Translations under genes and position numbers: made by a program | NCBI GenBank assembly: GCA_918797485.1 | Contig: CAKKNE010000003.1 | Coordinates: 4,526,001 to 4,590,000, forward strand | Length of the DNA stretch: 64,000 nucleotides | Reading direction: 5' to 3' | From: Pelagomonas calceolata | Taxonomy: Eukaryota | Notes under the pieces: generated by a model | What the model was told of the DNA's origin: nothing | The model's database searches: none | The model's input: the letters and a program-made list of their open reading frames with translations, nothing else | Shown here: piece after piece, positions 1-64,000 of the stretch | How positions within the stretch are numbered: position 1 is the stretch's first letter | Layout of the letters: the number at the start of each line of letters is the position of its first letter

Positions 1-72
1 AACAAATGTTGCAGGTCCAGCTATCCGATAACGGTACCATGGTACCACTCGGCCCTGCCCGGCCTAGATAGG

Positions 73-679
73 TAGAGAGAGAAACCTACTAGCCCTTCCT
101 ATCCTAGATATGTATCTCCCACTCTCTAATATTTGAGTCTATACATCGAGTGTCAAAAGCACTACGGTGTAACAACAGTTCACTATAAAACACTCTCGTA
201 GTCAGGTTGGCCCAGCCCTCGGCTGGTGAGCTAAGACCCTGCTACTATACCGTGACATAACGCTGCGACATACTCTTGCTAGGTTATGGGCCCACAGGGT
301 TCTGCCTATTGACGTAGAGTGTTTTACAGTGAATGCCTAGACAAGAAAAAACACCTAAAAAGAAATCCAAAAAGAAATCACCCCAAAAGAGCGAAGAAAG
401 TGAATACCCAGCAATGGATCAAGCTGAAATGAATCGGCTCATACAAAACGCGGTCGAACACGTACAAGCTGAGCTCCAGCAGAAACACGAAGAACGTATC
501 AAAGCGCTGGAAGCAAACCGCGAAGCGCAAATCAAAGTATACATCGACTCGGAGTGTCAAAAGCACTACGGTGTAACAACAGTTCACTATAAAACACTCT
601 CGTAGTCAGGTTGGCCCAGCCCTCGGCTGGTGAGCTAAGACCCTGCTACTCTACATAACGCTGCGACATACTCTTGCTA
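73..679 (+). mobile_element. Internally deleted Ty1/copia LTR retrotransposon (5' LTR 73-281, PBS 282-294, gag 5' remnant, partial 3' LTR ~538-679)
   Basis: 5-bp TSD ATAGG at 68-72 and 680-684; LTR TAGAGAGAG...CTCTTGCTA; PBS GGTTATGGGCCCA; ORF 333-605 starts as a gag-like basic/coiled-coil peptide and runs into the LTR. Confidence 0.9.
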
Positions 680-1118
680 ATAGGGGCAAAATTTAATAGA
701 CGGATAGTCTACTGCGGTATGTTTCTAGTGGACTCTTGGGAGGCTAGTAGGCCGGTAGTGTTTTATGGTAGCAAAAGTGGGCTAATCGGCGACGTAATAG
801 TGTGGTTCACGTCGGTCCTCAGGCTCTAATTTTTGGGATTCGAGCCTGAGTTCCCAGCCACCGTGACTTGGCCGGCGGCGATTTTGGCCAGGGCAGCCAC
901 ATACGTACGCAGGTCCAAACTCGTACCCCTCCATGGAGCTACACACTTTATTTCCCCCTGCATCGCAATGCTCTCTCGGCCCCGCCGTTCCGACGAGGAC
1001 TTTTTCCAGCTTGGACGACGCAGACTCATATTCCGCCCAAAACATTAGTCCTTTTTCGACTATCACGAGACCCGACTCACCGGAATCCACTTTCACCAAG
1101 GTCATGCCCCTACTGCTA

Positions 1119-2156
1119 CTATGGCTCGCTTGCGTTGGTGGCCACAAGTAACGGATACATCGCAAAGATCTCACGAAGGCGGCGGCTGAAGTCGCGCAGG
1201 ATCGGCGCGTTCCGGCGGTCGCGCGCGTAATACGCCCGCCGCATCGCCGTCCGGTTCCGTAAATCGTCGAGAACGACCCAGTTCTTGTGGCAGGAATTGA
1301 CTTGGCACGTCGGCCGTTGGTCCAGCCGCGCCAGCTTTTCGATCTTCACGTCGCGGCTGTCCGATTCCTCGATGTAACCGTGACTCACGATGACGTCGTG
1401 CGCCAAGCGAATCAAATCCTCGTAGGTTCTCTGGTGGTAGTGAACGATTGCGAGGCCCTCTGCTTCCGGTGCGGACCGGTTGTGCCAGGCATGGCTCCCG
1501 AGGTTAAAGAATCGCCGTCGGTAGCGTGCCCCACTGTAGATCTGCTTATGCACGCCCGCGCGCGACATCTTGGCATGCTCGCCGTCGGTCGGCGGGCCGC
1601 GTTGGATCGCATCGACGTCGAACGCCCACGCCGTGCGCAGCGTGTCCGAGACGCGCGCCGGCGGGAGGCCGAGCCGCGACGTCGTCACGTCGGGCGCGCG
1701 CGCGCCCTGTGCCACGTGCGCGACGAACTCGTCGGTGTCGACCTTGATGATCCAGTCGTATCGCGCCTTGATCTCGTCGATCCAGCGCGCGAGGTTGTCT
1801 TCGATGTGGTTCAGATCGACGAGGCTGTGGCGGAGGTGGATGGGATAGCTCGCCGTCACGTCCTGGAGGTGGTCTTTTTGGGCGCCCGTGCTGCCGTCGA
1901 ACACGTAAAGGTGCTCGAAACCGTACACGTGCCCGTGCCACGCGAGCCACCGCGACGCCAGCGGCCAGTCGTCCTTCGTCATAATGACGAGGGCGACCTC
2001 GGCGCGGGACGCGCACGCCGGAGCCGTCACGACCGACAGCCTGGATTGCCGACCGACCAAGATGCCCAGTCCCAGGGCGATGCCCAGTGCCGACGCTGCT
2101 ATTATTCTCCAATGGGTAATGCCTCGACACGACGACACACTGGCGGCTGCATGCAT
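1119..2156 (-). CDS. Type II membrane glycosyltransferase, GT2-like (Glyco_tranf_2_4 type)
   Basis: N-terminal TM; WLAWHGHVYGFEHLYVFDGST; WIIKVDTDEF (DxD); start set at ATG 2156 because the upstream ORF part is LTR-derived. Confidence 0.75.
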   Translation of the reverse strand: MHAAASVSSCRGITHWRIIAASALGIALGLGILVGRQSRLSVVTAPACASRAEVALVIMTKDDWPLASRWLAWHGHVYGFEHLYVFDGSTGAQKDHLQDVTASYPIHLRHSLVDLNHIEDNLARWIDEIKARYDWIIKVDTDEFVAHVAQGARAPDVTTSRLGLPPARVSDTLRTAWAFDVDAIQRGPPTDGEHAKMSRAGVHKQIYSGARYRRRFFNLGSHAWHNRSAPEAEGLAIVHYHQRTYEDLIRLAHDVIVSHGYIEESDSRDVKIEKLARLDQRPTCQVNSCHKNWVVLDDLRNRTAMRRAYYARDRRNAPILRDFSRRLREIFAMYPLLVATNASEP

Positions 2157-2239
2157 CGTTCTTTTAAACCGTCGAGATGATGAATATATCCCCAAAAGGC
2201 ACACGGAGCTCCACACTCTGTTTCCCCCTGCATCGCAAA

Positions 2240-2674
2240 AATGGACGCTCGTGTCCAGGGGGAATAGAGAAACCCTGGTAGCGTAAGAGTATGTCGCAGC
2301 GTTATGTAGAGTAGCAGGGTCCCAGCACACCAGCCAAAGGCTGTGCCTACCTACGGTACCTCACGGTACCTACGGTACCTAACTACGAGAGTGTTTTATA
2401 GCAAATTGATACATCGTAGTGCAACGTAGAGAGAAACCTACTAGCCCTCCCTACCCTAGATATGTATCTCCCACTCTCTAAATTTGAGTCTATACATCGA
2501 GTGTCTATCGCACTACGGTGTAAACACAATTCAAGTTCAACTTGAAGTTTGCTATAAAACACTCTCCGAGGCTCGTACTACTAGTAGTAGTTCGGTTGGC
2601 CCAGCCTTTGGCTGGTGAGCTACGAGCCTGTAGGACCCTGCTACTTTACATAACGCTACGACATACTCTTGCTA
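2240..2674. mobile_element. Copia LTR mosaic: PPT plus LTR start (+), inverted LTR 3' part (~2285-2410, -), full LTR 2427-2674 (+)
   Basis: Direct sequence match to LTR 73-281 and to the PPT context at 9786-9808. Confidence 0.85.
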
Positions 2675-2850
2675 AGGTCAACCGTGACTGGTGCAGGGTA
2701 CCGGTACCGGTACCGGTACCGTAGGTATCAAATAAGTTACATCGGTGCACGGGTTTTTGCCGTAGTCTTTTTGCAATTGCACCCAACATGCGGACCGCGG
2801 GGACACTCCTCTTGGCAGTTTTTTACGCCTCACCAGCGGCACATTTCTAA

Positions 2851-4315
2851 ATGCGCATCGCTCCCCTCGTCGCACTCCTTCTTCCCGGCTGCCGCGGCGG
2901 TGGCAAGGCCTCCAAGGCGCTGCTGCGGCAGTTCTGCGCGCGCGGCCTGCTCGCGGTGGACGATAGGCGTGGCGACGCGTGCGTCGATGCAGCGGGCACA
3001 TTCGCGGGCTGCCCGCCGGGCTGCGCGGCGACGACGCGAGGCGGCGGCGGCGCGCGCTGTGTTCACAAGAAACGTCCCTGCGTGGCGCCGGCGCGGACGG
3101 CGTGCGCGCGCGACGGCTGGTGGCTCGAGCAAAGCGACGAGGCGGCGCGCGGCGACGTGTGCCGCAAGCCCGGCGGCGGCTTCGAGTGCCCCGCCGACTG
3201 CGAAAAGCGGAACGCGACGTGCGTCGGCGGCGACAGACGGCCCTGCCGGTCGGCGGCGCGGCCGCCCCGGCGCGCGTGCGCCGATTGCGCCGAGGCGTGG
3301 GACGCGCCGCTCACGGCGGGACCGGCGCTCGCGCGGCGCGTCGACGCGGAGTTCGTCGTGAGCCACTGCGGCTACGACCTGAGGTGGCTCGCCGACGCGA
3401 TGGCGGAGCTGCGCGCCTGCGGCGTCGACGTCCGGCGCACGACCGTCTACTCCAAGTGCGGCCGGCCGCCGCGCAACGCGCCGAACGGGTCGATCCTCGA
3501 GACGCTGCCGAACGTCGGGCGCTGCGACCACGCCTACGCGATGCACGCGGCGCGGCGGTACGACCGCCTCGAGCCGCTGGTCTTCTTCCTCAAGGACTCG
3601 TCGCGCTACGGGTCGCGCGCGGACTACCGCCGGCTCAACGTTGGCCTCTGCGGCGTCGCGCGCGCCGCGGCGGGGCCCGTCGGCTTTGGCTGCGGCCGCC
3701 GGCCCTACGTCGACGGCTCCGCGTACCACTGGGCGCCCGCGCTGCTCGCCTACAGCCTCATCGAGGTCCACGCGCACGCGTGGGACCAGGCGGCGCGGCC
3801 CGCGGCGGCGTTGGACTTCTTTGGGCCGTTCCCGACGCTGGGCGCGCTCCTCGCGGCGACACCTGGCGTCCTGCGCGCTGACGAGCTCCAGCGACGCGCC
3901 GTCGTGCCCGTCTGCTACGGCGGCACGTTCGCCGCAGTGTGGATATCATTGAGCGCGTAGTGACCCTTTCGCCACGACGCCATCGACGAAGGCACCGTAA
4001 TTTTAAGTTCCGCACAGGTTTGCCGCGCGCCGGGCCTCCGTCCGCCGCCGCGCCCGCGCCGCCTACGCGGCGCTCGCGGCGCGCCTTACGCGTGGCGACA
4101 ATATCATGGAGGGTTCCATGGTCGAGAGGCTCTGGGCAGCGCTCCTCGCGCCGCGGCACCCCGACCCGCACGCGCGGGCCCGGCACCTCTGCGCTGCCAC
4201 GCGCCACTTCGCCCGGCCCCACGGGTATGCCGGCATGCTCGTCGGCTGCAGCTGCTCGGCGCCCCGGGGGGACTTGCGGACCTGCGCCGCGAGGCATTCG
4301 CGCGTGGCGACGTAG
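2851..4315 (+). CDS. Secreted protein with Cys-rich repeats and DUF3431-like domain; intron 3927-4017
   Basis: Signal peptide; ETLPNVGRCDHAY and VFFLKD motifs; removing GT..AG intron 3927-4017 joins the frame to MEGSMVERLW (ORF 4106-4315). Confidence 0.75.
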
Positions 4316-4448
4316 TTTGGTGTGTACTTGGTCTTTTCATACTAGTAGATGACTCCCTGCTCTTCCCCTCTCTTTTTCTTGGGATATTTCTTCCTTAATA
4401 GCGTCGTGCCGATGTTAAGGAGTTGTGCGTCCTTTGGCGAGAGAGATA

Positions 4449-4535
4449 TGAAGTAGAGCCCATTTTGCATCAAAACGGACGCTCACGGGAAAACCCGTTC
4501 GCTAACCGTTTGGATGCAAAATGAGCTCTACTTCA
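4449..4535. repeat. Short hairpin element with core CATCAAAACGG...
   Basis: Near-perfect inverted arms TGAAGTAGAGCCCATTTTGCATC / GATGCAAAATGAGCTCTACTTCA; core matches 52605-52709. Confidence 0.8.
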
Positions 4536-4639
4536 ATTATATTACGACCGAAATCCATGGTTCTGGGTGGCCGATTTTGGGGGTCTAATGATTTCTAGTA
4601 TATTTCATGACTAGGGGGGTATTTCGAATATATAGTTGA

Positions 4640-4705
4640 GTTAGACCCGCCACGTCATCAAAACGGTTCACTGCGTTCACCGTTTAGACGCGTGGCGAGT
4701 CTAAC
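4640..4705. repeat. Short hairpin element with related core
   Basis: Arms GTTAGACCCGCCACG / CGTGGCGAGTCTAAC around CATCAAAACGG...CCGTTT. Confidence 0.65.
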
Positions 4706-5084
4706 CACGTAATCATATTAGATTACGCTTATATTATAATTTTCACGACAGTTTCAATATATTTAAACCTTCGATAATTTTGCACGCACAAGATCTTATA
4801 ATCATTCCGCCAAGATTCCGATTAAACTTCAATAAGATCTTGGAGTTCATCAAGGGGATAGATTTGATGATGATGACACTTTGGCCATAAAATTCACCAC
4901 ATCCTGCATCAACTTCAAGAAACTGTTGGGTGGTAGAGCGTCCTCGAGGCCGTGGGCTTGGCCCCGCCGCCGATGGTTCGGGGGCGAGGTGTTGTTAACG
5001 GTCTTTTGGGAACTAACACCTTGGACTCATGCGGTAAAACCCGTAGCTAAGCGAAAACAGTCCCACGCCCTAGCGCGACCTCGC

Positions 5085-5323
5085 AGGACCACGCGGCCGC
5101 CCTGCTCAAGAATCGCCTTTACCGTCGCTGGGGCATCAAGACCGCGCGCGAGTACGCCCGGATCAAGATCGACGGCCTCCGGCTCGTCGGCGGCAACCCG
5201 GACTTCACCAACGCGCCCGGGCACGGCAACGACGACACACGCTTCTACGACCGGCAGCAAGCTTACGTACACGCTCGCGGGGGATAGCTCCCCCGACACC
5301 CCTCCCTAGGCGCCTGACTATAG
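5085..5323 (+). mobile_element. 3' fragment of a putative non-LTR retroelement
   Basis: Matches 24608-24835; encodes ORF end ...LYRRWGIKTAREYARIKIDGLRLVGG...HARGG*. Confidence 0.6.
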
Positions 5324-5470
5324 GTATTTGAAACCCATCGTGGCGCCGCCGGCCGGCCTGTCGGCGCGTGCGCACTCCTCGTGGTGGGATTTGTGGTAGT
5401 GAGGTGGTAGTCAGCTCTGCATGCCTAGGGCCCAACTTGGATAGATGGACAGCTTGAACTAAGACTTTTC

Positions 5471-8101
5471 TTATTGCATTGAGCGCCGCGCCCGCTTTCG
5501 GCTTCGCACGAGGAGCGCGCACGCGAGGCCGGCTGCGATGCCCGCGACTCCGCGTGCTCGCGAGAAGACACTCGGTCGATCTCCGCCGCGGCGGATGTAG
5601 GCCATAACCTCGTCGCCGTGCCGCCTGGAGGCGAGGGCGCACAAGGCCGAATTTTTGCGCGATCGTTCGTACCGCCGCGAGCGCGTGATGTGCGCAAATT
5701 GTGCGCCGGCGTCTGCCTCGGCGAGGAAGACGGCGCTCGTCGCCGTCGCCTCCTGCTCGTCGGGGCCCCGCAGCGTCCAGGAGGCGTAGGGAAAGGCGAG
5801 CTGGTCGCGGCGGTGTCCCCAGCGGCGGTATTCGTCAAACCAGGCGCAGCCGAGCGCCGAACTCTCGTTCCGGTAGAGGTCGCGGAGGTGCCATTCGCCC
5901 TCAGCCAGCGGCGCGTCGCGCGGCAGGCCCGCCGCAGCGTACGCGCGGAGCTGGCTCAGCGCGGCATCCGAAGCAAGGCCCAGCAAGTGGACGCACCGCG
6001 CCTCTTCGTGCGGCGTCCCGCGAGCCGGGTGCCGCGGCGACGTCCACGCGGAACCGCGAGCGAGCAGCTCGTCGTGCAGCAGGCGCCACGTCCACTCGAG
6101 CGTGCTCGGGTGAAGCTTGGCGTCGAAGTAGAGCAGATACCGCGCGTTCGGGACGAAGCGGTGCGCGAGCATCTTCGGAATGCGGGTGTTCTGGGCGGCC
6201 GTCGCGAACGGTTGAAGTGCCTTCGGGACACGCACGACGCGCCACGGTCCGTGGTCAACGCTGTGGCACCGCCGGGCGCCGTGCATCGCGGCGATGCGGC
6301 GAGCCGCCGCGAAGTCGACGAGTGCGATCCAGCAGCTCGCCGCGCCCAGCCTATTCTCGAATTCTAGCAGCCGCGCGTGCTTGGGTTCCAGCGTTTTAAG
6401 GTGCTCCAGCGAGTCGATAGAACCAAAGAGCGCCGTGACGACGGCAAGCGTGCAGCGCCGCCCGCCCGCGGCCGCCGGCGCGTCGAGCGGCGGGTTGATC
6501 GACGAAAATGAGAGGCTTCCCGAGCACTCGCCGTCCCGCGCGCCGTCGCCTGGCGTGTTGCCCAGTTTCGCCCTCAGCGACGCCCTCAGCGACGATCTCA
6601 GCTCCCCCGTGTCCGTGATGTCCTCGACGACGTAGATCTCCCCGGTCGTTGGATTCCGGTGCACGCCGCGCTCGGCGACGACTTGAACCACGCGCGCGCA
6701 CGAGATCCGCCGGAAGCCGCGCGACACGACCGCCTGGATTTGCGTTGATTCAACAAACGCCGCGTGCCGCGCGTCCGCTTTGTCGAGGTCGAGGCAGACG
6801 CTCGGCATGAGGTGCGAGCAGTCCTCGCAATGTCCGAAGCTGTGAACCGCAAGGCTCGAGCCCGCGCGTGGTGGTGGTAGGCACGCGGCCAGCCCCGCGC
6901 CGAAGGCGGCGTGCGCCGCAACGACGTCGCGGCACAGCCTGGAAAGCGCCGCGTCCGTCCGACGCCGCGCGTCGTGGGGGAACGTGAGCGCGAAGATCAG
7001 GCCGAGCCGGTCGGCGACGTCGACGTCGAGCATGAGCGAATCGCGGCCCTCGGCGCGTCGCGCGAGCGCGACGAGCGCCGAGAAAGACGAAAACTGCGTG
7101 CCGACGAACACGGCGGCGCGGAGACCGAGCTCGAAGTCGACCTGGCCCTTGACGTCGTCGCCGCCGTCGGGCCCGGATGCCAGCGCCTCATCGACGTTCC
7201 CCAACGTCGCCTTGGCGTGCAGGCTAAAGCGCGGGCAGCTTCGATGCTTCCGAAGGTCGGCGTCGATTGCCCTGATGCGCGCGCGGTCCGCCTCGCCCAA
7301 GACGAAGACGTCGAGCGTCTTCAACGACGACCGACCGCGCGCGACACCAGCCAGCGCCGTGCACGCAGCGCGCGCGTACGCGCGCGCGTCGAGGCCATGC
7401 GCGCTCCGCACAAAGTCCTCGTCCGCGCGCCAGTGGATCGCGACGGCCGCGTGCTCCTTCGCGCGCCCGGTCGCCGCCGCGAGGCGCCGTGAGACCTCGT
7501 GCGCGGCGCGACGGATGCGCCGCGCCGATGAAAACGCCGCGTTGACGCTCGTCAGGAGGTCGAGGCTCCGGCGCGTGTCAACCACGAGCTTGGTGCAGCA
7601 GTCCTCCTCGCCGCCCAGCGACCAGACGCCGCCCCGAAGGTCGTAGCGCCGCGCGACGTCGCCGCCGGGCCCGAGCTGCGACGCGGTCGTCGGCCAGAGC
7701 GCGCCGGCGAGCTCCGGCGCGCGCCCCTCGCTGCGCGTGTCGACGACGCAGACGCCCGCCCTTCGGAGGCCCTCTACCACCCTCTCACGATCGTAGACGG
7801 CGTCGAACGGGACCGTGCCTTCGTAGTCCTGGTAGCAGCCTGCGCGGTAGCCGCACCGCCGCCGCGTTCGGAGAAAGGAAGGCAGCTCGACAGCCGCGCC
7901 GAGCAGCGCCGCGATAACCGCGTCCTGGACGATGCGCATCCGCTGGTTGTTCAGGCCCTTGCGCACCGCCGGAATTCGGACGACGCCGCTCACGCCTGCA
8001 CCGCAGGTTGTTGCGGCGTGGTAGGCCGGCGCAACGGCCGGGCAGGCGGGCGACGGCGCCGCTGCGGCAGCCGCCGCCAGCGTAAAGAACACCGGCCCCA
8101 T
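5471..8101 (-). CDS. O-fucosyltransferase-like plus DUF616-like glycosyltransferase fusion, C-terminal TM
   Basis: 876-aa ORF with signal peptide; GLNNQRM, AIHWRADEDF, FVGTQFSSFS (O-FucT); VVTALFGSID, YLLYFDAK, RRDQLAFPY (DUF616). Confidence 0.8.
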   Translation of the reverse strand: MGPVFFTLAAAAAAAPSPACPAVAPAYHAATTCGAGVSGVVRIPAVRKGLNNQRMRIVQDAVIAALLGAAVELPSFLRTRRRCGYRAGCYQDYEGTVPFDAVYDRERVVEGLRRAGVCVVDTRSEGRAPELAGALWPTTASQLGPGGDVARRYDLRGGVWSLGGEEDCCTKLVVDTRRSLDLLTSVNAAFSSARRIRRAAHEVSRRLAAATGRAKEHAAVAIHWRADEDFVRSAHGLDARAYARAACTALAGVARGRSSLKTLDVFVLGEADRARIRAIDADLRKHRSCPRFSLHAKATLGNVDEALASGPDGGDDVKGQVDFELGLRAAVFVGTQFSSFSALVALARRAEGRDSLMLDVDVADRLGLIFALTFPHDARRRTDAALSRLCRDVVAAHAAFGAGLAACLPPPRAGSSLAVHSFGHCEDCSHLMPSVCLDLDKADARHAAFVESTQIQAVVSRGFRRISCARVVQVVAERGVHRNPTTGEIYVVEDITDTGELRSSLRASLRAKLGNTPGDGARDGECSGSLSFSSINPPLDAPAAAGGRRCTLAVVTALFGSIDSLEHLKTLEPKHARLLEFENRLGAASCWIALVDFAAARRIAAMHGARRCHSVDHGPWRVVRVPKALQPFATAAQNTRIPKMLAHRFVPNARYLLYFDAKLHPSTLEWTWRLLHDELLARGSAWTSPRHPARGTPHEEARCVHLLGLASDAALSQLRAYAAAGLPRDAPLAEGEWHLRDLYRNESSALGCAWFDEYRRWGHRRDQLAFPYASWTLRGPDEQEATATSAVFLAEADAGAQFAHITRSRRYERSRKNSALCALASRRHGDEVMAYIRRGGDRPSVFSRARGVAGIAAGLACALLVRSRKRARRSMQ

Positions 8102-9339
8102 CTGGGCAATAATTAAATAGGCCGTGGGCAGCCCCTGCCTCTAGACTAGAATACTAGAATGCCTACGCGAGTCCCCTGCGCGAGCGCTGGACGTCGGATC
8201 CGCTTTGTTGCGTTCCTCGTGTACTCTGATGCATCTGTGCCGCTTGGCGCAGCCCCGGAGGCGCTGCGTGCGTTGTGAGAGGCCTAAGTGCACCTAGGCT
8301 CATCGGAGCCAGTTTTCGCCGGCGGCGCGCGTTTCCGCCGCCCGCGACCCTCCCCCGGCGTCCACCGAGTCGCGGCGGCCGGGCCACAGGCCGGCGGTGC
8401 TCCACGGCTCGGTTTCTTCGACTTGCGCGGCAACGAATTGGTTGCATATACCCGCTGCGCGCAGGCCTCCTCGCGGCGCGTTGAACCTCGCCGGCGCCGG
8501 CGGCCAGTCCGAGCCCGAAACAAAGACAAGAGACATTCTTGCATCTTGATGGCGGGTCGAGCCCGGAACACGGACGGCACCCATCCTCGGGCATCGAGTG
8601 GTGCGCGTTCGGTGGTATCCGGCCCGTTTCCTGAAGTTTTGCCGCCGGCATGGCGGCGAGCCTCATTTGCCTGCGACCGGACCGACCCTACGGAGCTCGC
8701 GGAACTACTCGTCGGTCTCGACCTAGGAGGCGTCGGGGACGGCGGCATGCCGCCCCTCGCAACCTTCGTCGGGCCGGCCGAGCTTTCGTAGGCCCTCCGA
8801 ATCGCCGGGGCATCCATTGAACCCATTAGTTCCGTTCCGACGAGTTATTGTCAAGGGTCGTCTGGGCTGGGTCGGAGCCGAGCTCCCCACCAAAAAATAT
8901 GTGTCGAGGGCATGCCCTCAATCATTGTCAAAGGCCTGGTGTGCGAGGGCATCTCTCTCAGCACTTGATTTCCGGCTCGTCGTAAAAGAGGAGCCAGCGG
9001 CCAGTTCCACATCCTGACGGGGGTCGTCCCAAAAAGAGGGGGGGGGCGTGCGAGTCCATGCGACTCAGCCCTTGCGTCCTAGTCCAGCCGGACGGGTGGG
9101 CCCGGGGGGAGCGGGAGGGGTACGGGGAACCCTGCGACGTAACTAGCCTGAGCCTAGTAGTAAGTAGTAAAGTGAACTTGGTGCACCACAGAGCCACTTT
9201 TAGCCTGTCCCGCCATAGCTTTTTGTACGATTACCGGCGGCTGCTCGTCTAGATACCTGACCACGTTTGGTTAGATAGGGTTCGTTACGGATCCGAGTCC
9301 CCGGCCCGGGGCCGCGGCGGCCGCTCGTACATTAAGCAA

Positions 9340-9422
9340 ACCATCTGTTTTGGTTTTCTACCGCTTCTAGGCATTCACTGTAAAAACACTCTTCCGAGTC
9401 GTCAGTAGGCGCCGGCGGAACG
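9340..9422 (-). mobile_element. Copia leader/gag-start fragment
   Basis: Reverse complement of ~298-360 (AGAGTGTTTTACAGTGAATGCCTAGA). Confidence 0.65.
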
Positions 9423-9511
9423 TTCAAATTATCTATAGTATGATAGTACTAGTACCTACGGTACTACCATGGTACCTACGGTACCTACGGTACCTACGGT
9501 ACCGTGACTAC

Positions 9512-10009
9512 TAGAGAGAGAAACCTACTAGCCCTTCCTACCCTAGATATGTATCTCCCACTCTCTAATATTTGAGTCTATACATCGAGTGTCAAAAGCA
9601 CTACGGACGGTCCATTTGAAGGAGTTTACTGACTTTCCGAAAAAGGACGAGAAGGATCCAACAACAGTATTTACGGATATTCATTTCGAGAAGAAGTCTG
9701 TTGCTTATGAAGCCTATCACTTGTCACATGGACTTTGCCTGTGAATAGACTGAGTTGATACATCCTCTAGTGGAAGCGCATCTAGTGGACGCTCGCGTCC
9801 AGGGGGAGTAGAGAGAGAAACCTACTAGCCCTTCCTACCCTAGATATGTATCTCCCACTCTCTAATATTTGAGTCTATACATCGAGTGTCAAAAGCACTA
9901 CGGTGTAACAACAGTTCACTATAAAACACTCTTGCAGTCAGGCCTATCAGCTCTAAGCTGGTTAGCTAGGACCCTGCTACTTACATAACGCTGCGACATA
10001 CTCTTGCTA
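9512..10009 (+). mobile_element. Internally deleted copia element (partial 5' LTR 9512-9606, internal 3' end, PPT 9801-9808, 3' LTR 9809-10009)
   Basis: 5-bp TSD ACTAC at 9507-9511 and 10010-10014; AGGGGGAG directly precedes the 201-bp LTR. Confidence 0.9.
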
Positions 10010-10061
10010 ACTACCGTAGGTACCTACGGTACCGTAGGTACCGTACTATAGTACTAGTAGT

Positions 10062-10274
10062 AGTAGCCTGAGGGTCCTAGCTCACTGGCACCAGCCAGAG
10101 GCTGCCAGTGGGCCAAGCCAACTACGAGAGTGTTTTATTATAAACTGGTTTACACTGTAGCGTCGGTAGACACCCAGCGTATAGACTCAAACTTAGAGAG
10201 TGGGAGATACATATCTAGCCTATACTAGTAATCTAGGGTACCTACGGTAGGAAGGGCTAGAGGTTTCTCTCTCA
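10062..10274 (-). mobile_element. Diverged partial copia LTR
   Basis: Reverse complement of the LTR, carrying several 6-bp insertions. Confidence 0.85.
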
Positions 10275-10366
10275 ACCTTGACGCCAGCCGGCAGTCCGTC
10301 CGCTGTAACTCTACTCGAGCGTCAATTTCTGCCGGGCCGACACGTCGCATCCCACACGGATTCAAC

Positions 10367-13282
10367 ATGGGCAGCGTGCTCTTCTGGTGCATCGCGGTCA
10401 ATGCAGCTGCGGCAGGCTGCGGTCGACGCCTCCTCCGTTCCCGGGTGATTGGGCTGATGGCAACGAAAGACGACGCGAAGGTGATGGCAGAGTGGCTGGA
10501 GCATAACATGGGTTCGCTGGCTGGGCTCGCCGTGTTTGACTCATCGCGTGGGACGGAGACGCAGTCGGTGATTGAAGCGTACGTGACGCGCTGCGGCGCC
10601 AACATCACGTACCACCGCGAGGACGAGCTCGCGGCGCCACTGGTCTCGCATTCGGACCAGGCGGTGCGGTACTGGCCGCTCCGCGCGCTCCGCGAGCGCT
10701 GGGGCGTCGGGCGCTGGGTGATGGTGGCGCACGCGGACGAATTCTGGTACCACGAGCCGGAGTTGGTGGCACGCGCTGCGGACACGCGCATGGAAGCGGG
10801 TTTGATGCCCCGCTGTCAGGTCGTCTCGTGGTACGCGCCGCAGGTCGTGCCCCACCCTTCGGAGTATGAGCGCTACATAAGGTCCAGGCGCCAACCGGTG
10901 CAGACGCTCTTTCAGCATTTCCACACGGACGCGCCGGGCGAACTCGTGAAGTTGGAGGCGCGACTGTTCCTCGACGACGGTCGCGACTATGTTGCGAACT
11001 CGACTGCACGACAGGGAACTGTACCCGCCGGCCTTACACCCTGTCGCCTGACGGGCCCGGCTTACCTGCACTACAAGGTAGTGGACCCGGACCCGGCAGT
11101 ATATGACTCACAGGGCCGGCACAGGTCGCATTGGACTGGACACGGCGCGCCCGGCGTCGGCTTCGGGCATGACGTGTCGTCGATCCGAGATTTTTTCGTC
11201 GAACACTTCCGTCGCTTCACCCGCGTGTACCGGTTTGAAGGCTGCCTCTCGGCGCTGGTCCCCGAATTTCCAGGGCTCGCCGACTTTGAGCCGCTACGAG
11301 TCGACCGCGTTTGGCCACTCGCGGTGGGAGATGGCACCGCCTGCCCAACAACACGGCTCCTCGTCGAGGTCGACGCCGCGGCGGCTGCCTACGACCAGTG
11401 GCGCGCGTCGCACTTCGACCGGCGGTTCGCCGGCGTGCGTCGCTGTCGCGTGGGCGGTCTAGAGTACCGCATCGCGGGCGGCCATAAGCGCCTCGGCAAC
11501 TGCGTCTCGACGGTTGACCACCACGCCGTCGGCTTCGACGCCGCGCCCGTGGTGCCGTTCGTGTGCCCGAGGGGCAAGCTCCGGATCCTCGGCGAGCCCG
11601 GGTCCCACAGCGAGAAGCACGTCTGCGCGCTCGACGCGCTCATCGCGCAGCCGCGGCCCTGCGTATTTATCTCGGTCGGCAGTTCGGGGAACTTCGTCTT
11701 CGAGGCGGAGATTGCGCGCCTGACACCGGCCCGGTGCGCGATCGAGACGTTCGACTGCACCGGCACTTGGTCCGTGCCCAAGGCGCTTGTCGGGCGGGTT
11801 CGCCTTCACCAGGTCTGCCTCGACACCGTCGACCACTGGGGTCCGTCGCCGGCGACGTCGGAGCACCTCCGGCGGATGATGACGCCGCCCGCCGTCGAAT
11901 TCCTAAGTTGGCCGTCGCTCCTTCGGCGCGCCGGATTGCCACCCGGCGTCCCACCTACCTTTCTGAAGATGGACTGCGAGGGCTGCGAGGCGACGTTCTT
12001 CCGCGCGCTCGCGCGCGCACCGCCCGCGCTCCGGCAGACGCTGCCACCTCAGATCGCCGTCGAAGTCCACTACCCCTTCAGAGAGGACAAATGGGCGGCA
12101 TTCTTTCGTCGTGTCTCGCCGTTTGCACGCTGGCCGCTCGAAGAGTTTGTCGCCGAGCTCCGCGCCGAACTCGGATACTTCATCGCGGACCGAAACGACT
12201 GCGCCCCACAATGCTGCTCCGAACTGCTTCTCGCAAGGACTCTCGCCCCCCCGGCACCGTCGACGGCGATCATGTCCGCCGCGTTAGCGCGCGACGACAC
12301 GAGATGCCCGCCGGGCCCGCGAGGCGGCGTCGCCGCGCTCCAGGCGCTCGAGCTCGGAACAGGGGAGGCGGATGTGCTGCTCTCAATCGTATTGCCCACG
12401 TACAACGCGCAACCGGGCGACGTACGCCGGCACGTCGTGGCCGTCGCGCGCGCGTCGCGCTCTGCCGTGGAGCTCGTCGTCGTCGACGACGGCTCAGCGC
12501 CGGCGCTTACGCCCGCGGAGGTCGGGCTGGATCGCACTGCATCGAAGATTCGCTACAGGTTCGCCCGTATTACGGTCGACATTCCCTGGAACGTCGTCGG
12601 CGCGAAGAATCTCGGTGCAGCCCTCGCGCGTGGCCGGTGGCTCCTGTTCCTCGACGCCGACATCGTCGCGCCCGCCGGCGCCATCGACGCTATGGTGGGT
12701 CGACTCGAGGCTGGGGGTGATCTCGCGGCTGGCGACGCCTGGGTGTTCGCGCGGCGGCAGGCCGGGGGCCAAATCATGGCCCGAGGACCGCACCCGGCTG
12801 TGGTACTCCTCCGGCGCTATGACTTTTGGGCACGCGTCGGAGGAATGGCCGAGGACTTTGCCGGGTCATGGGGCACGGAAGACACCCTCTTGAAAATGCA
12901 AGTGAAACTCTTGACACCTCGCCCCACCTTCGAGCCCGGCATCGTTCTTCCCGTCGCGCCCAAAGTCATTCTTGACCAGCACCGCTTGCGCTCGAGACCA
13001 AATTCCACTGGAAAACCTGCGCGCAATGGCACGCGCAACCGGTTGCTTCTCATCGATCTCACGAGAGAACGTGTCGAAAATAGCGCCACCTATGACCCGC
13101 TTGTGCAGTGTGTCCTCCGATTCCCGTACGAGCTCTTCGAAGAAGGTGGCGCGCCGGTAGTACTGGTCAACGCCAAGGTGCGCCGCGTGTCCACGTCAGC
13201 GACGACAGTGTATTGGACCGTCGTCACTACTGTGCTTTTGTTCATCGTCATGAGGTGCTGGAACGCACGCAATATCCACTGA
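10367..13282 (+). CDS. Tri-domain protein: GT2-like + SAM methyltransferase (Methyltransf_22/FkbM-like) + GT2/GT7-like, C-terminal TM
   Basis: 971-aa ORF; VMVAHADEFW; EKHVC..FISVGSSGNFVFE..TFDCT..FLKMDCEGCE; VVVDDGS, LFLDAD, GGMAEDFAGSWGTED. Confidence 0.8.
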   Translation: MGSVLFWCIAVNAAAAGCGRRLLRSRVIGLMATKDDAKVMAEWLEHNMGSLAGLAVFDSSRGTETQSVIEAYVTRCGANITYHREDELAAPLVSHSDQAVRYWPLRALRERWGVGRWVMVAHADEFWYHEPELVARAADTRMEAGLMPRCQVVSWYAPQVVPHPSEYERYIRSRRQPVQTLFQHFHTDAPGELVKLEARLFLDDGRDYVANSTARQGTVPAGLTPCRLTGPAYLHYKVVDPDPAVYDSQGRHRSHWTGHGAPGVGFGHDVSSIRDFFVEHFRRFTRVYRFEGCLSALVPEFPGLADFEPLRVDRVWPLAVGDGTACPTTRLLVEVDAAAAAYDQWRASHFDRRFAGVRRCRVGGLEYRIAGGHKRLGNCVSTVDHHAVGFDAAPVVPFVCPRGKLRILGEPGSHSEKHVCALDALIAQPRPCVFISVGSSGNFVFEAEIARLTPARCAIETFDCTGTWSVPKALVGRVRLHQVCLDTVDHWGPSPATSEHLRRMMTPPAVEFLSWPSLLRRAGLPPGVPPTFLKMDCEGCEATFFRALARAPPALRQTLPPQIAVEVHYPFREDKWAAFFRRVSPFARWPLEEFVAELRAELGYFIADRNDCAPQCCSELLLARTLAPPAPSTAIMSAALARDDTRCPPGPRGGVAALQALELGTGEADVLLSIVLPTYNAQPGDVRRHVVAVARASRSAVELVVVDDGSAPALTPAEVGLDRTASKIRYRFARITVDIPWNVVGAKNLGAALARGRWLLFLDADIVAPAGAIDAMVGRLEAGGDLAAGDAWVFARRQAGGQIMARGPHPAVVLLRRYDFWARVGGMAEDFAGSWGTEDTLLKMQVKLLTPRPTFEPGIVLPVAPKVILDQHRLRSRPNSTGKPARNGTRNRLLLIDLTRERVENSATYDPLVQCVLRFPYELFEEGGAPVVLVNAKVRRVSTSATTVYWTVVTTVLLFIVMRCWNARNIH

Positions 13283-13744
13283 GAGGGGACTGATGGATCT
13301 TGTCCCTGTCGGCGAGCCTCGTGGCCCTCAGCGCCACGTCTCTCAATTATGATACCGGAATGCGAACCTTGGCTGCCCACATTCCTGCAAAGTGTTATGG
13401 GGCACATGAGACAGCTGAAAGCTAGGCCATCCTAGAAACAAAATCAACATCCAACTTTGTGTATTATCCGAGTCGGCTCCGGTGAACATACCATCGGAAA
13501 CTTACCACTGGCAAGGAAATCAAGAAATCGAGCCGCCGCGCGAAGGCAGCAAACCCTGCGCGAGTGCGCCCACGACCCGTCGCGGGCGAAACAATTCTGG
13601 AACGTGGTGCTAGAAAACCGATGTTACCAACCCCGGGGGCCCTGGCTTCAGGCAGGTTCATCCCGGGGCCCGAACCTGTATGCATGTGTAGTGAACAAGG
13701 ATCTTTCCAACAATTTAGAGGAGAAGTCCGCAACATTATAAGGT

Positions 13745-13996
13745 CTATGGTTCTTTTTGTGTTTTTTGTTTCCTTTTCTACTGCTTCTAGACATTCACTG
13801 TAACTGAAAACTGCAATGGAAATACACGTCTAGTAGGATCCCAAGGTTCAACTGAGACGTATCCAAGCACAACCCGTACTAGGCGGAGCCTCGTGGGCCC
13901 ATAACCGTGACCTAGCAAGAGTATGTCGCAGCGTTATGTAAAGTAGTAGGGTCCTAGCTCACCAGCCAGAGGCTGGGCCAACTTGAAGCCAACTAC
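13745..13996 (-). mobile_element. Copia 5' LTR end, PBS and gag start
   Basis: TGGGCCCATAACC (interrupted by a 6-bp insertion) next to TAGCAAGAGTATG; TCTAGACATTCACTGTAA matches the gag start. Confidence 0.85.
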
Positions 13997-14287
13997 TAGC
14001 CTAAGTAGGCGCCGTAAAAACACCGGGGTGAACCTAAACTTGAAGTAAGTTCACTTCAGGCGCGTCTCTAGTGCGCGTGGTCCGGGGGCCCTGGGGTTGG
14101 CGCCCGTTGTGGCAACGGCCTCTTTTCCCACTTATAAATCTCCCAAATTTTATCTTAGCTTCACTATCCTAGTCTCATTTATCTTAGTTAAATACCCGGA
14201 TAGAATAGGCCTAGTGAATACGGTACCAGCTTGTACCGGTACTGCTAGCGGGGATCATCTTGGCTAGATCTTGGCTGCCCGCGCAAG

Positions 14288-15432
14288 ATGAGGCACGCGT
14301 GCTCCTTCGCGCTTTTCGCCACCTTCGGCCGCCTGCCCGCCGCAGCAGCGCCTGGCAAAGCCACGAAAAATCTCTGCGCGGCCGCGGTCGTCCTGCCGTT
14401 CAACGCAACGCGACCCTTTGACGCCGCCGGCCGCGCGAGCCTGGCCCGGAACCCGACCTGCACCGCGCGCTTCGGCGAGATCCGCACCGTCCGCGGGCGC
14501 CAGCGCGAGCGGCTGACCGTCGGCTACAGCTACTACTGCGACGTGCACCACTTGGAGCACAATGTGCGTCTCTGGAACACATTCCCTGCCGTTATTCTCG
14601 ACCACGTCCACTTCTTGATCGTCGATGACGGGTCTCCGGACGAAGCGCGAGCGGCGCCCGTCGTCGCTCGCAACGTGGAAGCAGCGAGCGGGTCTCCGGC
14701 GTCCCGCTCAGATTGGCGCTTTGGGCGAGCCCCATCCCCAACGCAGGCGTCACGGTCGTCGAGATCGAACAGGACCTCGCGTGGAACATTGGGGGCGCTC
14801 GGAATTTGCTCTTCGCGGTGGCACCGACCGATGTGATCTTTGTCATGGATATGGATACTTTCGCCCCATGGGAGCTCCTCGAATGGGCGATGGGGCAACT
14901 CGAGCCGGTGCGCGAGAGCTGCTTGGTCATCAACGCATTTCGGCGACTTGCGCCCCGATGCCCACTCCCGTGCCCGCATCCGGCCGTCATGCTCTTAACG
15001 AAGCTGAGCTACTGGCATATCGCCGGCTGCGATGAAGATCTCGTTGGCCGTTATGGGGGCACCGACCCCCTGTTCAGGCACAAGACCTCGGTCATGAGAT
15101 CGTGCACCACGACTCATGCCAAAAACTTGGGCGATATGCCGTTTCTCCAGGTCATCAAGCGTAATATAGGACCACGCAAGACCAAAGCGAATGGAAACAA
15201 GAAGATTGGGCTCGTCGCAGCAAAAATTAACGGCACGCGCCCGTGGGCGACGAGTGTTCTCCGCTTCTCGTGGTACGTAGCGTTCTCTACCGTACCGGCT
15301 TCGGCTTCGGTCCCGGCTCCGACTCCAGTTCTGGTCCCGGCTCCGACCAAAGCGACGTCCGGTACCCCTTTGCTTCGCAGAGGCGCGGTCTCATGGTGGA
15401 GACGCTGGATAACCAGGCGACTGAGGTCATAG
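14288..15432 (+). CDS. GT2/GT7-like glycosyltransferase with one short intron (probably 14688-14746)
   Basis: FLIVDDGS in ORF 14288; WNIGGARNL, VMDMD, PHPAVMLL, AGCDEDLVGRYGGTD in ORF 14713; resembles the last domain of 10367-13282; donor site uncertain. Confidence 0.7.
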
Positions 15433-15590
15433 GTGAATCCCTGCATTTGTGTATAGCATTTATTGCAAAGAAGAGTTCACTCATTGTTACTGTGTTTCGT
15501 GTTGATCGGGATCTCCCCAAGGCCGGAGCCCTGTTGACTCTTTGGAGTAACATTCTTCCTTACCTTCCCTTAGCTTTAATTAGAATGAGG

Positions 15591-15809
15591 TGAAAACTCC
15601 CCTAGATATATATCTTCAACGCCGTAGCCCCCTATCGCCGGATCTATGGCTACATTACTCTCGCCTATCAGCACGCTATACCAGCCGGCACGTGCCCGAG
15701 CCGGTATTTCCCTATATCCCGTATCTTCTTGCTTATCCAAGTGGATCAAGCCCGGCGCTAAGTAGCCGCCGTAAAAACACCGGGGTGAACCTAAAGTAAG
15801 TTCACTTTA
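15591..15809 (+). mobile_element. Second interspersed repeat, possibly a TG..CA LTR
   Basis: 3' part recurs at 14001-14058, 26797-26903 (-) and 30716-30731; ends in GTGAAC-N9-GTTCAC then TTCA or TTTA. Confidence 0.5.
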
Positions 15810-15879
15810 CTGGGGGGAACAGCGGGAAACGACCCTACAAAGCCCAAGTGAGGCTAGCCCCATAAGTAACCTACATGTC

Positions 15880-16253
15880 CAGGGTAGAAATCAAAATATT
15901 ATAGGAGTAAACCTCGGATATTTATGCCGCGTCAGACTGAAGTTCAACGTAAAGTTGAAGTAGAGGGAGGGGGGTTAAATCAGCAAAACCCGTCACCTAG
16001 GTCCAAAACCAGACCTAAACGGGCGAAATTCGGTGTAATAATGATCCCACAGGCCTCGAACTGTGCCTAGGGTGGTCTGTGGGGGGCTCAGGAGGCGGAT
16101 GTTGAGCATCGCGTGTTACCCTAGTTACGCGCCAGAGGGGGGGTAACGCGCGCGCGCGGAATTTTTAGGAGGTGTCTGCCGGCCGAAATGATAGTTAGTT
16201 AATTAATAATATTCCTATGGGTGCACCCAGCCCTATGTTTGATTTCCACCCTG
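15880..16253. mobile_element. Non-autonomous hAT-like element related to the introners
   Basis: TIR CAGGGTAGAAATCAAA / TTTGATTTCCACCCTG; perfect 8-bp TSD TACATGTC at 15872-15879 and 16254-16261. Confidence 0.9.
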
Positions 16254-16693
16254 TACATGTCTAGCATCCTAAGCGCAAAATCTTGCACCTGGGGTCCTGG
16301 ACGCCTGTAAATTCGGGTTTTTAGCCTCAAAAGTGCGGAGAGAGCCGCCACGCGTGATTGGCAGGCCACTGCAGAGCCTGGAAGACAACATGACCGGAAA
16401 TACAGTTATTTGCGACGCCTTACACTAAAAAAAAATTCAGGCGCCCGCTCGAAATCACACTCACGTCTGAGGTCCGCGACCGGTCTCACACTCATCCAAA
16501 CGGGTCTCACACTCACATCTAACACCCTGGTCCACCCCCTTTGTACCTGGAGCGATGCAAGCTGTAAGTGCCCGGGCAGCCCGAAAGTCAGCGCACAACG
16601 TGTCACAGCCACGGCGTGCGGACAGAACACCCGCTGCTGCCGTGGTGACGAACGGGCAGGCCAGCTCGCGCGAGCACGCTCTTTGGGCCCAGG

Positions 16694-18747
16694 ATGCGCT
16701 CGACAATGTTGATGCTGTGGGTGACGTCGACGTCGGGGACGACCATCTGCTCGACTGTGCGCGATTTGTGGGAGCGCGGTGAGCTGAGCACGCTCGCATT
16801 TGACGAGGTGATGAGGCTGGACCCCTGCCGCACCAACGTTTCGACATCATTCTCGCCTACGAGCAGTTCTCGACGGTCTCTAAAGTATTGGGGAAAATCA
16901 AATAGTAAGCAAAGTCCAGCCAAAGCGGATCCGACCAAAGCGTGGGCGTTCAAGCTGCTGGGCGCGCGCGCGGCCGAACTGGACGGCGAGTGGTCGCAAA
17001 TGCAAACGCCGACGCTGGCCAACTTCGACGTCCCGCAGTATCATTTGGCGTTCCAGGCCCTGTGGCTCGGTCTCACACGCACCCTGTTCACGGCGCGGAT
17101 CCTCCCCGTCGACCCCGCCGGCGGCAAGCACCGGAACCATCGCTGGACCATCGCGCGGTACTACATCGACAAGGCGCTGCGCGCGCCCGAGGTCAAGGCC
17201 CTCGGCGACGGCAAGGTCTGCGCCGAGGTCGGGGACAAGCACTTCCTCCACACGTACTTCCCGACCTGTGCGGAGATGCTCGCGGTCGACCTCAAGGATC
17301 CGAAGGCCGACGTCTTAGTCGACCTCGTCCATCCGGACTGGACCGACCCACGGATCAAACAGGCACACTTCGACCTCCTCGTCGTTGGCGAGGTCATGGA
17401 ACACATCGACCGGGTCGACGTCGCGCTCGCCACGTTGGTTCGCCTCCTCAAGCCGGGCGGCACCATCGTGTGGACTACGCCGTTTCTCATGCAGTACCAC
17501 GCCAATCCCGGGGACGAGAATCGCTACTCGCCGACCCGCGTCAACGCCCTGTTCGACCGCGCCGGCCTGGACACGGTGAAGTCCGACGGCGTCGGCAACT
17601 GGCTCGCCGTCACGCTCTACCTCGCTGGCTTCGGAACCGACGAAACACACTCCTCCGAGCTCGACGCGCCCGATCGCGACGGATCCCGACCGTACTGGAT
17701 CGACGTCATCGCCGTCGGCCGTAAGCGCACCTCGTCGTTGGATTCACGCGCAATGCCGACCGCTGAAACCCCGGCTCTCTCGTTAGAGGCTGCGCTGCGT
17801 CGCGTCCAGCCCGGTAGCAACAGGCGCGCCTGGAAATCCATGGTCGCCCCTGCCAAGTTGCAGCATCTCTACGAATCTGTGCTGCACAATATTTCCGTGG
17901 CGGAGCACCCTGTTGATGGTGCCTTTGTTGAGTGTGGTGTGTGGCGGGGTGGGGCCACCATGATGATGTTGTACGCGGAATTTGCAGCCCTCTCCCGCGA
18001 CGGCAGCCACCCCCATCGAGATGTCTGGCTCTTTGACACGTTTGAGGGTATGCCCGTGCCCGGCAAAAGGGACGGTAGTCGTGCCGCTCGTCGCTGGGAC
18101 AACGTGCAAGCATCTATTGCAAACAACAGCGCTGCGCGGGAACGGACTGCTGGCTGGAGTGCTGAGGACATGGCCACTGGTGGCGATGGGGGAGAATACG
18201 TCGATACCAGCGGCCAGGTGCGATGGAATTATGGGCCCATCGACATCGTACGAAAGAACATAGAGAGCACGACATATCCGTCCGAGCGTGTCCGCTACAT
18301 CAAGGGAAAGGTCGAGGACACGCTCACGAGCCCCGGCCAGGTACTTCCGCAGAAGATCGCACTGCTCAGGCTCGACACGGACTGGTACAAGTCAGTGCAT
18401 GAATCAAGTTCCAGGCGCCTTCGATGCGCACCACGACAGTATGTCTACTGCCGTACACCCGCCCAGCCAACGCGGTCGCATTGTTGAAATGACTTTGAGC
18501 CCTCGACTCAGCTGGTTTATTTGCACACAGGTACAAGTCGACCAAGACGGAGTTCGAGGTTCTCGTACCGCGGCTGTCCCCTGGCGGGCTGCTAATAGTT
18601 GACGACTACTGCGCGTGGCAGGGCGCACGCCAGGCAACAGACGAATTCCTCGCCACGCAAGGCACCAACTTTTTTATCCAGCACATAGGTAAAGGCGACG
18701 ACGGCGGCCGGCATGGTGTGTGCTTCGCAATCTGGAAAAAACGGTAG
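16694..18747 (+). CDS. Class I methyltransferase + TylF/MycF-like O-methyltransferase fusion; intron 18385-18530
   Basis: FDLLVVGEVMEHI..LLKPGG; FVECGVWRGG, WLFDTFEGMP; splicing gives LLRLDTDWYKST..GGLLIVDDY; start uncertain. Confidence 0.8.
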
Positions 18748-19176
18748 CCTCCAGTCCTTTTCCTCGTCCATGGATAAAAGTAGCATAGGAATTTTTATAC
18801 TTCATGTCCCTTGCTGACGGATGACACATAAAATATACTAAGGGCCCCACTGGCATGCCTTTGCTGGAGTAAGTGCTCAGGCTGAGGCTCAGAGGCTGGA
18901 GTGTTGCTCTTGGGAAGCCGGGGGCGTGGGGCGAAGCTGCCAAGCGGCGTGGTGTGGAGCTCTGCCTCGCCTCCTCAGTCCTCGATTTCTAATTTATTTA
19001 TTGCTTTGCTAAAGCTAGCTGCCTAGCCACCTCGCCAACTTGAACGACGCGGGGCCTGCTTGACCGCACCGCACGCCCGTCCCGCCCCGGCCCTCATACA
19101 CTGTCTCGCCCCTAGTGTTAGATTTACTTATCATATGATTCACTGGCACGTTTATTTATCTGGACAGGTCCCGGAC

Positions 19177-21801
19177 TCAAGCACCCCTAGAGGGAATATC
19201 GCCGGGCAGTCCGCCGCGAAGGACAGCTACATACTGGCGGGCGATGTCGTCAATATTGTGATGAAGCGGCGCGCCGACGACTGCAGCGAAGTAAGCGTAG
19301 CGTTCTTTAATGGTGCGGAGCGCGCTCATCAATTCGTCGTCGGTTTTAAAGGGCACGCCACCGAGTCCGACGGCCTCTGGGTGGCCTCCTTCGTCGCGAT
19401 AGGCGACGGGAAGGCCGACGGCGAGCGCCTCGACGAGCGAGTTGGAGGCTGGCTCGCGCCGCGAGGCGGCGATGAAAATGTCATGTTCGGCGAGCGCCGC
19501 AGCAATCTCGGCAGAGGATTGTGGCGGCACAACCGTCACGCAGGGCCGATGGGTAGCAAGGCGAAACTCGCGGCTCCGCGAGCCTATGAACGTGATGTTG
19601 AACTCTTCGCAGTCGATGGCGCGCGAAAGTGCGGCGAGCGTGTCGGCGCCCTTGACGAAACCATTGGCGTGCGACGTGGCGATGAGGCGCATCGGGGTGC
19701 GCGGCGCCGCGCAGGGCGGCCGCTGCTTGAAGATCGCCGGGTCCGCGGCATTTCGGATGATGACGCGGGGCCGATATCTACTGTCGCCGCCACCGAGACT
19801 TCCTGGGTATGTCGTGTCCCAGGCATGCCACGAGAAGAGCGACTGGTGGATGGAAACGTCGGCGTAGAGGCCGTTCATAAGGCGGACGATGCGGTCCTGG
19901 CTTTGGTAAGACGAGGTGTTGGCTCTGTTGATAATGTTGGGGCCATCGATGCGATGCGCAACGATAAACGGCTTACGATCTCCCTGCGGAGTCTTTTTTA
20001 CGAATTTCAGGTAGGCCCGCGCGAAGTCGGCCGTGTTGAAAGTGTGCGCGTTAATGAGAATCGCCGTCGTCTCTTTGGTGATCTTGTTCAACTGGACCTT
20101 CTTGATGAGGTCGTCCTGGCGGCGCAGCGCGTTAATGAGCGCTGCGAGGAACTGGTTGCCGCCGCCCCACGGCGCTTCGTGGAAGACGTGCCAAACACTA
20201 ACGACGAGCCTTTTGGCGCGCGACCGCGCCGCGCGGAGCGCCTCGTATTCGAATTTCCCTGTGCCGGCACCAGGTGGTTTGCGGAGCACGATCTCCCGTT
20301 CGGCGGCGACCGTCGCCGCGAGCAGGCCGTCGTCGATGCCGTAGTCGTCGGCGCAGCCGCGGCGAGTTCGCGTCTTTTCGTCCTCGATGGTCGCGTATTG
20401 GAGCGTCGTATATCGCGCCTTGAGCGCGGCGACGTCGATTGTGCACCCCTTGGACGACGAAGGTGGGTTGCGCATATATTTGTGGATTGACGTCGCATCG
20501 TACCGCACCTCTTCGGGGTGATGTACCATGAGGTACGTCGAGTAGAGCTCGTACTCCGAGAAGGTGGACGCGAGCTGCTTGCATTGGTCCCGCGTCTCGC
20601 ACGCGCGCTTCCGCGAGGCCCAGTCAAGGACTACGTCGTAGAACGAGGTCGCGTGGTCACGCGCCACGCGCTCGAAGATGCTCGCCAGCATGGCGCGTAC
20701 GCGGTGCCGCGAAAACACCATCCAATGCGCCACCGCCGTGCGGCCGTTGGCCAGGGCGCAGGGCCATTTGCCGAGGAGGTCGTGCGTCGTCGGGCCGTAG
20801 TCGCGAAACCACATCTTGGAATTATTTCCCGCGAAGAACACCGCGCGGAGGACCGGGTCTGAGGACGAATACGTTTTCGTCTGGAGCCTCGCCCTTATAT
20901 TTCCCTCGGCCCACTCGAGTGGAAAAAATTGGGCCGTCGGCGCGCGGATCGACGCTGCTCGGACGCGCTGGAGCACCTCCAGCTCTTGCAGGAAGATGTT
21001 GTCCGAGTCTATCACTACGAAGTGATCGGAGAGGCCGACGTCGATGAGGCTCACGAAGAGTTTGGCGAACTGCTGCACGAACCATCCGCCGTGGCGCCCG
21101 GACGTCGCCAGGTGGGGGTACGCCGCAACCATTTCCACGCCGCTTCGGCCGCTGAGCGCGTGAACGGGAAGGCAGTAGACGTGCGGACCAAGCGACGTGA
21201 GGTATCGGCACGACACGTCCGATTCGACCAGGAGATAAATGTTTCGCACGCGGGGTCGTATGTACTTGCGAATAGATTTCAAACGAGCTGCTGTGTTGGT
21301 GCTCGTCACCAGGAGCGGCACCACCGCGTCGAACTCAAAATCTTCACCAAGGCTTTCGACCGCAATCGAATCCACGCTTTCCGATCCCAAGTTTATCGCA
21401 GTGGCTGTCATGTTCGCTTGGGCCGCCGTTCCCCAGCTCGGACGCCAGTGCGCCTCCCAGCACCTCCGGGATTGCTCGCTGGCTTCGCGCGCCTGAGCTT
21501 GGGCCGGACGTGAGCCGCACCGTAACACGTTTCGTGCGGCCGGCAACGCCGGATCCGTGTCCTCGTCGGCCGCCGCACCACATACTGATGCCGACCGCGT
21601 GGGCGAGGGCCGGCGGCGGCGGCGCGCAGGCTGGCGGCGCAGCCATGAAGCCGCCGCAGGCACGCCCAGCAGTCTTGCGAGGCTCGCACCGAGCGCGGTG
21701 AGGAGCATCGCTGTCCAGCAGACGAGCCTCCGCGGCGCCACAGTGCGGCTGCCCTTCTTCATGTTGCCACTCAACACAATGACATTGTCATGGCAGGACA
21801 A
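19177..21801 (-). CDS. DUF6492-like GT-A domain + GT4-like (GT-B) glycosyltransferase fusion
   Basis: WFVQQFAKL, FVVIDSD, FSEYELYSTYL; DIFIAASRREPASNSLVEALAVGLPV (EX7E). Confidence 0.75.
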   Translation of the reverse strand: MSCHDNVIVLSGNMKKGSRTVAPRRLVCWTAMLLTALGASLARLLGVPAAASWLRRQPARRRRRPSPTRSASVCGAAADEDTDPALPAARNVLRCGSRPAQAQAREASEQSRRCWEAHWRPSWGTAAQANMTATAINLGSESVDSIAVESLGEDFEFDAVVPLLVTSTNTAARLKSIRKYIRPRVRNIYLLVESDVSCRYLTSLGPHVYCLPVHALSGRSGVEMVAAYPHLATSGRHGGWFVQQFAKLFVSLIDVGLSDHFVVIDSDNIFLQELEVLQRVRAASIRAPTAQFFPLEWAEGNIRARLQTKTYSSSDPVLRAVFFAGNNSKMWFRDYGPTTHDLLGKWPCALANGRTAVAHWMVFSRHRVRAMLASIFERVARDHATSFYDVVLDWASRKRACETRDQCKQLASTFSEYELYSTYLMVHHPEEVRYDATSIHKYMRNPPSSSKGCTIDVAALKARYTTLQYATIEDEKTRTRRGCADDYGIDDGLLAATVAAEREIVLRKPPGAGTGKFEYEALRAARSRAKRLVVSVWHVFHEAPWGGGNQFLAALINALRRQDDLIKKVQLNKITKETTAILINAHTFNTADFARAYLKFVKKTPQGDRKPFIVAHRIDGPNIINRANTSSYQSQDRIVRLMNGLYADVSIHQSLFSWHAWDTTYPGSLGGGDSRYRPRVIIRNAADPAIFKQRPPCAAPRTPMRLIATSHANGFVKGADTLAALSRAIDCEEFNITFIGSRSREFRLATHRPCVTVVPPQSSAEIAAALAEHDIFIAASRREPASNSLVEALAVGLPVAYRDEGGHPEAVGLGGVPFKTDDELMSALRTIKERYAYFAAVVGAPLHHNIDDIARQYVAVLRGGLPGDIPSRGA

Positions 21802-21991
21802 ATGGCCAAAAAGTTACTTCATTCAATCCCCTGCTGGTTCCAGAGCTCCCGTAGGTCTAGAGGCGCGTATATTATGACTGACTCCCCATGTGGGGTGAGG
21901 CGGGTTTCTACGAGTGTGCGCCCTGCCTACCGTGACGCTAGGGAAAATATACTGCTGGGTCTAACTGCTGGGGTATTGTCTTGGCCTGTTG

Positions 21992-22598
21992 CTAGGTTGC
22001 CATTTACCCGACCGTGACTCGACTCATGTAGCGCATGCGCTACATGAGTAAACGGGCTATATGGGTAAATGGGCTATATAGGTATTTGGGTTATATGGGC
22101 GTTTGGGTTATAACCCAAATCCCAAATAACCCAAATACCCATATAGCCCAAACACCCATATAACCCAAATACATACCCATATAGCCCATTTACTCATGTA
22201 GCGCATGCGCTACATGAGTCTCGGAGGGGTTATTAACTCCAATCGCGGCCCGGGGTCAGTAACCCGGGTAATTACCCGTTAGTACGGGTTATATTAACCC
22301 TATTAACCCGGGATCTTATGGACCGTCCGGACGCCCGCCGCTTAACACGGGGGCGGACCCCAAATTTGAGATTCGAGTTCCTAGCCACTTTCCGGGGGCG
22401 ATTTTGGCTGTGGGGTCCCAAAGGGTCCCTTTGTACGCCCCGAGAGGCTGAGGCCCGCGCCAGTGGCCAGTGAGGCCCCCTCCCCTACCCCTCTATAAGA
22501 TCCTGAGGTAAATAATCCGTACTAACCGGTAATTACCCGGGTTATTAACCCCGGGCGGCGCCAGGGGTAAATAGCCCCTCAGGTAAATGCCAACCTAG
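21992..22598. mobile_element. hAT-like MITE (TIR CTAGGTTGCCATTTACC) carrying a nested foldback element
   Basis: TIRs; subterminal TAACCCGG repeats; right half matches 26950-27105; TSD degenerate. Confidence 0.8.
22022..22219. repeat. Foldback element with palindromic ends
   Basis: 28-bp perfect palindrome ACTCATGTAGCGCATGCGCTACATGAGT at both ends; inverted TGGG(C/T)TATA arrays inside; CTCG duplicated on both sides. Confidence 0.85.
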
Positions 22599-22843
22599 GC
22601 CCTTAGGACGGGTAAGGGTGCGGGTGACTCGTGTAGGGCGGGGGCACGCGGGGCTGACCCCCCGGCCCCTCTAGGTACAAGGAGAAGTACCGCGGCGATG
22701 CTGCGGCCTTTAAGAACGGCGCCGATGATACCGACGGCGACGCGGAATCATCCTAAGAGCACGGGCATCCAGCTCGTCCTACCATCACTCGAGGACCACC
22801 ACGATGGGGCGGAGTTCGGTCCCGGGCACTCAACCTCACCATC

Positions 22844-24175
22844 TCATTGTTTGCTGGAACAATCGAAGTACATTGGTCTGCAATGATTTGAGCCCGAATC
22901 TTTATTGAAGAAAATTTCGGTGCATTCATTGTTCACATACGCAAGTGTCTGAGAGCGCAGCATTGCCGAGGATCCAAGATTGGGCGAGTTATAAGGGTTT
23001 GCTGCGGCCTTGGCCGTGGAGAGTTCAGCACAGAAGTCCATCATGATCGCCCCCGGACGATTGAGCGAGTTTAGGATAAGCCTCATGACGGACAGGGGGT
23101 CAGGAACATGTTCAAGCACAGTCAACACAATGGCCACGTCAAACGCTTGCGCTGGCAGGCTCGGTAGAGACTCGCCGTCTGCCTCGACCACCCTGATCGA
23201 AGATTGCATTCCTCTCTCCAATAGGAGATTCTTGAGGCGCCAGGCCCCGAAGTACAGGTGCTCACCAGAAATATCCACCACTGTTGCCGACTTGATTGGC
23301 ACACTGCAAGCTGTTTTTCCTCCCAATATATTTGCATCGTGAAATCCTCCGCCACCGAGCCTAAATGAGCCAGGAGCGATGCCCGCACCATATTCAAGGA
23401 CTCGGACCTCCTCCGAGGGGCGCCGCTGAAGGAGGTGGCATAGATTGTCGTACTTGAGTGCCGTGCTTCTTAGGTTATGGAATGACTGCCGGAATATCTC
23501 CCATGTTCCGAAGGCTTGGTAATGTCGCTGCTGGTCTATAGTTCGGTTGCGCTCGATAGAGTGCCAGGTACAGCAGAGGGCGCGCCACCGGAACGGGTAC
23601 GCTTTCGTGCACCTTGGACTGGGATAATCCGCATAGGTGGGCGCCCTTTGCTTGGGGTGCAGTTGCGCCGCCCTACAATATCGCGACGTCCGGTACCCGT
23701 CAACGCACGCGCTCCGATAGATCACGTCCTTGGACACAGAGTCGACGCAGATCTCCGTCCCGGCAACCCTCACGGTGGACACTCCGAACCAATCTTCAAT
23801 GGCACCTTTCCAATCCAGTGCCCAAGTCTTTACCGACCCCCGAGAACCAGAGTTGTGCCCGCCGTTGCCGAGCCGGCACGCCTCCAATCGTTTGTCCTCT
23901 TGGTCGAGCCGCATCCATCCTAAAGAACGCTCCGAACTCTGCATTTCGGCCGACGCCCAGCCCACTGGCATGTCCCTCGGCGTCCTGCCTTGTCGACACG
24001 CCGGCTGGGACAACTCGTCGGCTCTCCGTACCTGATCCTCCCTCGCTAGTGCGGTGAGCTCCCCCGCAGGCGCGAGGCGCAGGATGAAATAGATGGCAGT
24101 GCCCACTGCTAGGCCTAAGACAATGTGCTTGGACTGCACGCGCCTCCCGACCGCAGCACCGACACCGGAGGCCAT
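22844..24175 (-). CDS. Type II membrane class I SAM methyltransferase
   Basis: TM after MASGVG; VLEYGAGIAPG; FDVAIVLTVLEHVPDP. Confidence 0.75.
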   Translation of the reverse strand: MASGVGAAVGRRVQSKHIVLGLAVGTAIYFILRLAPAGELTALAREDQVRRADELSQPACRQGRTPRDMPVGWASAEMQSSERSLGWMRLDQEDKRLEACRLGNGGHNSGSRGSVKTWALDWKGAIEDWFGVSTVRVAGTEICVDSVSKDVIYRSACVDGYRTSRYCRAAQLHPKQRAPTYADYPSPRCTKAYPFRWRALCCTWHSIERNRTIDQQRHYQAFGTWEIFRQSFHNLRSTALKYDNLCHLLQRRPSEEVRVLEYGAGIAPGSFRLGGGGFHDANILGGKTACSVPIKSATVVDISGEHLYFGAWRLKNLLLERGMQSSIRVVEADGESLPSLPAQAFDVAIVLTVLEHVPDPLSVMRLILNSLNRPGAIMMDFCAELSTAKAAANPYNSPNLGSSAMLRSQTLAYVNNECTEIFFNKDSGSNHCRPMYFDCSSKQ

Positions 24176-24428
24176 GCTACCACGCCACAACACCCATTCG
24201 ATGTGTCCTTCTCGCCTAGACAACGTATTGTCCGAAGCACGGGGGCAGCGCGCGCGGCATTCGGTCGATATCAAGCTTGAATTGTGCAGCTGTCTGCGGC
24301 CGGGCTGCAAAAGCTACAGAAATTTTCAATCACACGCTGCGCTCCCCTTGGCTTTTCTCTCGCTCATTAACTTGCAGCTATAGATGCACGCTATGTGCCT
24401 ATAATACCCTATTTATATTATTTATATT

Positions 24429-24855
24429 TTATTAACTAAGCTAACACCCCTCTAGGCGCGCGCCCCCGCAACCCGAATTGACTATAGCTATTCCTTTATT
24501 AACTAAGCTTACGTACACGCTCGCGGGGGATAGCTCCCCCGTCACCCCTCTAGGCGCGCGCCCCCGCAACCCGAATTGACTATAGCTATTCCTTATTAAC
24601 TAAGGCTGCCTTTACCGTCGCTGGGGCATCAAGACGGCGCGCGAGTACGCCCGGATCAAGATCGACGGCCTCCGGCTCGTCGGCGGCAACCCGGACTTCA
24701 CCAACGCGCCCGGGCACGGCGACGACGACGCACGCTTCTACGACCGGCAGCAAGCTTACGTACACGCTCGCGGGGGATAGCTCCCCCGTCACCCCTCTAG
24801 GCGCGCGCCCCCGCAACCCGAATTGACTATAGCTATTTCTCTCTTATTAACTAAG
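24429..24855 (+). mobile_element. Three tandem 5'-truncated copies of a putative non-LTR retroelement
   Basis: Common 3' end GAATTGACTATAGCTATT; TTATTAACTAAG at 24429, 24496, 24593 and 24844. Confidence 0.75.
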
Positions 24856-25476
24856 GATAATTAAAAAAGTTATTTTATGGTGCGGGTAATTTTAGTAAAA
24901 CGGGCTGAATCGGGAAAATACCGGCGTATGGGGCTGCTTTTGGCCCCAGGCACATTGCTGGGGGGTGCACGGGGCGGGGGACACCTGAGTGGTAATGGGC
25001 CGTGGCGGTGGGTCGGCCCGAGGGGGGGTGCGCCGCGCGCGCTGTTTCTAGTTTTAGGAGGAGCCTCTGAGTGCCATATTTTTTACTATTATACCTGTCA
25101 CGGTTATATACTAGTAATATCGAATTCAAGTTATAGTAGAACGCGGACGGCCCAGGTCACAAGCTCTTCGTGGCTGATGTACCCGCTGGCCGGGGTGATT
25201 CCGTCAAATTTGCACCCCGCGCTGCATGCAGCCCACGGACATCATAAGGAACAGTTGACCCAGCGGGACCTTCCCCCCTTTCCCCCGTCTTCCCTTCAAG
25301 TTTCATTTGCGGGTCCGGTTTTTTCGGAGTTTGCCAGATTATGCACTTCTGTGCCAGTATTGAACATACCGCAGTACTAATTTCTACGTCGATAGCGTAC
25401 TTTTTTTTTACATGTCGAGCAAGCGTACTTTTTTTAGTGGTACTCATTCGGAGTCATTCGGGGGAGTGACCTGGTA

Positions 25477-26616
25477 ATGGCGCTATGTTGGCTTGCTTGC
25501 TTCGCTGCAGTCATGATTTTCCAGGCGGGTATGCGCCAGGGTGCTGCGACTCCTGATGGAGGCCGCAATGAACCACCGTTAAATATGTCTACCGCCGAAT
25601 GCGAGGTGGCCGCTTGGGACCAATCCTGCAGGATTTGGCTGAGTGGGACACCGGCACTGGCCAGTGCGCTTATGGGGCGTGGGCACGGTGCACGCACCTA
25701 TATTTGTGGCGGCAATGCAAGCAAAGTCCCGCGGGCCCAATGCTATTCACGCGGAGAAAGATTTCGATGGCTTAAGCGCGCGTGGCATTTGCTGAAAGGC
25801 ACGACGATCCTACTCCTTGGCGATAGTATTTCCATGGAGCACTACTTCGCACTGCTTTGCGAATTGCGTGAGTTTTCGCTCCTTGGAGGAAGTGAGGTGC
25901 CGCCACTGGTGCCGCCACGCCTCCAAATCGTCAATGAAAGTGGTGTGAGCATGCACTGTGCACGCTTTGAGAAGGCGCTTCCATCCGTCTGTTATGCGCC
26001 AGAAGATGCGCTTCACTGCGGCCTCTTTAATACTATTGGGCTCTGTCCAATGTTTAACAAACAATGCCGTTTAAAGCCAGAGGTTCCATGTTTCAAGCCT
26101 GCACCACCCGGCTCGCGTGGCTACATCCTCGAGCGGCTGTCCAGAATATTCATGGCCGCAGCGGGTGATTCCCGAGAACTACTTATCGTCATGAACGCGG
26201 GATTGCATTATTCGCACAACTTGACACTCCTTCATGATATCACTGCAATGCAGCTCAATCTATTTGCTAGTCTGCCACAAAAACTTCGGCCACGCATCTT
26301 CTGGCGCGAGACAGCTGCACAGCACTGGAATACAAGTGCTGGCATTTATATGGGTAAAATCAGCAGCAGGCAGTGCGTTAACCTCCCACTAAGCATGGTG
26401 CGCGACCCTGGTACCAGCAAAGCGAACATTTTCAACCGCGCAACTGAGCCGGTGGTCTCAGCCAGTCGCGATGTGACCATACTGAGGACGTGGGCACAGT
26501 CGGCCGCATTCTGGCGAGGCCACAAAAACGGCGACTGTACGCACTACTGCCTCGAGTCGGGCCTCTTCGACAGCTGGACAGACATGCTGTGTCAGGCGCT
26601 GCTCAGTAAAATTTGA
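25477..26616 (+). CDS. TBL/PC-esterase (SGNH-like) polysaccharide O-acetyltransferase-like protein
   Basis: Signal anchor; LLLGDS; MNAGLHY; IFWRET; DCTHYC (DxxH). Confidence 0.8.
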   Translation: MALCWLACFAAVMIFQAGMRQGAATPDGGRNEPPLNMSTAECEVAAWDQSCRIWLSGTPALASALMGRGHGARTYICGGNASKVPRAQCYSRGERFRWLKRAWHLLKGTTILLLGDSISMEHYFALLCELREFSLLGGSEVPPLVPPRLQIVNESGVSMHCARFEKALPSVCYAPEDALHCGLFNTIGLCPMFNKQCRLKPEVPCFKPAPPGSRGYILERLSRIFMAAAGDSRELLIVMNAGLHYSHNLTLLHDITAMQLNLFASLPQKLRPRIFWRETAAQHWNTSAGIYMGKISSRQCVNLPLSMVRDPGTSKANIFNRATEPVVSASRDVTILRTWAQSAAFWRGHKNGDCTHYCLESGLFDSWTDMLCQALLSKI

Positions 26617-26644
26617 CCTAATTTGGCCTAGATGTGCCTGTCTC

Positions 26645-27105
26645 CTAGGTTGCCATTAACCGGTTAATAACCGGTAATTTGCCCATTATCACTCCTCGGA
26701 GGGGATCCGGGGTAAATAACCCGCTCAATAACCCGACGGGTTTTCGACTAAACCCGTTTAGTGAGATTAGCGAAAGACCCCCCCGGAAGAGCGGATTGAA
26801 GTGAACTTACTTTAGGTTCACCCCGGTGTTTTTACGGCGCCTACTTAGCGCCGGGCTTGATCCACTTGGATAAGCAGAAAGATACGGGATATAGGGAAAT
26901 ATCAGCTACGGGCCCAAGGCAAGTACCAAGTCATGTGGCCCGGCGCGGCCCAGGCCCGCGCCAGTGGCCCGTGAGGCCCCCTCCCCTACCCCTCTATAAG
27001 ATCCTGAGGTAAATAACCCGTACTAACCGGTAATTACCCGGGTTATTAACCCCGGGCCCGGGCGGCGCCAGGGGTAAATAACCCCTCAGGTAAATGGCAA
27101 CCTAG
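26645..27105. mobile_element. hAT-like MITE
   Basis: TIR CTAGGTTGCCATT / AATGGCAACCTAG; perfect 8-bp TSD CCTGTCTC at 26637-26644 and 27106-27113. Confidence 0.9.
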
Positions 27106-27131
27106 CCTGTCTCTATAATCGCGCTGGTAAG

Positions 27132-27319
27132 GTAGCAGGGTCCTGGCTCACCAGCCGAGGGCTGGGCCAACCTAGCTGCCAACCTAACTACGAGAGTGTT
27201 TTATAGCAAATTGTTGTTACACCGTAGTGTCAGAGACACTCGCTGTACTGTATAGACTCAAACTTAGAGAGTGGGAGATACATATCTAAGGTAGGAGGGC
27301 TAGTAGGTTTCTCTCTCTA
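27132..27319 (-). mobile_element. Copia LTR lacking its 3' end
   Basis: Reverse complement of the LTR, including the TAGAGAGAGAAACC start. Confidence 0.85.
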
Positions 27320-27353
27320 GTAGTGCCAAAAACATGAGCTCACTTAGACGACG

Positions 27354-28676
27354 ATGCGGGGCAACCGGCCCTTCGACCAAAGGCTGCGTTTTGCTTCTGG
27401 CGTAGTGCTGCTGGTCATTTCAAGTGCGCTGTTCGCGAGTCCGGCGTTTCTCAAGGCATTTGCCAAGTTACTGGTCACTCGCGCACCAAAACCTGGCGCT
27501 GTGAGGTCGGCGGCGCCTTTCGAGGTATCAACGTTGTTCCGGTGCAACGAGGCGGAGGTGGCACAGCATGTGGCGCGGGTCGAGTTGAGCACGTACCAGT
27601 GGGAGCGCATGAGGCGATCGAATTTGCCAGCGCCATGGTCAGATGTTCCGCAGCTAAGGTCGTTTCGCGAGTGCTTGTCGCAAACGGGCCACATGCCTTT
27701 TGGCACTGTGATTTCGCAGGACCAGCGGCTCGTGACATGGACCCCTGGGAGGAACGTAAGCACACCTCACTCCACGATGCACGGCGGCGGCGTTGAGTGC
27801 GTGTCTAACAGTATTGGACCAATTGCCGAAGAACTACTATCGAGCCCTACGATTGATGATTTGGAATGGGTCTGGGGCGACACTGCAATGGCAACCATGT
27901 CCGTCGACGACGTACGCCTCGCCCTCAAACATGCTGAGGTCGCGCTAATCGGCGACTCCCTCACGCGGCAGCAGTTTTATTCGCTATGCTGCCTCCTGGA
28001 CATGTTTGACGCTGAACCAAAGCGAATACACTACCTTAGTGTCGATATGATATCGCAGATGCAGCATTATCACGCCGAGGTCATCAACTCAAGCGACATC
28101 GTCCTCTTCGGCATCGGCCACCATATGGACAGGTCCAAGGACTTCCACGCGACGTACGAGGAGATCCTTGACACTGTTTTCAACTACGCTGCGGCTCGGC
28201 GGAGGGAAGGCGCTGCCATGTGGGTCCGGACACGTTGCCCGAGGCATTATCTCGCCGGCGATCCCCAACCGCCAGACATGAGGGCGTACCGGCTCCCAGG
28301 CGACACAAATCAGCCCCCGTGCCACAATTTTACGGGCCCCGCGACGAACCTTACCTACGCTGTCTTGAACAGATTCGATGCCACCGGCGTCCCCTTTATG
28401 AACTGCCAACTCCACAAGCGTCACCAGGCCATGTTGGTGAAAGGTCGCAAAGATGTTCACTTGCTCGACACAGAGGCGCTCTCGTTCTTCCGTCCCGACC
28501 AGCACAACAGAAACGGGTCGGTGTACTCCCGAGGCTCACAGGGGAAACTTCCATGTGATCTATCCCACTACTGCTACGCCGGATCTGCTCCCAGTGTCCC
28601 TGACACGTGGAACATCCTCTGGCTCAACAGAATAGTTGCTGACTGGAAAAAACAAGATCGGAGCGTCGCACGGTAG
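27354..28676 (+). CDS. TBL/PC-esterase family O-acetyltransferase-like protein
   Basis: N-terminal TM; ALIGDSLTRQ; FGIGHH; DLSHYC..DTWN. Confidence 0.8.
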   Translation: MRGNRPFDQRLRFASGVVLLVISSALFASPAFLKAFAKLLVTRAPKPGAVRSAAPFEVSTLFRCNEAEVAQHVARVELSTYQWERMRRSNLPAPWSDVPQLRSFRECLSQTGHMPFGTVISQDQRLVTWTPGRNVSTPHSTMHGGGVECVSNSIGPIAEELLSSPTIDDLEWVWGDTAMATMSVDDVRLALKHAEVALIGDSLTRQQFYSLCCLLDMFDAEPKRIHYLSVDMISQMQHYHAEVINSSDIVLFGIGHHMDRSKDFHATYEEILDTVFNYAAARRREGAAMWVRTRCPRHYLAGDPQPPDMRAYRLPGDTNQPPCHNFTGPATNLTYAVLNRFDATGVPFMNCQLHKRHQAMLVKGRKDVHLLDTEALSFFRPDQHNRNGSVYSRGSQGKLPCDLSHYCYAGSAPSVPDTWNILWLNRIVADWKKQDRSVAR

Positions 28677-28766
28677 CCTGTGCCCTCGGCGCTTGGGATT
28701 GAGCCGCTGGTCCAGCACCGCACACATGCAGTCGCGTCCACGTGAAATAAATGACCTGATTGACTT

Positions 28767-28953
28767 TACGAACGATCGCGCAAAAATTCGGCCCTCTGCG
28801 ACCTCGCCTCCAGGCGGCACGGCGACGAGGTTACGGCCTACATCCGCCACGGCGGAGACCGACCGAGTGCCTTCTCGCGAGCACGCGGAGTCGCGGGCAT
28901 CGCCGCAGGCCTGCGTGCGCGCTCCTCGTGCGACGCCGAAAGTTGGCGCGGCG
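28767..28953 (+). pseudogene. Duplicated 3' fragment of the gene at 5471-8101
   Basis: Inverted match to ~5483-5671 with substitutions and a small indel. Confidence 0.85.
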
Positions 28954-29642
28954 TCCCATGCCACAGTGTGGGTAACATACGGGGCACACTTGCCCTGCAC
29001 GTCCATTTGTATGCGCCTATAATAGCCTAAATTTCAAAATGCATCCATATTATGTACATATTTATTTATTTATCATGATTTATTTATTTAAGGGGCCGGA
29101 ACCCGATTAAATCGGGGGCTGTAGTGCCTCCCCATTAATAGCCTAAAGGGCCAAACTAGCTGCGAACGAGCCTAAGGGGATGCCTCACCTTCTGGCCGAG
29201 TGTGGGGCCCTGAAAAAGCGAGGGGGCGGAATGGCCACCACGCGAACGTCGCGCCAGTCACGGTGGCGTTTCGTTTTGGGCACCTCACCCCATCTCGAGG
29301 GGGGCACCTCCGTGGCAAGCTAGTGTCGCCGTGTGCTTAGGATGCCCCTGGGACCCAGCAAACGCCATTTGGCCCTTTAGGCTATTAATTGAAAATCTCA
29401 CCAATTTGGGTGCCGGCCCCGTATTTATTTATTTATTTTATTTATTTAGGGCCCGCCGGAACTCCCCGAGTCGGCCCAGAGGTCATCGGCTGCTGACTCA
29501 GGCTTATCCCCGCCTTCGCGTTCGAGCATCTTAATCTCGACAAGAACACGGACACGTTCTTTGCGGCTTCAGGAATCCGCGACCCACGCGGGACTTGGCC
29601 GGGGCGTTATTATTTCAATGATATTTATCTATACTCGTATTA

Positions 29643-30491
29643 CTACTCAGTTTCGCTGGGGGCAGCGGTGCCTGGGGCTGCCGCAGCAGCGTACGTGTCA
29701 ACGCGGTTGAGTTTGGCCTCTTCGTTCGGAAACCAGTCGGTGCCGAGTTTAATGCGCGTCAAGCGCGATTGCGGAGCCCGGCGCACGTAGAAGGCAATAG
29801 AGTCGTACAAATGGATGGCGTGCAAACTGCCACCGAAGATGCTGGGTGCCGGTTGCGTCGCGTCCCGCGTCTTAAACCAGTAGTCGTGCATTGACTCAAA
29901 GGCGCTGCTTGGTAGCTTCGTGAAGTCGCTGGGCGCCTCGCAGTATGATTTGTCGCCTCCGCAGCGCGCCATGACCATGAGGTCTTCGACCACGTAGACC
30001 GATTGCGGCGCCATGCAAGAGTCATCGTCGAATAGTGCCGAGATGGTCGCCTTTACCATCGCCGCCGTGTGGCCGCCGTCATCGATGATGACATCAAAGG
30101 GTCCGTGCCTTCTGCACACCTCCTTAAGGAATGCGTTGTCGAAGACGGAACCAATTTCTACGAAGACCCCGGCACTCTCGTTCCGGGATCGCGCGCACCG
30201 CGGGTCGATGTCGACTCCGACGTAGCGCAGCAAGGTACCATAACACGTCTTCCAGGCCACCGCAGACCCACCGCTTTGGACTCCGACCTCCAGCATACGC
30301 ACTGTAGACGTCCTGCCAAGTGGTGATGGTATGTGGTGCGAATATGTATTGGCATATTCAAGCCAGCGGTCGAGGCCCCGCGCTCCATTGTAACTCTGCC
30401 AGTGTTGTAGAAGAGTGGACCCGTCCCGGCAAAAAGGCTTGGCCGCGCCACGCAGAGCAAGGCTGAGCAGGAGAGGCATCTGCATATTCAT
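29643..30491 (-). CDS. Secreted class I SAM methyltransferase (sugar O-methyltransferase-like)
   Basis: MLEVGVQSGGS; YVGVDID; FDVIIDDGGH; YVVED. Confidence 0.8.
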   Translation of the reverse strand: MNMQMPLLLSLALRGAAKPFCRDGSTLLQHWQSYNGARGLDRWLEYANTYSHHIPSPLGRTSTVRMLEVGVQSGGSAVAWKTCYGTLLRYVGVDIDPRCARSRNESAGVFVEIGSVFDNAFLKEVCRRHGPFDVIIDDGGHTAAMVKATISALFDDDSCMAPQSVYVVEDLMVMARCGGDKSYCEAPSDFTKLPSSAFESMHDYWFKTRDATQPAPSIFGGSLHAIHLYDSIAFYVRRAPQSRLTRIKLGTDWFPNEEAKLNRVDTYAAAAAPGTAAPSETE

Positions 30492-30641
30492 CGAGCCTGC
30501 TCGCGCTAGCCAGACACGGACGACTTAGTTTCCATGCATGACATTGTTTACTATAAGTACCTACGGTACCTACGGTACCTCGAAGCTTACCGTAGGTATC
30601 GTCCGCTAGGTCGTCTACAGGGGGTATAACTATATGGGGAG

Positions 30642-30710
30642 TAGCAAGAGTATGTCGCAGCGTTCTGTAAAGTAGCAGGGTCCTAGCTCACCAGCCAGAG
30701 GCTGGGCCTA
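30642..30710 (-). mobile_element. Copia LTR 3' end fragment
   Basis: TAGCAAGAGTATGTCGCAGCG...CAGCCAGAGGCTGGGCC. Confidence 0.85.
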
Positions 30711-30979
30711 ACCCATAAAGTAAGTTCACTTTATTTATTCCAACTTGAACTTGACTCGGAGCCTGAGGGGGGGGGGGGGGGTGGTGTAAAAACAGCCAAA
30801 TTTTAGGCCTTCCTTAATCATTTGTTTGTTTGTTTGTTTGTTTGTTTGTTTATCATGATTTATTTATGGCTTTATTTATTTAAATCTGCATGGGGTCACG
30901 GTATTCCGCGAATCTTCATTCTCAGCGAATCCCGAATCTCGAATCCCAAAAATAAGAGAGTATGTAAGATCGTGACCGC

Positions 30980-32050
30980 CTATTCGGACCTTTGTTTTGA
31001 GTCTCCGACCTTCACGGAGAGAAGACGGGCACGACCAGCTGCACGAGCGTGCCCGGGGTCGAAGCATTTCACCGGGAGAAGAGAACAGTTGTCGTGCAAG
31101 TGGCACAGCTGCAGCCCAGGAATATTCCCGCCCGTGACCCAGCGCTCAACCGACGCCGCGTTCTCGATGTATGATATCGTCTTGCGGATGTGGTGCTTGG
31201 TCGCGTTGGAAAGGCCATAGCTACGCACCAGCGACGCTGGCGCCATTGCTTGCCTTTCCTTGTCATTGACGGGGTCAGTGACGTGCAGCATGGCCGGGGC
31301 ATCGAAGGTGGCCTTGAGACCGAGGAAGCGCAGGATCGGGACGAAGGCGGAATAGTTCCGGTTCAGTGTCTCGTAGGTTACGTACAGCGCCGGGACATGT
31401 GCCCTCAGCAGGAGCTGCAAGGCGCCAGCGAACATGCCCTCGTTTTTCTGGCGCACCAGCACCATATTGTGCAGGTCAGCCTCACTGAGATTGAAAGAGT
31501 CGTCCCGGCCGCGGTGGACGATGTTCTCCGTGTTCGACGACGACATCGACATTGCCATTGGATTGATCCGCTCGAGCACGACAACCCGGATGCCCGCCCG
31601 TCGTAGGTACGGGATGTGCTCGCGCAGAGAGAGGCCCCACGACGCGCTGACGCCACAGCACTGCCAGATGAAGCCGACCGCCTGGTGGCTCCGCGTTACC
31701 CGCAGGCTTGAGTTTCCGTTGCGCTGCGCCTCGGCCTCGTCAAAGGGGCAGACCCCCGCCGTCGCGCCGCGCAGGCAGACGCAGTCGCGGAAAGCTGCCC
31801 AATCCGCGTCACGGAAGCCGAACATGCTGTCTAGCTCCTCCTCGGGGGGCGGGCGCGGCAACCCTTGCAGTGCGCACATGTCGCGGCTGAACATCTCGTT
31901 ACCCATGATAACGCCCAGATATGTCATCACCTCGCGGAAGAAATGCGTGCCACTGTGCTGGTGAGACAGCAACGCGAAACGAATGGGATACGCGCCGCAC
32001 TGCGTAGCACACCACATCAGCGACATCAGTTGAGGTACGCTGCCCATCAC
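30980..32050 (-). CDS. Sulfotransferase-like protein (Stf0-like)
   Basis: LLSHQHSGTHFF (5'-PSB-like loop); VVVLERIN; YVTYETL. Confidence 0.6.
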   Translation of the reverse strand: MMGSVPQLMSLMWCATQCGAYPIRFALLSHQHSGTHFFREVMTYLGVIMGNEMFSRDMCALQGLPRPPPEEELDSMFGFRDADWAAFRDCVCLRGATAGVCPFDEAEAQRNGNSSLRVTRSHQAVGFIWQCCGVSASWGLSLREHIPYLRRAGIRVVVLERINPMAMSMSSSNTENIVHRGRDDSFNLSEADLHNMVLVRQKNEGMFAGALQLLLRAHVPALYVTYETLNRNYSAFVPILRFLGLKATFDAPAMLHVTDPVNDKERQAMAPASLVRSYGLSNATKHHIRKTISYIENAASVERWVTGGNIPGLQLCHLHDNCSLLPVKCFDPGHARAAGRARLLSVKVGDSKQRSE

Positions 32051-32532
32051 AGCGCAATGGCTGTCGATGTAGAAACCCGCGAGCTCAGGAGGCCCGGGGC
32101 TCGATCGCTAGTGATTTAGCTTTAGCTTTGTCTTAGACTCTACAGCCTTAGTGCTCGTCAGGTTGCTCCAAACAGCGCCACCTCTTCTGCGTTTCGCCCA
32201 CAGCAACGACGCACGACACGCTTTTCGTTTGGTTAGGGCGATGCACTGGCGGCCGGCGCGAGGATGTACGCACGGTAGAGCAAAGACTCGGCGTTGCTCG
32301 GCTCGGCGCTGCAGAAAGCTAGTAGGAAAACCACGCACCTTGGTGAAATGTAACGTTGCCAGAGCCTGAGTCCATGAGACGGGGGCGGACCCCAAGGTAC
32401 CCATCCACTTTGGCCCCCAAAAGCTACGCCCCGCCTCACGCGTGCACGGGGCAGCATAGTCAGTTGAAATCCTGTGATTGGTTCCGCATCAGGACTGCCC
32501 AAGAGAAGAGATGATGCATAACACTTAAACCG

Positions 32533-35500
32533 ATGCACACCGCGCTCGCGGCGTGGGTGGCCGTGCTGGCCGCCGCCCTCGGACAGAGCGAGCCCGCGCC
32601 TTGCGCCTCATCGTTCGCCCTGGAGTCCCACGCCGGCGCAGCCCACCACGGCGACGTCTGCCGCGGCCCGAAGGGCGCCTGGCAATGTCCGCGCGGCTGC
32701 GCGACCAGCGCTACCGGGCCATTGTGCGTCGAGGACGGCCGCCCATGCCGGCGGCCCGCGGCGTGCCTCGGCCGCGCCGCGCTCGTCGCCGGGCGCGGCT
32801 CCCGCGGCGATGCGTGCGTCGTCGCGCAGGAGAAGAAGCCCGACGTGTGGTCGTGCCCGACCGACTGCGCGGCTGTCGCGGCGCCAAGCGACCCTGGCCG
32901 ACGCGTCGCGTGCATTCGCGCCGACGGGCAGCCGTGCGTCTCGCACGCGCGGCGGTCCCCGTGCCGGGACAACGCGACGAACGCGACGGAGCTCGAGTGG
33001 CACGATGAACGCTGGCATGGTGATGTCTGCCGCGAGCCCGACGGTAACTTCCATTGCCCCGTCGACTGCTCGCGGACCCACGGGAGCCGTCCGCCGTACT
33101 GTCTCAAGGCGCGCGTGGCGACGAAGCCGTGCCGTACGAATTTTGGACCCGCGCGGCCTTGGGGCAAGCCGAAGCCAAAGGTCCTGCCCGGCTGGGGCTT
33201 CGAGCAGCCGTACTCGCTGGCCTGCGTCGGCAGACCCTGCGATGTAGTGAAGGCGACGTCCCTGGACATCGTCGTCGCCGCGTACGACTACGGAACGGCG
33301 CCCGTCGTCATGGCGGTCGCTGCGGCGGCGCCGGCGCGCGTCGCGCCGGTCCGCGCGTTCCTCTACTGCAAGGGGCCCGCCGGCTGCGACCCCGCGGACG
33401 TCGCCGCGGTCCGGGCGCTCGAGCGCGTGGCTTCCGTGGAAGCCATCCCATTGCCGAACGTCGGGCGTTGCGACCACGCGTACGCGACGCACGCGGTGCG
33501 GCGCCGCGACGACCTCGCGGACGCGACGTTATTTCTCAAGGACACGACGCCCTGGCACGTCCACTTGGGTTCGATGGTCAACGTCCTCGGCCTGGCGCGC
33601 GCGCTCCCGGCGAACCTCGAGGCGTTCTGCGCGCGCGCCCCTATCTCCGAAACCCTCGCGTTCGAGCTGCCGACGTACGAGTCGGAGCAGTGCTACCGCT
33701 TCGGAAAATGCTACGCCGACGAGTCGTACCAGCGGGCGTCCGTGCGCCCGCTCGGCGCCTGGCTCACGGCGCGCGCGGGCGTCCGCGTCGGCGAGCGCGG
33801 CGTCGCGGCGTGCCTTGGCGGCGCCTTCGGCGCGGGCCGCGAGGCTATTAGGAGGACGCCGGCCGCAACTTATGCGGCGCTCGCTTCGGAATTGTCCGCG
33901 GGCGACTCGCTCGAGGCGGGCCACTTCGCCGAGCGGGCCTGGTTTGCGTTCTTCGGCGTCGCGCGGTTGCCGCCGCTCGTGCGGAACCGCGCCGTCGTCT
34001 ACGCGTTTGGTGATGCCGCCGGCCTGGACCTGCCATCGGACAGAGCGGGTCGTGACGACGGCTGGGACTACCTCTACTTTGTTCGTGAAGACGCAGCCTC
34101 AACGAAAGCGCCGCGCGGCTGGCGCCTCGTCTTCTCGCGCACGCCGGCAACGACCCTCAAGGCCGCGCCGCACCGCGACCCGCACCTCGCGGCCTACGCC
34201 CACAGCCTCTACGTCGAGGCGCGGCCCGACGTTCGCGCGGCCGCCGAGGCCGTCGCGACGGCGCTCTCCGCGGGCGCGTCGGTCGCGTTGCGGCGGCGCG
34301 CCGTCTGCTGTGCGGGCCACCGCGGTGCGCGCGCGCGCCTCGCCGACGAGGCGCTCTTGTGCGGCGCCGGCGCCGGCGCCGGCGCCGTCGCGGCCGCGCG
34401 GCGCGCGGCGGCCCGGTCGCGCGGGCCAGCGTACGCGTCGACCTTCGTCTTACGGAGACACACGGAGGCGGCGGCGGCCTTCAACGAGCGCTGGCTTGCC
34501 CGAATCACGGAGCTCGGTCCGGAGTTCGCCGACGTCGCGCTGATGGCGGCGGCCGCCGCGAGCGGCGGGACCGTCGCGGCGGCAGACGAGGCCATCGTCG
34601 ACGAGCGGCCCGGCGCGGCGCCGGCGCTGGCGGCGCGTCGGCGTCAACCGCCCGCGACCTGGGTCTTCCTCGCGACCGCGGATAGTAGTGAGGCGTGGGC
34701 CGCGATGGCGAAGCGGGCCGTCGCGTCGGCGCGCGCGCGGACGTCGCTCGAACACATTGTGTGCGTCTTCCGCGGCGGGCGAGACGCGGCCCTGGCGCGC
34801 TGGCTCGAGGGCGCCGGCGTCGAGGTGCTCTACCACGACGCGCCGGCGTGGGCCGGCCGCGTGTCCGAGGCCCTCTCGACGAAGGCGGGCCGCGACAACG
34901 TCCGCTTCTCGCCTTTGTACGAGTCGGCGTCGGCCCTCGCCGCCACCTTTCTCCGCGTCGACATTCCGCTCCTGCTGGACCCCCGGAAGCACGGCGAAAT
35001 TGTATTATACGCGGACACCGACGTCGCGTTCCTGCGCGATGTTAGAAGGGAGGACTTCGGCGCGGGCGCGGACCCGGCCTACTTCACCATGGGCGCCGAG
35101 TTCATGGAACCCCCCATCTACGGCAACGCCGGCGTCATGCTCCTCAACTTAATAGGTTTACGACGGACGTACGCGGCCTTTGCGGACTGGACCTTCTCCG
35201 ACGCGAACGTCAGGCGGGGCCTGCACTTTGGCAAGTTCGGTCCCGGCGACCAGGGCGCCTACGCCGAATTCTACGAGGGCGCTTTTGCCGTCGTGCGCTC
35301 GCCTTCCTTCAACTGGCGGCCGTACTGGCGCGCGCGGTGGGCCGACCCGGCGATCCTCCACTTCCACGGGCCGAAGCCCGACGATTACAGAGAAGCACTG
35401 GGCGGCGGCGCGGCGAAACCGCCCCTCGCGTGGCGCGCCATCCTCAAGCGCTGCCGCGGCCGCGGCGGCGCGCCGTGCGCCGACTGGCTCCGGATTTATG

Positions 35501-35682
35501 ATTGTCTGCCTGAGGAGGTCGGCGACGTCCCGACGCCCGCGTGCGCCGCGCTGTTGGCGCCGCGGCGCGGGCCGCCCGCGGGCGCCGCATTCGCAGCGGT
35601 CCTCTTCCTTCTCGGGTGCTGGTGCTCCCGGCGCCTAGGCGTCCTCCCGCGGTGGCGACGGAGCCCATCCACGGCCCTTTAA
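32533..35682 (+). CDS. Multi-domain membrane protein: Cys-rich repeats + DUF3431-like + GT8-like glycosyltransferase
   Basis: 1049-aa ORF; signal peptide; LPNVGRCDHAY, LEAGHFAERAW; FLRVDIP, VLYADTDVAF, NAGVMLLN, DQGA, HFHGPKP; C-terminal TM. Confidence 0.8.
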   Translation: MHTALAAWVAVLAAALGQSEPAPCASSFALESHAGAAHHGDVCRGPKGAWQCPRGCATSATGPLCVEDGRPCRRPAACLGRAALVAGRGSRGDACVVAQEKKPDVWSCPTDCAAVAAPSDPGRRVACIRADGQPCVSHARRSPCRDNATNATELEWHDERWHGDVCREPDGNFHCPVDCSRTHGSRPPYCLKARVATKPCRTNFGPARPWGKPKPKVLPGWGFEQPYSLACVGRPCDVVKATSLDIVVAAYDYGTAPVVMAVAAAAPARVAPVRAFLYCKGPAGCDPADVAAVRALERVASVEAIPLPNVGRCDHAYATHAVRRRDDLADATLFLKDTTPWHVHLGSMVNVLGLARALPANLEAFCARAPISETLAFELPTYESEQCYRFGKCYADESYQRASVRPLGAWLTARAGVRVGERGVAACLGGAFGAGREAIRRTPAATYAALASELSAGDSLEAGHFAERAWFAFFGVARLPPLVRNRAVVYAFGDAAGLDLPSDRAGRDDGWDYLYFVREDAASTKAPRGWRLVFSRTPATTLKAAPHRDPHLAAYAHSLYVEARPDVRAAAEAVATALSAGASVALRRRAVCCAGHRGARARLADEALLCGAGAGAGAVAAARRAAARSRGPAYASTFVLRRHTEAAAAFNERWLARITELGPEFADVALMAAAAASGGTVAAADEAIVDERPGAAPALAARRRQPPATWVFLATADSSEAWAAMAKRAVASARARTSLEHIVCVFRGGRDAALARWLEGAGVEVLYHDAPAWAGRVSEALSTKAGRDNVRFSPLYESASALAATFLRVDIPLLLDPRKHGEIVLYADTDVAFLRDVRREDFGAGADPAYFTMGAEFMEPPIYGNAGVMLLNLIGLRRTYAAFADWTFSDANVRRGLHFGKFGPGDQGAYAEFYEGAFAVVRSPSFNWRPYWRARWADPAILHFHGPKPDDYREALGGGAAKPPLAWRAILKRCRGRGGAPCADWLRIYDCLPEEVGDVPTPACAALLAPRRGPPAGAAFAAVLFLLGCWCSRRLGVLPRWRRSPSTAL

Positions 35683-36097
35683 TAATGTAAAAAGATTGCT
35701 GTCTTTATCTTTGGACCTCGGGAACCAACAGCTAGCCTGTAGAACCGGACCTGATCATTGCCTCGCACGTTGCACCTGCCGTCTGTCGGACTTCCTATAC
35801 ATACTCCCCACCTAGGCCCTCAGCCTATATAAGGCCGCATACCTACGTACCTGCTACTGCCAATACTGCGGTATGATATGGCACGTATGCTTGTATTTAC
35901 GTCTATGGAACTCCCGGGGTTCAACGTCCGAGTCAAGCTCTCTACTCACGAGCTACGCCGCATCCGCGACGAGATCCGAAGCCTACCGCCGTGCACACAC
36001 TACTAGACTGGCAGCGGGCCGCGTCGCCGTTTGGAAAATCGTTAAACACTCTCAGGCTTCGTCAGCCTGAGGCCCGGGCCCGGGAGGCGGAACCTTG

Positions 36098-36444
36098 TGG
36101 GCCCATAACCTAGCAAGAGTATGTCGCAGCGTTGCGTAAATTAGCAACGGCGCTATTAAGCTTCCTCGTAGGGCTGGGCCAACCTAACTACGAGAGTGTT
36201 TTATAGCAAATTGTTGTTATATGTATTGGTCGCTCCTATTGAATCAGCACCGGGCCTCACAGGACTTGGATTTATCAGATCAAAAAGTGACACCAGTCTC
36301 TACACTTACATTGGTCCCGATGGAAAATGGTGCGCGATTGCAGTATTCGTAGATGACCTCCTAATCACTGGGACCGGGACCAGCACCACCAAGATAGACG
36401 AACTACGTACATAGGGTAGGAAGGGCTAGTAGGTTTCTCTCTCT
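36098..36444. mobile_element. Minus-strand copia LTR with PBS, interrupted by a plus-strand copia reverse-transcriptase fragment (~36255-36410)
   Basis: PBS 36098-36110; LGFIRSKSDTSLY...AVFVDDLLITG is a copia RT motif; LTR start at 36411-36444. Confidence 0.85.
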
Positions 36445-37020
36445 ACTACGGTACCTACGGTACCTACGGTACCTACCTACGGTACGGTACCTGCGGTACC
36501 TAGCTCTACGGTACCATGGTGCCTATGGCAGCTGATGGCGTGCAATGGCTGGCCCTACGTCGCACGTCTTAATTTGAATTCTTGAACGCACTTGCAGTCC
36601 AGTTTTGGGTACACCTCCTCAAACAACTGCACAATCCGTGGCAATCCGTGGCTTGTCCGGCCGGCGCGCCATGACGCCCGACGCCGACGAGCCAGCGCCC
36701 GCTGCTCCTCCGTCCGCGTCGCGCGCCGCGTCCGCTCGAAATCTTACAAGTACCGTGCTCTTTACGCGCCGCGGCGCGGGCCTCCAAAAGGGAGTCGCCC
36801 AGCAGTGCGCCTCGCGGCCCAGGATTGGCGCGGAAGAAGGAGGTCTTCGTCGCATCTAAACCGTTGCCGCGCGCCTTAGCCACGCGCCGCAGCGACCTGT
36901 CTCAGCGGCACACCCGCGCAGGCGCTTCGGTGCGCGGCCGCGCCTCGAGTCATCATTTTGTTCGCGCGGGCCGGACGATGAGAGAATCGCGACCTCACGG
37001 TCACGGCCGAATTTGATAGC

Positions 37021-37731
37021 GTGTGGACGAGCGTTTGTGCGTGTCTGACGGCCCCCCGGCGCGTCCCACAACCCGCCGCCGCCGCCCGCCCGCACTCGTC
37101 TCATGATAAGACTGCCGCCGCAGGCCGTGAGAAGTGGGCGTTCGACCCGGAGAGCGTGGGTCAGGCGCGGGCGGCGCGGACGCGGCGCGCGGACGTGGCG
37201 CGGTGGGCGACCGACGCGCTGCCGGCTGCGGTGGAGCGGGAGGCGTGCGGTGTCGTCTTCCGCGAGGCCAATGGTTCGGCCTGCGTCGTCTTCGCGTTCG
37301 AGGGCGGTGCGAACGTCGTCGTCGACCTGCCCGAGACGACGCGGGGCGCGGTCTACCGCGCGGTGCTCAAACACGCGGACGCGCTGCTGGCCGCGCGCGC
37401 GGGCGCGCCGCCGCCGCCGCTTTCAGCGCCGCGGCGCGACGACGCGTGCCTCGCGGCGCTGCTTTCGGCGTGTTGCGTGGTGTGCGTTCGGCGTGCGGGG
37501 CGCGAGGCCGCCGCGGCCGCCTTTCTCGCGGCCGGCGTCGCGCTGCTCGCGTACGCGTCGGGGGCGGCCGCCGCGCGCGCGGCGGCGGGTCGGCGGCGCC
37601 GCGGTGGCAGGCCACGGCCCTCGACGGCAGCCACGCGCAAGCGGGGCGCCGTGACGCTCCTCGGCCACAAGGCGCTACGGGGCTGCCCGTGCTGCGACTT
37701 CTCGATCGACGGCGGCGATTTGTTCGGGTGA
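37021..37731 (+). CDS. Hypothetical membrane protein
   Basis: GC-rich ORF with two hydrophobic segments; no recognised motif; start uncertain. Confidence 0.35.
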   Translation: MWTSVCACLTAPRRVPQPAAAARPHSSHDKTAAAGREKWAFDPESVGQARAARTRRADVARWATDALPAAVEREACGVVFREANGSACVVFAFEGGANVVVDLPETTRGAVYRAVLKHADALLAARAGAPPPPLSAPRRDDACLAALLSACCVVCVRRAGREAAAAAFLAAGVALLAYASGAAAARAAAGRRRRGGRPRPSTAATRKRGAVTLLGHKALRGCPCCDFSIDGGDLFG

Positions 37732-38506
37732 CTCGGATAATCTGTGAACTTTCTTGATCTCTGGACGGGTAGTACGACCGGCCAGACGACGCGCAGTAGT
37801 ATAGGGTCCTGCAGGGGTGCCCCGCACGATGCTACCAGACAACATGACAGATTGGCGCAGCGGACCACCTCTCGGACCGACCGACCTCTCTAGTAGGGGG
37901 GTAGGGTCTAGTAGGGGGGTCTCGGCTCAGGCTCTCGGCTCGCCGGGGGCTGCCCCTACCCCCCTACTAAGCCTCCTACTAGCTGCCACGTATCCTACTA
38001 GCCCCCCGTGGATCCCATATGGGATACTAGGATTGGGAGGGCCGTCTGGGTCCCACGTGGGTCCCACGCGGCCGGGGTCCAGCGAGGGGGGTATGACTGA
38101 CGCGACCTCATACGAAACCCGTCCAGTTCCTTATTCACGAGCGACATGCAGCCGTTTGAGTATCGTTCGGTTCGATACTGGCCCGAAGAGATCGATACGA
38201 CACTTACTGGGGGGCGAAAAAAATAATTTTTTCAATTCAATAAGTTCGCGACATTGACGGTCCCGCCATGGGTCTGGAGCCTTTCCCGCGCCCACGCGCC
38301 ATCGACAAATGTATACTGGCGGATTACAATATGAGGTCCTCCTTCAGACCAACCGACCTGGTCCTGTTGTCTAGTACCATCGTGCGGGGGTCCTGTTGAG
38401 CAAGGTATAAGTATACCCAGTAGTGCCCGCTTGTACCGCAGTACCGTGGTACCAGCATAGCTACCGTGGTACTGGGTGAGATCTCGGGAGGCTTCTAAGC
38501 TTTAGG

Positions 38507-39599
38507 ATGCGCGGCGCGCTGGTTGCCGTCGCCGCCGGCGCGGCCGCGTGGGCGCCCGCGTTTCGTTACGACGCGCTGCCGCGACGACCCACCAGACGCG
38601 CTGCCGCGACGACCCACGGGGACCAGATAGTCGTGGCCCTGACGCGCGAGGCCGGCAAGAACGGCGGCCTCGCGCGCGCGCTCGCCGAGCATCACATAGA
38701 AACGGTCGAGGTGCCCTGCGTCTCCACCCAGAGGACGCCCCAGATGGACGCCCTTCTTGATAGCGCGCTGCTTTTTGCAGAAGACCCCTGGGACTGGGTC
38801 GTCGTGACGTCGCCCGAGGCCGCCAAGACGTTTGGCGCGGCGGTCGCGCGCGCGGGCCTCGGCGCGACGCGCGATGCGAAATGGAGGGCCTTCCGGCTCG
38901 CGGCCGTCGGCGGCGCGACGGCCGCGGCGCTGGACGCGTGTCAGGATTTGAGGCCGTGGCGCGGGAGTTCGTTCACGCCCGCGACGGCGACGGCCGCCGC
39001 ACTTGCGAAGGCGCTGCCCGACGACTCGGGCCGGCGCGTGCTCTTCCCCGCGTCGGCGCTCGCCGCGCCGACCTGTGTGGAAATCAAAATTTTACGGCGC
39101 GTTCGTGCTGAATCATCGCGTCGACCTCCACGCCATCGACGCGACACCTGCTCGATGGCGTGGCGATGTCGGTTCTTCACCGCTCGACGGAGCCAGCGCG
39201 GCCACGTCATCGCCGAGAAATGACTTAGTGAAGAATTGTCGGGTGCACCCGACACACTGGTTGATTTCCACACAGGCGCCGACGCTCGAGGAAGGGCTCA
39301 AGGAGAGAAACTTCGCCGTGACACGCGTCGACGCGTACACGACGGCGCCGGCGCCGTGGTCTCCTGAAGATGCCGCGGCGGCGGCCTCCGCGGATGTCGT
39401 CGCCGTCGGCTCGCCGTCCGCCGCGCGCGTCTGGGCCGCGCGCGCTTCCGTGAACGTCCGCGCCGCGTGCGTCGGCGCGACGTCGGCCGACGCGTGCGTC
39501 GAACTGGGCTTCGGGCGGGACCGCGTCTTCGCGCCGGCGAAGCCGGGCCTCGCGGGCTGGGCGGGCGCGGTGCGGGACGCCGTCGCGGCGCTCGCCTAG
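38507..39599 (+). CDS. hemD: Uroporphyrinogen-III synthase, plastid-targeted; intron 39065-39275
   Basis: VALTREAGKN, WVVVTSPEAA, LAAVGGATA, VLFPASALA|APTLEEGL, RVDAYTT, VGSPSA. Confidence 0.9.
39073..39275 (+). mobile_element. Introner element (best-preserved copy)
   Basis: Perfect 15-bp TIR CTGTGTGGAAATCAA; 8-bp TSD GCGCCGAC; removing one TSD plus the element restores the frame. Confidence 0.95.
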
Positions 39600-39674
39600 A
39601 GTCGCTCCGGAGCTGACGAGGGCGTCGCCTTGCGGACGGGGGCGCGAAGCTCGTAAGGGGTATGTAGGCAGTTT

Positions 39675-40451
39675 CTAGAAGCGGGGGTTGAGGATGCCGA
39701 CGCGCTCCGTCAGGCCCGTCGCGCTCGCGTCGAAGCGCGTCGGGCGCAGGTGCAGGACGGCGGCGAGCGCCGGGAGCGCGCCCGCCTCGGCGGCCTCCCG
39801 GTGCGTCCAGGATTGTGTAGCGCCGTCGCCGAACACGCGCGCGAGGGGCGCGTCGTCGGCGAGCGGCGGTAGTTCAAGCGGCCGCGCGTCGAGGGCCAGA
39901 AGGTGCTGGTAGTTGTGCGAGGCGGGCTGCATGTCCAACGCCGTGGACACAAAACACTTGAGCGAGGGCACCGCCGGCGAGAAGAAGGCCCGGGCGGTCC
40001 GCGACGCGTAGCCGCCGAACCCGGGCACCGCCTCGCGGAGCAGCTCGAGCTGCTCGTCCGAGCCGTCGTGCACGACGACGCGGGCCTCGGCCTCGTTCAG
40101 CGCGTCCCGGACGCCACGGGCGCCCAGCGCCGCGTCCACCCGGCAGCTCACGACGCCGGACACGGCGGCCGCCAGTTCGATGCAGTGCTGCTCGGGCGCG
40201 TCCGGAGAAAGCAGGCTCGCGACGGCGTCGCCCGCCTGGACGCCGAACTCCGCGAGCCCGCGCGCCAGACCGTCGCCGTAGCGCTTCGCGTCGCGCACGG
40301 TCCACTTCATCGCGCCGTACTGGAGCACCTCCGTCTCGCCACGATCCTCAACCAAGTCCGCAAGCCGCGCGCGCAGTGCTCCGAGGCCCCGTCGCGGCGC
40401 CGCGATAACAGCTGCGCGCGGCGCGGCTTTGCGGAGGGCCCGCGCGATCAT
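39675..40451 (-). CDS. Short AMP-binding/acyl-CoA synthetase-like protein, probably mitochondrial
   Basis: Arg/Ala-rich presequence; WTVRD..LARGLAEFGVQAGDAV; no clear catalytic P-loop. Confidence 0.6.
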   Translation of the reverse strand: MIARALRKAAPRAAVIAAPRRGLGALRARLADLVEDRGETEVLQYGAMKWTVRDAKRYGDGLARGLAEFGVQAGDAVASLLSPDAPEQHCIELAAAVSGVVSCRVDAALGARGVRDALNEAEARVVVHDGSDEQLELLREAVPGFGGYASRTARAFFSPAVPSLKCFVSTALDMQPASHNYQHLLALDARPLELPPLADDAPLARVFGDGATQSWTHREAAEAGALPALAAVLHLRPTRFDASATGLTERVGILNPRF

Positions 40452-40649
40452 CCTGTGGTGCGCTTATCACCCTCGAGGTCTCCAAATGCTGTCGACGTAG
40501 TAAACCCGCGAGCTCTGGAGGCTCGAGGCTCAATCGCCAGTGAATTATCTGAATCGCCAGTGAATTATCTGAGCTCCCCACGAGCCTAGCGGGCTGAAAG
40601 ACTCTAGCGAACATCACCCTGCAGCTGAGCCCAGGCACCCAGCCCAGGC

Positions 40650-42287
40650 ATGGCGGCCCAGGCGACGGCCGTCGTGGGCGTCGCCCTGCAGCTCGACGTA
40701 CCGAGCCTGAACGAGCCGCTGCTCGCGTTCCTCGCGACGCGGGCGGGCATCACCGCGCTCTGCGCCGCCATCGTCTCGCGGCAGCAGCGCGCCTCCGCGG
40801 CGGCGCTCGCGCGGAGCGCGCGGGCCGCGCGCCTCTTGGTCGGAGACGCGGACGACGCGGCCGGCGCGGCCGGCGTCGCCAAGTGCCTCGACGACGCGCT
40901 CCATCAACTTGCGGCGGCGCGGCTCCTCGACGCGCTCGACGCCGCGACGCCACGGGCGTTCGCGCGCCACGCGGCGTACGCGCTCGTGCGGCTCTTTCGC
41001 GGAAAGCCCGACGCCGTATACGAAGCGGCGCTCGACGGCGACGACGGAAGCGACGGCGACGAGAGCGACGGCGGCGCGCCGCGCGCGCCGCCGCGGCTCG
41101 CGCGCCTCCTCGACGCCGCCCCCGAGGTCTTCGTGGAGCTCGCGGGGGGCGGCGTCCCGGCGGAGGCGCGGCCCGAGGACGCCCCCCCCCACCCGCCGGC
41201 TGCCCCTTCGCCCGAGGCGCGGTGGAAATTCTGCATCGCGCTCGCGCGCTGGCGGTGTCTCCGCAGCCTCGCGGAGCGGTGCGTCTGCGGCGGAGACGGC
41301 GCCGGCCGCGCCGCGGCGGACGCGTGCCGCCTCTTCGCCGAGTGCGTGGAAGCCGCGGCGCGCGACGTCAAGTGCGGCGAGGTGCTGCTCCGGGGCCTGC
41401 CCGGCGTCGAGGCGCCGCTCCTGGCGCTGCTCGAGGCTCCGGACGCGCCGCCCCGCGCGCGCGTCGCGGCCGCGGCCGCGCTCGCCGCGGCCTGCCGCGC
41501 GGGCGCCGCGCCGGACCGCGGCGCGCCGGGACTCGCGCTCGAGGCGCCGAAGACGACGGGCGGGATTGACGCGGCGCGGAGCGCGTTCCTCGCGAGCGCG
41601 TCGCCGGTGATCGCGCGGCGCGCGGCGCGCGCATTGATCGAGTGCGACTCGCCGCTGCTGCGCGTGCACCTCGCGACCACGCTCGCGGCGTGCGTCGCGG
41701 CGGCTCCGACGGCGGCGTTGGGCGAGATACCCAGAGGGGCCTGGCGCGACGTCGCCGACCGCTTCGTCGCGGGCCGCGACGGCGACGTCTTCCTACGGAT
41801 CGCATTCAAGCTGCTCGCGGCCGCGCTCGTCGCGGGCCACGCGCCGACGGACCGGACGCTGGTCGTGGACTGCGACGTCGGCGCGCGCTGCGCGGCGTCC
41901 CCGGACGATCCGTTCCGCCTCGCGCTCTGCGACGTGCTGCGGCTGCGCTGCGCGAGCCTGCCGCGCGACGCGCCGCTGCGGCGGCTGCTCGCGGCGTCCG
42001 CGCCGTGGCGCGCGGCGCAGAAGGCCATCAGGGCCGCGGCGCGCGCCGAGAACGCGCGGCAGCCGCGCGGGGCGCCGCAGCTGGCGGCGCCCCGCGTCGA
42101 CGGCCTCTTCGGCCTCCTCGACCCCGGCGCTCCCGCGCCGGTCGGCGGGTTCGATGGAGACGACGTCGACACGTTACTCGACGAGCGCGTCGACCTCGGC
42201 TCGCCGTACGCCGCGGCGCGCGGCTTCGGCGGCGTCGAGCCGTTCGTGCCCCCGGCGAGGGCGCGGCGACGCTCGACTCTGAGATAG
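40650..42287 (+). CDS. Hypothetical helical-repeat protein
   Basis: 545-aa ORF with host-like codon use; no firm motif. Confidence 0.5.
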   Translation: MAAQATAVVGVALQLDVPSLNEPLLAFLATRAGITALCAAIVSRQQRASAAALARSARAARLLVGDADDAAGAAGVAKCLDDALHQLAAARLLDALDAATPRAFARHAAYALVRLFRGKPDAVYEAALDGDDGSDGDESDGGAPRAPPRLARLLDAAPEVFVELAGGGVPAEARPEDAPPHPPAAPSPEARWKFCIALARWRCLRSLAERCVCGGDGAGRAAADACRLFAECVEAAARDVKCGEVLLRGLPGVEAPLLALLEAPDAPPRARVAAAAALAAACRAGAAPDRGAPGLALEAPKTTGGIDAARSAFLASASPVIARRAARALIECDSPLLRVHLATTLAACVAAAPTAALGEIPRGAWRDVADRFVAGRDGDVFLRIAFKLLAAALVAGHAPTDRTLVVDCDVGARCAASPDDPFRLALCDVLRLRCASLPRDAPLRRLLAASAPWRAAQKAIRAAARAENARQPRGAPQLAAPRVDGLFGLLDPGAPAPVGGFDGDDVDTLLDERVDLGSPYAAARGFGGVEPFVPPARARRRSTLR

Positions 42288-42582
42288 CTCCCTGGCCATG
42301 CTGTGTGTTTATTTTCTTGCCTGCCTGCCACGGCGGGCAAAGGGGAATTTTAGGTCTGGTGATTGATTCGGGGGCCGGAGAGGTCTGTTTAAATCTTGAA
42401 AATGCCATCCACCTCGGGGCCCTACGGTTCCTCGGCCTACGCGGCTCCCCCCCGCTGTCGCGGTGTAGGAGAGAGCGCAAGCCCTGGGAGACCTGAATTT
42501 TCTCATTTGGGAGGCTCCCTGGATCATGGGGGTTTCAAAAGCTTTTCAGGTTTTCTATGGCGCCGCAAACATCCCAGTGGGG

Positions 42583-42660
42583 CACACTATTTCGTTAGAC
42601 TACGACACTACGCTGCCGGGGAAGTCCAGAATTACACACCCTATTTCCCCCTGCATCGCA
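42583..42660 (+). repeat. Interspersed repeat ending in CCCCCTGCATCGCA
   Basis: Also at 53185-53262, with shorter copies at 935-967 and 2205-2237. Confidence 0.75.
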
Positions 42661-42905
42661 GTCGCGGGGGGGCGGCTCCGAGTCGGGGTGGGTACCCAGT
42701 CACGGTGCGCGCGCGGCCCGCCGGGTAATTTAGGAGAACTCGGAGTAGAATTTTTTTACTATACACTTCTTGAATAATATGGAGCCCCGCTCAGGGCTAG
42801 CGGCTTCAGACACTAGCTCCGTTATTACCAGTAGTAGCCAGCCTTTTAGCAACGCGCTCGTCGCACACTGACCCTGCGCGAAGACTACAGATCCAGGAGC
42901 CACGG

Positions 42906-43523
42906 ATGGCGCTCGCCCAACGGCTGTGGAAGGCCATGAGCCGCCATTACCAAAAGAACGTCGCCGGGCGAGTATCCCTGCCTCCCCGTAGACGCCAAGC
43001 GCTCGCGGCACGCGCCGGCTCCGACGACGACGCGTTCGAGAGCCGGCTCCTCGCGCGCGCCTCGCCGCCTCGACGCGCGCCGCCGCAGGTCCCTCTCCGA
43101 GTTCGGGCTCAAGTACGACGACATAAGAATTGAAAGTGATGCGGACTACGCAAAGGCCCTCGACCGCCTGCAGCAGCGTGTGCAGATCAAATTTCACGCG
43201 CCTTCCGCGCCACTCGTCGAGAGAATCTCTACGTCGCACAACCGTCCGCGCCAGCAGCACGACCGCATCGCCGCTGTAGAAAGGAATTGTGAGAACTTAT
43301 TCGCGGATATACCGCACTCACCGGTTTACACGCAGGCCTGCCGCACGCGGAGCTCCAGCTACGCGCGCGGCGCATGAAGCGCGCCTTCGACGTGTCCTTC
43401 AAGCGCAAGGCGCTGCCGCCCGACCTGCGGGCGCTGCAGAAGCCTCTCGAGGGCTACGCGGGGCCCCTGATCGAGGAGGCGAAGGCCCGTCGGGTGGAGC
43501 GCGAGCTGCTCAACACCTTCTAA
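42906..43523 (+). CDS. QCR7: Cytochrome bc1 complex subunit 7 (14 kDa); introns 42968-43088 and 43166-43335
   Basis: Spliced product ...YQKNVAGSLSEFGLKYDDIRIESDADYAKALDRLPHAELQLRARRMKRAFDVSFKRKALP...; two GC-AG introns. Confidence 0.85.
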
Positions 43524-43537
43524 ACAACATACTAGTG

Positions 43538-44374
43538 TTAGTACTTCTCTTTCCAACTACACTCCCACCGGTGGACCGTGATGGAGGCGCCCGTCGCGCC
43601 GCCGGTCCCGTCGTTCGCCACGGGGTAAAGGATGGTCTTGGGGAGGCAGGCGCAGTCCCACGCGCGGCGGAAGTAGACTCGCGTGAGGAGCCCGGGGCCC
43701 GTCGTCTCTATTGTCCTCGCGGCGCTGGCTTCCGCCAGTACCTTGCCGAGGGTCGCGCCGAACCCGCTCGCGGCCACGAGCGCCGCCGCGCGCGTTTTGG
43801 CCACATCCTCCGCCGCGACCGCGGCGTCGCACGCTTCGACGAGCGCCGCCATCAGCGCGCAACCGGGCGCGCAGCCCATGACCGCGTTGCCGACCTCCAA
43901 GCCGCGGACGTTCGCCAGGCCGACGAACGCATTACATTTGCGAAGGAGCGGCTCGAAGCTCCGCACGAAGTCCACGTCCACGTCCGCGTAGACGCCGCCG
44001 TGCACGAACAGTATGTAGTAGCGCGCGACGTCGCTTTTGGCGGCCCAGTCGCGCGCTTTTGCGAACGCGCGCCGCGCGCCGCGGTTCCCCCCCAGGAGCG
44101 CCGCGACGGCCGCGCCGCGCCACAGCACGCGGGTCCAGCCCGGGTGTATCCGGCAAAAGGCGGCGCCGCGCTCGATCAACGAAGGCGGCACCGGGCGCGG
44201 CCCGAGCCAGATTTGATGAAGCACGCGCGGAATGCTCTCCGCCGTCGCCGGCGTCCGTCGGAAGGCCTCGTAGTCGCCCGCGAGGCGCGCGAGCCAGGCG
44301 TCTTCGTTGTCCCCCCAGAGGTTGCTCCTTGGGATTTGCGGTGCCTCCCAGGGGGGCCAGTCTCGAGCCTCCAT
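43538..44374 (-). CDS. GT32 (DxD sugar-binding) glycosyltransferase
   Basis: IPRVLHQIWLG; KSDVARYYILFVHGGVYADVD; TTGPGLLT. Confidence 0.85.
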   Translation of the reverse strand: MEARDWPPWEAPQIPRSNLWGDNEDAWLARLAGDYEAFRRTPATAESIPRVLHQIWLGPRPVPPSLIERGAAFCRIHPGWTRVLWRGAAVAALLGGNRGARRAFAKARDWAAKSDVARYYILFVHGGVYADVDVDFVRSFEPLLRKCNAFVGLANVRGLEVGNAVMGCAPGCALMAALVEACDAAVAAEDVAKTRAAALVAASGFGATLGKVLAEASAARTIETTGPGLLTRVYFRRAWDCACLPKTILYPVANDGTGGATGASITVHRWECSWKEKY

Positions 44375-44557
44375 GTGGCTGCCAGCGTACGAAACGCTAC
44401 GAGCGCGCCCTCTTGATCCACATTCTTAGCACTGCTACGTTGGATGTGGCAGGATGCAACCGTTGACCGGATAACTTGAGAGCCGTCCGCGTGCGTGATC
44501 GTGTATTCAAATGTCGTCGTGACACTCGTCGCGCTTATATGCCTGTATACAGTAGAG

Positions 44558-44935
44558 CAGGGAGCGACAATGGGAAGGGAGCGGGAATTCCCGGGAACTC
44601 TCGGGAATTCCCGGGTCCGATTTTTCACTCCCGGGGAGCGAGACCTGGGAAAACAGCGAAAAAACCCGCCAGTTACAGTGGACGGGCAGACGCGTTTTGT
44701 ACTATGGGCAGGATCTGGCCAAGCAGATGCCCCAGGCGCACGTCCTACGGTCCTAAGGTACCCTAGTACGCGCCAGTCCCATTGGAAATGCTTATCTGGG
44801 TTCGGGGGGGGCTGCCCCGGCCCGGCTCCCCGCGGATCTCCCATACTCCCGGGAATTCCCACCGGGAGCGGGAATTCCCGGGAGTTCCCGGAACTCCCGG
44901 AAATTCCCGACCCCTAGATCTCGCTCCCCGGGAAT
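44558..44935. mobile_element. MITE-like remnant with GGGAATTCCC subterminal repeats
   Basis: Inverted CCGGGGAGCGAGA / TCTCGCTCCCCGG; many CGGGAA(T/C)TCCC units; no TSD found. Confidence 0.55.
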
Positions 44936-45214
44936 TGCTCAACTATAGTCGCGCTCGTCACGCGGTTGGCCTTCGCGCTGTAGCTGTCCGTCTCGAGGAG
45001 ACCGATCGGCGGCGGAATTGTGATCTTGCCCTCAGCCATGGTCTCTCGAGGGAGTAGTTGACCGGTCACCGACGCTCTCGAGGCCTGTTTCACTGGCCTA
45101 GACAGGCTCTTGTAAATTTGTAATTAGTAATTAATAGAGAGCTCCAGAGAAGGGATCAGGATGGGTTATTATAAACCGAACCGAAGTTTGTCGAAACACG
45201 GTCCCAACTCTAGT

Positions 45215-46387
45215 TCAGCTATGTCCCTTGGGCACCGGCGGCAGGGGTGCAAGTGGGGGGGTTGCAGGGGGCACCGGCGGCGGGGGTGCAGGAGGGGGTG
45301 CTGGAGGGGGCACCGGCCAGTGCATTTTTCGTCCGACGAGCTCCTCGAGATCCGCATTGAATGGAGCGTAGAACTCGCGCAGCAGGCGCTCTGTGACTGG
45401 CAGCATGTGCTCGTGAAGCGTGGTCTTAGAGCCTGCATGCTCCGTCGGAATCTGTACGTGGTAGATTGTGTTCGCCCTGTTGGGCGTGGCCCATGCCAGC
45501 ATCTCCTTCAGAGTGTCAGCGCCATGCACAAAGAAATCTTCTGCACGTACGAGCAACACGTTGGAAGCGCGATGGTAGCGGTATATTCGCCGAAGGTGCC
45601 AGATGTATAAGCCCATCCTCACTTGTGCCGCCCTCTTGTCGCCGTAGATGGAGCAGTGGAAGTCGCTCAGATCACAGCTGCATCCCAGCCACGAGCCTTG
45701 GCCAAATGAGCTGCCTACAAGTGCCGAACAGCACTCGCGAAAATGTGCCGACCGCTCGTGGTCGATGGCTGGATCGCCTGAAGGCTGCGCGCTGTCGGGG
45801 CAGCCTCTGATGATTGCAACCTCGATCTCAACGAGGCGATGAAAGCCATTGGCATTGCGTCCGAGATGCGTGACGTCGCCACCTTCGTAGAAGGAGGAGT
45901 AGGCTCGACTCGTCGGGTCGCGCAGGAAGATCACCAATCGTGGGCTTCCCAACGCCTCGCAGAGGCGCAATGGCGCGTGCGGACTGTAGTAGTACGCGGG
46001 TGTCTTCTCGGCGAGGGCCACTGTGGATTGCTGACACCGCGTCTTGCTACTCAGTCGCTGGGCATACGCCTCCACATCATGAGCGGTGATAGAGATGTTG
46101 GAGAACTCGTTGCGGTCAAAAAAGTGCAGCTCGCCCCACGCCATGCACGCCACCTGAGGTTGAGCAGCATTCAGATCCTGGATCACGCTGGTGGTGCCAC
46201 CTTTCTGCACTCCGATGACAACGAAGTCGGGCAGACGGACGTGTAGGTGGTGCGCGATTGTTGTGCGCGAGCAGCCGACGTATAGCTGAGATGTCTGGTT
46301 CGATGGCGCAAGGAACGTGCCGCCGGGAGAGGCGCCGAGGCGCAGAGGAAGCAGCAGAGGCAACAAGATGGCCATCGCGCCACGCAT
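45215..46387 (-). CDS. Heparan-sulfate-type sulfotransferase with Pro-rich tail
   Basis: LPDFVVIGVQKGGTTS; ELHFFD; EKTPAY; LRDPTSRAYS; LREFYAPFN. Confidence 0.85.
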   Translation of the reverse strand: MRGAMAILLPLLLPLRLGASPGGTFLAPSNQTSQLYVGCSRTTIAHHLHVRLPDFVVIGVQKGGTTSVIQDLNAAQPQVACMAWGELHFFDRNEFSNISITAHDVEAYAQRLSSKTRCQQSTVALAEKTPAYYYSPHAPLRLCEALGSPRLVIFLRDPTSRAYSSFYEGGDVTHLGRNANGFHRLVEIEVAIIRGCPDSAQPSGDPAIDHERSAHFRECCSALVGSSFGQGSWLGCSCDLSDFHCSIYGDKRAAQVRMGLYIWHLRRIYRYHRASNVLLVRAEDFFVHGADTLKEMLAWATPNRANTIYHVQIPTEHAGSKTTLHEHMLPVTERLLREFYAPFNADLEELVGRKMHWPVPPPAPPPAPPPPVPPATPPLAPLPPVPKGHS

Positions 46388-46704
46388 GCCGACGGCCGCG
46401 GAGGCGTCCTTGAGCGTCAGCTCGCCGCTGGCGCTGGCGCTGCCGCAAGACGGAGAAAAGCGGCAAATGAGGTCGCTGGCGCTGCAGCGCAAGACGGGCC
46501 GCGGCGTTTGAGGTCGCAAAATTCTCGGCGGACCTAAAGTGACATATATGGCAAGACCTGCAGGTAGGCTACCCAAGTACCACGGTACCGTGGTACCGTA
46601 CCCAAGGCCAGCGCGTACGTATACGTTTTTTTGCGTACACGCTGCTATTTTGGTTTGAATACGACGTTTGCGCGTGTTATCGCGCGGCAACAAGAATCGC
46701 CAGC

Positions 46705-47617
46705 ATGACGTCGCTGGCCGAGTCGTTGGACAGCGTCGGCGAGCGCATCGTCGACTGGGCGCTCGTCGGGTCGCCCGTGACGGACGCGCCCGTCCGGGGT
46801 TGGCCGCTGGCCAGGTTCTCGACGGCGCTCGCCATCGCCGTGGCTTACCTCGCCTTCGTCGTGTTAGGCTCACTCTTCGCGCGCGCGACGCCGGGCGAGG
46901 GCGTCAAGTCGCGCGCGGCGCGGAAATCAACAACCTCAAGCGTCAACTTCCACGCCGTCGATGCGAGATTCTCTTTGCAATTGCGTCTGCTCGATGCAGG
47001 GCTGACGATCGATTGCTGCGCGCAGGTTGTACGGCGTCGCGTTCCTGTACAACATCTGCCAGGTCATGCTCTGCTCCTACATGTGCCTCGAAGCGGCCAT
47101 CGTGGCCCGGCGGCACGACTACAACTTGGTGTGCAATTCCTTCAAGAGCGAGAACCCGCCCGTGGCGAACGTCCTCTGGCTCTTCTACGTGAGCAAGATC
47201 CTGGATTTCGTGGACACGTTCTTCATCGTCATCGGCAAAAAATGGAAGCAGCTGAGCTTCCTGCACGTGTATCACCATACCACCATCTTCCTCTTTTACT
47301 GGTTGAATCTGCACGTGAACTACGACGGCGACATCTATTTGACGGTGGTCTTAAACGGGTTGATCCACGCGATCATGTACACCTACTACTTCGTGAGCAT
47401 GCACACGCGTGACATCTGGTGGAAGAAGTACCTCACGCTCGCGCAGCTCTTCCAGTTCACGTGCATGAACGGCCAGGCCCTGGTCCTCTACGCGACGGGC
47501 TGCTCCGACGCGCCGCCGCGCGTCACGGGGTTGTACTTCGTCTACATCGTCTCGCTCTTCGTGCTGTTCCTCCAGTTCTTCGTCGCGAGCTACGTACCCA
47601 AGGCGAAGGCGGCATGA
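46705..47617 (+). CDS. ELO-family fatty acid elongase; intron 46908-47025
   Basis: FYVSKILDFVDT; LSFLHVYHH; HAIMYTYY; splicing gives GEGVK-LYGVAFLYN. Confidence 0.92.
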
Positions 47618-48200
47618 ATATCCACGGCGGGACGGTGCGCTATCTAGTTTTAACCACGTTAGGAAGAGGTGGTAGTTTTCTTAACTGCGATGCGCGGAGA
47701 CCTGGGCGGCAGTTAATGCCGTGGGCTATCGGAGCTTCCAGTCAAGCTCGGGTGCAAAATAAACGCGCCCAACTTGAAGTTCCTTAGGAGTCGACAACAA
47801 AGTGGTAATTAACACTCAGAGCTGTCCGTGCTAGAGATACCCCACCCTAGTAGGCCCGGGTACTTTTCACTGCAGCCTGAGGGGGTCGGTATACCACCGC
47901 ACCCCACTTATTTAGGATGATTCAGTTGCTCCCCGCCTTGAGGGCGGATCTAGAGACAATTCATGTGGAATTTGAGGAGGTGACCATCCTGGGCGGACTC
48001 TCAGTTACTTGAATACCCGGATAAAATAGGTCTAGTGAATACGGTACCGTATCAAGACGGCGCGCGAGTACGCCCGGATCATGGGTAGGGTTACGGGAGG
48101 GTTACGGGACAAATCAACACGACCACGTCTTACTCTTGATTCAGACGGCTAGGGGAGAGGATAGACGGCGTCTTCGATGGAGTGGGCGCCTACGCGAATC

Positions 48201-50346
48201 TCACGCCCTGAAAGCACTTCTTGCACTGGAAGTAGGAGGCCTTGCCGCCATAGGCGAATTCGAAGGCTGGCTGGGGAGACGCGCGCGGAGGCGAGCGACG
48301 TCGGCCCGTAGTGCCGCGTTCTCCGCGGTCAACAGAGCGACCCGTGCGGAGAGCAGCGCGTCCTCCGCGGCGGAGAGCGGCGCGTCCTCCGCTGCGGAGA
48401 GCGGCGCGTCCTCCGCAGCGGAGAGCGACGCGTCCTCCGCGGGGGATGGGAGCGCGGCATCAGCCACGGGGTTCGACGCGTCCCAGTCCCAGTCCCAGCC
48501 CAGGAGGTCGTGGAGGAGGCGCTCGTGCCAGAGCAAGTCCTCGGCCATCTGCGGCTCGAAGCCCAGCAGAGCCATGGTCGCGTTCGGATCGTTCAGGACG
48601 TGGCGCGCCTCTTTCTTGTGCTCCTCGACATTCTTGTGGCCCGCGCCTTCGTTCTTGAACTCGGCGTACGGGTCCGCGTGGATCCAGCGCGGCTCCATGC
48701 CCAAGAACGAGGCGAGCGCGGGGCCGCACGTCGTCTCGCCGAGGCAGCGCTCGAAGCGCAGCACGAAGACGTGGTCCGCGCCCCAGAGGCGCTGGAAGAG
48801 CTCGACCGCGTAGACGTAGTGGACGAGCTTGAAGTACGATGCCTGGGTCTCGGACACCTGCAGCTTCCGCAGAGCGAACGGGGACGCGACGAACGAGCAG
48901 CCGCGCTTGTCCCACAGGCCCGGATCCGACCGCGCGTCGGCGGGGCAGCCCGCCTGTCTGAGATCCTTCATCAGCTTGGACCAGTTCTGGCGGAGGTAGC
49001 TTGCGCGGCCGTCCGCGTCGACGCGCGCCGCGAAGTTCCACCTGGGTGGCAATCAAAGTATTCCAAGGTCACCGCGACATGGGTCCAACGAATCCGTCGT
49101 CTGAACGAGGTGACATGCCTAGGCGAACTCCATGAGGACGTCAACAGCTGTCCGCCCGTGAAAGAACGAGCGACATCGACCGGGGGGAAAGGGCCGAGAT
49201 ATGGAGCTTTTTTAATGTTTCAGGCCGGTCTCACTCGGTGGTTGATTTCCACGCGGAGTCCCGCGGGTGCCGCGTCGAGAGGACGATTTTCGCCGCGGGG
49301 GCCTTGTAGTGGATGCTCAGCATGACCTCGACGCGCGTGTGGTAGTCGGGCGTCTTGTCGACGAACCAGCGCGGCGTCCTGTCCGCGGGGCCGTCGTAGT
49401 ACCGCAGGCCCGCGCCGTCGACGCAGCGGTCCGCTGTGGGCGCGTCGCACGCGCACAGCCCGGGGCGGTCGTACCCCGCGAGCGACTTGGAGAAGCGCCG
49501 CAGGTAGTCGCCGTACTGCACCGAGCCCTTGCCGTTGCCCTTGAAGTACAGGCCCTCGCCCGGATGGCCGTCGTTTCCCTCGGCGCCGACGACCAGGTGC
49601 CCCGGCACGCTCTTCGCGAGGCCCGCCCGCAACGACGTCGTGCCCGAGCGGCTCCAGCCCGCGATGAACACGTTCGGCGACGCGAGCCGCACGAGCGCGC
49701 CGCCGACCTGGGTGGAAATCAAAAGTTCAAGGCCACTGCAACTTGGGTCAAACGAACCCGTTTCGACCGTGGATTGTCAATCATAATAAAGAGGATGTCC
49801 GCAGCTATCTGCTCGTGAAGAAACGAGCCATCGACCGAGAAACAGCCGAGATATGAATACTTTCGATTCGGGTGAACACCAAACTCAGTGGTTGATTTCC
49901 ACACAGCCGCCGACGCGGACGCACGCGCGCTGGTCGTCGAGTTTCAGCGACGCGACGCGCCTCGCCGTGGCGTTGACCATCCACGGCTCCACCTCGACGG
50001 GCACGAGGCCTCGCGCGCGGGGCTCCGCCGCCGCGTACGCGTCGCCGCCGCCGTGGAAGGCCTCGACCGCGCACGACTCGAGACGCGGCGCGTCCGAGGC
50101 GACGCTCAGGCGCTTGCCGCCCTCGCCGCGGAGTCTGCGGCTCCAGGACGCGACGAGCCGCCTCGAGCGCCGCGCGCGGCACGGCGGCCGGCGGAAGACG
50201 GCGGCGACGAGCAGCAAAGCGGCCGCGCCGCGCGCGGACCGACGCATTGCGCGCCACCGCCGACGCGGCGACCGCGGCGAGCATGGGCTCGTTTCATCCG
50301 CCTCGACGCTGTCCTCGGCGAGGACCACCTGCAGCTTTTCCGCCAT
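48201..50346 (-). CDS. Membrane sulfotransferase-like protein; introns 49708-49914 and 49042-49264
   Basis: PNVFIAGWSRSGTTSL; VDKTPDY; AKIVLSTRHP; VFVLRFE; both introner removals restore the frame; SAAEDAPL repeats near the C terminus. Confidence 0.8.
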
Positions 50347-50857
50347 CCTTCGCTCTATCTAGCGTTTCGCTGCGCGGTGTTGCAGCAGCGCTGACAGCTG
50401 ATCTATAGAGACCAGCACCCGCGCTCCCAGCGCGTAAATGGCAGCACGCGGCGCGCCTGATCTCTGCCTCTCGCGCCAAAGCGGCAGTCAAAACGCGTGC
50501 GGCAAGGACGCGAGGGACGCTAGGTAGTAGGCGTCGGCGAGCACTACGCAGTAAATACAAGCCTCCTTACAACAGAAAAAACCGGAGCAACCGGGGAACC
50601 CCGCGTGACACGACAAGAGCTGGGCCATCTAGCGGCGACGCAGCCCGCGGCCCTGGTCGTGTATCTCTCCGAGCGCCGCCGCCCTCGCGCCGTCGCCGAG
50701 GTGACGTACTCCGAGCACGCGCTCCCATCAAACGCGGGCGTCCTGTTCGTCGACAGGGAACGCGACATCGCCCTAGATGCGCACGGCCTGTGGTCCTACA
50801 TCTAGCCCAGGGCCCGCCGAGACCTCGAGGGCGCGGGGGCAAGGGTGGTCAAGCCCG

Positions 50858-50918
50858 GATAGCTCCCCCGTCACCCCTCTAGGCGCGCGCCCCCGCAACC
50901 CGAATTGACTATAGCTAT
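50858..50918 (+). mobile_element. 3' end of the putative non-LTR element
   Basis: Identical to 24775-24836. Confidence 0.75.
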
Positions 50919-50981
50919 CTATAATACGGTACCGTACCGTAGGTATAGAAGCCTAGTACCGTAGGTACGCAGTAACCAAAA

Positions 50982-52187
50982 ATGTCGCCTTGCGGGCAGC
51001 CCTCCGCGCCTGCAACAATGCGTCTAGCGCTGGCAGTCGTCCTGGCCTGCTGCAGCGCGGTCCATCGCGACTACCAGGGTGCCCCCGTCGTGATCGGCCT
51101 TAGGCTAAACGCCACAGAGGAGCTAAACATTACAGCGAAGCTGCTGACGTGCCGGGCGGGGGCCGGGACGCCCAACTTCGCGGCGAGTCGTGCGGCCGTC
51201 GAGCGGCTGCATGGCGAGATGTGGCCCGTGCGGCTGCGCGGGATGTTCAACGTCGGGTCGCACTACGTGTATGAATTAATGAAGCACCGAGTGCCTGTCA
51301 CGATGTTCAACCCGGGAGGTTGGTATGGACCGGAAGGCTGCTTCCGCTGGAAGCATATGCCGCTTAACGTGGACACCGCACGCAAGCGAGGCGCGTGCCG
51401 CACCGAGGCGGCGGTGCCCGTTAATGAATTGCATCTCGTCGTTGCGCGCCACCCGCTGTCGTGGCTGCTTTCGATGCGCGGAGCGTCGTATTCATTTCGT
51501 TGTGTGTGTCAATCAAATTCATCTATCACAGGATGCTGGGAGGCGGGCTGCTCGAAGTCGGAGATCGACCACAGGAACTGCATGGCGGTGCCCAAGCCGC
51601 GAAATGGTCCAGGGGCAAATTCGACGCTGAGCGTCGCGGCGATGCTGCGCGGCCCCTGCGAGCTCTTCAGCACGGACGGGCACTTCGGGCCCCTGCGCGT
51701 GGCTTATGATGGCGCGTTCGAGCTGTGGAATAGATTTTACGGGGACTTTGTGGACCTCGCCGCCGCGTCGCCGAACGTGCTCGTGCTGCGGTACGAGGAC
51801 ATCCTGCGCAACGAAACCGGCGCCATCCGCGAGATCGCCGCGCGCGCGCGCTGTGCCCTCGACGCGAAGTTCGCCCAGACCTCGGGCAAGAGCCTCGTCC
51901 CGCGGAAGGTCGGGCCGCAGGTGGCGCACGGGGACCTGCCCTCGAAGGCGGTGCAGCTGAATCAGGCCTGGCGCGCCTCTTGGTCGCAAGCCGAGCTTCG
52001 CACGGCGTGCCGCCTCTTCGACGCGCGAGTGATGGCACGGCTGCGATACACGTGCGATGACGCAAACGTATCCGCCGACTCGGGCCGCCCGCCGCACGCG
52101 CGGTGTGACGAGACGGTGCAAAAGCTCGCCGCGCTCGCGCTCGAGGCGGGGGCCGAGCCGGCGGCGGTGCGAGCCGTGACGGGGTAA
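50982..52187 (+). CDS. Secreted sulfotransferase-like protein
   Basis: Signal peptide; LRGMFNVGSHYV; WKH; VVARHPLSWLLS; LRYEDIL. Confidence 0.65.
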   Translation: MSPCGQPSAPATMRLALAVVLACCSAVHRDYQGAPVVIGLRLNATEELNITAKLLTCRAGAGTPNFAASRAAVERLHGEMWPVRLRGMFNVGSHYVYELMKHRVPVTMFNPGGWYGPEGCFRWKHMPLNVDTARKRGACRTEAAVPVNELHLVVARHPLSWLLSMRGASYSFRCVCQSNSSITGCWEAGCSKSEIDHRNCMAVPKPRNGPGANSTLSVAAMLRGPCELFSTDGHFGPLRVAYDGAFELWNRFYGDFVDLAAASPNVLVLRYEDILRNETGAIREIAARARCALDAKFAQTSGKSLVPRKVGPQVAHGDLPSKAVQLNQAWRASWSQAELRTACRLFDARVMARLRYTCDDANVSADSGRPPHARCDETVQKLAALALEAGAEPAAVRAVTG

Positions 52188-52604
52188 GCCAGAGGCGTAG
52201 TGGTCCGTACACATGCGTGCGTGGGCCGGAAGCTAGCGGTACAGAGCAGCATCCCGACGCAAAAACCATGAGTTTTTCCGGACTCCGAGACCGCCACGGC
52301 CGCGGCCAAGCAGATTCCCTTCCCCCCGCACCTCTGTATTCGACGTCGGAGCTCCGGTCGGGGCCGGGCCGCCGTTGCTGCCCCTGGCCGAGGGCGCGGC
52401 GCCGGCGGCCGGGCTGGCGCCCGGGCGCGTCCCTCCGAGTAGGGCGCCGCTACCCCGCTGCGGCCCCCGATGCGCCACCGGCGCTCGTTTCGCGCATACC
52501 TAGTATGTGCGATCACCGAGTCCGGCCACTCACCGGAGCAGATCCAGGCGCTATGCCGCTGGACTACACTAGGGCCCACCCCACGTCGGGTATATCTTCC
52601 ACCC

Positions 52605-52709
52605 AGTAGTATATGACTTGTAGCCGTTTTTACATCAACGCGGAAAGTGAACGGGTTTTCCCGTGAACGTCCGTTTTGATGTAAAAACGGCTACAAGTCA
52701 TATACTACT
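52605..52709. repeat. Hairpin element with perfect 34-bp arms
   Basis: AGTAGTATATGACTTGTAGCCGTTTTTACATCAA and its exact reverse complement. Confidence 0.9.
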
Positions 52710-53428
52710 CCCGGGCCGAGTTCTTCGTGGTTAAGATTGCTTCTCTCTCTCTGGATGGCGATGTTCTTTCGTTGCCAGTGGCGCCCATGAACGCATGCAG
52801 CCGCAGCCGGCGCGTCGCTAAACCTACTAAACGGGTTTTTGACGACTTTGGAGCTCTCCCTCTCATCGGCATCGACCTCCGTACAGACCCCCCGACCTCG
52901 GGCGGGCTACCGACCCCTCGGAGGCTCCATGCGAAAAAGCACGTAATTTCGGATCGATTAAGACTTGGTCAGTACCTGGCTTCCCCCCCCGTGTACCGTT
53001 AACGGTACGGGGCACTGTTGACCAGTTCCGCCATCATGATGGGTCCGGCCCGGGGCGGCGTGGGCCCATACTAACCTGAGTAGAAAATGCATCATCAGTG
53101 AGAAGTGACCGCACCCAGGCCCCATACTATAGTATTATTCAAGTTGACGGACCGTCGCAAGTCCCCTCCGAGTCAAACATGGGACACACTATTTCGTTAG
53201 ACAACTACACTACGCTGCCGGGGAAGTCCGGAATTACACACGCTATTCCCCCCTGCATCGCACTGGGGACCGTGGAGGCCCGGCCGCCGTAGGTTTGATT
53301 GAAAAGTAGCAATCACGTCATGCTCGGATCAGACCCGGAGAGAAAAACGAAAGCAGTCGCGGACACCGCTCCCCGCCCAGACGACGTCGCGAGCGAAAAA
53401 AGGCCGCGCAGCTGCGCCAAGTCGCTGA

Positions 53429-54205
53429 TTAAACCTCGTCGGGCTGCTGCTTCTTCTTCCGCTTCGCCTTGGCGCACTTGGCGACGCGGGTCTCGAGCGC
53501 GACGACGCGCTCCTCGAGGCGCGCGGCGCGCGCCTCGGCGGCCGCGCAGCGCGCCGCCTCGCGCGCCGCGGCGTCGCGCGCCGCGGCGCGCGCGCGGTCG
53601 GCGTCGGCCGCGCGCGCCTCGGCGGCGCGCTGCGCGGCGCGCGCACCGTCGGCGTCGGCCACGGCGCGCGCGGCGCGCGCGACCGCCGCGTCGGCGTCCG
53701 CGCGCGCGGTTTCCGCCGCCCGCTTTACGTCCTCGAGCTCGCGCGGCGCGGCGCCCGAAGAAGCCCGCGCGGCCTCGGCGGCCCGGGCCGCGTCCCGCAC
53801 CTGGCGCTCGAGCGCGCGGCGCGCGTCCGCGAACTCGTCGGCGAGCATCTGGCGGTCGACGCTGAGGCGGTGCAGCCGCCCCTCCAGCTCGGCGACGCTG
53901 TCGGCGTACGCGGCCTCGGCCCTCGCGTCCTTCCGCGCGTTCGCCCGGCCGGCGCTGTGGCCCGCCGCCGCCGCCGCGACGAGCGCGAGGGATCTGAGCG
54001 CGGTGACCAACCTGACGAGCCTGCCGACCGCCTCGCCCAGATTTATCCCCGGCGTCGCCTCGCGTTCGCAGAGCGCGCCCACGCCGTCGAGGTCGCCGAA
54101 GAACGCGGCGTTCGCGTCGCGCGGCCTGCCGCCGCCGCGGGGGACCAGAGGCAGCGGTTTTGGTGCTGCCTCCGCCAGGAGGGCCAGGAGGGCGAGGCGT
54201 CTCAT
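53429..54205 (-). CDS. Signal-peptide, Ala-rich coiled-coil protein
   Basis: MRRLALLALLA..VPRGG; heptad-like Ala/Arg/Glu region. Confidence 0.55.
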   Translation of the reverse strand: MRRLALLALLAEAAPKPLPLVPRGGGRPRDANAAFFGDLDGVGALCEREATPGINLGEAVGRLVRLVTALRSLALVAAAAAGHSAGRANARKDARAEAAYADSVAELEGRLHRLSVDRQMLADEFADARRALERQVRDAARAAEAARASSGAAPRELEDVKRAAETARADADAAVARAARAVADADGARAAQRAAEARAADADRARAAARDAAAREAARCAAAEARAARLEERVVALETRVAKCAKAKRKKKQQPDEV

Positions 54206-54864
54206 GCGGGGAGTCCTCTTGGTTCTTCTTTAGTTCTTAGTTCTTCAGCGCTGCCGGCTTGCGTGAAAGCTCTCACTTCCCTATTCCCTATTAATTTTAT
54301 CCCTAGTCCCCCGATGCTAGTGTGTGTCGACACGCTAGGTTTCAAACGGGGGCGTCAGGTGCCTTCTGAGAGCTTGTGCTGCAGTGCTGCTGTTTCAGAG
54401 GAGCAGCGGCTCTACACGTTCCAAGCCCGTTTTCCAACTGCTAACATCTAGGGGGACACCTAGGCCCGGGGGAGGCGCAAACCCTATAATTGAATGAAAT
54501 TGAATTGACTGAGCGGGCTCGCGCGCTAAACATGGGTCGCGTCTTCGACAACTGTCAGGCCTTCATGCTTTTAGTTTCTTGACGTCTCTTCTCTTTTTAA
54601 GCGCCGGCTGGGTATCCTAGCCGCGCAGGGAGAATGCCTCTAGAGGCTTGGTGTATGTCCTTTCCTTTAGGATATTCCTTCCTTAATTATTTATTTATGT
54701 ATTTTTGGTCAGGTACGTCGAGCGTTCACACTTGCGTTCACGCAGGGCGGCAAACGTTCGTAAAGTCGAAAGAAACTGATTTCGCACCAAGGCGGCGCAG
54801 GCCGTTAGCATTTTGGTGAATGAGATCGCGCAGGCTATGGTGCGCACCACAGGGTGGTTCGTAG

Positions 54865-56541
54865 TTAGGCGGGCGGATGATACCCGGGGTAGTAGGACCC
54901 GTAGCGCTGCTGCTGCTGCGCCTGGAGATTCGTGGGCGCCGGAACCGGCGGCGGCGGCGCCGCCGCGACTTGCGCAGAGACGGCCTCCGGCTTCTTGAAA
55001 CCGAGCCCGGGCTCCGCGCCGAGCTCCGACATGAAGTCGAGGAACTCGGCGTCGACCTTGACCGGCGCCTCTTGCGCGCCGGTCTCGACCGCCTCCGCGG
55101 CGCCGTTCTTGTTGAGGACGCAGTCGCGCGTCGGGTGCGACGTGTCGCCGCACAGCGCGCACCGCACGTTCGCCATCGCGTAGCTCCGCTGCTTCGCGGG
55201 GCACTCCCACTGCAGGTGGCCCTTCTCTCCACAAATGTGGCAGTAGGTCTCCTGGCGCTGCGTGCCGTTGATCTCGGCCAGTTCCGTCTGGTGCTTCTCC
55301 TTGAGCTCGTCGACCTTGCCGGACTCCGGATTTAACAGGGGTTCGATGAGCGCGCAGGCCTCCTGGACCTGGGCCTCCGTCGGGCCCTCGACGAAGACGT
55401 GCATGTCGTCCTGGTCGTCCTCGAAGTCGCGCTGCGCGTCCCTTCCTCGTGACCCCTCCCGCAGCGAGCCGCGCCCTCGCACGCGTATGCGACACCCGGT
55501 CTGGGCCTCCATGCGCTTGTGGTGGTTCCCGCGCGGGCCCAGGATGAGGCCCATGAAGCACACGTTCGGGAACTCCTTCTGGGGGATGTACAATCGCCGC
55601 GACGGTCGCGCCGGCGCGTCGCCCAAAGCGGTCGCGGCCGACGGTTCGATCGCGCGGATCTTTTTGAGGAGCAGTGACCTTTCCCGCGCGAGCTCCTGCC
55701 GAAACAGGACCTCGGGCGTGTTCGCCCGCGAGCCGTCTGGGCCGTAGACCGGCGGCGGGTCCACGCGCCTCGGGTCGTCGCGCCACTTTTCGAATTCGCT
55801 GGCAAAGTCCATGGTCCGCTCCTGCAGCGTCCGCAGCCGCATCTGCAGCAGCATCAGCTCCTGCCGCCGCTCCTGCGTCGGCGCGCCCGCGCCCGTCCGC
55901 GCGCGCGCCGCCGCCAGCGCGAGCTGCCGCGCGGCGTCGGGCGCGACCACCGTGAGCTGCGACGCGGCCAGGGCCTCGCGCTGCGCCCGCGCGAGCCGCT
56001 TGGTTTCCAGAGAGGCCGGCGCCGCGTTCTCCGTCGTCGTCGCGTCCCGCTTCCCGAACCGGCTCCGCTTCCGTCTGGGCGCCGGCGGTTCGACGGTCGC
56101 GGCCAGGAACCGCTCGGTCGCCTCCCCAAAGGCGGGCCACGCCGCGAGCGCCTCGGCCGTTTCTGGATACGCGCCGTGCCGCGCCCTCAAATCGGACGCC
56201 GCGTACCACTCGCCCAGGGGGCCGTGGAGCTCCTCCAACGTCTTCGCGTCGACGGCGGGCGCGGCGGCGGGCGCGGCGGCGGGCGCGGCGGGCGCGGCGG
56301 CGGGCGCGGCGCCCGCCCACTCGCCCGTGTCCTGGAACTTCAGGTACTCCTTCCGCACGCTCTTCCAGCCGGCCCACGCCTCCAGCTCCATCCACATGGC
56401 GGGGAAGAGGCCGTGCGCCGCCTGGAGGCGCACGTTCCGCTTGTCGGCGTACCATCTGCGGCAGGGATGGAAGAGCAGCTTCTGCTCGGCCTTGCGCTCG
56501 GCGGCCGCCTCGTACGAGTTGGCGTCGGCCTCGAACGTCAT
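54865..56541 (-). CDS. SF1: Splicing factor 1 / branchpoint-bridging protein
   Basis: RRKRSRF; PPPVYGPDGSRANT; KH domain GLILGPRGNHHKRME; two CCHC zinc knuckles. Confidence 0.9.
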   Translation of the reverse strand: MTFEADANSYEAAAERKAEQKLLFHPCRRWYADKRNVRLQAAHGLFPAMWMELEAWAGWKSVRKEYLKFQDTGEWAGAAPAAAPAAPAAAPAAAPAVDAKTLEELHGPLGEWYAASDLRARHGAYPETAEALAAWPAFGEATERFLAATVEPPAPRRKRSRFGKRDATTTENAAPASLETKRLARAQREALAASQLTVVAPDAARQLALAAARARTGAGAPTQERRQELMLLQMRLRTLQERTMDFASEFEKWRDDPRRVDPPPVYGPDGSRANTPEVLFRQELARERSLLLKKIRAIEPSAATALGDAPARPSRRLYIPQKEFPNVCFMGLILGPRGNHHKRMEAQTGCRIRVRGRGSLREGSRGRDAQRDFEDDQDDMHVFVEGPTEAQVQEACALIEPLLNPESGKVDELKEKHQTELAEINGTQRQETYCHICGEKGHLQWECPAKQRSYAMANVRCALCGDTSHPTRDCVLNKNGAAEAVETGAQEAPVKVDAEFLDFMSELGAEPGLGFKKPEAVSAQVAAAPPPPVPAPTNLQAQQQQRYGSYYPGYHPPA

Positions 56542-56688
56542 CTTTCTGATCTATTTTTGCAGCGTAAAGTGTCCGTTCGCCCCAAAAGTAAAGCGCAGAT
56601 GATGCTAGGCATCCCTAGTGTCTTACCGGCCGCTAGCAGCTACTCGGGACGGGACGCCCCAGGCCCTGCACCACGCCGACCGTCCAAA

Positions 56689-58569
56689 ATGAGCGGCCGC
56701 CTCAGCCCGGCGAAGATGCTGGGCGCCTGGCTCCACGCGAACGGCAGCGACGGCGAACTGAGCCTGCACGACGACGCGGAGCCCGCGAGCGTCGAGGAGG
56801 AGAACGCGAGCCTCAAGCGGCGCGTCGCCGCCCTGGAGGCCACGCTGCGGCGCGTGCGCGGCGAGCGGGCCGACCTCGAACGCGTGCGACGGGTCATGAA
56901 GCGCAACTCGAGACTGCGGCGCAAGCTCGGCCTCGCGCTCGTCGCGTCCTACGTCCTCTACTACTGCTGCTGGAACCTGAGCTTCCTGGCGGGCTACAAC
57001 AAGCTGCGGGGGCGGCCGCGCGACTGCGCCGTGACGCGCTACGGCGGACTCATCCTGGAGGGCGGCGGCGTGAAGGGCGTCGCGTACGGCGGCGCGGCGG
57101 CGGCCTTGGAAGCTTATGGTTTATTGGATCGGCGGCACGTGACCCACTTCGCGGGCACGTCGGCCGGCGCGATGATGGGCGCGCTCCTCGCGGCGCGGAC
57201 GCCCGCCGAGGACATCGCGCGCTATCTCCTGGATTTCCCGTTCGAGCGGCTCATGGATGGCGGCCACGCGCTCGCGAACGCGGGGCGCCTGCAGCGGAGG
57301 CTAGGCTGGTTCCGGGGCGACGAGGTCGAGCGGGCGATGCGCGAATTACTCGACAAGGCGGGCGTCGGCGGCAACGCGACGCTCGGCGAGCTGGAGAAGG
57401 CCCGGAAAACGACGCTGCGGCTGTCCGTGACGGACCTGACGAGGGGTCGCCACGCGTGGCTCGACGCGACGAACATGAACAACGTGTCCGTCGCGCGCGC
57501 CGGCGCGCGAATCACTTTCGCCGTGCCTCTCGCGGGACGCGCGGCGGCGTGTCGTTCGCCGCTCGAGTCAGCCCGCGCGGCCGGGTGTGCACCCGACCCA
57601 CCGGCTGATTTTCGCGCAGGCGCGCGCCGTGCGGGCCTCGTCGGCCGTGCCCTTCGTCTACCCGCCGGTGCAGCTCGGGAAGCGGCTCTTCGTGGACGGC
57701 GGCCTCGTGCGGAACCTGGCGTGGGACGCGTTCGGCCACTGGGGCGTCGCGCGGAAGAGCAACCGGAAGCGGCGGTGGGTCCCGCGGCGGCGGCGCGCGG
57801 TCCTCGCGCTGTCGATCCGGGGGCCCGACCGCGCGTGGGCCGAAGATTTTTCCCTCCGGGGGGGCGACGGCGAGGAGGAAGACGACGAGCCCGCGCCGCC
57901 GCGGCGGGCGTTCTTTCCCTTCTTCGCCGGTCCCGACGAGGAGCAGGAGACCCTGAGGCGGCGCGCCCTCAACCGGCGGGGCTTCGCCGGGCTCCGGGCG
58001 GGGCGAAAGGCAAACTTCACGGCGCCTTCGTGCCGAGTCATCGACCTCCGCGCCATCGACGCGGCGTCTGCTCGACAGCGTGGCGGCGAGGGGCTCTCGC
58101 CGCTCGACTTAGCCGGCGGAGCCGCGTCGTCGCCGAGAAACGAGTTTGCGAGATAATTATCGGGTGCGTCCGACTCACCGGTCGATTTGCGCGCAGGCTC
58201 TGGGCCTTTGGCACGAAGCTGCTGGAACTCGTCGCGTTCGGCGCGGACTCGCCGAACGCGCTCCCGCCGGACGGCGCCAATCTGGACGTGGTGAAGATCG
58301 ATACATTAGATGTCCAGGCGGCGGAGTTCGACCTGGGGTCGCGCGAACGGGCGCACCTCGTCGCGTCCGGCTACCTGTCCGTCGCGCGGCACCTCGAGGC
58401 CTGCGGCCACGGGCGGTCGCCCGCGCCGCCGCCGTGGCTGGTCGGGTTACTGCGGAACGCATCGCTGGACTTATACGAGCTCATGGCCAAGGACGCAGCT
58501 TTGTCGCTGCTGAAGCGCGGCATCCGGCCGCAGGAGGCGGTCAAGCCAACGGTTTATCCGGAGCTCTGA
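56689..58569 (+). CDS. Patatin-like phospholipase; introns 57493-57619 and 57991-58196
   Basis: EGGGVKG; AGTSAG; AVRASSAVP; FVDGGL; both splices restore the frame. Confidence 0.85.
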   Translation: MSGRLSPAKMLGAWLHANGSDGELSLHDDAEPASVEEENASLKRRVAALEATLRRVRGERADLERVRRVMKRNSRLRRKLGLALVASYVLYYCCWNLSFLAGYNKLRGRPRDCAVTRYGGLILEGGGVKGVAYGGAAAALEAYGLLDRRHVTHFAGTSAGAMMGALLAARTPAEDIARYLLDFPFERLMDGGHALANAGRLQRRLGWFRGDEVERAMRELLDKAGVGGNATLGELEKARKTTLRLSVTDLTRGRHAWLDATNMNNVSVARAGARITFAVPLAGRAAACRSPLESARAAGCAPDPPADFRAGARRAGLVGRALRLPAGAAREAALRGRRPRAEPGVGRVRPLGRRAEEQPEAAVGPAAAARGPRAVDPGARPRVGRRFFPPGGRRRGGRRRARAAAAGVLSLLRRSRRGAGDPEAARPQPAGLRRAPGGAKGKLHGAFVPSHRPPRHRRGVCSTAWRRGALAARLSRRSRVVAEKRVCEIIIGCVRLTGRFARRLWAFGTKLLELVAFGADSPNALPPDGANLDVVKIDTLDVQAAEFDLGSRERAHLVASGYLSVARHLEACGHGRSPAPPPWLVGLLRNASLDLYELMAKDAALSLLKRGIRPQEAVKPTVYPEL

Positions 58570-58600
58570 GTAACACAACAGGAAGCAATTAATCACATGG

Positions 58601-61104
58601 CTAGGATGAGGCGTCGGTGTCGTCGTCTGAGTCGGAGGCGTCTTCTTCTTCTTCCGCCGACGACGACTCAGAGGCCGACTCGTCGTCGTCGTCTCGCGCC
58701 GACTCGTCCCCCGCCGAGGCCGACTCGTCGTCGTCGTCTCGCGCCGAGGCCGACTCGTCGTCTTGCGCCGACTCGTCTTCCGACGAGGCCGACTCGTCGT
58801 CGTCGTCCCCCGCCGAGGCCGATTCGTCGTCGTCATTCTCGTCGGCGCTGTCAGAGTCGTCATCGTCGTCCTCGCCGGTACTCGAAGCAGAGCCAGAGGC
58901 GTTCTCGTCGTCTGACTCGTCCGAGTCCGACTCGGAGCTCGCGCCCGACCCGGATTCCACCTCTACCTCTTTTTGGCCCGGGCCCTCGGTAGGCGGCGTG
59001 ACCTGCCGGACGGGCGCCGCCAGCGCGTTGCGCTTGACCGCGCCGCGCGCGCGCGCGGCCGCATCGCGCGCGTCGCGCCCGCCGCGCGCCGCCCGCTGAG
59101 CCGCCGCGCGCGCGACCGCGACCGCGCCGTCGGCGGCCCTTTCGCACGCGCGCCGGAACTTGCGAGCGAGCGCGGCGAGGCGCTTGCGGCCGGCCCTCAG
59201 CGCCGCAGCGTGAGCTTTTGTCGCCGCGTCGCGCGCGACGCCTGGAGCGACCTCGTCGAGCACGATCCGCCAGCACGCCTCGACCCGATCCTCAAAAAGA
59301 CGCTCCTCCTCGTCCATCACTCTCGACGTCCAGAAGGAACGCCACCGCTCGACGTTGCCGGCGTGCGCGGGGCCGAGTCCCGAGGCGACGCATCGACACA
59401 CGTAGTCGACGCCCAGCGCGTAGGCGTCCCGAATGAGCGGGTGCGGCGGCGCGGGGTGCTTTTTGACGACGCGCTCGGCCGCCTCGGCCGCCTCGGCCGC
59501 GCGGCCCGCGCCCTCGGCGCGAGCGGCGGCGCGCAACGCCGCGGCGCACGCTAGCAGCGAAACTCGCAGAGGCCCATCGGGCGCCCTATTGGCCGCCCCT
59601 TCATTAATGCGCGCCAGCGCCGCCGCGGCCCGGCCGTTTCTTGGCGGAGCGGGCGGCTCCACCGCCGGAGCCAGAGGCCGATCAACGGGAACAATGACGG
59701 GGTGCGGGTCCGGCCGGAACCAGAACAACGGCTTCCGCAGGTTCTTCGGCCGGCGCTCGTCTTGTAGAGCCTCCTCGTTCTTTACGACACACTTGTCGCA
59801 CGCCACCTCGGAGTGGCAGAGGCCGTGGGCGGGAATGCCAAAGTTCGCGGGCCGGGGGTGCCACGGCGCCACGCCGCAGCGGCAGAAGAGGCACTCGGTC
59901 TTGTGTCGGTCGCCTCTCGACGCGAACGGCGCGACTGTCACCGAATGGTTGGCGTGCTGCAGCGCCCGGATCCAGTAGCGGAGCTGCAGCGCGGCCTTGG
60001 CGTCGCCGCCGGGCGCCGCGGCCCAGACTCTCCCCGCCGCCGCGCGCGAATCTTTCGGCGGCGCGGCCGATTCCGGTCCCCCGGGCGCCCCGGCGACTCC
60101 CGGCGCCAGCGGGCCCCCGGACGCGTCGAGCCGGAGCACGCCGTCGGCGCCGAACGCGCGGCGTGGCGCGAACGCCAGCGTCGCGGGGACGCGCTCGTCG
60201 CGTAAATCAAAAACGAGCGCGACCGCGTCGCCGACGGCGTAGGCCCACTTGCGGTCGTCGCCTGTGCATAAATCAAATTGTCGCGGCGCGTCCAACGACC
60301 TCCACGCCATCGACGCGACGCCAGCTCGATGACATGGCGAGATGGTCTATTGCCGCTCGTTCCAGCCAACACGGCCGCGTTCTCGCCGAGATGTGACTTT
60401 GTGAAGAAGTGCACCCGACTCACTGGTTGATTTGCGCACAGGTCGTCGCGCGGCCGGCCGACGACGAGCCGCAGCTCGAGGCGGGAACTTTCGAGGACGG
60501 CGAAGCACAGGACCCAGGCGTCGCCGAGGCGCCGAGCCAGCGCCTTCGCGGCCGCCGCCCGTTGCGCGGGGTCCGCCGCGCGCGCCGCCCAGCCGCGCTC
60601 GCGCCGCCGTCCCCGCGCAGGCGGCGGCGCGAGGACGTCGGCGTCCCCCCCACAGTCCGCGGGCGCGACGCCGGTCGCCGCTGCTCCAATGGCGCGCTCC
60701 GCGGCGCGCCGGCCCAGTCTCAAACTCAAGAAGCCGTAGCGCGCGCCCGAGCCCCGCACCAACCACCGCGTCTTTCCGCGGCGCTCCTCCTCGCTCACCC
60801 CCGGGTACCAGGCGCCGTCGTTGGCGAGCCGCGCCTCCAGGCTTGGGCCGTAGCGGCAGCGCGCGGAGGCGGCCCGCGACCAACCCGTGAGTTTTCCCTT
60901 TGGGCACGGCACGGCTGGTTTATCCGGGCGCGCGCCGGGCCGCACCTTCTCCGGCCGCGCCGGCGGCGTCTCGGACGGCTCGGGCAGCCGGAGCGCGGGG
61001 GCGAAGGGCGCATCTAGCAGGCCGGCTCCGGTCGCCGCCGGGTCGTCGTACGCGCCGCGGCAGTAGCGGCTCCGGAGCCCGGAGGGCGCGATTCTTGGCT
61101 TCAT
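58601..61104 (-). CDS. Hypothetical protein with Cys/His cluster and acidic repeat tail; intron 60262-60449
   Basis: Introner with perfect TSD GTCGTCGC joins ORF 59938-61104 to ORF 58601-60310; CLFC..HGLCH..CDKC; ESASARDDDD repeats. Confidence 0.65.
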
Positions 61105-61254
61105 CGCCGCGCTATGATCCTCGCGTGCGCGCCCATTTTATGTTTAGTGTATCTTTAGTACAAAAAGTACCTACAAGTATCAAACCTACGGGAGTGCCGT
61201 GCGTGGAAGAAACAGCTTAACCTCCGGCGGAAAACCTCGCGTGGGGGTTCTCTA

Positions 61255-62178
61255 ATGCCGGCCACCTTCGCGCAGCCCGCGGAGAGCGTCGAGGGGGCCG
61301 AGTGCAGATGGAGAGAAGCGAGGACGCAAGGCGTCGAGGCCTTCCGGCGGGGCGATTTGCACGCCGCCGACGGACACTTCCGGGACGCGCTCGCGCGGCT
61401 GTGCCCCGTGATCCTCGGCAGCGACGACCCGACCCAGCCGGACGGCGACGCGCGCGACGGCGCCGGCATCGAGGAAATACCGCAGTACGAAACCTGGACG
61501 CGGCAGTGGGCGGCCGAGCTGCTGAGCTGCCGCGCGGCCGCGCTGCTCGGCCAGAAGCGGTACCGCGACGCGCTCGCGCAGGCGGAGAAGGCGCTGGAGT
61601 TGCGGGACGACTGGGCCAAGCCCGGGATGCAGGTCTGCAAGGCGCGCCTCGGCCTCGGCCAGTACGATAAAGCACTAGAGTGCTCGCGCGTCGCCTCGTT
61701 GCAAGCGACGCCCGCGTTGCGGGAGGAAGCGCGCAAGTTCCGCGCGCGGGTCGAGAAGGCGGCGTACGGCAAGGTCCTCGGGGAGACTCCGCCGCCGCCG
61801 CCGCCGCTCCCGCAGGGAACGCTGTGCCCCGCGGACCCCGGCGAGTGGGACCACGTGGACCTGCTCCCGCCGGACGCGTGCAAAGATAGGTTGGCCGCGG
61901 TGCTGGCGCGCTGCGAGGAGGCCGACGCTATCGCATTGCTGGACGAGGCGCACGCCAAGGTCGAGCGGGACGGCGAGGGGACGAGGGACGCTGTGATGAA
62001 GCCCCTCATGGTGCGCCTGCAGGCGGACGCCCTCGCGGACTTTGGCTATCCGAGCGGGGAGCGCGGCGTCGCCCGGTTCGGCATGGAGATGCGGAAGGCG
62101 ATGCGGGGCTTCCCGGACGACGCGGAGTTCCGCGGTCTCGTCGCCGAGCTGTCGACCTACGGCCGGCCGCGCGCGTAA
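61255..62178 (+). CDS. TPR-repeat protein
   Basis: GVEAFRRGD..A..HFRDAL; RAAALLGQKRYRDAL..AEKALEL..WAK. Confidence 0.75.
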   Translation: MPATFAQPAESVEGAECRWREARTQGVEAFRRGDLHAADGHFRDALARLCPVILGSDDPTQPDGDARDGAGIEEIPQYETWTRQWAAELLSCRAAALLGQKRYRDALAQAEKALELRDDWAKPGMQVCKARLGLGQYDKALECSRVASLQATPALREEARKFRARVEKAAYGKVLGETPPPPPPLPQGTLCPADPGEWDHVDLLPPDACKDRLAAVLARCEEADAIALLDEAHAKVERDGEGTRDAVMKPLMVRLQADALADFGYPSGERGVARFGMEMRKAMRGFPDDAEFRGLVAELSTYGRPRA

Positions 62179-62188
62179 GTTTAGTGCA

Positions 62189-62935
62189 TTAGTCCGCTAT
62201 CGCCTCGAGCTCGGGCTGGACCCACGTCGCCTCGCCCGTGCTCGAGTTGAAGTAGTAGTGGCTGCCGACCTCTTCGTCCCAGTGCTGCGTCCACTCGCCC
62301 CGGTCGTCGTCGCCGTCCGAGGGCCACTCCTCGCCCCGGTCGTCGTCGTCGTCGTCGGCCGCGGCCGCGCCGTCCCTGTGTGCACGCCTGGCTGTGCCGC
62401 CCCCCGCGCCATCAAAATCGTCGGGCACGAACCCGTTGGCCGTCGGCGCGTGGAACCGGCGCGCGTCGACGGCGCGCGGCGGCCGCCGCTCCGCGAGCGG
62501 CGGCGGCGCCACGCGCGGCGGCGCCACGCGCCCGCGCCCCGCCGCGGCCGCGACTGACACGCGCCGGACGGGCCCGCGCGCGAGCGGCGACGCGTGCCGC
62601 TTGCACTCGGACGCGCTGTCGACCGCGGACCGCGGACCGCGGGGCTCCGGCGCCGCGCCGAAGCGCACCGAGCGCCGCGGCGCGGCTCCGGCAGAAGGCG
62701 ACCGCCAGCCGGGCGGCAAGGCGGGGGCCGGCAGCGGGCCGGCGCCGCGCGCCGGCTTTGGCGTGGCGGCGCGGCCGAAGCGGTGCGAGCTCAGCGTGCG
62801 CTGCTCGGGCCGCCGCCGCGGCGATTGTTGATGGAGCATCGGTCGCCTCCACCACGAGGGCAGCGAAAAACTGCTCGTGGGAATTTGCCGCCGCGCCAGG
62901 TACAACCAAGGTATACCGTAGGTACTTTCGGGCAC
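62189..62935 (-). CDS. Low-complexity protein with C-terminal WW domain (start uncertain)
   Basis: WTQHWDEEVGSHYYFNSSTGEATWVQP. Confidence 0.65.
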   Translation of the reverse strand: MPESTYGIPWLYLARRQIPTSSFSLPSWWRRPMLHQQSPRRRPEQRTLSSHRFGRAATPKPARGAGPLPAPALPPGWRSPSAGAAPRRSVRFGAAPEPRGPRSAVDSASECKRHASPLARGPVRRVSVAAAAGRGRVAPPRVAPPPLAERRPPRAVDARRFHAPTANGFVPDDFDGAGGGTARRAHRDGAAAADDDDDDRGEEWPSDGDDDRGEWTQHWDEEVGSHYYFNSSTGEATWVQPELEAIAD

Positions 62936-63063
62936 ACATACTGCGGTAATAATTTAACGCAGGCACACGCCCGACGGCGGGACGTGTGGCTCAGAGCCGC
63001 GCGCGCGCACGCGATCATCTACACGTAGCACCGCTGCCGCAACAAACGGGCTGCCCTTGGAAC

Positions 63064-64000
63064 ATGGTCTACGGCCAGTTCCACGACTGTGATGCGGGTT
63101 CCACGATTATCCTGGACGTCGGCTCGTCGTCCGTGAAGGCCGGCTTCTGCGGCGAGGACCTCCCGCGGGCCGTCTTTCCCGCTCGCGTGGGCGACAAGCC
63201 GACACACAAAAAGCGGTCCGCGCGCGGCATGCCCGAGAGCGCCGAGGCGACGCCGGCGACTCGCCGGGACTTCCCGGTGCGGGACGGCGCCGTCGCGGAC
63301 TGGGATCTTTTGGGGAAACTGCTGGAACTTACTTTTACGGAAGAACTGGAGACAACACCGGAGCAGGGCTACGCCGTCCTGGTCGCCGAGGCGCCGGGCG
63401 CCAAGGAGGAACAGCGGGAGAGGATGGCCCGGCTCCTCTTCGAGACCCTGAAGGCGCCGGCCGTGTGCTTCTACAACGCGGCTGCTTTGTCGCTTTTCGC
63501 GTCCGGGCGGACGCGCGGGCTCGTTTTAGACGTGGGCGCGAGCGTCTCGAAAGCCGTGCCGGTCTTCGAGGGATTTGGGATAGCGCACGCGCTGACGACC
63601 TCGAAGCGCGCGGGCGCGGCGGTAACGGCTGTGCTGGCCGAAAAAATGGGATTGGGCCACGACGACGCGCGCCGCGCGAAGGAAAAGGCGTGCGCGTTCG
63701 GGGCTCCCGAGGACGTTGAGGTCGAGCTCCCCGATGGCACGGTCGTTTCCGTGGACGCCGCGGCGCGGGCTTTGGCGCCGGAGGCGCTCTTCGAGGACCG
63801 CGAAGTCGGGGAGGTCGACGAGGACTGCACGAGCCTCACGCGGCCGGGCGACGACGACCGGAACCTTCAAACGCTCGTCGCGTCGTCCCTGCAGCTGTGC
63901 GACAAGGACCTGCAGGTCGAGTTCGCCGAGAACGTCGTGCTGGCCGGCGGCACGACCATGCTGCCCGGCTTTTGCGGCCGTTTGCAGAATGAGCTCGAGC
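63064..64000 (+). CDS. Actin-related protein, runs off the window end
   Basis: IILDVGSSSVKAGFCGEDLPRAVFP; LFASGRTRGLVLDVG; NVVLAGGTTMLPGF; absent from the ORF track because there is no stop. Confidence 0.9.
   Translation, partial: MVYGQFHDCDAGSTIILDVGSSSVKAGFCGEDLPRAVFPARVGDKPTHKKRSARGMPESAEATPATRRDFPVRDGAVADWDLLGKLLELTFTEELETTPEQGYAVLVAEAPGAKEEQRERMARLLFETLKAPAVCFYNAAALSLFASGRTRGLVLDVGASVSKAVPVFEGFGIAHALTTSKRAGAAVTAVLAEKMGLGHDDARRAKEKACAFGAPEDVEVELPDGTVVSVDAAARALAPEALFEDREVGEVDEDCTSLTRPGDDDRNLQTLVASSLQLCDKDLQVEFAENVVLAGGTTMLPGFCGRLQNELE

Follow-up and report, generated by a model that had tools for sequence, protein, structure and literature searches.

The 64,000-nucleotide stretch of Pelagomonas calceolata DNA analysed here (the window) contains the remains of what is very probably a decayed Ty1/Copia family whose long terminal repeats (LTRs) end in TA…TA, and which was likely primed by half of the initiator tRNA-Met (tRNA-iMet), likely integrated by its own integrase, and likely inserted preferentially at or close to GTAC-rich arrays. 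Element 1 (window 73-679) and element 2 (window 9512-10009) are internally deleted Copia LTR retrotransposon copies with an LTR of ~203 bp and 5-bp target-site duplications (TSDs). Between them they present the two-LTR layout of a primer-binding site (PBS) after the 5′ LTR, a polypurine tract (PPT) before the 3′ LTR and a 5-bp TSD, with the PBS and PPT known from different deleted copies because neither element is whole. At least seven further LTR copies or remnants lie elsewhere in the window.

Element 1
68..72, plus strand: left TSD, ATAGG, from the TSD register test
73..281, plus strand: complete 5′ LTR, 209 bp including a 6-bp insertion, TA…TA ends
184..190, plus strand: TATA-box-like TATAAAA within the 5′ LTR, present in most LTR alignment rows
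249..256, unstranded: footprint-type 6-bp insertion AC-C-GT-G-AC in the 5′ LTR
282..294, plus strand: PBS, adjoining the 5′ LTR and complementary to initiator tRNA-Met nt 27-39
333..537, plus strand: N-terminal part of the first ORF, taken as gag from its position and truncated by the internal deletion, 27 relatives
538..679, plus strand: 3′ LTR remnant that spans LTR positions ~68-209 and has a footprint-type insertion (546-553)
680..684, plus strand: right TSD, ATAGG

Element 2
9452..9511, unstranded: GTAC-rich array left of the element, its last bases (9507-9511) being the TSD ACTAC
9512..9606, plus strand: 5′ LTR remnant, 95/95 bases identical to its own 3′ LTR
9607..9747, plus strand: C-terminal tail of pol, the same tail as downstream of RNase H in locus L042
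9801..9808, plus strand: PPT, adjoining the 3′ LTR
9809..10009, plus strand: complete 3′ LTR, TA…TA
10010..10045, unstranded: TSD ACTAC (10010-10014), then GTAC-rich array

Other copies and relics
2285..2674: two diverged LTR copies, one on the minus strand (2285-2422, containing a GTAC array) and one on the plus strand (2428-2674)
10061..10273, minus strand: degraded LTR copy
13669..13986, minus strand: LTR remnant with the decayed beginning of gag, an RNase H relic (13669-13740) and a PBS split by a footprint-type insertion
27126..27319, minus strand: LTR copy lacking its 3′ end
30642..30713, minus strand: LTR 3′ remnant, with a GTAC array ~65 bp past its end
36098..36445, minus strand: 5′ LTR and PBS, the LTR split by an inverted reverse-transcriptase (RT) fragment, with a GTAC array at 36451-36511
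36256..36408, plus strand: Copia RT relic with an FVDD motif, 66% identity over 47 aa to P0005 (RVT_2)

The outer ends of element 1 read TAGAGAGAG at 73 and CTCTTGCTA at 679, and its TATAAAA motif is a putative promoter element. The element is missing everything from gag codon ~69 through LTR position ~68, and element 2 lacks the interval from LTR position 95 through the end of pol. The LTR pairs are near-identical (127/128 aligned bases in element 1, 95/95 in element 2), and both elements are therefore regarded as young single insertions that were deleted later. That the deletions followed insertion is indicated by the loss of part of one LTR from each element, since retrotransposition rebuilds both. 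The insertion at 249..256 is likewise younger than the integration of element 1, as the 3′ LTR lacks it. TRIM status was considered and rejected, one LTR being incomplete in each window element and the deletion points varying between copies.

Termini of independent copies

The first-pass annotation had placed the LTR ends at 5′-TAG...CTA-3′ from the TSDs ATAGG and ACTAC, with the PBS and PPT abutting the same ends. Every coordinate it gave proved exact, with the PBS (282-294) directly following the 5′ LTR and the PPT (9801-9808) directly preceding the LTR at 9809, and the TSD register and independent copies agree with this placement. The independent copies come from a metagenome scan whose 3′ anchor stopped 4 nt before the LTR end, leaving the last four bases free, and which yielded at least 123 stretches in at least 122 loci (L001-L122). 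The retrotransposon was present in marine metagenomes as well as in isolate-type runs, whose contigs total 32-83 million letters. In end counts that pool the metagenome loci, among the matches listed, with the window copies, 87/97 distinct 3′ ends read GCTA followed by divergence, 2/97 read GCCA and 8/97 something else, while 26/35 distinct 5′ ends start with TA and 0/35 with TG; canonical TG…CA termini thus amount to two CA ends and no TG start. The inner LTR boundaries beside the PBS and PPT are also TA. As at least 87 distinct flanks adjoin a TA end, the form that moved was the TA form.

Pairing of the two ends used anchors that contained the termini with one mismatch allowed, and so tests the register rather than the frequency of ends. 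Among the matches listed, 5/24 paired ends show an exact 5-bp TSD when aligned in the TA…TA register, against 25/3387 cross-pairs (0.74%; P ~8e-7), and 3/21 do so when the three window rows are left out (P ~5e-4). The TSD-confirmed copies are those at window 73 and 9512 and in loci L024, L075 and L107. Other registers score at most 2, save two 4-bp registers that are implied by the 5-bp ones. A 5-mer would match locally by chance with a probability of ~0.0008 in element 1 and ~0.02 in element 2, which has low-complexity flanks. Misassigned ends, or chance TSDs in low-complexity flanks, would be suggested by the repetitive flanks and by the 19/24 paired ends without a TSD among the matches listed. 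Some of these rows derive from the PPT or are paired wrongly, and a contig assembled from short reads may be chimeric across a repeat. This explanation is extremely improbable given that conservation falls sharply past TA on both sides, that the null TSD rate of 0.74% derives from the same flanks, and that contig breaks cluster at 73 and 679: among the matches listed, isolate-type contigs stop at 679 in 4/4 runs and at 73 in 2/4 runs, with diverse flanks.

A copy that was TG…CA at insertion could also have acquired TA ends afterwards by cytosine deamination or a RIP-like process, as each end shows a C-to-T change on the joined strand. The near-uniform change at 97 distinct sites (among the matches listed) and at the inner boundaries makes this very unlikely, as does the retention of internal CA and TG in young, near-identical LTR pairs. 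The LTR keeps 12 CA and 11 TG dinucleotides, and the ends are therefore not the product of a general CA-to-TA decay.

Integrase specificity and published TA-ended elements

To our knowledge, terminal CA is treated as a near-universal integrase recognition site. The LTR termini of the present family form an inverted repeat at 7/9 terminal bases. Because both ends have changed alike (CA to TA on the joined strand) with this repeat kept, the integrase at least accepts TA, and it has probably co-evolved with the TA ends, as judged from the termini themselves. The first-pass annotation inferred an integrase of altered end specificity; the rarity that it implied for TA ends is overstated, as TATA-ended Copia elements are published in lotus, grape and Arabidopsis (PMC9804982). 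The lotus account distinguishes eight types of non-canonical Copia end, among them TATA with 154 copies and LTRs averaging 229 bp (PMC9804982), and TATA-ended elements are also reported from a marine annelid (PMC8220671). These TATA-class elements share with the present family the TA…TA inverted-repeat ends and a short LTR (229 bp in lotus against ~203 bp here). They differ in that the family described here has a likely stramenopile host, a half-tRNA site, TA ends as its norm and GTAC arrays.

According to the lotus study, TATA and other non-TGCA Copia elements mostly cluster with TGCA relatives, and elements with differing ends, TGCA included, group together, which its authors ascribe to recent mutation (PMC9804982). 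Such clustering fits integrase tolerance as well as altered specificity, so a novel specificity is only one reading. It is quite possible, if short of an even chance, that an ordinary Copia integrase, either the family's own or a helper acting in trans, takes TA nearly as readily as CA and that founder mutations were simply amplified. The lotus clusters speak for such tolerance, together with the three copies here that end in CA and the fact that no autonomous copy was found, whereas the same change at both ends, the 7/9 inverted repeat and the absence of any TG start among 35 5′ ends (among the matches listed) argue against it. The CA ends lie at L001:1205-1208, at L010:5615-5618 and on the minus strand of L078, none with a TSD or a TG start. 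The two of these three copies that were inspected carry no other evident common variant in the last 90 nt, and the CA ends fit single T-to-C mutations.

The suggestion that the family would be missed by LTR finders holds for a strict LTRharvest run ("TGCA, one mismatch") and is overstated for LTR_retriever, whose motif library includes TATA (PMC8220671). The window copies would escape detection mainly because each lacks part of one LTR. Diatom CoDi3.2, CoDi4.2 and CoDi4.3, likened here by description, are stramenopile Copia elements that also lack a TG/CA terminal repeat (PMC2806351). TA ends and half-tRNA priming are each known separately, and novelty is limited accordingly, since TATA Copia elements are published, TATA stands in the LTR_retriever list and half-tRNA priming defines the hemiviruses. 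The GTAC-array association and the stereotyped 6-bp insertions described below are new in this analysis. In the open literature covered, with Repbase, Dfam and subscription journals outside its scope, neither these two features nor the TA-ended family were found described. The TA ends alone are of modest interest, and array co-location and the 6-bp scar are the more useful by-products. With ~90% of copies ending symmetrically in TA (among the matches listed), the family offers a natural substrate pair for questions of how integrase reads its ends.

Primer-binding site

The half-tRNA-iMet primer site proposed from the first reading is upheld as a prediction, as the PBS complement fits the anticodon half of the tRNA and the site abuts the LTR. 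Drosophila copia has the identical 13-mer, also adjoining its LTR. The PBS 13-mer occurs three times in the window against 0.05 expected, and adjoins the LTR in 17/132 anchor rows among the matches listed. By hand count on the human initiator tRNA sequence given in PMC8274982, its reverse complement equals nt 27-39. A 15-mer containing the PBS also picked out 120 viral loci, in which 109 matches fall inside called tRNAs and 107 of these are Met-CAT, with the match lying across the anticodon. The PBS is thus likely a hemivirus-type half-tRNA site, predicted from comparison with human and viral-locus tRNAs rather than the host's own; the tRNA search found no tRNA within the 64-kb window.

Hemiviruses start cDNA synthesis at nucleotide 40 of the half-tRNA (PMC1181622), half-tRNA priming in this group is likewise described in PMC8515867, and the Osser, Bryco and Gymco-II lineages are also reported to use a half-tRNA (PMC6317226). 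The trait does not track the RT tree according to PMC1181622. The present family shares a Copia-type RT and an anticodon-half tRNA-iMet PBS with hemiviruses such as Drosophila copia and 1731, yeast Ty5 and Volvox Osser, as well as plant Osser, Bryco and Gymco-II, and differs from them in its TA…TA ends and in an RNase H that falls in a divergent environmental clade.

Coding relics and Copia identity

The Copia assignment of the first-pass annotation is borne out by the RT relic, the RNase H relics and a gag-RNase H fusion, all by identity to RVT_2 proteins. In locus L042 an RNase H is preserved just ahead of the pol tail known from window 9607..9747. This RNase H has six longer relatives that are 41-67% identical, five of them with RVT_2, and the L042 RNase H and pol tail alone gave no Pfam match. 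P0192 is a gag start fused in frame to an L042-type RNase H. In a quick tree that covered the L042 fragment (21% of columns) and 52 of the 148 eligible proteins, none of them a named hemivirus or reference protein, the family is separated from typical Copia proteins and falls in a divergent 38-row clade (SH-aLRT 100) whose environmental members are unnamed.

Neither a full-length copy nor an integrase of the TA-ended family was recovered in the metagenome, viral and prokaryote scans, and a pol ORF was absent from metagenome loci of at least 1.5 kb in an ORF and motif screen. Queries with LTR+PBS or with proteins returned nothing related from viral and prokaryote sequences, 32 loci gave no tblastn/blastn match, and the gag search returned only fragments of 122-168 aa. 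The order of integrase before RT is observed only in the distant relatives P0024, P0030 and P0037. In the window, the RT fragment at 36220-36410 sits inverted inside a 5′ LTR, and the relic at 36256-36408 could belong to a sister family; it matched no contigs in three isolate-type DNA runs and one RNA run, which is not proof of absence.

In the sister-clade Copia polyproteins P0024, P0030, P0034 and P0037 (2100-3500 aa), a C5 DNA methyltransferase (DNMT) domain lies upstream of a divergent integrase and RT. P0021, the only protein in the nearer clade whose N-terminal part is long, gave no DNMT match, and the pol of the TA-ended family itself is missing; nothing links the sister-clade domain to this family. 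DNMTs are reported in LINE, DIRS and Gypsy elements, with none in Symbiodinium Copia (PMC5890265); Copia is mentioned in PMC12344493.

Proposed insertion cycle

As in Ty1/Copia biology generally, transcription from the LTR would start the cycle, and the 5′ half of tRNA-iMet would pair with the PBS and prime reverse transcription. RNase H would then take off both primers, tRNA and PPT, exactly at the LTR edge. Because the primers would be removed flush, the cDNA would be blunt and end in TA…TA, with no 3′ trimming needed. Integrase would then join the terminal TA-3′OH ends across a 5-bp stagger. The window copies were deleted once inserted and later scarred by footprint-type insertions.

GTAC arrays beside LTR ends

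Among the matches listed, GTAC occurs within 25 nt of the 3′ end in 63/97 flanks and within 25 nt of the 5′ end in 13/32, against 537/8182 low-GC control 25-mers (6.6%), a co-location of LTR ends and GTAC arrays about tenfold over chance. GTAC density drops from 54 to 3 per kb across 400 bp from the LTR ends (among the matches listed). In the window, which was not chosen by the scan, 6/11 GTAC clusters lie at or inside LTR copies. The arrays, made of 9-bp units in either orientation, are found at window 2356, 2698, 9452, 10020, 30557, 36451, 38433, 46577 and 50929, mostly at LTR ends and some beside other repeats. In loci L039, L040 and L045, a 1249-codon ORF lies between an LTR with its adjoining array and another GTAC array ~5.8 kb away in the opposite direction.

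Insertion of the elements into the arrays is suggested because three of the five TSD-confirmed copies (L024, L075 and window 9512) have an array on both flanks. Empty alleles of the TSD-confirmed sites were not recognised among the matches listed. The arrays could instead grow at LTR ends through repeated insertion and excision, at or close to the terminal TA, of a DNA transposon with TA or GTAC as its target, while Copia would have no target preference of its own. In many 3′ flanks the terminal TA is indeed extended at once by footprint-like sequence, the LTR at window 2356 contains an array, one footprint in element 1 postdates its insertion, and transposon cycling would also erase TSDs. We nevertheless consider such growth after insertion rather unlikely, since array-sequence TSDs directly adjoin the LTR in L024, L075 and window 9512, arrays also occur far from LTRs, and 3′ flanks begin at many phases of the array unit.

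Insertion into pre-existing arrays would give the family a candidate targeting rule for a compact genome. Ty5 and Ty1 are Copia elements with a strong local insertion bias; such a bias would be held in common with them, the associated feature here being the GTAC array. The fuller scenario, an algal, deep-branching Copia lineage with a TA-recognising integrase targeted to GTAC arrays that were built by repeated hairpin-type DNA-transposon excision, is speculative and in our estimation improbable. If true, one class of mobile element would lay safe landing sites for another in a gene-dense genome.

Footprint-type insertions and other repeats

Among distinct 6-bp insertions in LTR copies, 16/17 form the pattern XY-C-revcomp(XY)-G-XY, against 2/17 for a control pattern. 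For the 12 dinucleotides with at least one A or T, the window holds 67 such 8-mers, whereas each of 30 local shuffles holds 4-17; loci L001-L122 hold 1257 (all 16 dinucleotides), against 418-483 for other C/G middle pairs, among the matches listed. The motif is four times denser outside the 13 listed ORFs. Examples lie at window 249, 546, 818, 843, 860, 2530, 9292, 9501, 13904, 25097-25132 and 30742-30767.

The pattern of the insertions makes them likely hairpin-opening and end-joining scars left after excision of a DNA transposon, and fits a source transposon that has C…G ends and duplicates 2 bp of its target. For Ac/Ds, footprints of broadly this palindromic form have been described (PMC5873905). 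Neither searches for terminal inverted repeats nor mapping of repeat boundaries revealed the source transposon. Footprints as 2-residue insertions in host proteins were also considered, and found no supporting case in nine gene clusters. A further footprint type, with TA or GTAC as its target, may be represented by the 9-bp array unit. The 6-bp scar, present with all 16 dinucleotides, marks intergenic DNA and may record DNA-transposon activity hidden from repeat annotation.

Several other repeats were observed. MITE-like inverted-repeat elements at window 22021-22220 (200 bp) and 52605-52709 (105 bp) have 2-3 bp duplications, each within a footprint-type motif. In another repeat family, at window 22437-22598 and 26938-27110 and in L031, L063 and L079, a hairpin-rich stretch leads up to a sharply defined 3′ end in CTAG; we take this to be possibly a Helitron end. 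GC-rich repeats dispersed in genic DNA, some ending in ACAG or GCAG, lie at window 39121-39285, 49877, 57590, 58041-58206 and 60296-60451, and are, we assume, possibly introner-like elements.

Genomic setting

The genome of the pelagophyte Pelagomonas calceolata is reported to have 63% GC and six chromosomes, and the term "LTR" is absent from the main text of that report (PMC9481584). The window consists of GC-rich eukaryotic DNA with genes that include a cluster of glycosyltransferase, methyltransferase and esterase genes. Of ten window proteins that were looked up, nine have an entry in the protein collection. Across window 1100-32100, long single-ORF glycosyltransferase, methyltransferase and SGNH-esterase genes are packed among transposon debris and GC content is lower, an arrangement resembling a variable surface-glycan region.

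Follow-up and report, generated by a model that had tools for sequence, protein, structure and literature searches.

Six-base insertions segregating in Pelagomonas calceolata non-coding DNA, likely excision footprints of a transposon with C...G ends

Excision footprints in known systems

Flank hairpins, P-nucleotides and joins made at microhomology are established for the hAT, MULE, Transib and RAG systems (PMC5499845, PMC5873905). Ac/Ds, a hAT system, is described as leaving palindromic insertions through opened flank hairpins and microhomology joining, each palindrome having at its centre the base complementary to the neighbouring flank base, with 28 kinds of footprint in 128 clones (PMC5873905). 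CMCT elements (CACTA/EnSpm, Plavaka, Mirage, Chapaev, Transib) for the most part have CA..TG ends and target-site duplications (TSDs) that span 2-5 bp, those of PlavakaB being 2 or 3 bp (PMC12730594), and the CACTA footprints in the literature searched are short and varied. In RAG and Transib a host nuclease opens the flank hairpin, and a pelagophyte carries a RAG-like transposon, AanRAGL, that is active and has 5-bp TSDs (PMC5499845, PMC9435367). Algal cut-and-paste elements include Tcr1 and Tcr3 of Chlamydomonas, assigned to Kyakuja and EnSpm, respectively (PMC9940879). Tc1/mariner elements duplicate 2 bp, TA only, and their scars retain terminal bases. The TSD of Ac is 8 bp, and those of Tcr1 and Tcr3 are 2 bp.

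The scar considered here, found in a 64-kb window (the whole stretch of P. calceolata DNA analysed), is an insertion of six bases that turns a dinucleotide XY into the octamer XY-C-revcomp(XY)-G-XY. The original prediction likened it to hAT and RAG hairpin products; the idea of a flank hairpin fits the data, but the geometry differs, as the scar centre is a fixed C/G rather than the complement of a flank base. A further difference from hAT is the 2-bp target, where hAT duplicates 8 bp (or 5-7 bp in variants); a single product also prevails among those visible, unlike the varied footprints of Ac and CACTA. In the CMCT group, the C...G ends agree with the fixed C and G, and TSDs of 2-5 bp agree with scar classes of 2, 3, 4 and 5 bp; the scars imply the duplication of 2-3 bp, with little sequence preference, that is expected of CMC/CMCT elements. 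Neither an element nor a transposase was found in the DNA searched. A flush nick, as in RAG and Transib, would leave no extra C, whereas the main scar class has one, together with its 2-bp target; the 5-bp TSD and flush hairpin of Transib/RAGL suit a separate, rare class. Tcr1 and Tcr3 resemble the element proposed below in being algal and cut-and-paste, and Tc1/mariner shares the 2-bp TSD and retained terminal bases, but makes no inverted target copy, whereas each of the 14 octamers seen as indels in Pelagomonas contains one. The literature searched, mostly open-access and including the available text of the Pelagomonas genome paper (PMC9481584), with footprint papers on Tcr1 and Tcr3 outside its coverage, contained no description of this scar, nor of a nick one base inside an element end followed by a flank hairpin.

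Segregating insertions in non-coding DNA

Between repeat copies, six was the commonest indel length above one base, and 59 of 90 six-base rows follow the rule, with 14 of the 16 possible octamers represented; six-base indels therefore do not mostly break it. Seven of 12 twelve-base indels consist of two rule events. All nine octamers named in the original prediction are present at the positions given there, and sister copies carrying XY alone were recovered for eight, as an exact short allele with flanks of 5-9 bases in 3-17 copies; at site 249 the sisters have a neighbouring substitution, and the short allele was confirmed by alignment. Scars also vary between orthologous haplotypes, clustered as local bursts on one haplotype, and 7.5 kb compared between two haplotypes contained roughly 11 scar events against 57 substitutions.

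Short-read contigs from two isolate runs, one of them possibly the window's own source, span scar sites without differences, and a metagenome contig matches window positions 10488-13986 at 99.5% identity with a single one-base indel. At site 10103, contigs of runs X1, X2 and X11 lack the six bases. The presence of the insertions in independent short-read contigs means that they are not an assembly artefact. The six-base insertions are genuine, heritable non-coding mutations segregating among individuals. Representative sites are collected in Table 1; the LTR family there has PBS-like and polypurine-like flanks, and we take it to be copia-like. A 200-base hairpin element, read by eye, is inserted in the older GA scar that encloses 22011..22018, next to that site.

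Table 1. Scars and reference features in the window
Feature	Position	Strand	Remark
+6 scar (AC), copia-like LTR copy	249..256	.	
+6 scar (GA), LTR fragment	546..553	.	
Three rule octamers (818, 843, 860), spacer	818..867	.	run X2 contig crosses without differences
18-base insertion, three stacked +6 events	2530..2547	.	
+8 scar, 3-bp class (XYZ-C-revcomp-G-XYZ)	2564..2574	.	8-base indel between LTR copies
+6 scar	2681..2688	.	missing in orthologous haplotype L035
Scar-free copia-like LTR copy	9809..10009	+	ancestral-state reference; family ends TA on both sides
Four rule octamers (10052, 10065, 10083, 10103) in 60 bases	10052..10110	.	one inverted LTR copy
+6 scar (AC), LTR/PBS-like junction	13904..13911	.	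short allele in 17 sister copies
+6 scar (AA), LTR	13980..13987	.	
+6 scar (AA), second repeat family	14037..14044	.	
Four rule octamers, spacer separating two genes	18848..19148	.	run X1 contig: no differences
+6 scar nested inside older GA scar	22011..22018	.	read by eye
Three rule octamers in 36 bases	25097..25132	.	
+6 scar (GG/CC), 8-bp-TSD MITE	27055..27062	.	equally readable as tandem CCCGGG duplication
Chain of three overlapping/adjacent scars (AA, GA, AG)	30742..30767	.	
Later spacer scars	35927..53174	.	35927, 36051, 36064, 37730, 37926, 42677, 42699, 47771, 47874, 52773, 53033, 53138, 53167

Enrichment and distribution of the octamers

Rule octamers in the window number 159. Of these, 67 contain A or T in XY; five k-let schemes of 60 shuffles each gave means of 8.1-10.9 for this group, with 19 as the maximum. 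All 12 A/T-containing octamers are individually enriched (3-8 observed, 0.1-1.5 expected), and replacing C/G by the other 15 spacer-base pairs yielded 2-18 octamers. The approximately 74 CG/GC octamers of the window lie mostly within GC-rich genes, and are largely due to chance. Non-coding DNA totalling 222 kb, formed from the window and 104 metagenome loci, held 666 rule octamers against 38 expected, so that the predicted excess was found at both scales; density counts exclude 18 metagenome loci, three unrelated (L001, L033, L064) and 15 redundant. Bacterial control DNA, 1.34 Mb from a prokaryote-genome scan whose chance matches served solely for comparison, showed an enrichment of only 2-fold. 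Scans of viral contigs returned 0 and 13 loci, the latter unrelated, and Rfam gave no matches over window positions 1-40000.

Recurrence of the octamer class in other spacers was borne out, with scars reaching at least 53167, past the range first described. Across the non-coding set no flank bias surrounds the scars; their density is 3.3 per kb in repeat-derived spacers and 2.9 per kb in unique ones, and is reduced in the 100 bases upstream of ORF starts. The same positions are hit again, with 79 nested 14-mers against about 7 expected. AG-class octamers are no commoner than the remaining classes. A high-copy repeat ending at 9155 apparently carries a tandem tail of an AG-class hexamer.

Coding DNA presents a different picture, with 41 rule octamers in 200 kb against 33.9 +/- 3.8 expected. 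Nine rule octamers lie inside window ORFs, about the chance level, and the one at 30397, checked at the protein level, occurs in every one of nine aligned variants. No internal 2-residue indel appeared in the 99 population variants listed for eight window proteins. The suggestion that the insertions, by preserving reading frames, act as an in-frame mutator consequently finds no support: scars do not accumulate in proteins.

Target dinucleotides and longer-target classes

Octamer excess per 1000 is near-uniform across the six non-palindromic dinucleotide classes (3.5-4.9), a uniformity that applies only to visible products, as precise excisions leave no trace. In the palindromic classes it is 2.4 for AT, 3.3 for TA, 0.3 for GC and -0.1 for CG (p=5e-21 against the others), leaving almost no +6 scars at CG and GC targets. 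This near-absence is predicted by the geometry of hairpin joining set out below, in which whole-tail pairing of opened hairpins is possible for palindromic targets only, but could alternatively reflect target avoidance or CpG decay. Once 64 rows located at arrays or at the edges of LTRs had been removed, leaving few non-TA events, shorter +3 products (XY-C-XY or XY-G-XY) and +6 products numbered 3 and 2 at AT, CG and GC targets, against 5 and 52 at non-palindromic targets (p=0.013). TA targets gave 13 and 3, which may stem from TA-specific families. In pentamer counts alone, a weak and confounded measure, +3 products were not clearly in excess at either CG or GC.

Longer targets were also found. 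A rarer class with 3-bp targets, again with C and G as spacer bases, numbers 21 against 2 in shuffled sequence; among hits clear of 2-bp scars it numbers 19, against 0-6 for other spacer pairs. Flush classes, which lack the extra C and G, occur with 5 bp (9 against 0.2 expected; one indel-verified case, L093:352) and 4 bp (10 against 2.8; one indel-verified case). No hAT-type 8-bp scars were found. The 3-bp class and the two flush classes suggest the CACTA/Chapaev/Transib (CMC) clade.

The search for an element and a transposase

In approximately 420 kb, from a genome that spans tens of megabases, no occupied allele was found against about 630 excess scars, and the proposed search for C...G elements with variable 2-bp TSDs likewise came back empty. 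TIR/TSD searches returned only an introner family and a MITE family, both with 8-bp TSDs, and a TA-specific family. TA-n-TA arrays in scar-bearing spacers resemble Tc1/mariner footprints. Several apparent candidates were rejected: L054, as an occupied allele, because its inverted repeat extends further outward; L066 5005-8729, which is the inner part of the TA-specific family; L070, which is two copies of one repeat; and window positions 22021-22220, whose ends are G...C or A...T. L071 19542-19660 is a candidate element present in a single copy. Of CA..TG termini, a scar can show only the outermost C and G, and no element end was seen in the DNA searched.

Of 130 selected locus ORFs, 106 were scanned along with 26 window ORFs, and neither these nor a looser rescan of 23 ORFs gave a transposase family. 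Among the entries listed, the published, repeat-masked Pelagomonas gene table has one Tc1-like transposase and none of PF02992, PF13960, PF18758, PF18759 or PF05699. SNM1-family nuclease and Ku-domain genes are listed there.

A proposed excision mechanism

We consider the insertions likely to be footprints of a transposon with C...G ends and a 2-bp TSD, most likely of the CACTA/EnSpm-Plavaka-Mirage group. Insertion would convert the target to XY[C...G]XY, with almost any two bases duplicated. On excision, the non-transferred strand would be nicked one base inside each element end, leaving each flank to seal into a hairpin whose loop contains C. A host Artemis/SNM1-type nuclease may then open the hairpins two or more bases beyond the loop to leave 3' tails, XY-C-revcomp(XY), which would anneal at the inverted dinucleotide, their only shared homology, fill-in producing the net gain of six bases. 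For palindromic XY, the five-base tails could pair from end to end across a C.C mismatch, leaving XY-C-XY or XY-G-XY. Repeated events within a few tens of bases probably reflect local hopping over short distances into spacer DNA that is open, with genic events probably lost through selection against the inserted element or scar.

The original prediction, of two opened hairpins joined on the inverted dinucleotide, is consistent with every test run, including the lack of flank preference, the loss of +6 scars at CG and GC, the palindromic +3 products and the 3-bp class, but it is not proven, because neither an occupied allele nor a transposase was found in the DNA searched. More tentatively, and less likely than not, a rare CMC-type element, or a domesticated enzyme working without one, may walk open spacers by serial hops of tens of bases, nicking one base inside its own end ahead of the flank hairpin; its scars would make up about 2% of the non-coding DNA sampled.

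Alternative explanations

The scars might arise with no element at all, a host or domesticated nuclease making a 2-base staggered break; each end would be filled in, extended by one C and sealed into a hairpin before repair; the enzyme could be a tamed CMC- or RAG-like protein, or a Spo11/topoisomerase VI-type break could be paired with a dCMP transferase. The abundance of scars without a single occupied site, the strong re-hitting of the same bases and the equal density in repeat-derived and unique spacers all favour such a scheme, and SPO11 is reported for Pelagomonas (PMC9481584). Nevertheless, it requires three undemonstrated steps, accounts poorly for the 3-bp C/G class and the flush 4- and 5-bp classes, which correspond to known TSD lengths, and has against it the one-haplotype bursts, which suit a mobile agent better than fixed hot spots; we regard it as unlikely.

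Still less probable is that two bases are copied in inverse orientation when random breaks undergo polymerase template switching or theta-type end joining. Template switches are known to yield direct-inverted-direct triplications, and a POLQ-like helicase is listed for Pelagomonas; against this, C and G are fixed whatever the flank, as is the length, and the +4, +5, +7 and +8 variants tested were not enriched over control spacers. Least probable of all is that the octamers are a motif under selection for a regulatory or chromatin role, the tail of a repeat, or an artefact of assembly. The tailed repeat at 9155 and the sparse octamers near ORF starts would suit these, but twelve unrelated octamers have geometry alone in common, the AG class is not raised, and the octamers occur in independent short-read contigs; the indel and haplotype data, in which derived insertions segregate, refute this explanation.

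Conclusions

The putative excision scars, at about 3 per kb, represent a major type of spacer mutation in Pelagomonas, and motif searches in this organism are liable to mistake their octamers for regulatory sites. If the transposon interpretation is right, the scar reveals the cut geometry, predicted to be a flank hairpin with the first nick one base within the element, of a transposon branch for which the literature searched gives no mechanism; such scars could then be used to date and map transposon activity in ocean populations, even though the element itself is hardly ever visible. If an element or enzyme does walk the spacers as suggested above, the scars would document in nature both how the CACTA clade cleaves DNA and how active transposons are in wild populations.

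Abundance and distribution of the scar

The octamer XY-C-revcomp(XY)-G-XY, six bases longer than the short allele XY, was confirmed at its exact position at each of the nine sites named in the original prediction, and does recur in other spacers. With GC-only dinucleotides left out, the window holds 67 copies, against 8–11 under five shuffling schemes and 2–18 for each of the other 15 spacer-base pairs at the centre positions; of the 67, 58 fall outside long ORFs. Scanning a 17-base LTR pattern through metagenomes yielded 122 loci which, after three unrelated and 15 redundant loci were dropped, left the window and 104 loci, comprising 222 kb of non-coding and 200 kb of coding DNA. The non-coding DNA contains 666 octamers, versus 38 in shuffles, a density of 3 per kb that may overstate the genome average, since the loci were chosen for LTR presence; the excess in bacterial control DNA was only two-fold. 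Repeat-derived and unique spacers are alike in scar density (3.3 and 2.9 per kb), non-palindromic dinucleotides are used near-uniformly as XY, and no flank preference was found around the octamers. One-mismatch versions are likewise in excess, indicating that the scar-forming process has been long-running. Scars in the non-coding DNA are scarce less than 100 bases upstream of ORF starts.

The proposal that these insertions act as an in-frame mutator is unsupported, because the coding DNA shows no excess (41 octamers versus 33.9 ± 3.8 expected), the coding indels of orthologous pairs, assessed by eye, include no rule event, and no internal two-residue indel occurs in 99 listed variants of eight window proteins.

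Scars are frequently nested, with 52 nested events against 10 simulated, and 79 nested 14-mers, distributed across all offsets, against ~7. Their pair density is 2.5-fold at separations below 40 bases and has dropped to about 1 by 240; a further, weak bump at 140–160 bases could reflect nucleosome spacing.

Variation among copies and haplotypes

Sister copies hold an exact match to the short allele for eight of the nine named sites, the exception being that at 249. Alignment of the window's repeat copies gave five six-base indel rows, of which four fit the rule and the fifth is a shifted alignment of site 249. Across the repeat-copy alignments the rule was obeyed by 59 of 90 six-base rows, about 18 of the remaining 31 being rule sites in shifted alignment when judged by eye, and by 49 of 82 in a stricter run; seven of 12 twelve-base indels resolve as two rule events. 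Short-read contigs traverse scar sites without change.

Scars also vary among orthologous haplotypes. In one metagenome locus, L034, a stretch of ~220 bases holds six insertions (five of +6 and one of +3), none of which occurs in L019, and substitutions there are few (post hoc p ~0.03 for the asymmetry); another, L046, has four insertions, one of them accompanied by a substitution, within 45 bases, and three sister copies lack them; and at one LTR site each of three haplotypes has gained events of its own.

Proposed excision model and alternatives

The scar is a derived insertion of six bases whose geometry is fixed, and it had been attributed to excision of an element with C...G ends and a 2-bp target site duplication (TSD). 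The geometry and the palindrome pattern fit this attribution; the element itself, XY[C...G]XY, is one that we infer. A nick one base inside each of its ends would leave flank hairpins with a C loop, and hairpin opening would produce tails of XY-C-revcomp(XY) which, pairable on their last two bases alone, would give +6. Hairpin footprints as a kind are already known. For hAT, MULE, Transib and RAG it is established that host nucleases open hairpins on the flanks and that the ends then join through microhomology (excerpts of PMC5499845 and PMC5873905). No description of the exact scar was found in the literature searched, which took in the text and supplement 2 of the Pelagomonas genome paper (PMC9481584) and the text of CACTA footprint papers, and an earlier description in print is possible.

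For palindromic XY, comparison of the tails gives pairing across five bases around a C.C mismatch, so +6 products should be fewer and some +3 products (XY-C-XY or XY-G-XY) should appear. Octamer excess per 1000 is 3.5–4.9 for non-palindromes, 2.4 for AT, 3.3 for TA, 0.3 for GC and −0.1 for CG. When 64 rows that fall at arrays or the edges of LTRs are set aside, +3 and +6 events number 3 and 2 for AT, CG and GC, 13 and 3 for TA, and 5 and 52 for the others (palindromes versus others, TA excluded, p = 0.013 on small numbers); TA events may be the product of other families, and pentamer counts by themselves are not convincing evidence for +3. The shortage of CG and GC scars could also stem from target avoidance or from CpG decay, although scars of other classes that contain CpG show no such reduction. 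Neither an occupied allele nor a matching element family was found in ~420 kb, nor a transposase in 26 window ORFs and 106 of 130 locus ORFs selected from 228 long ones, or in a looser rescan of 23 ORFs, so an element-free route to the same scar, though improbable, retains some weight. Entries listed from the published repeat-masked Pelagomonas gene table include at least one Tc1-like transposase, an SNM1-family nuclease and Ku-domain genes; the five Pfam families sought (CMC, KDZ or hAT) are absent from these entries.

Genomic setting and other repeats

The window is eukaryotic. Its genes are GC-rich, encoding glycosyltransferases, methyltransferases, an elongase and a splicing factor, and are separated by spacers of lower GC; the DNA is matched in isolate runs and many marine metagenomes. 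These traits, together with introns of ~200 bases that have inverted ends, suit a pelagophyte, probably Pelagomonas, for which excerpted text of PMC9481584 reports an intron-length peak at ~210 bases and regions of low GC. No 8-bp hairpin scars of the introner elements were found.

Features of the window and of metagenome loci (L numbers)
Feature	Coordinates	Remarks
Copia-like LTR family	window 72-281, 2428-2674, 9809-10009, 13913-13986, 27126-27319, 30642-30713, 36111-36219; loci L001-L122	TA at both ends instead of TG...CA; mostly solo; often lying among arrayed TA-CGG-TA and TA-CC-TA units
Nine-base-period palindromic arrays	window 2348-2381, 2697-2721, 9452-9503, 10012-10045, 30557-30580, 36446-36515	2-5-base differences among copies; resemble stacked footprints of a TA-specific, mariner-type kind, or target duplications of LTRs
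High-copy repeat	window ~8900-9155	Bin depth ~80-160 times single copy; copies stop at 9155, where a tail of tandem hexamers leads into flanks that vary; may be the 3' end of a retroelement
200-base element	window 22021-22220	Perfect 28-base palindrome at each end; mid-way in an older scar; TSD ambiguous, 2 or 4 bases
MITE family	window 26645-27105; L070 9745-10124	8-bp TSDs (hAT-like)
TA-flanked element	L066 5631-8772	CA...TG inverted ends; contains LTR copy and intact bromodomain/BET ORF, as if carried cargo
Introner elements, ~200 bases	window 39073-39275, 58012-58198, 60260-60442	First: 8-bp TSD, C...G inverted ends
Gene run	window 1119-35682, 43538-52187	Genes for glycosyltransferases, methyltransferases, acyl-esterases and sulfotransferases, most with few introns, set between long spacers rich in repeats; may form a cell-surface glycan island
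3-base-class scar	window 2564	Appears as 8-base indel
Flush 5-base scar	L093 352	Versus nine short copies
Flush 4-base scar	L032 9800	Versus one short copy

Sister scar classes

Scars on longer targets are also in excess. A 3-base class with the same C and G occurs 21 times against 2 in shuffled sequence, and 19 times against 0–6 for other spacer pairs, and flush classes with no loop base were found for 5-base (9 versus 0.2) and 4-base targets (10 versus 2.8); none of the other variants of the main class, from +4 to +8, shows enrichment. These classes match the CMCT clade (CACTA/EnSpm, Plavaka, Mirage, Chapaev and Transib), for which excerpts of PMC12730594 give C...G ends and TSD lengths of 2–5, and another pelagophyte harbours an active RAG-like element that makes 5-bp TSDs (PMC9435367). 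The 5-, 4- and 3-base scars suggest, respectively, Transib/RAG-like, Chapaev-like and CACTA-like families in one genome.

What the first reader, a model, noticed from the sequence alone, without database searches (positions are those of the whole stretch)
1119..52187. Island of ~17 surface-glycan modifying genes alternating with TE-debris spacers
Seen: 13 consecutive recognisable genes from 1.1 to 35.7 kb are glycosyl-, methyl-, acetyl- or sulfotransferase-like or DUF3431-like, and four more follow to 52 kb. Most have signal peptides or TM anchors and few introns. Base composition varies visibly: 22844-26616 is less GC-rich than 32533-35682. After 53 kb genes are densely packed housekeeping types. 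Known: Ostreococcus outlier chromosomes are rich in such genes and linked to virus resistance. Inference: a hypervariable cell-surface locus assembled from mixed sources.
Basis: partly seen in the sequence, partly recalled or inferred. Interest (0 to 1): 0.75.

Follow-up and report, generated by a model that had tools for sequence, protein, structure and literature searches.

The report
Alga's optional surface-sugar gene island
In a very common open-ocean alga, 13 neighbouring genes and four nearby ones, predicted to add sugars, methyl, acetyl or sulfate groups, sit among transposon scraps, and ten of the thirteen measured are scarce in wild seawater DNA, so strains likely differ in how they decorate their cell surface, possibly to evade viruses.

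Summary
The cluster is real. The window matches a Pelagomonas calceolata chromosome-3 locus. Thirteen consecutive glycosyl-, methyl-, O-acetyl- or sulfotransferase-type genes fill 1.1-35.7 kb. Four more lie among six ordinary genes up to 52 kb. Spacers take 38% of the island against 11% downstream and hold Copia-like LTR debris. The predicted coverage trough exists, gene by gene. In 2-3 ocean metagenomes from separate studies, 10 of 13 measured glycan genes reach 0-0.38 of housekeeping contig depth; three are core. Scarce genes are the low-GC3, CpG-poor ones. A wild contig 98% identical to the window lacks one 2.1-kb sulfotransferase cassette (empty site), and a sister lineage lacks all three downstream sulfotransferases. 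All laid genes are transcribed. Best reading: an additive, cassette-wise flexible island for surface-glycan decoration inside an ordinary chromosome arm. It resembles Mamiellales small outlier chromosomes and bacterial glycosylation islands in content but is not a member of either. Donors were not found (nearest relatives 39-54%; one groups with a haptophyte-labelled sequence; no close viral or bacterial match). Surface role and virus link are inferred. I found no description in ten literature searches.

The parts
1119..2156 (-). g1: GT2-like (Glyco_tranf_2_4), N-terminal membrane anchor; population depth not measured
   Evidence: Pfam E=6e-6; 315-member cluster, median 96% identity among 14 compared
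2851..4315 (+). g2: Cys-rich N-terminus plus DUF3431-like domain, one intron near 3940-4017; distant paralogue of g13; depth not measured
   Evidence: DUF3431 E=0.2; 31% identity to g13; frames
5471..8101 (-). g3: O-fucosyltransferase-like plus TOD1/MUCI70 GT, N- and C-terminal hydrophobic segments; core-like (relative depth 0.91, indirect)
   Evidence: Pfam; depth read from g3-specific letters on its 146-bp copy
10367..13282 (+). g4: GT2_4 + Methyltransf_22 + GT2 fusion; depth not measured
   Evidence: Pfam, NCBIfam
14288..15432 (+). g5: GT2-like, split over two frames near 14650-14770 (intron or frameshift unresolved); depth not measured
   Evidence: 30% identity to the g4 GT2 domain
16694..18748 (+). 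g6: Methyltransf_11 + TylF O-methyltransferase, intron about 18384-18530; accessory (0.25)
   Evidence: Pfam; splice in 101 reads and depth
19177..21762 (-). g7: DUF6492-like + GT4; accessory (0.38)
22844..24175 (-). g8: membrane-anchored SAM methyltransferase; accessory (0.24); one non-self relative (39%)
25477..26616 (+). g9: PC-esterase/TBL-type O-acetyltransferase; accessory (0.09); lowest GC3 (0.57); mostly antisense RNA
27354..28676 (+). g10: PC-esterase/TBL-type O-acetyltransferase; accessory (0.21)
28767..28912 (+). Decayed inverted copy of the 3' end of g3 (94%) inside a spacer
29643..30491 (-). g11: Methyltransf_24-like; accessory (0.38); nearest named relatives are haptophyte-labelled (50%, 46%)
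30980..32047 (-). g12: Stf0-like sulfotransferase; accessory (0.11)
   Evidence: Atlas 0.95
32533..35682 (+). g13: Cys-rich + DUF3431-like + C-terminal GT-A domain, both ends hydrophobic; core (0.96)
72..680 (+). Copia-like LTR-family copies with PBS-like motif at 282; further copies near 2285-2674, 9512-10218, 13880-13986, 27126-27319, 30642-30713, 36085-36473
   Evidence: self-alignment and motif positions; PBS label recalled
36172..36411 (+). Copia-type reverse-transcriptase fragment (FVDD) between two LTR-family pieces
   Evidence: RVT_2 E=0.023, one of 5 weak hits among 108 spacer peptides; bin depth about 70x unique DNA in clonal run X3
24445..24856 (.). Second repeat family (also 5115-5313, about 48050, 50857-50918, and in L002); multi-copy in the genome
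   Evidence: bin depth 1145 vs 34 in X7
36670..43522 (.). Core ordinary genes: unknown, UROS (HEM4), AMP-binding, unknown, QCR7; used as depth controls
43538..44374 (-). GT32-type DXD glycosyltransferase; core (1.02), present in the sister lineage; no N-terminal hydrophobic segment
44457..46597 (-). Insertion cassette of about 2.1 kb: MITE-like repeat (about 44575-44930) plus sulfotransferase 45215-46387; absent in L001; depth 0.00
   Evidence: PDB best hits heparan-sulfate 3-O-sulfotransferases, E=5e-17
46705..47617 (+). ELO fatty-acid elongase; core control with low overall GC (0.57-0.60)
48201..50340 (-). Intron-containing sulfotransferase, host-like GC3 (0.87); accessory (0.29); Aureococcus match listed for its counterpart
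   Evidence: Sulfotransfer_3 E=6e-10
50982..52187 (+). Sulfotransferase-like protein (P-loop fold), N-terminal hydrophobic segment; accessory (0.23)
   Evidence: PDB E=0.13 only; SSF52540 in the published table

Best explanation
This is a variable gene island inside a Pelagomonas chromosome arm, where ten predicted glycan-modifying genes are scarce in wild populations next to fixed ones, and it likely lets lineages decorate their cell-surface sugars differently. Shown: the cluster, the repeat-rich spacers, transcription, the gene-by-gene depth trough and one empty site. Inferred mechanism: (1) single genes with a scrap of transposon DNA are inserted between fixed glycosyltransferase genes, probably at breaks repaired with, or recombining through, the abundant LTR and MITE copies; (2) the proteins enter the ER/Golgi and add methyl, acetyl, sulfate or extra sugars to a backbone made by core enzymes, most likely for the theca or outer coat; (3) each cassette is gained and lost on its own, giving many combinations; (4) low GC3 and CpG reflect arrival from other eukaryotic algae and/or little recombination in rarely paired DNA; (5) selection by viruses or grazers that recognise the coat keeps cassettes at low to middle frequency. 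Step 5 is the weakest (about 0.45).
For: Depth relative to housekeeping controls: g6 0.25, g7 0.38, g8 0.24, g9 0.09, g10 0.21, g11 0.38, g12 0.11 (mean of 3 metagenomes, 3 studies); sulfotransferases 45215 0.00, 48201 0.29, 50982 0.23 (2 metagenomes). g3 0.91 (indirect), g13 0.96, GT32 1.02; five housekeeping genes 0.88-1.29. GC bias runs the other way: in clonal DNA X3 the scarce genes are deep (bin 650, piece 543) and two GC-rich core pieces are shallow (201-261), and low-GC ELO is at core depth in seawater. Deep core contigs are about 99% identical to the window, so they come from the same species. L001 (98%) joins 44456 to 46598 through about 30 nt; L002 (82-92%) has SF1, the 53429 gene, ELO and GT32 adjacent with none of the three sulfotransferases. 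Depth differs between neighbours (X9: g11 9.7, g12 0, g9 1.1, g7 9.9), which fits separate cassettes. Depth tracks composition: GC3 rho 0.83 (n=18); among 13 glycan genes CpG o/e rho 0.82. RNA run X21 shows sense reads on all laid glycan genes. Hydrophobic N-termini in 13 of 16. Same gene order in the published annotation, flanked by dynein heavy chain and UROS. In the related alga Aureococcus some resistant strains block virus attachment and the glycocalyx is proposed as the barrier (passages).
Against: Contig word depth is not a share of cells and the tool warns that a hole proves nothing; several values are bin means, not contig pieces. There is no genome-wide background: I cannot say how rare low-depth genes are elsewhere on the chromosome. 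Only one empty site is conspecific. What non-carriers hold between g5 and g13 is unknown, and an X9 contig links g6 to g7 (18275-22017), so some cassettes travel together. No terminal repeats or clean target duplication bound the 2.1-kb cassette, so TE-driven movement is unproven. Substrates of the methyltransferases are unknown. No sugar transporter or nucleotide-sugar enzyme is in the island. No virus isolated on P. calceolata turned up. Linked genes are not independent points in the correlations.
Confidence: 0.7

Rival explanations
1. A neutral landing pad: a low-recombination spot that tolerates insertions and collects transposon scraps and dispensable genes; the genes drift and are not balanced by enemies.
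For: TE debris, a captured g3 fragment, a split g5, antisense RNA over g9 and low frequencies all fit relaxed selection. The distal chromosome-3 arm is GT-A-rich more widely (20 of 110 in 600 rows).
Against: A neutral sink would not pick 13 glycan-type genes in a row. Frames of 0.85-2.6 kb are intact, near-invariant among carriers and transcribed.
Confidence: 0.13
2. Ecotype marker: a minority lineage of the species carries the block as a fixed adaptation (light, depth, nutrient), and the low depth only reflects that lineage's share of the samples.
For: g6-g8, g10, g11 and two sulfotransferases have broadly similar depth within a sample (X7 6.6-12.4), and g6-g7 are linked on one wild contig.
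Against: Depth still differs several-fold between neighbours (g9, g12 and sulfotransferase 45215 near zero in X9 where g7 and g11 are near 10), which one lineage marker would not give.
Confidence: 0.1
3. A biosynthetic gene cluster for one small glycosylated, sulfated metabolite or glycolipid.
For: Tailoring enzymes are co-located; TylF-type and GT4 domains occur in natural-product pathways (recalled); an ELO elongase lies nearby.
Against: No PKS, NRPS or terpene-synthase domain among the 43 ORFs scanned. Genes are not co-inherited, and expression spans about 3 to 430 reads deep. Most have secretory-type N-termini.
Confidence: 0.04
4. An integrated giant-virus or bacterial segment, or assembly contamination.
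For: Lower GC, few introns; the published table lists prokaryotic matches for 5 of 10 island genes with a match against 2 of 30 on the left flank.
Against: Viral scans for six island proteins gave no close relative: none for g1, g6, g7, g8 and <=42% (best segments) for g11 and sulfotransferase 45215. Bacterial relatives of g11 are 29-38% over long matches. g11 falls in a eukaryote-type clade. Host-type introns and poly(A) RNA are present. The table's match column looks not to be the true best hit, since its E-value mantissas cluster near 9.
Confidence: 0.03

Closest known systems
Small outlier chromosome (SOC) of Mamiellales, e.g. Ostreococcus tauri chromosome 19 (PMC5082852, PMC5498103; passages read)
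   Same: Enriched in glycosyl- and methyltransferases, lower GC, transposon remains, strain-variable content, in a tiny marine alga.
   Different: Here it is a 35-50 kb island inside a 5.4-Mb chromosome of a stramenopile. Variation is single-gene presence/absence with one empty site, not tandem duplication and massive rearrangement. It has acetyl- and sulfotransferases but no sugar transporters or epimerases. No virus link is shown.
Flexible (metagenomic) genomic islands for surface glycosylation in marine bacteria such as Prochlorococcus and SAR11 (recalled; mentioned in PMC5498103 discussion)
   Same: Under-recruitment in metagenomes between conserved core flanks; glycan-modifying cargo of low sequence similarity to known proteins.
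   Different: Eukaryotic, separately transcribed genes in mixed orientation with secretory-type N-termini and introns; spacers are LTR/MITE debris; no tRNA anchor or integrase; additive at the one site resolved, whereas bacterial glycotype islands are typically replaced as a block (recalled).
Aureococcus anophagefferens accessory genome (10.1101/2024.10.30.620910; parts 1-4 of 7 and term passages read)
   Same: Pelagophyte with intraspecific gene-content variation, expressed accessory genes, many highly divergent.
   Different: That text reports no clustered glycan island ('island' 0, 'sulfotransferase' 0, 'glycosyl' 1 occurrence), used one P. calceolata strain and screened only prokaryotic and viral transfers.
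Low-GC centromeric regions of P. calceolata (PMC9481584, section 7 and Supplementary Note 4 read)
   Same: Lower GC than the genome and more intergenic DNA.
   Different: Those are about 259 kb at 52% GC with long intron-rich cell-division genes and 18% intergenic DNA; this locus is short, intron-poor, 38% spacer and glycan-specific.

Membership tests
Mamiellales small outlier chromosome | A separate small chromosome (100-400 kb) | tested here: not met
   Proteins lie on a 5.39-Mb contig; ordinary genes flank both sides in the published order
Mamiellales small outlier chromosome | Over-representation of glycosyl- and methyltransferases | tested here: met
Mamiellales small outlier chromosome | Sugar transporters and NAD epimerase/dehydratases | tested here: not met
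   none among 43 ORFs scanned
Mamiellales small outlier chromosome | Lower GC and more transposon remains than the rest of the genome | tested here: met
   spacers GC 0.53, accessory genes 0.55-0.68; 38% vs 10.6% spacer
Mamiellales small outlier chromosome | Strain-specific content | tested here: met
   10 of 13 measured glycan genes at 0-0.38 relative depth; empty site L001
Mamiellales small outlier chromosome | Tandem duplications and large internal rearrangements | tested here: not met
   only two paralogue pairs at about 30% identity and one 146-bp gene fragment; other strains' structure not seen
Mamiellales small outlier chromosome | Expression or size linked to virus resistance | not testable with these tools
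   no infection data; no P. calceolata virus system found
Bacterial flexible glycosylation island | Metagenomic under-recruitment between conserved core genes | tested here: met
   (contig depth, not raw reads)
Bacterial flexible glycosylation island | Replacement by alternative clusters at the same locus | tested here: inconclusive
   one site is empty rather than replaced; the g6-g12 interval of non-carriers was not recovered
Bacterial flexible glycosylation island | Operon-like layout, tRNA or integrase anchor | tested here: not met
   mixed strands; 0 tRNA; 0 Rfam hits; no integrase domain
P. calceolata centromeric low-GC region | About 259 kb at 52% GC, long intron-rich genes for cell division | tested here: not met
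Endogenous giant-virus element | Viral hallmark genes or close viral relatives | tested here: not met

The most novel reading that the evidence does not exclude
Pelagomonas has independently evolved a combinatorial 'glycotype' locus: horizontally acquired algal genes are plugged in as single cassettes between fixed glycosyltransferases and kept polymorphic by virus pressure, so that one of the ocean's most abundant eukaryotes varies its coat the way bacteria vary O-antigens, with the glycosyltransferase-rich distal arm of chromosome 3 acting as an intrachromosomal counterpart of the Mamiellales immunity chromosome.
Probability: 0.35. Interest if true: 0.82.

Novelty: new variant of a known kind. 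Interest (0 to 1): 0.62.

Why it matters
How huge plankton populations coexist with lytic giant viruses is an open question, and a genetic basis is known mainly for green picoalgae. A compact, annotated, expressed set of presence/absence cassettes in a stramenopile makes the constant-diversity idea testable with existing ocean metagenomes: cassette frequencies can be tracked per sample against virus abundance. It would also show convergence on variable surface glycans in bacteria, green algae and stramenopiles, and that a single P. calceolata reference hides gene-content variation.

Tried and rejected
No whole genome was held, so no chromosome-wide repeat or paralogue census was possible. RIP-like mutation in spacers: TpA is raised (rho 1.22) but the substrate index is similar in island and downstream spacers (0.91, 0.87, 1.00); not pursued. 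Spacer peptides: 108 of 220 were scanned in Pfam; 5 weak hits, only RVT_2 makes sense in context. Subtelomeric or centromeric position: rejected from the published gene order. A second candidate cluster near Pca_2p02000 is not a cluster on the side read. Joints in the laid contigs (e.g. 18924 to 24676) have 30-nt or shorter sides in repeats and were not used. Cluster sizes were not used as frequencies because only 40 members are read. The 'Best match NR' column (5 of 10 vs 2 of 30 prokaryotic, Fisher p=0.006) was kept as a lead only, because its E-values look string-sorted and my own g11 search found closer algal relatives. PDB searches for the 50982 protein and the g13 C-terminus were uninformative. 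No terminal inverted repeat bounds the 2.1-kb cassette. The careful g11 tree did not finish; the quick tree is cited. Three look-ups of earlier scan findings returned nothing. No structure or complex prediction was run.
Full report
Host and position. Introns of the introner type and GC-rich housekeeping genes point to a pelagophyte (the intron label is recalled, and introners are reported for the species). Most window proteins are on record on a 5.39-Mb contig and have many ocean-metagenome relatives. The published Pelagomonas calceolata annotation lists the same domain order as Pca_3p24770-25040. To the left lie one unknown gene, a dynein heavy chain and ordinary genes, and chromosome 3 runs on for several hundred genes to the right. 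The locus is therefore internal, and it is unlike the centromeric low-GC regions.

The observation. Thirteen consecutive genes at 1.1-35.7 kb are GT-, methyltransferase-, PC-esterase-, sulfotransferase- or DUF3431-like. Nine have Pfam hits at E<=0.01 and four rest on weaker evidence. Four more follow to 52.2 kb among six ordinary genes. GT-A genes are 110 of the first 13,336 table rows (110 of 121 listed were read; the file is cut). The densest 15-row window for them is this locus (4 genes, scan p=0.02). A run this rich is not expected by chance (2e-5 per genome at an assumed 5% background, 8e-3 at 10%). Thirteen of 16 proteins have a hydrophobic N-terminus, against 0 of 5 controls.

Spacers. 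They make up 38% of 1-36.7 kb, 32% of 36.7-53.4 kb and 10.6% beyond; the genome figure outside centromeres is 11%. A roughly 200-bp family recurs about a dozen times, three times beside a Copia-type primer-binding motif, and once around an RT fragment. Spacer bins reach 15-33 times core depth in metagenome X7 and about 70 times in clonal DNA at 36.0-36.7 kb, so they are genome-wide repeats. Repeats also occur in spacers near 52.7-54.7 kb, so the difference is one of amount.

The key test. I chose runs with the housekeeping stretch 54-64 kb (20 of 24 listed runs hold half or more of it) and laid three of its eight DNA metagenomes, one clonal DNA run and one RNA run on 17.7-56 kb. Using long near-identical contig pieces where listed and gene-internal bins otherwise, relative depth is 0.09-0.38 for g6-g12 (3 studies) and 0.00, 0.29 and 0.23 for the three downstream sulfotransferases (2 studies). 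It is 0.96 for g13, 1.02 for GT32 and 0.88-1.29 for five housekeeping genes. g3 could be read indirectly: five variant letters on its 146-bp copy are the g3 letters, at 0.65-1.32 of core depth. So 10 of 13 measured glycan genes are scarce and 4 of 17 are unmeasured. GC bias does not explain this, because clonal DNA is deeper on the lower-GC genes and ELO is at core depth. The measure is contig word depth, which the tool says is no share of cells, so the numbers rank genes only roughly.

Structure of the variation. Of 16 ELO-related loci fetched, two are close enough to compare. L001 (98% identical) runs from GT32 to ELO with about 30 nt where the window has a 2.1-kb cassette of a MITE-like repeat plus sulfotransferase. 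L002 (82-92%, a sister lineage) has SF1, the 53429 gene, an inverted ELO and GT32 with no sulfotransferase between them, which favours gain in this lineage. Where accessory genes occur they are nearly invariant (median 98.9-99.9% for g7-g12; g1 96%, g3 98%; up to 14 members compared each). One wild contig links g6 and g7, while g9 and g12 drop out where neighbours do not. The picture is cassette-wise presence/absence inside a fixed scaffold.

Expression. Poly(A) run X21 shows sense reads on every laid glycan gene, about 40-430 deep for most and 3-20 for g13, against about 35 for SF1; the g6 intron is spliced in 101 reads. g9 has about six times more antisense than sense reads. This run matches the window's genotype closely and is not evidence for other strains.

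Origin. Scarce genes are the least host-like: depth correlates with GC3 (rho 0.83, n=18) and, among 13 glycan genes, with CpG o/e (0.82) and inversely with CpA/TpG (-0.91). Nearest non-self relatives are distant: g8 39% (1 hit), g10 39-45%, sulfotransferase 45215 54%, g11 53%. No close hit lay on a host-sized chromosome, within their length and word limits. g11 sits in a eukaryote-type clade, sister to three sequences of which one is labelled Tisochrysis (SH-aLRT 99, quick tree of 70 rows); an Emiliania cluster is 46% identical. Viral and bacterial relatives are weaker. The 48.2-kb sulfotransferase has host-like codons, introns and a listed Aureococcus match. Transfer from other algae is plausible for some genes but not demonstrated; loss of GC-biased conversion in rarely paired DNA could add to the signal.

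Mechanism. Shown: clustering, repeat-rich spacers, transcription, depth trough, one empty site. Inferred: break- or repeat-assisted insertion of single-gene cassettes; action in the secretory pathway on coat glycans (pelagophytes have a Golgi-made theca, abstract start only); independent gain and loss; maintenance by viruses or grazers. For the last step the only support is analogy: SOC expression and size track virus resistance in Ostreococcus, some Aureococcus strains block attachment, and pelagophyte-associated giant viruses are inferred in ocean data.

Comparison and novelty. It works like a Mamiellales SOC or a bacterial glycosylation island but fails defining features of both (separate chromosome, transporters and epimerases, tandem amplification; operons, tRNA anchor). 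Ten searches found no description of this locus. The genome paper's main text and Supplement 2 contain neither 'glycosyl' nor 'sulfotransferase', nor does a 2026 physiology paper, and the pangenome preprint has no 'island'. The library lacks most subscription journals. Read: PMC9481584 passages, section 7, Supplement 2 part 1 of 2, parts 96 and 240-242 of Supplement 4 plus term searches; the preprint parts 1-4 of 7 plus passages; passages only of PMC5498103, PMC5082852, PMC10720644, PMC7811142. Bacterial island biology is recalled.

Verdict. A real, variable glycan-gene island in an abundant open-ocean alga; a new variant of a known kind. Confidence 0.7 in the island-with-surface-role reading, about 0.45 that viruses drive it. 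Interest 0.62.

Noticed in passing
Published annotation rows 8613-9212 (distal chromosome 3, includes this locus): The distal arm of chromosome 3 holds 20 of 110 GT-A genes in 600 rows (scan p<0.0002; 16 and p=0.003 without the island's four). The genome paper also notes centromere-type repeats and Hi-C contacts at the end of chromosome 3. The whole arm may be an outlier region.
   Followed up: partly
window 25038-26500: g9 (plus strand) has mostly antisense RNA (192-253 vs 10-42 reads deep) and no minus-strand ATG ORF of 120 aa or more. It could be silencing or a switch.
   Followed up: partly
window 28767-28912: A 146-bp inverted copy of the 3' end of g3 with 9 changes sits in a spacer, which suggests fragment capture within the island.
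   Followed up: yes
window 14650-14770: g5 changes frame here; 17 possible GT/GC-AG introns restore it and none is clearly right.
   Followed up: partly
L001 1-300 and L002 2800-3640 against window 42900-43070 and 46900-47030: Intron polymorphism: the first QCR7 intron is shorter in L001, and the ELO intron is absent in the sister lineage L002, where ELO is also inverted.
   Followed up: no
window 8163-8830: A GC-rich stretch with two overlapping minus-strand ORFs (167 and 180 aa) and no Pfam hit lies in the g3-g4 spacer; gene remnant or TE piece.
   Followed up: no
window 4443-4521 and 52628-52703; 22021-22600; 44575-44930: MITE-like hairpin elements with short terminal inverted repeats, of at least three kinds.
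   Followed up: no
window spacers, e.g. 9452-9503, 10012-10045, 36446-36515: Short tandem GGTACC/TACCTACGG runs sit at the joins between repeat pieces, possibly filler from break repair; TpA is raised in spacers (rho 1.22).
   Followed up: no
Published annotation rows 3 and 11806: The first gene of chromosomes 1 and 5 is a Methyltransf_24 gene, the same family as g11.
   Followed up: no

Follow-up and report, generated by a model that had tools for sequence, protein, structure and literature searches.

The non-coding DNA of Pelagomonas calceolata carries a recurrent small insertion, here called a scar, in which a dinucleotide XY has become XY-C-rc(XY)-G-XY (rc, reverse complement), a gain of six nucleotides that is found at any dinucleotide and also within earlier scars. 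With a probability of roughly three in four, judged from the form of the scars, we take them to be footprints left by the excision of a cut-and-paste DNA transposon, which would duplicate any two bases and likely has 5'-C...G-3' ends. The window, by which we mean the whole stretch of 64,000 nucleotides that was analysed (contig CAKKNE010000003.1, positions 4,526,001 to 4,590,000), encodes an elongase 81% identical to a protein of Aureococcus anophagefferens, with other pelagophytes next among the named matches, and the region is present in marine metagenomes. Genes for glycosyl- and methyltransferases abound in its left half; along 1100-36000 and 43500-52200 we noted glycosyltransferase, methyltransferase, esterase and sulfotransferase genes with repeat-rich spacers between them.

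The unit scar and its distribution

Among the 16 spacer pairs of the general form XY-a-rc(XY)-b-XY, C/G is the only one that is enriched: at non-GC dinucleotides the window contains 67 C/G scars, as against null means of 7.7-16.6 and 2-18 for each of the other 15 pairs, and the enrichment spans all 12 non-GC dinucleotides. Related DNA was collected in one metagenome scan with the motif of the LTR described below (126 loci, 579 kb including the window) and holds 764 C/G contexts compared with 62-188 for the other spacer pairs; in its non-redundant part, 473 kb sampled around one LTR family, 848 scar events were counted. Target preference is weak, the 12 non-GC dinucleotides being used at 0.76-1.29 of background. 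A version with three instead of two duplicated bases was found in 25 contexts (4-16 for other spacer pairs), and this form accounts for a few per cent.

Empty paralogues and alleles show that the scars are insertions. After rows in GTAC arrays had been dropped, 41 of the 48 six-nucleotide insertion rows in an empty-site comparison fit the rule, and among the 184 distinct indel blocks in 27 allele alignments a scar was gained in ten, in one case relative to the window itself. The process has therefore acted within the species, and scars are still polymorphic between alleles; the window has an empty allele at approximately 24981-24995, where the orthologue in L068 has a scar on AT. Scars are restricted to non-coding DNA: their density reaches 2.81 per kb outside long ORFs (background 0.45-0.49), and within long ORFs it stays at background (0.25 per kb versus 0.20-0.23). 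They also occur in clusters, such as the three scars that the parser found at 30742-30767, two overlapping and one adjacent, or the four at 36051-36084 when GC-only dinucleotides are included. A form at 58920-58936 resembling that of 2530-2549 (see below) was treated as chance, as it lies within an ORF whose reverse frame, judged by eye, reads as a Ser/Asp/Glu run. Distances between scar pairs over all loci have a bump at 120-140 nt (130, compared with about 90-97 in neighbouring bins), which could stem from LTR structure or chromatin.

The host LTR and its two nested sites

The scars which started this study lie in a copy of a long terminal repeat at 2427-2674 (forward strand), about 202 nt long when clean, that aligns with ten other copies or fragments in the window. 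In other copies a primer-binding site follows, similar to that of copia half-tRNA priming, or a purine tract comes first. Two clear solo copies, L005 and L022, have 5-bp duplications; the label LTR used in the original prediction therefore holds, and the host can be read as a Ty1/copia-type LTR. Usual LTR termini are TG...CA; those of this family are TA...TA, for example in the window copies at 72-281 and 9808-10010 and in further copies. Neither a reverse transcriptase nor an integrase ORF was seen among the scanned locus ORFs with Pfam, and the LTR motif was absent from the viral contigs searched. Over part of the LTR, contig depth summed in X1 exceeds the single-copy depth several hundredfold.

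Both nested strings that had been predicted in this copy are present in the sequence as read directly, at 2530-2549 (on TT, +18 nt) and at 2576-2589 (on TA, +12 nt), and a recursive parser reduces the former in three steps and the latter in two. Collapsing the three events was expected to restore the sequence of an LTR copy near 27205, and indeed the collapsed string equals the reverse strand at 27204-27214, the empty comparator of the first site. Among 84 LTR copies, counted without deduplicating loci, the 18-nt insert is present in the window copy alone and the exact empty allele in three; an exact-anchor search found L040 as an empty site opposite the insert. The second site is likewise nested in the window copy only, one of 68 copies covering 2576-2589. 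X1, X4 and X8 each have contigs that run through both sites and show 0 differences, which rules out an assembly error, and 300 block-wise dinucleotide shuffles gave on average 9.6 events (maximum 18) and 0.007 nested ones (maximum 1), compared with 69 and 3 in the window. Between and beside the two sites the parser found a three-base version, CTC-C-GAG-G-CTC, at 2564-2574 (+8 nt), and, just beyond the LTR, a single scar on AC at 2681-2688. A 10-nt insertion at 2621-2632 falls outside the scar rule: it duplicates TA and has C...G ends, but its six inner bases do not mirror the flank.

Nesting and its origin

More than one event was found in 84 of 771 clusters, the control spacer pairs reaching at most 9. 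In the comparison with random insertion that had been proposed along with the prediction, 88 direct nests stand against 10.4±2.1 under uniform insertion. Thirty-five of these lie at the duplicated dinucleotide (steps 1 and 7), 21 at the central complement (step 4) and 32 at the four other steps. Nesting arises stepwise, as a pair of orthologous alleles one level apart shows: L063:7192 has depth 2, and L069 has depth 1, the difference being at step 5. Alleles of different depth thus exist elsewhere; at 2530-2589 no allele of other depth was seen in the X1, X4 and X8 contigs, and none of the X6 pieces listed spans the sites.

How far the scar itself is re-targeted, as the original prediction had it, depends on what is taken as expectation. 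Most nesting reflects insertions crowding into short hot spots, and it is possible, if doubtful, that nesting is a mere by-product of them, with no preference for scars at all. Neighbour density is 7.4 pairs per step for distances of 2-10 nt and declines to 2.9 for those of 101-200 nt, steps 2, 3, 5 and 6 remain near expectation (32 seen, 26 expected; 21 of 150 simulations reach 32), and LTR copies whose events are common by descent were only partly removed, all of which speaks for such a by-product. Yet a model in which events scatter within 10 nt of their observed places yields 59.9±6.6 nests, with 0 of 150 runs reaching 88, and the excess sits at steps 1 and 7 (35 versus 22.9 expected) and at step 4 (21 versus 10.8), each number being reached in one of 150 simulations; adding a weak C/G flank preference lifts the expectation for step 4 only to about 13. 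We therefore retain an extra, modest preference, about 1.5- to 2-fold, for the dinucleotide that the scar duplicates or for its central complement. Later events do fall inside scars, as the nests of mixed dinucleotides, the depth alleles and the tandem rate attest, so that this part of the claim stands, mostly as a matter of local hot spots. Replication slippage, which had been named as the explanation to beat, is very improbable as the source of the nested strings and fails as a general account. It may contribute to some tandem cases, since TAC and TAG triplet repeats occur within 2576-2589 (where a single event with a triplet slip is another reading) and steps 1 and 7 yield 6-nt tandems; however, many nests combine different dinucleotides and are thereby beyond its reach, the allele pair differing at step 5 is not a duplication, reverse complements cannot arise in this way, and tandem scars (58 of 798, 7.3%) are 12-fold more frequent than control 6-nt slips (16 of 2623, 0.6%). 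For 2530-2549 in particular, two events could suffice instead of three: the string has exactly the form X-C-rc(X)-G-TT, X being the first 8-nt scar, as if re-insertion had occurred at the scar's last TT and one hairpin had then been opened at a distance of 8 nt from the tip, with joining via the same 2-nt complement. Mirror 20-mers of this form occur three times, compared with 0.4-0.7 in simulations, but long arms are nearly absent outside scar clusters (one 7-nt case), long palindromes with a C tip gave no clear excess, and nests at step 4, like tandem nests, show enrichment in their own right; we regard the two-event history as possible but less likely for this site, and long hairpin openings as a general route are unsupported. 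The notion of a countable record of successive events survives in that single sites are stacked, the count being approximate where a string has more than one parse.

Proposed mechanism and comparison with known footprints

The middle of the scar follows rc(XY), which points to hairpins formed on the flanks. The flanking bases are unconstrained (C at -1 and G at +1, each in 30% of events), so the C and G of the scar cannot derive from the target; as no C-N-N-G target is seen, they would most simply come from the element ends. In the pathway that we propose, the transposase would nick each non-transferred strand one base within the element, and the freed 3'-OH would attack the opposite strand at the element border, giving a hairpin-capped flank with the element's C as its tip. 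A host nuclease would then open each hairpin two bases beyond the tip, and the two resulting 5-nt overhangs would pair via their 2-nt complement, with fill-in and ligation accounting for the gain of six nucleotides. The hairpin-capped donor ends are intermediates suggested by scar geometry alone.

Flank hairpins are used by hAT, Transib, RAG and MULE transposases (available passages of PMC5499845), and in the resulting footprints the middle follows the reverse complement of the flank (passages of PMC5873905 and PMC5499845); in Ac/Ds footprints the midpoint of the palindrome is the complement of a flank base (PMC5873905, same passages). The scars resemble those of Ac/Ds, a hAT element, in having inverted flank bases around a single tip base, a short opening and joining by microhomology from the target duplication (excerpts of PMC5873905 and PMC5499845), and they differ in the 2-bp instead of 8-bp duplication, in a fixed C/G tip that is independent of the flank, and in the dominance of one product. 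A hAT geometry proper was rejected, because it would require a C-N-N-G target, which neither the flank frequencies above nor the empty alleles contain. It should be noted that known flank-hairpin enzymes tip with the complement of a flank base, as in Ac/Ds, and not with an element base, which counts against our preferred explanation. In their mode of formation the scars would resemble hAT/RAG hairpin footprints.

The candidate enzyme family is the CMCT clade (CACTA/EnSpm, Plavaka, Transib-like). As delimited in the accessible sections of PMC12730594, the clade comprises EnSpm/CACTA, Mirage, Plavaka, ESTA and Transib/RAGL, makes 2-5-bp duplications and mostly has 5'-CA...TG-3' ends, PlavakaB duplicating 2 or 3 bp; hairpinning of the flank by Transib/RAG is described there and in excerpts of PMC9435367, which also report a CMCT-clade element active in another pelagophyte and 5-bp duplications by a pelagophyte RAGL. 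The likeness consists in the 2-bp duplication (41 of 48 rows) and the rare 3-bp form, both read from scars alone and not from a filled site; of the 5'-CA...TG-3' termini, only the first base, C/G, can be deduced here, again from scars. Fourteen Arabidopsis Pack-CACTA empty-site clones, compared by eye (PMC6379663), are heterogeneous, and none has the full scar form, unlike the single dominant product seen here.

Tc1/mariner elements leave footprints of TA plus 2-3 element bases plus TA. They share with the scars a 2-bp duplication and the retention of bases from the element's termini where it was excised, but they are TA-specific and are cut without a hairpin (passages of PMC5499845), so no rc(XY) middle would arise for every dinucleotide. 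As all 12 non-GC dinucleotides are used and the middle follows rc(XY), mariner geometry was rejected for the scars; it is a better fit to the TA-based arrays treated below. A published account of this scar or of nested footprints was not found in the literature searched. In two pelagophyte genome papers, a term search of the text, figures aside, met no mention of footprints in the accessible supplements of PMC9481584 or the main text of 10.1101/2024.10.30.620910, and the available parts of PMC3193017 and PMC8195511 contain no footprint sequences.

Search for the putative element and its enzyme

A multi-copy element with C...G ends and 2-bp duplication was not found among the window's inverted repeats, the exact-anchor long insertions, the allele breakpoints or the repeat boundaries listed, nor at loose ends in wild contigs over 46400-54800. 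There was no Pfam match to a DDE transposase in 435 ORFs (52 of the 88 window ORFs of at least 200 aa and 383 of 389 non-redundant locus ORFs); C(2)C / H(3-4)H transposase motifs gave nine loose matches. The annotation table of Pelagomonas calceolata has at least one Tc1-like transposase among the entries listed, PF02992 not being among them. The MITE at 22021-22220 was rejected as source element: although flanked by TC, it ends in G...C, and it is the only copy. The sample comprises just 473 kb near a single LTR family, in which a low-copy element would be expected to escape notice.

This outcome can also be taken to mean that no resident element exists. Scars would then stem from nuclease breaks in whose repair one C is added per filled end and the partner overhang is copied, again yielding six extra nucleotides; the cutter could be a domesticated RAG/Transib-like enzyme or one of Spo11/topoisomerase type. 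A Spo11/topoisomerase-type cutter leaves 2-nt 5' overhangs. Besides the lack of an element or transposase in the DNA and ORFs searched, such an origin would suit the very high scar density, given that transposases are few among the reference annotation entries listed, and the low-GC regions without transposon accumulation reported in the available part of PMC9481584. It nevertheless requires that almost every event receive one C and no more at each end, which an element terminus explains directly; a low-copy element is easily missed in 473 kb, and the 3-bp variant suits the stagger of a transposase. We consider an element-free origin improbable and keep to excision of a transposon as the preferred reading.

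TA-based arrays and other repeats

A second, TA-based family of scar-like sequences forms GTAC-rich arrays at 2348-2381, 2697-2720, 9452-9503, 10012-10045, 30557-30580 and 36446-36514 of the window and, in related loci, at L081:89, L029:554 and L076:754-1030. These arrays contain up to 22 units of TA plus short C...G spacers, mostly abut copia LTR ends and vary between alleles; contigs across the GGTACC array at 2697-2720 show 6-19 gaps in wild samples. Four hundred of 634 spacers are C...G and another 189 are CC/GG, 150 of 202 nine-nucleotide units have a second within 40 nt, and one unit of the nine-nucleotide type is a single insertion at TA in an LTR. By their sequence, the arrays resemble piles of footprints from elements that target TA, with new TA targets made by every scar; if true, such a TA-specific element would grow arrays unaided.

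Several other repeats were noted. A hAT-like MITE at 26645-27105 has CTAGG ends and shows a duplication of 8 bp, and a second, degenerate copy at 21991-22598 contains the 200-nt MITE at 22021-22220. Elements resembling introners, about 200 nt long and inverted at their ends, are found at 39072-39276, 58012-58198, 60296-60442, 49040-49203 and 49706-49906, an 8-bp duplication being seen with the one at 39073-39275. Insertions of 11-12 nt (27166-27186; L063(+):19877; about 14265-14284) consist of a 9-bp duplication plus 2-3 bases and may be what an element that duplicates 9 bp leaves behind. At 4449-4535 and 52605-52709 lie two related hairpin elements, 87-105 nt in length, whose inverted arms are long. 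L001 is without 4440-4926, and three wild samples contain a weakly supported joint that skips 47870-53014 (29-nt side).

Biological significance

Excision footprints are usually heterogeneous and seldom readable genome-wide; here one product dominates, and a scar above background stands at about every 430 bases of non-coding DNA, still segregating in wild alleles. Such scars would let past transposition be counted site by site, show which DNA is accessible and supply population markers for a picoeukaryote lineage that is abundant. Their geometry predicts the position of the nick for a 2-bp-duplicating transposase, of which no such description was found in the literature searched. On a bolder reading, which at present we think rather unlikely, a new cutting chemistry (a flank hairpin tipped with an element base, a 2-bp stagger and one dominant product) would favour its own scar, possibly through a domesticated enzyme without a lasting element, and, together with TA arrays whose target would double in every round, much of the non-coding DNA would be the product of recursive rewriting. 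If this were true, Pelagomonas calceolata would possess a natural molecular recorder, legible across ocean populations.

Follow-up and report, generated by a model that had tools for sequence, protein, structure and literature searches.

We predict that the intronless gene for a 971-aa protein in Pelagomonas calceolata, which looks enclosed in antisense between pieces of a Copia retrotransposon, is probably a resident gene that is flanked on either side by the eroded 5' end of an independent Copia insertion, with each insertion probably targeted to the promoter of its own gene and pointing outward from it. The window analyzed here is a 64,000-nt stretch of contig CAKKNE010000003.1 (assembly GCA_918797485.1, positions 4,526,001 to 4,590,000), and its relevant features are listed in Table 1. 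In the copies analyzed, the 5' LTR edge of this family lies about 100 bp before start codons, beside or inside TACCG(C/T)AG / GGTAC tracts, and deletion has since reduced most copies to an LTR, a primer site and a leader. Where genes are arranged head to tail, geometry predicts that the LTR of the second gene would aim its primer-site end at the 3' end of the first gene, so that the first gene looks enclosed antisense.

Table 1. Copia pieces and associated genes in the window (positions counted from its first nucleotide).
Feature	Position	Strand	Remark
Self-contained deleted Copia copy	73..679	+	TSD ATAGG
LTR-piece pile between divergent genes	2243..2674	.	Polypurine tract, LTR matches
Leader remnant of left LTR	9352..9421	-	Makes left unit 5'-type
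Younger Copia copy, internally deleted	9512..10009	+	TSD ACTAC
Copia LTR without 3' end or polypurine tract	10061..10276	-	Left flank
971-aa intronless gene	10367..13282	+	Domain search, RNA
RNase H tail fragment of pol	13670..13740	-	Protein match 19/24 aa
Leader with 69-bp foreign insert (~13812-13880)	13755..13893	-	Right flank
Primer-binding motif	13894..13906	-	6 nt off LTR end
Copia LTR 3' half	13913..13996	-	Right flank
GT2-like neighbor gene	14288..15432	+	One 59-nt GC-AG intron (RNA)
LTR 35 bp ahead of gene 27354	27126..27319	-	Inserted inside TACCGCAG motif
Segment with gene 27354-28676	27320..29103	+	98.7% to L008
LTR 3' half, sense, ahead of gene 30491	30642..30713	-	Exception to divergent rule
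Interrupted LTR and primer site past 3' end of gene 32533	36098..36445	-	In GTAC tract

The preliminary description of this locus read the minus strand as the end of a 5' LTR with primer-binding site and gag start, followed by the antisense gene and a further LTR. The LTR end and primer motif on the right were confirmed; we take the motif to be a half-tRNA(iMet) primer site. The gene is also intronless and antisense to its flanks as described. The supposed gag start was misidentified: the gag start of the family has a tblastn match only at 414-551 in the window, and 13740-13670 corresponds to the RNase H tail of pol, inside or at the end of the 3' UTR of the 971-aa gene. The missing 5' side of the right LTR faces the start of gene 14288. 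On the left, an LTR is present as described, with its final ~35 bp missing and its 5' edge approximately 90 bp ahead of the ATG of the 971-aa gene, from which it is directed away. Because it lacks a polypurine tract and has its own leader after it, we interpret it as the 5' end of a second element rather than a 3' LTR; the minus strand of the whole window is devoid of polypurine tracts. This leader is separated from the left LTR by the younger copy, which is nested in a GTAC/TACCG tract and consists of a 5' LTR part, the end of pol, a polypurine tract and a 3' LTR. The outer ends of both flanking units, where a target-site duplication (TSD) around the pair would stand, are eroded. At another locus (L035/L020), too, genes are enclosed by a primer site and a scrap of the pol end.

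The family shares defining features with Copia elements. Its terminal repeats are direct, are accompanied by a 5-bp TSD and have the ends TA...TA instead of the usual TG...CA. A primer site follows the 5' LTR and a polypurine tract precedes the 3' LTR; in locus L003 these occur in the tandem arrangement polypurine tract-LTR-primer site. An internal peptide of L034 had no match when compared directly to Pfam and PDB, and three of its seven longer homologues carry PF07727 (RVT_2), identifying a Copia-type RT/RNase H. Neither the window nor any of 35 loci yielded a full-length copy, and TSDs were found for two of nine candidate pairs only, namely the two copies whose intact TSDs had been reported earlier. 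The copy at 73-679 contains an LTR, primer site, leader, gag start and LTR half. The LTR patterns had no match in the viral or prokaryote contigs searched. No tRNA gene was found in the 12 of 35 loci that were scanned, which gives no sign of targeting to tRNA genes.

Evidence for a docking rule comes from the LTRs in the window and in metagenome loci that have an intact 5' edge and no polypurine tract before it. At 16 of these 19 edges, a divergent ORF with an ATG begins within 300 bp, a clustering immediately upstream of Pol II genes like that of Tf1; the median distance from edge to divergent start codon is ~100 bp. By chance, a divergent start would be expected within 300 bp at a frequency of 0.25-0.29 (950/3776 and 1994/6844 intergenic positions; p ~1e-7 and ~1e-6). 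Two of the 16 (L018 and L023) depend on short open-ended ORFs, and the insertions of L008 and window 27319 belong to the same gene. The count omits LTRs preceded by a polypurine tract (L003, the second of L034, window 9809), LTRs with short upstream sequence (window 73, L025), duplicates (L019, L007, L030) and 5' edges off the search motif (the L010 group, L009/L024, the second of L018, smaller pieces of L013, and window 13996, 30713, 2422 and 2264). On the primer-site side, a gene start was found within 300 bp in 5 of 20 cases (Fisher p 3e-4 versus 5' edges), a number biased low by the blurred end of the remnant. The divergent layout is also found at genes for a kinesin (L014), a sulfatase (L022) and an intron-bearing WD40 protein (L026), the last with its start read ~104 bp from the LTR edge, across introns. 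The antisense position on the primer-site side is likewise shared between the glycan genes and genes for an adenylate kinase (L017), a VLRF1/ankyrin protein (L032) and a TPR protein (L012).

The earlier statement that four genes of the window are all antisense to their LTRs was selective. LTR pieces precede genes 2851 and 30491 in sense orientation (2427-2674 on the plus strand and 30713-30642 on the minus strand), and the 971-aa gene itself runs in sense relative to the element at 9512-10009. The 5'-truncated piece at 30713, an exception to the divergent rule, faces the 3' end of a gene. Gene 1119-2156, described as lying between LTRs, is indeed bordered by the LTR at 679 and the tract at 2243; that LTR closes the TSD-bounded element, however, and only ~11 bp of LTR follow the tract. 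The remainder of this pile is an LTR piece on the minus strand (2422-2285) and an LTR on the plus strand (2427-2674). For gene 32533, the LTR and primer site beyond its 3' end were found, but no LTR 5' edge lies on its other side. The reported proximity of gene 27354 to an LTR 5' edge held.

Insertion points are associated with a sequence tract. The TACCG(C/T)AG / GGTAC pattern, composed after the flanks had been inspected, occurs within 70 bp of 16 of the 19 LTR edges, compared to 339 of 4436 intergenic 70-mers. In the window, it is upstream of 11 of 29 genes and downstream of 2 of 29 (p 0.01). L008 represents the empty site of the LTR at 27319: the TACCGCAG motif is uninterrupted there, and a different LTR copy is present 62 bp further out at the same promoter. 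L018 was considered as a filled site of window gene 40650 and rejected, as homology ends 3 bp ahead of the ATG and leaves no clean pair. By analogy with Sap1 and Tf1, the integrase may be tethered by a tract-binding factor. Alternatively, survival after insertion, instead of targeting, could produce the orientation bias: insertion would be blind to orientation, and selection would keep only copies with the U3 end abutting a promoter, possibly via outward promoter activity of the LTR. RNA from the 971-aa gene begins in the bin that holds the LTR 5' edge (10144-10354), and Ty1 located upstream in opposite orientation is described in a review as altering gene expression more often (PMC7175516). 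We consider selection unlikely to be the explanation, given that two independent copies at one promoter (window 27319 and L008) are both divergent and that insertion points fall within the tract, which argues for targeting of position, if not necessarily of direction.

The content and expression of the gene bear on whether it was captured by reverse transcription, as had been suggested. Its product, a member of a 210-member cluster, combines a weak GT2-like N-terminal module (E 0.002) with Methyltransf_22 (3.6e-7) and Glycos_transf_2 (6.7e-15); the product of gene 14288 is 29% identical to its GT2 module. Its RNA is sense only, with 0 splice joints (depth 2.8-90 in sense versus 0-2.2 in antisense), in two polyA runs from one sample, of which 6% and 12% were read; no element-sense RNA from LTR to LTR across the gene was seen in these runs. 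The gene is single copy by depth in three culture-sized DNA runs. Among the best ~8000 candidates scored, neither a parent nor additional copies were found; there were only alleles and, as the closest separate relative, a protein with 61% identity over one module. No match was found in the viral contigs searched. In two metagenomes, depth was ~14-19 for gene 5471, ~9-13 for the 971-aa gene and ~6-7 for the genes downstream; these differences hint at accessory genes and were left unused because depth is unsafe for ranking genes.

True retro-transduction would require antisense read-through from the right LTR to the left LTR, reverse transcription, and insertion as one non-autonomous element that later eroded. 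The two LTRs are sisters on the same strand, the minus-strand order of LTR, primer site, leader, RNase H piece, gene and LTR is that of a single element, and a tandem layout like that of L003 could account for the leader that trails the left LTR. Nevertheless, we find this explanation very improbable given the missing polypurine tract, the 5'-type left unit, the single copy per genome, and the lack of a parent gene and of antisense RNA in the searches and runs described above. The equal layout at housekeeping genes weakens it further. In addition, template switching from mRNA would predict a sense gene, as we infer from the model of PMC5131818, and antisense capture would leave introns in. Few introns are the norm in Pelagomonas, which has 0.45 introns per gene (PMC9481584). 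LTR-mediated retrocopies likewise have a gene in place of the internal region between pieces of an LTR element (Tan et al. 2016, PMC5131818; PMC5470649). They differ from the gene here, which is antisense and single copy, has its own upstream region and 3' UTR, and has neither a parent nor a 3'-type LTR.

A second process, compatible with promoter targeting, is DNA-level movement of the gene as a cassette, similar to that proposed for wtf genes, in which recombination between promoter-docked LTR-leader direct repeats would excise gene and promoter as a circle or convert them into another LTR site. The gene lies between sister units in direct repeat orientation, which share private variants (2 of 33 LTR segments and 2 of 22 leaders sampled). 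The sample under-represents old copies because an intact LTR/primer junction was required. RNA reads hint that the LTR variant also exists in a third copy, and marks on the left LTR and its leader recur in L010, an unrelated locus. By substitution-only distances, a weak test over a short overlap, the units are not each other's nearest neighbors. In L008, gene 27354 has different neighbors both upstream and downstream, and one of the breaks coincides with the LTR insertion point; the 3' break at 29103, however, is not at an LTR and is followed by just 89 bp of different flank, and metagenome contigs may be chimeric at repeats (L026, L030 and L011 share one flank each). Of 11 further alleles of the 971-aa protein, three have a different sequence in place of the C-terminal ~120 aa. 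RNA reads link 13973 back to 10109 (40 and 72 reads), the geometry of a circle junction, but the same joint would arise just as well from every other intact subfamily LTR, and different flanks were seen at loose ends. In six DNA-type runs we found no allele carrying a deletion or duplication and bounded on each side by unique sequence, a weak result in that contigs break at repeats. Four DNA-type runs contain a joint of 9495 to 13913; we do not read it as a deletion allele, since its side spans just 24 nt, all repeat, and reads from the same runs cover the gene. Because the flanking units share private variants and gene 27354 occurs with other neighbors in L008, we regard LTR-mediated shuffling, as the preliminary description had inferred, as possible; that it placed the 971-aa gene between sister units is plausible though rather unlikely. 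The alternative named there, independent insertions followed by erosion, fits best once promoter targeting in a fixed orientation is added.

Promoter-targeted LTR insertion is already well studied in fission yeast. Tf1, a Ty3/gypsy element, is targeted to promoters at Sap1 sites and is described as inserting in either orientation (PMC7175516, PMC5371812). Like Tf1 and Tf2 in the compact genome of Schizosaccharomyces pombe, the Copia family inserts upstream of Pol II genes at distances of up to a few hundred bp, and it is associated with a DNA site at promoters: the tract here, by motif association alone, in place of the Sap1 sites of Tf1. Unlike Tf1, it is a Copia element with TA...TA ends, is nearly always divergent and is more tightly positioned (median ~100 bp). 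The wtf genes of fission yeasts are also host genes flanked by direct LTR repeats; they are not mobile elements, and their spread by non-allelic recombination or circles has been proposed (PMC9562144, PMC7175516). They form one multi-copy driver family, whereas the genes here are unrelated single-copy glycan genes, with movement indicated for at most one gene, on one contig. Outlier regions of Mamiellales resemble the island here in being TE-rich and lower in GC in a marine picoeukaryote, and a Copia element is shown beside a hexosyltransferase gene (10.1101/2025.04.21.649811). The available portion of that report mentions neither a target motif nor a rule of orientation or distance, and the LTR family here also occurs at core genes outside the island. 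Our searches of the open-access literature returned no report of a Copia element with a one-way ~100-bp rule and a target motif in a marine picoalga.

The docking rule offers a testable model for transposon survival in a compact algal genome. It also calls for caution, as the appearance of a gene inside LTRs can be mere geometry. Glycan-gene islands are thought to be relevant to virus and grazer recognition. As a doubtful extension, we speculate that Copia copies, docked at a promoter motif in a single outward direction, serve as recombination handles just beyond promoters; whole glycan genes with their promoters would be excised and inserted anew between such handles, giving wild populations of this abundant picoalga a shuffled accessory set of surface-glycan genes. 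If the handles do recombine, they would offer a concrete way in which glycan-gene islands come to vary.

The first 36 kb of the window, which is GC-rich and eukaryotic, consist of a series of glycan-modifying genes with glycosyl-, methyl- and acyl-transferase-type domains, for the most part single open reading frames (ORFs), separated by spacers of lower GC content that are packed with repeats. Marine metagenomes and cultures of 11 studies contain the window stretch. Its GC content, a GC-AG intron and its marine distribution, set beside PMC9481584 and 10.1101/2024.10.30.620910, point to a pelagophyte as the source, probably Pelagomonas calceolata. The depth of the 971-aa glycan gene (10367-13282, plus strand) equals that of its neighbours in three culture-sized DNA runs (14.5 versus 14-16, 183 versus 192, and 572-600 versus 599), and its protein cluster has 210 members, the other members listed deriving from ENA assemblies. 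Because its N-terminal module also occurs as a standalone 359-aa protein (P0084, 61% identity), the gene appears to be a module fusion. Further high-copy repeats occupy the island spacers at 4794-5313, 8746-9239, 14001-14221, 15620-15874 and 24445-24856; the bin at 8746-9239 reached a depth about 200-fold above single-copy DNA in one run. A 37-bp direct repeat on either side of gene 1119-2156 (932-968 and 2202-2238), found also near 42630 and 53240 and in metagenome locus L017, is similar to the end of another dispersed repeat and could be the boundary of a non-LTR cassette.

The preliminary description placed the 971-aa gene among Copia parts. The LTR half, primer motif and leader on its right and the LTR on its left are indeed there, whereas the supposed gag start on the right is an RNase H tail. 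The left LTR and the leader remnant at 9421-9352 both carry marks in common with metagenome locus L010 and so, judging by these marks, are a single 5'-type unit. The outer ends of both flanking units are eroded. Two wild metagenomes connect the gene with the left LTR, and one of them connects it with the right leader too.

Features flanking or adjoining the 971-aa gene
Feature	Position	Strand	Setting
LTR half	13996-13913	minus	right of 971-aa gene
Primer motif and leader with 69-bp insert	after right LTR half	minus	right of 971-aa gene
RNase H tail, 71 bp	13740-13670	minus	right of 971-aa gene
LTR without polypurine tract	10276-10061	minus	left of 971-aa gene
Leader remnant	9421-9352		left unit, beyond GTAC tract and nested copy 9512-10009
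GC-AG intron	14688-14746		unites two ORFs into one 361-aa GT2-like gene

The LTR of this family is about 205 bp long and ends in TA...TA; an LTR, primer-binding motif, leader, gag start and polypurine tract were identified. A deleted copy of 1072 bp (L034) retains an RNase H tail, longer homologues of which carry RVT_2, and on this homology the family is assigned to Copia. Two window copies have a perfect 5-bp target site duplication (TSD). A full element was found at none of 35 metagenome loci (about 21 distinct sites) holding the LTR/primer junction, and at most of them the element ends inside the leader or gag start. Decay takes a distinctive form in many LTR copies of the window and loci, which carry short insertions, often palindromic, at positions that recur. 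In L003 the primer site directly follows an LTR that itself follows a polypurine tract, and a low-GC ORF unlike host ORFs comes next; this row is possibly a tandem copy or one-LTR circle, or the contig is chimeric. The 69-bp insert in the right leader (13812-13880) recurs with 100% identity at the unrelated locus L017 (13509-13577, reverse-complemented). At each end of the insert, reads run into other flanks; it may be a small mobile sequence.

LTR insertions have a preferred position and orientation, are associated with a motif and are eroded. The sample, selected for intact 5' junctions, comprises 19 LTR 5' edges that lack a polypurine tract, 5 in the window and 14 in the loci. At 16 of these, an opposite-strand ATG-ORF begins within 300 bp, at distances of 31-287 bp (median about 100); by the same mechanical criterion, 0.25-0.29 of intergenic positions and 5 of 20 primer-side ends pass. 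The divergent genes include those for a kinesin, a sulfatase and a JmjC protein. Three edges fail the test. At L026, about 104 bp separate the edge from the start of a WD40 gene that, in our own reading, is interrupted by introns; window edge 9515 is nested in another element; and window edge 36442 is without a divergent ATG-ORF within 300 bp. On the primer side gene orientation is mixed, about half each way by hand count, and an adenylate kinase gene, a VLRF1/ankyrin gene and a TPR gene are antisense there, as the glycan genes are. The layout of a gene between LTRs recurs with other genes, without a polypurine tract, in L013 and L001. Positions 1-103 of L018 match 40647-40749, where a window gene (~40650) that is not part of the island begins. 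Upstream, L018 differs entirely from the window: homology breaks off 3 bp ahead of the ATG, and a divergent LTR lies at a distance of about 100 bp. The junction may be real or the contig chimeric.

At 16 of the 19 edges a TACCG(C/T)AG / GGTAC tract is present no more than 70 bp to the outside, versus in 7.6% of intergenic 70-mers, for a pattern composed after the flanks were seen. Of 29 window genes, 11 have such a tract upstream, LTR-less genes among them, versus 2 that have one downstream. At L008, which carries window gene 27354 at 98.7%, the motif is uninterrupted at the exact place of the window's LTR, and a different LTR copy lies 62 bp farther out than the window's insertion point. The TSD of copy 9512-10009 is likewise inside such a tract. 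This empty site and this TSD offer the most direct indication that the tract was there before the insertion. The best reading, and probably the correct one, is promoter-targeted independent insertion followed by erosion. The analogy of Tf1 and Sap1 (PMC5371812 and PMC7175516) suggests that integrase might be tethered at the tract. By geometry, where genes lie head to tail and a divergent LTR sits at the promoter of each, the upstream gene appears enclosed antisense, and divergent gene pairs gather LTRs that face one another (L009, L018 and, in the window, 2156/2851 and 8101/10367). Selection after insertion, instead of targeting, could also be the source of orientation.

Alternatively, recombination between promoter LTRs, a DNA route like that of wtf genes (PMC9562144), is a possible if doubtful account. 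Counting against independent insertion, the two flanking units have in common an LTR variant (2 of 33 segments, one of the 33 not being an LTR) and a leader variant (2 of 22), in a scan that included duplicate loci and was blind to eroded junctions. Such sharing is also an expected residue of duplication or recombination; however, it may reflect one old subfamily, and reads suggest a third copy. Two findings keep this route in view: in L008 gene 27354 is flanked differently on each side, and among 11 other alleles of the 971-aa protein the C-terminus is replaced in 3. Wild alleles P0001, P0004 and P0009 match the window protein almost exactly as far as residue ~848 and diverge beyond it (window ~12900-13282), suggesting ectopic recombination at the 3' end. 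An inverted copy (about 91-94%) of the 3' end of gene 5471-8101 (5476-5671) lies behind gene 27354 at 28767-28961 and accompanies it in L008.

The enclosed antisense gene had been proposed as a sign of capture; the layout holds in part, but retro-capture is very unlikely. Also against independent insertion, the minus-strand order of flanks and gene fits a single element, as does that at L035/L020, where a methyltransferase gene and a GT34 gene lie between primer site and pol-end scrap, without a tract. Capture by template switching on mRNA (PMC5131818 and PMC5470649) would, however, predict a sense insert and a parent gene, and neither was seen. In stranded polyA reads (two runs, one sample), which reveal a 59-nt intron in the adjoining gene, 10144-13730 is covered in the sense direction only, without splice joints; thus, in that sample, no element-sense transcript spans the 971-aa gene, whose 3' UTR extends as far as the RNase H scrap. 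The noteworthy result, based on the sample of intact 5' junctions, is the docking of this Copia family at promoters in one direction.

Follow-up and report, generated by a model that had tools for sequence, protein, structure and literature searches.

We consider it fairly probable that the 374-bp element at 15880..16253 (plus strand) of the window, meaning the whole 64-kb stretch of DNA that was analysed, belongs to the non-autonomous cut-and-paste transposons, probably to those of the hAT type, occurs in multiple copies, has ends related to those of introners and is itself unspliceable. It would be a distant cousin of the introners that kept an A at the second base of its tips, and not their parent. 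The element shares its ends with introners but is missing the terminal AG, and the change at this tip base is therefore likely to be part of what made such transposons into intron makers.

The element is a hAT-like MITE with CAG..CTG ends. It is bounded by a left TIR (15880..15895, plus strand) with the tip CAGGG and a right TIR (16238..16253, minus strand) that ends CTG; the TIR has the sequence CAGGGT(A/G)GAAATCAAA, is 16 bp long, and is complementary between the two ends at 15 of 16 positions. Exactly matching copies of an 8-bp target-site duplication, TACATGTC, stand on the left (15872..15879) and on the right (16254..16261). The palindrome GGGTGCACCC is found at 16219..16228, and occurs only one other time in the window, at 39241 in an introner, each time 10 bp inside the right TIR. 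The coordinates and motifs of the original prediction, including the shared palindrome, were thus all confirmed. No ORF of 90 aa is present inside the element among the ORFs listed.

In the available text of the source, the ends of hAT elements are characterized by an 8-bp duplication and by YARNG tips (PMC3014272). The 374-bp element has the duplication on both sides, while the empty site described below lacks both the element and one copy of the duplication; YARNG is matched at both tips, and the TIRs are short. It shares these features with non-autonomous hAT elements and MITEs of the Ac/Ds, hobo and Hermes type, but differs from them in having a single conserved palindrome, confined to its right end, instead of many short repeats. 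Its end may also resemble that of maize Ac. The related introners differ from hAT elements in that their CTG tips break YARNG, at base 2 only. In Hermes, a subterminal quasi-palindrome is bound by the BED domain, according to the text available (PMC10368747), and by analogy GGGTGCACCC is likely to be a transposase-binding motif. Pfam found no transposase domain in 33 stretches of the window (a subset of the listed ORFs), and no long element with matching TIRs was present among the matches listed, from at least 121 loci.

The element sits between two transcribed genes. The upstream gene (14249..15432, plus strand) has no Pfam match and contains an ordinary 59-nt GC..AG intron (14688-14746, plus strand, 8 reads), while the downstream gene (16575..18750, plus strand, the end coordinate being approximate) encodes Methyltransf_11 and TylF domains. 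In the approximately 6% of RNA run X21 that was read, bins 16024-16391 showed no depth of polyA RNA, and there was no splice joint at the element, in agreement with the intergenic location originally proposed. The few RNA reads at 15840-16023 carry several differences, and so derive from other copies.

The DNA of the window is GC-rich and eukaryotic, and is present in three cultured-organism runs and in many marine metagenomes. Together with TIR introns of about 200 bp and GT/GC donors, this would suggest a pelagophyte such as Pelagomonas calceolata as the source. In metagenome X4, one contig (depth 5.6, with a short side of 41 letters) skips exactly 382 bases, equal to 374 + 8. In the isolate run X2, depth across the element is 396-732, compared with 176-192 on unique DNA; three contigs of this run continue past 16253 into other flanks, and isolate contigs span the right junction. 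A 1627-bp X2 contig that matches the left end was considered as a possible autonomous element and rejected, because it runs outward and is therefore another flank. A further copy, L078, is 95% identical to the element. The further copies and the precise empty site indicate that the family has been recently mobile, is non-autonomous and is not a relic. In being short and non-coding, with TIRs, a duplication, similar copies and recent movement, the element is a typical MITE.

The L078 copy, the only other record of the MITE among the matches listed, has no duplication around it, and both of its flanks are coding-like. One flank (876-1247 of that contig) is an ORF that abuts the MITE tip and matches three unnamed proteins, which are 107-194 aa long and give E values of 1e-9 to 3e-5, the best match beginning at the tip and continuing onwards; no Pfam family was found for this flank. 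L078 was rejected as a clean insertion, since it lacks a duplication and its two flanks fit no single protein, and it is likely to be a chimeric contig. It nevertheless implies that CAG-tipped copies occur beside or within coding-like DNA.

The window also contains introners. A 203-bp CTG..CAG introner (39073-39275) forms, with its duplication, a predicted GC..AG intron (39065..39275, plus strand), which splits a HemD domain: positions 3-125 and 129-220 of PF02602 lie on either side, and excision joins the two halves. A 199-bp CTG..CAG introner with the tip CTGGG (49708..49906, minus strand) is a predicted GT..AG intron on the minus strand, and a 180-bp CTG..CAG introner of the TGCAT subfamily is located at 60262..60441. 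All three are flanked by 8-bp duplications. A 138-bp CAG..CAG element (18393-18530), which belongs to a one-way subfamily, makes up a GT..AG intron together with its 8-bp duplication (18385..18530, plus strand). In RNA, 101 reads with 36 different starts skip 146 bases at this GT..AG intron, and it is therefore spliced out as duplication plus element, in the manner of a pelagophyte introner. There is also an inverted and shortened 83-bp CAG..CAG introner (3935..4017, plus strand, predicted GT..AG), and three decayed introners, namely CTG..CGG at 49042..49256 (minus strand, predicted GC..AG on that strand) and CGG..CAG at 57501..57619 and 57999..58196 (both plus strand, predicted GC..AG). Degenerate introner remnants without an intact duplication occur at 43176-43335 and 46911-46997. 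The expectation that intronic copies would be CTG..CAG and intergenic copies CAG..CTG therefore holds for 39073, 49708 and 60262, but not for the two CAG..CAG introners or for the three decayed copies, two of which start, and one of which ends, with CGG.

The 374-bp element ends in TG on either strand. Since its right TIR ends CTG, it has no AG acceptor at either end, and without a terminal AG it would not be spliced out. Its duplication starts with TA or GA, depending on the strand, and so offers no GT/GC donor that could be co-opted, as it is in introners. Its excision restores no open frame.

The relation between terminus and location was examined using a metagenome scan with the shared right-end pattern, which itself contains the shared motif, and which gave at least 121 loci. 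Among the matches listed plus two window matches, 120 of 123 right ends are CAG and three are CTG; these three are the 374-bp element, the L078 copy and an introner (L118) whose acceptor is on the other strand. A search for paired elements, blind to bases 1-3 and allowing at most one mismatch in the duplication, gave at least 77 distinct elements. Among the matches listed, 75 of these 77 would form GY..AG introns, 54 of them on one strand and 21 on both. The remaining two are a copy with CTG..CAG ends whose duplication is damaged, and the 374-bp element itself, which among these 77 listed elements is the only one without an AG end on either strand. Every intact intronic copy among the matches listed has an AG end, and of the eight deviant introner tips listed, seven fall on the donor side, while the remaining one still ends TAG. 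A GT/GC donor is offered by 108 of the 111 distinct right flanks among the matches listed (background 31%). When duplication and element are removed together, an open frame of 40 codons remains on each side in 57 of the 59 testable copies listed; flanks were too short in a further 17, and the wrong strand was open by chance in 22 of 41. The proposed association is therefore seen among the matches listed, but L078, with its coding-like flanks, tells against a clean one. It is concluded that a change at the tip base is insufficient by itself, since the target duplication must in addition supply a GY. An unrelated family whose tips are CTAGG also has T at base 2, yet lies outside coding DNA.

The similarity of the element to introners is strongest at its ends. 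Compared with introner 39073, its left 16 bases are identical at 13 of 16 positions and its right 36 bases at 27 of 36, and over 16 bases the only mismatch between its right TIR and the left TIR of introner 49708 is at base 2. Alignments of the right 80 and left 60 bases to introners score better than all of 1000 shuffles, and weak similarity reaches about 70 bp inward of the right end (nhmmer E = 6.6e-4, a value that is partly circular). The interiors without TIRs gave no significant alignment when compared with shuffles (p = 0.06, or p = 0.42 without the palindrome), and a profile of introner interiors found no match in the element. As judged from the sequences, kinship is limited to the ends. 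The predicted subterminal relatedness thus applies to the right 36 bases and the common palindrome, and not to the interiors. The shared right-end pattern has no matches in viral contigs and none in prokaryote genomes. There are 32 viral loci with the left-TIR pattern, but none has a partner TIR and duplication, and they were taken as chance matches.

Trees of the ends were calculated with bases 1-3 removed, for 69 rows and then for 17 chosen rows, using 110 columns and no outgroup; they gave no order of families. The MITE pair (the 374-bp element and L078) is on a branch of length 1.1-1.5, and does not group with the CAG..CAG subfamily. The CAG..CAG copies group with the CTG-tipped 60262, nested among CTG families (89/96), which implies that their A would be a reversion. 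The data do not reject a tree constrained to unite the CAG..CAG copies with the MITE (p-AU 0.29 and 0.32). Given that the 374-bp element is a recent polymorphic insertion on a long branch, with no detectable homology to introners in its interior, it is best seen as a distant living cousin. The suggestion, as originally worded, that this copy represents the ancestral state is therefore not supported.

The one-way subfamily has the core TGCAT(A/G)AATCA, seen in six ends among the matches listed, of which four start with CAG, one with CTG and one with CCG. CAG is thus found at four of six left tips, compared with none of 17 unconstrained tips of the main family among the matches listed (Fisher p = 0.0017, for a comparison picked after viewing the data). 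In each of the four CAG..CAG insertions listed, the left duplication offers the GT/GC that one-way splicing demands, and two of the four have duplications with two mismatches. The four insertions, and the fact that the 18393 copy is spliced, make it likely that the A tip of this subfamily was copied by transposition. They also indicate that one T tip is enough, and so only one end has to change for intron status.

We suggest the following scheme. The 374-bp element bears the signature of cut-and-paste movement: it inserted with an 8-bp duplication, and at least one wild allele lacks it. A related transposase lineage, recognising the GGAAATCAA core of the TIR and the palindrome, would move both families. 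Removal of an introner as a duplication starting GT/GC plus an element ending AG would restore the gene exactly, as seen for 18385-18530 and predicted elsewhere. Base 2 of the tip would then set spliceability: with A at both ends there is no acceptor, with T at one end the introner works in one orientation, and with T at both ends it works in either. The shared TIR holds TTGAT and a pyrimidine run before its last bases, and so the remainder of the 3' splice signal may have pre-existed in it. With the hAT motif as the sole outgroup, A would have come first and T later, since YARNG is the motif of hAT ends and base 2 is the only position at which CTG tips depart from it. The original proposal, that a change from A to T at base 2 makes an intron generator, is consistent with the related ends, the hAT-type tip and the need for AG; its direction, however, comes from the superfamily motif alone, and the change does not suffice. 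More tentatively, one tip base could be the switch behind the pelagophyte introners. Three stages would then coexist in one genome, namely an unspliceable CAG..CTG hAT MITE, a one-way CAG..CAG introner that copies itself, and a two-way CTG..CAG family that took over, with each step from A to T doubling the number of exon sites open to harmless insertion.

It is also possible, though we think it rather doubtful, that the tips were already suitable. T at base 2 would have arisen earlier in the alga's lineage of elements with 8-bp duplications, or the transposase would ignore base 2, so that introners are simply the family of short CT..AG elements that got into GC-rich exons, and CAG forms are side branches or reversions. 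The CTAGG..CCTAG family (26645-27105 and 21992-22598) does have T at base 2 outside coding DNA, but no TIR core is common to this family and the introners. The nesting of the CAG..CAG subfamily among CTG tips, the presence of both tip types in the TGCAT subfamily, and the fact that the published hAT label depends on a match to hATv, a small and atypical haptophyte group, also fit such a history; against it, base 2 is the sole difference in the nearest TIR match, that of 49708 and the MITE, and the state found in the MITE is the one typical of the superfamily. We regard it as improbable that two MITE families of separate origin, without any ancestor-descendant relation, each came under selection to bind one transposase or similar ones, and share their ends only for that reason. 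The missing interior homology, the long branch, the different length and the flank GC (0.52 for the 374-bp element and 0.60-0.80 for the introners) would suit such an origin, but the identical spacing of TIR and palindrome and the weak similarity to about 70 bp are more simply explained by descent from related autonomous ends. Chance resemblance or an assembly artefact, which the shortness of the shared motifs might suggest, is refuted by the exact 382-bp empty site and the isolate contigs across the right junction, and opposed by the second copy and by the two occurrences of GGGTGCACCC at the same offset in 64 kb, and we give it almost no weight.

The window holds further repeats. The CTAGG..CCTAG family is a second MITE family: the element at 26645-27105 has an exact 8-bp duplication, CCTGTCTC, and begins 29 bp past the stop codon of a PC-esterase gene, and the copy at 21992-22598 is older. 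Since an element of this family ends TAG, the one at 26645-27105 could be a UTR intron. Fragments of the family occur at 14001-14058 and at 15694-15807, the latter adjoining the 374-bp element. The repeats at 15472-15839, to the left of the MITE, show heavy RNA on both strands from other loci and an X2 DNA depth of 3800-8200, and thus represent a high-copy transcribed repeat family. A long hairpin-like repeat with a palindrome at each end (22024-22230) is nested in the 21992-22598 element; 22040-22201 was considered as an element with target-site duplications and rejected, because its flanks are the repeated palindrome. A 341-bp inverted-repeat element at 29086-29426 has AT-rich flanks and internal 22-bp inverted repeats, and has no relatives among the matches listed (at least 121 loci). 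The region 1100-32100 carries a cluster of glycosyltransferase, methyltransferase (TylF and types 11, 22 and 24) and PC-esterase genes with few introns, which suggests a surface-polysaccharide island. Its GC content is comparatively low, at 0.54-0.62 in most bins.

The 374-bp element bears on how an ordinary transposon first turns into an intron maker. A living non-intronic relative, together with families that have zero, one or two AG-forming tips, makes this step testable, and the canonical CAG tip is a better bait for the missing transposase.

Pelagophyte introner elements were reportedly described by Huff, Zilberman and Roy in 2016. In the accessible text of later papers, 956 putative introners with TIRs are listed by Guerin 2022 (PMC9481584), and carried and co-opted splice sites of introners are described by Gozashti 2022 (PMC9860276). 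Gozashti 2025 (PMC12130899, supplement file 8 row 1080) gives a P. calceolata family, fam2, with 340 copies of 202 bp and a 13-bp TIR, annotated 'co-opt 5' carry 3'' and classed as TIR DNA/hAT through a blastn match to hATv-2N1_EHux; the portion available also mentions that de novo origin may occur in non-autonomous families. hATv is a small haptophyte group, whose T. lutea member has ORFs without a Pfam match, as far as the available text goes (PMC10138859). Matched by description only, fam2 is likely to be the 203-bp family of the window, and its row names no non-intronic CAG..CTG relative, one-way subfamily or tip change. In the literature text available, no CAG-tipped non-intronic relative and no base-2 switch was found, although the 2016 paper may mention non-intronic relatives. 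The hAT link and the splicing mechanism are known already, whereas, on this basis, neither the relative that cannot be spliced nor the one-way subfamily seems to have been reported. Like the pelagophyte introners of the accessible text (PMC9481584, PMC9860276), those in the window are about 200 bp long, with TIRs, GT/GC donors co-opted from the duplication and a carried AG acceptor. The 374-bp element has related ends, but differs from them in its CAG..CTG tips, its donorless duplication, and its intergenic and untranscribed position. It is an ordinary hAT-like MITE whose kinship is informative, and provides a real and testable refinement of a known mechanism.
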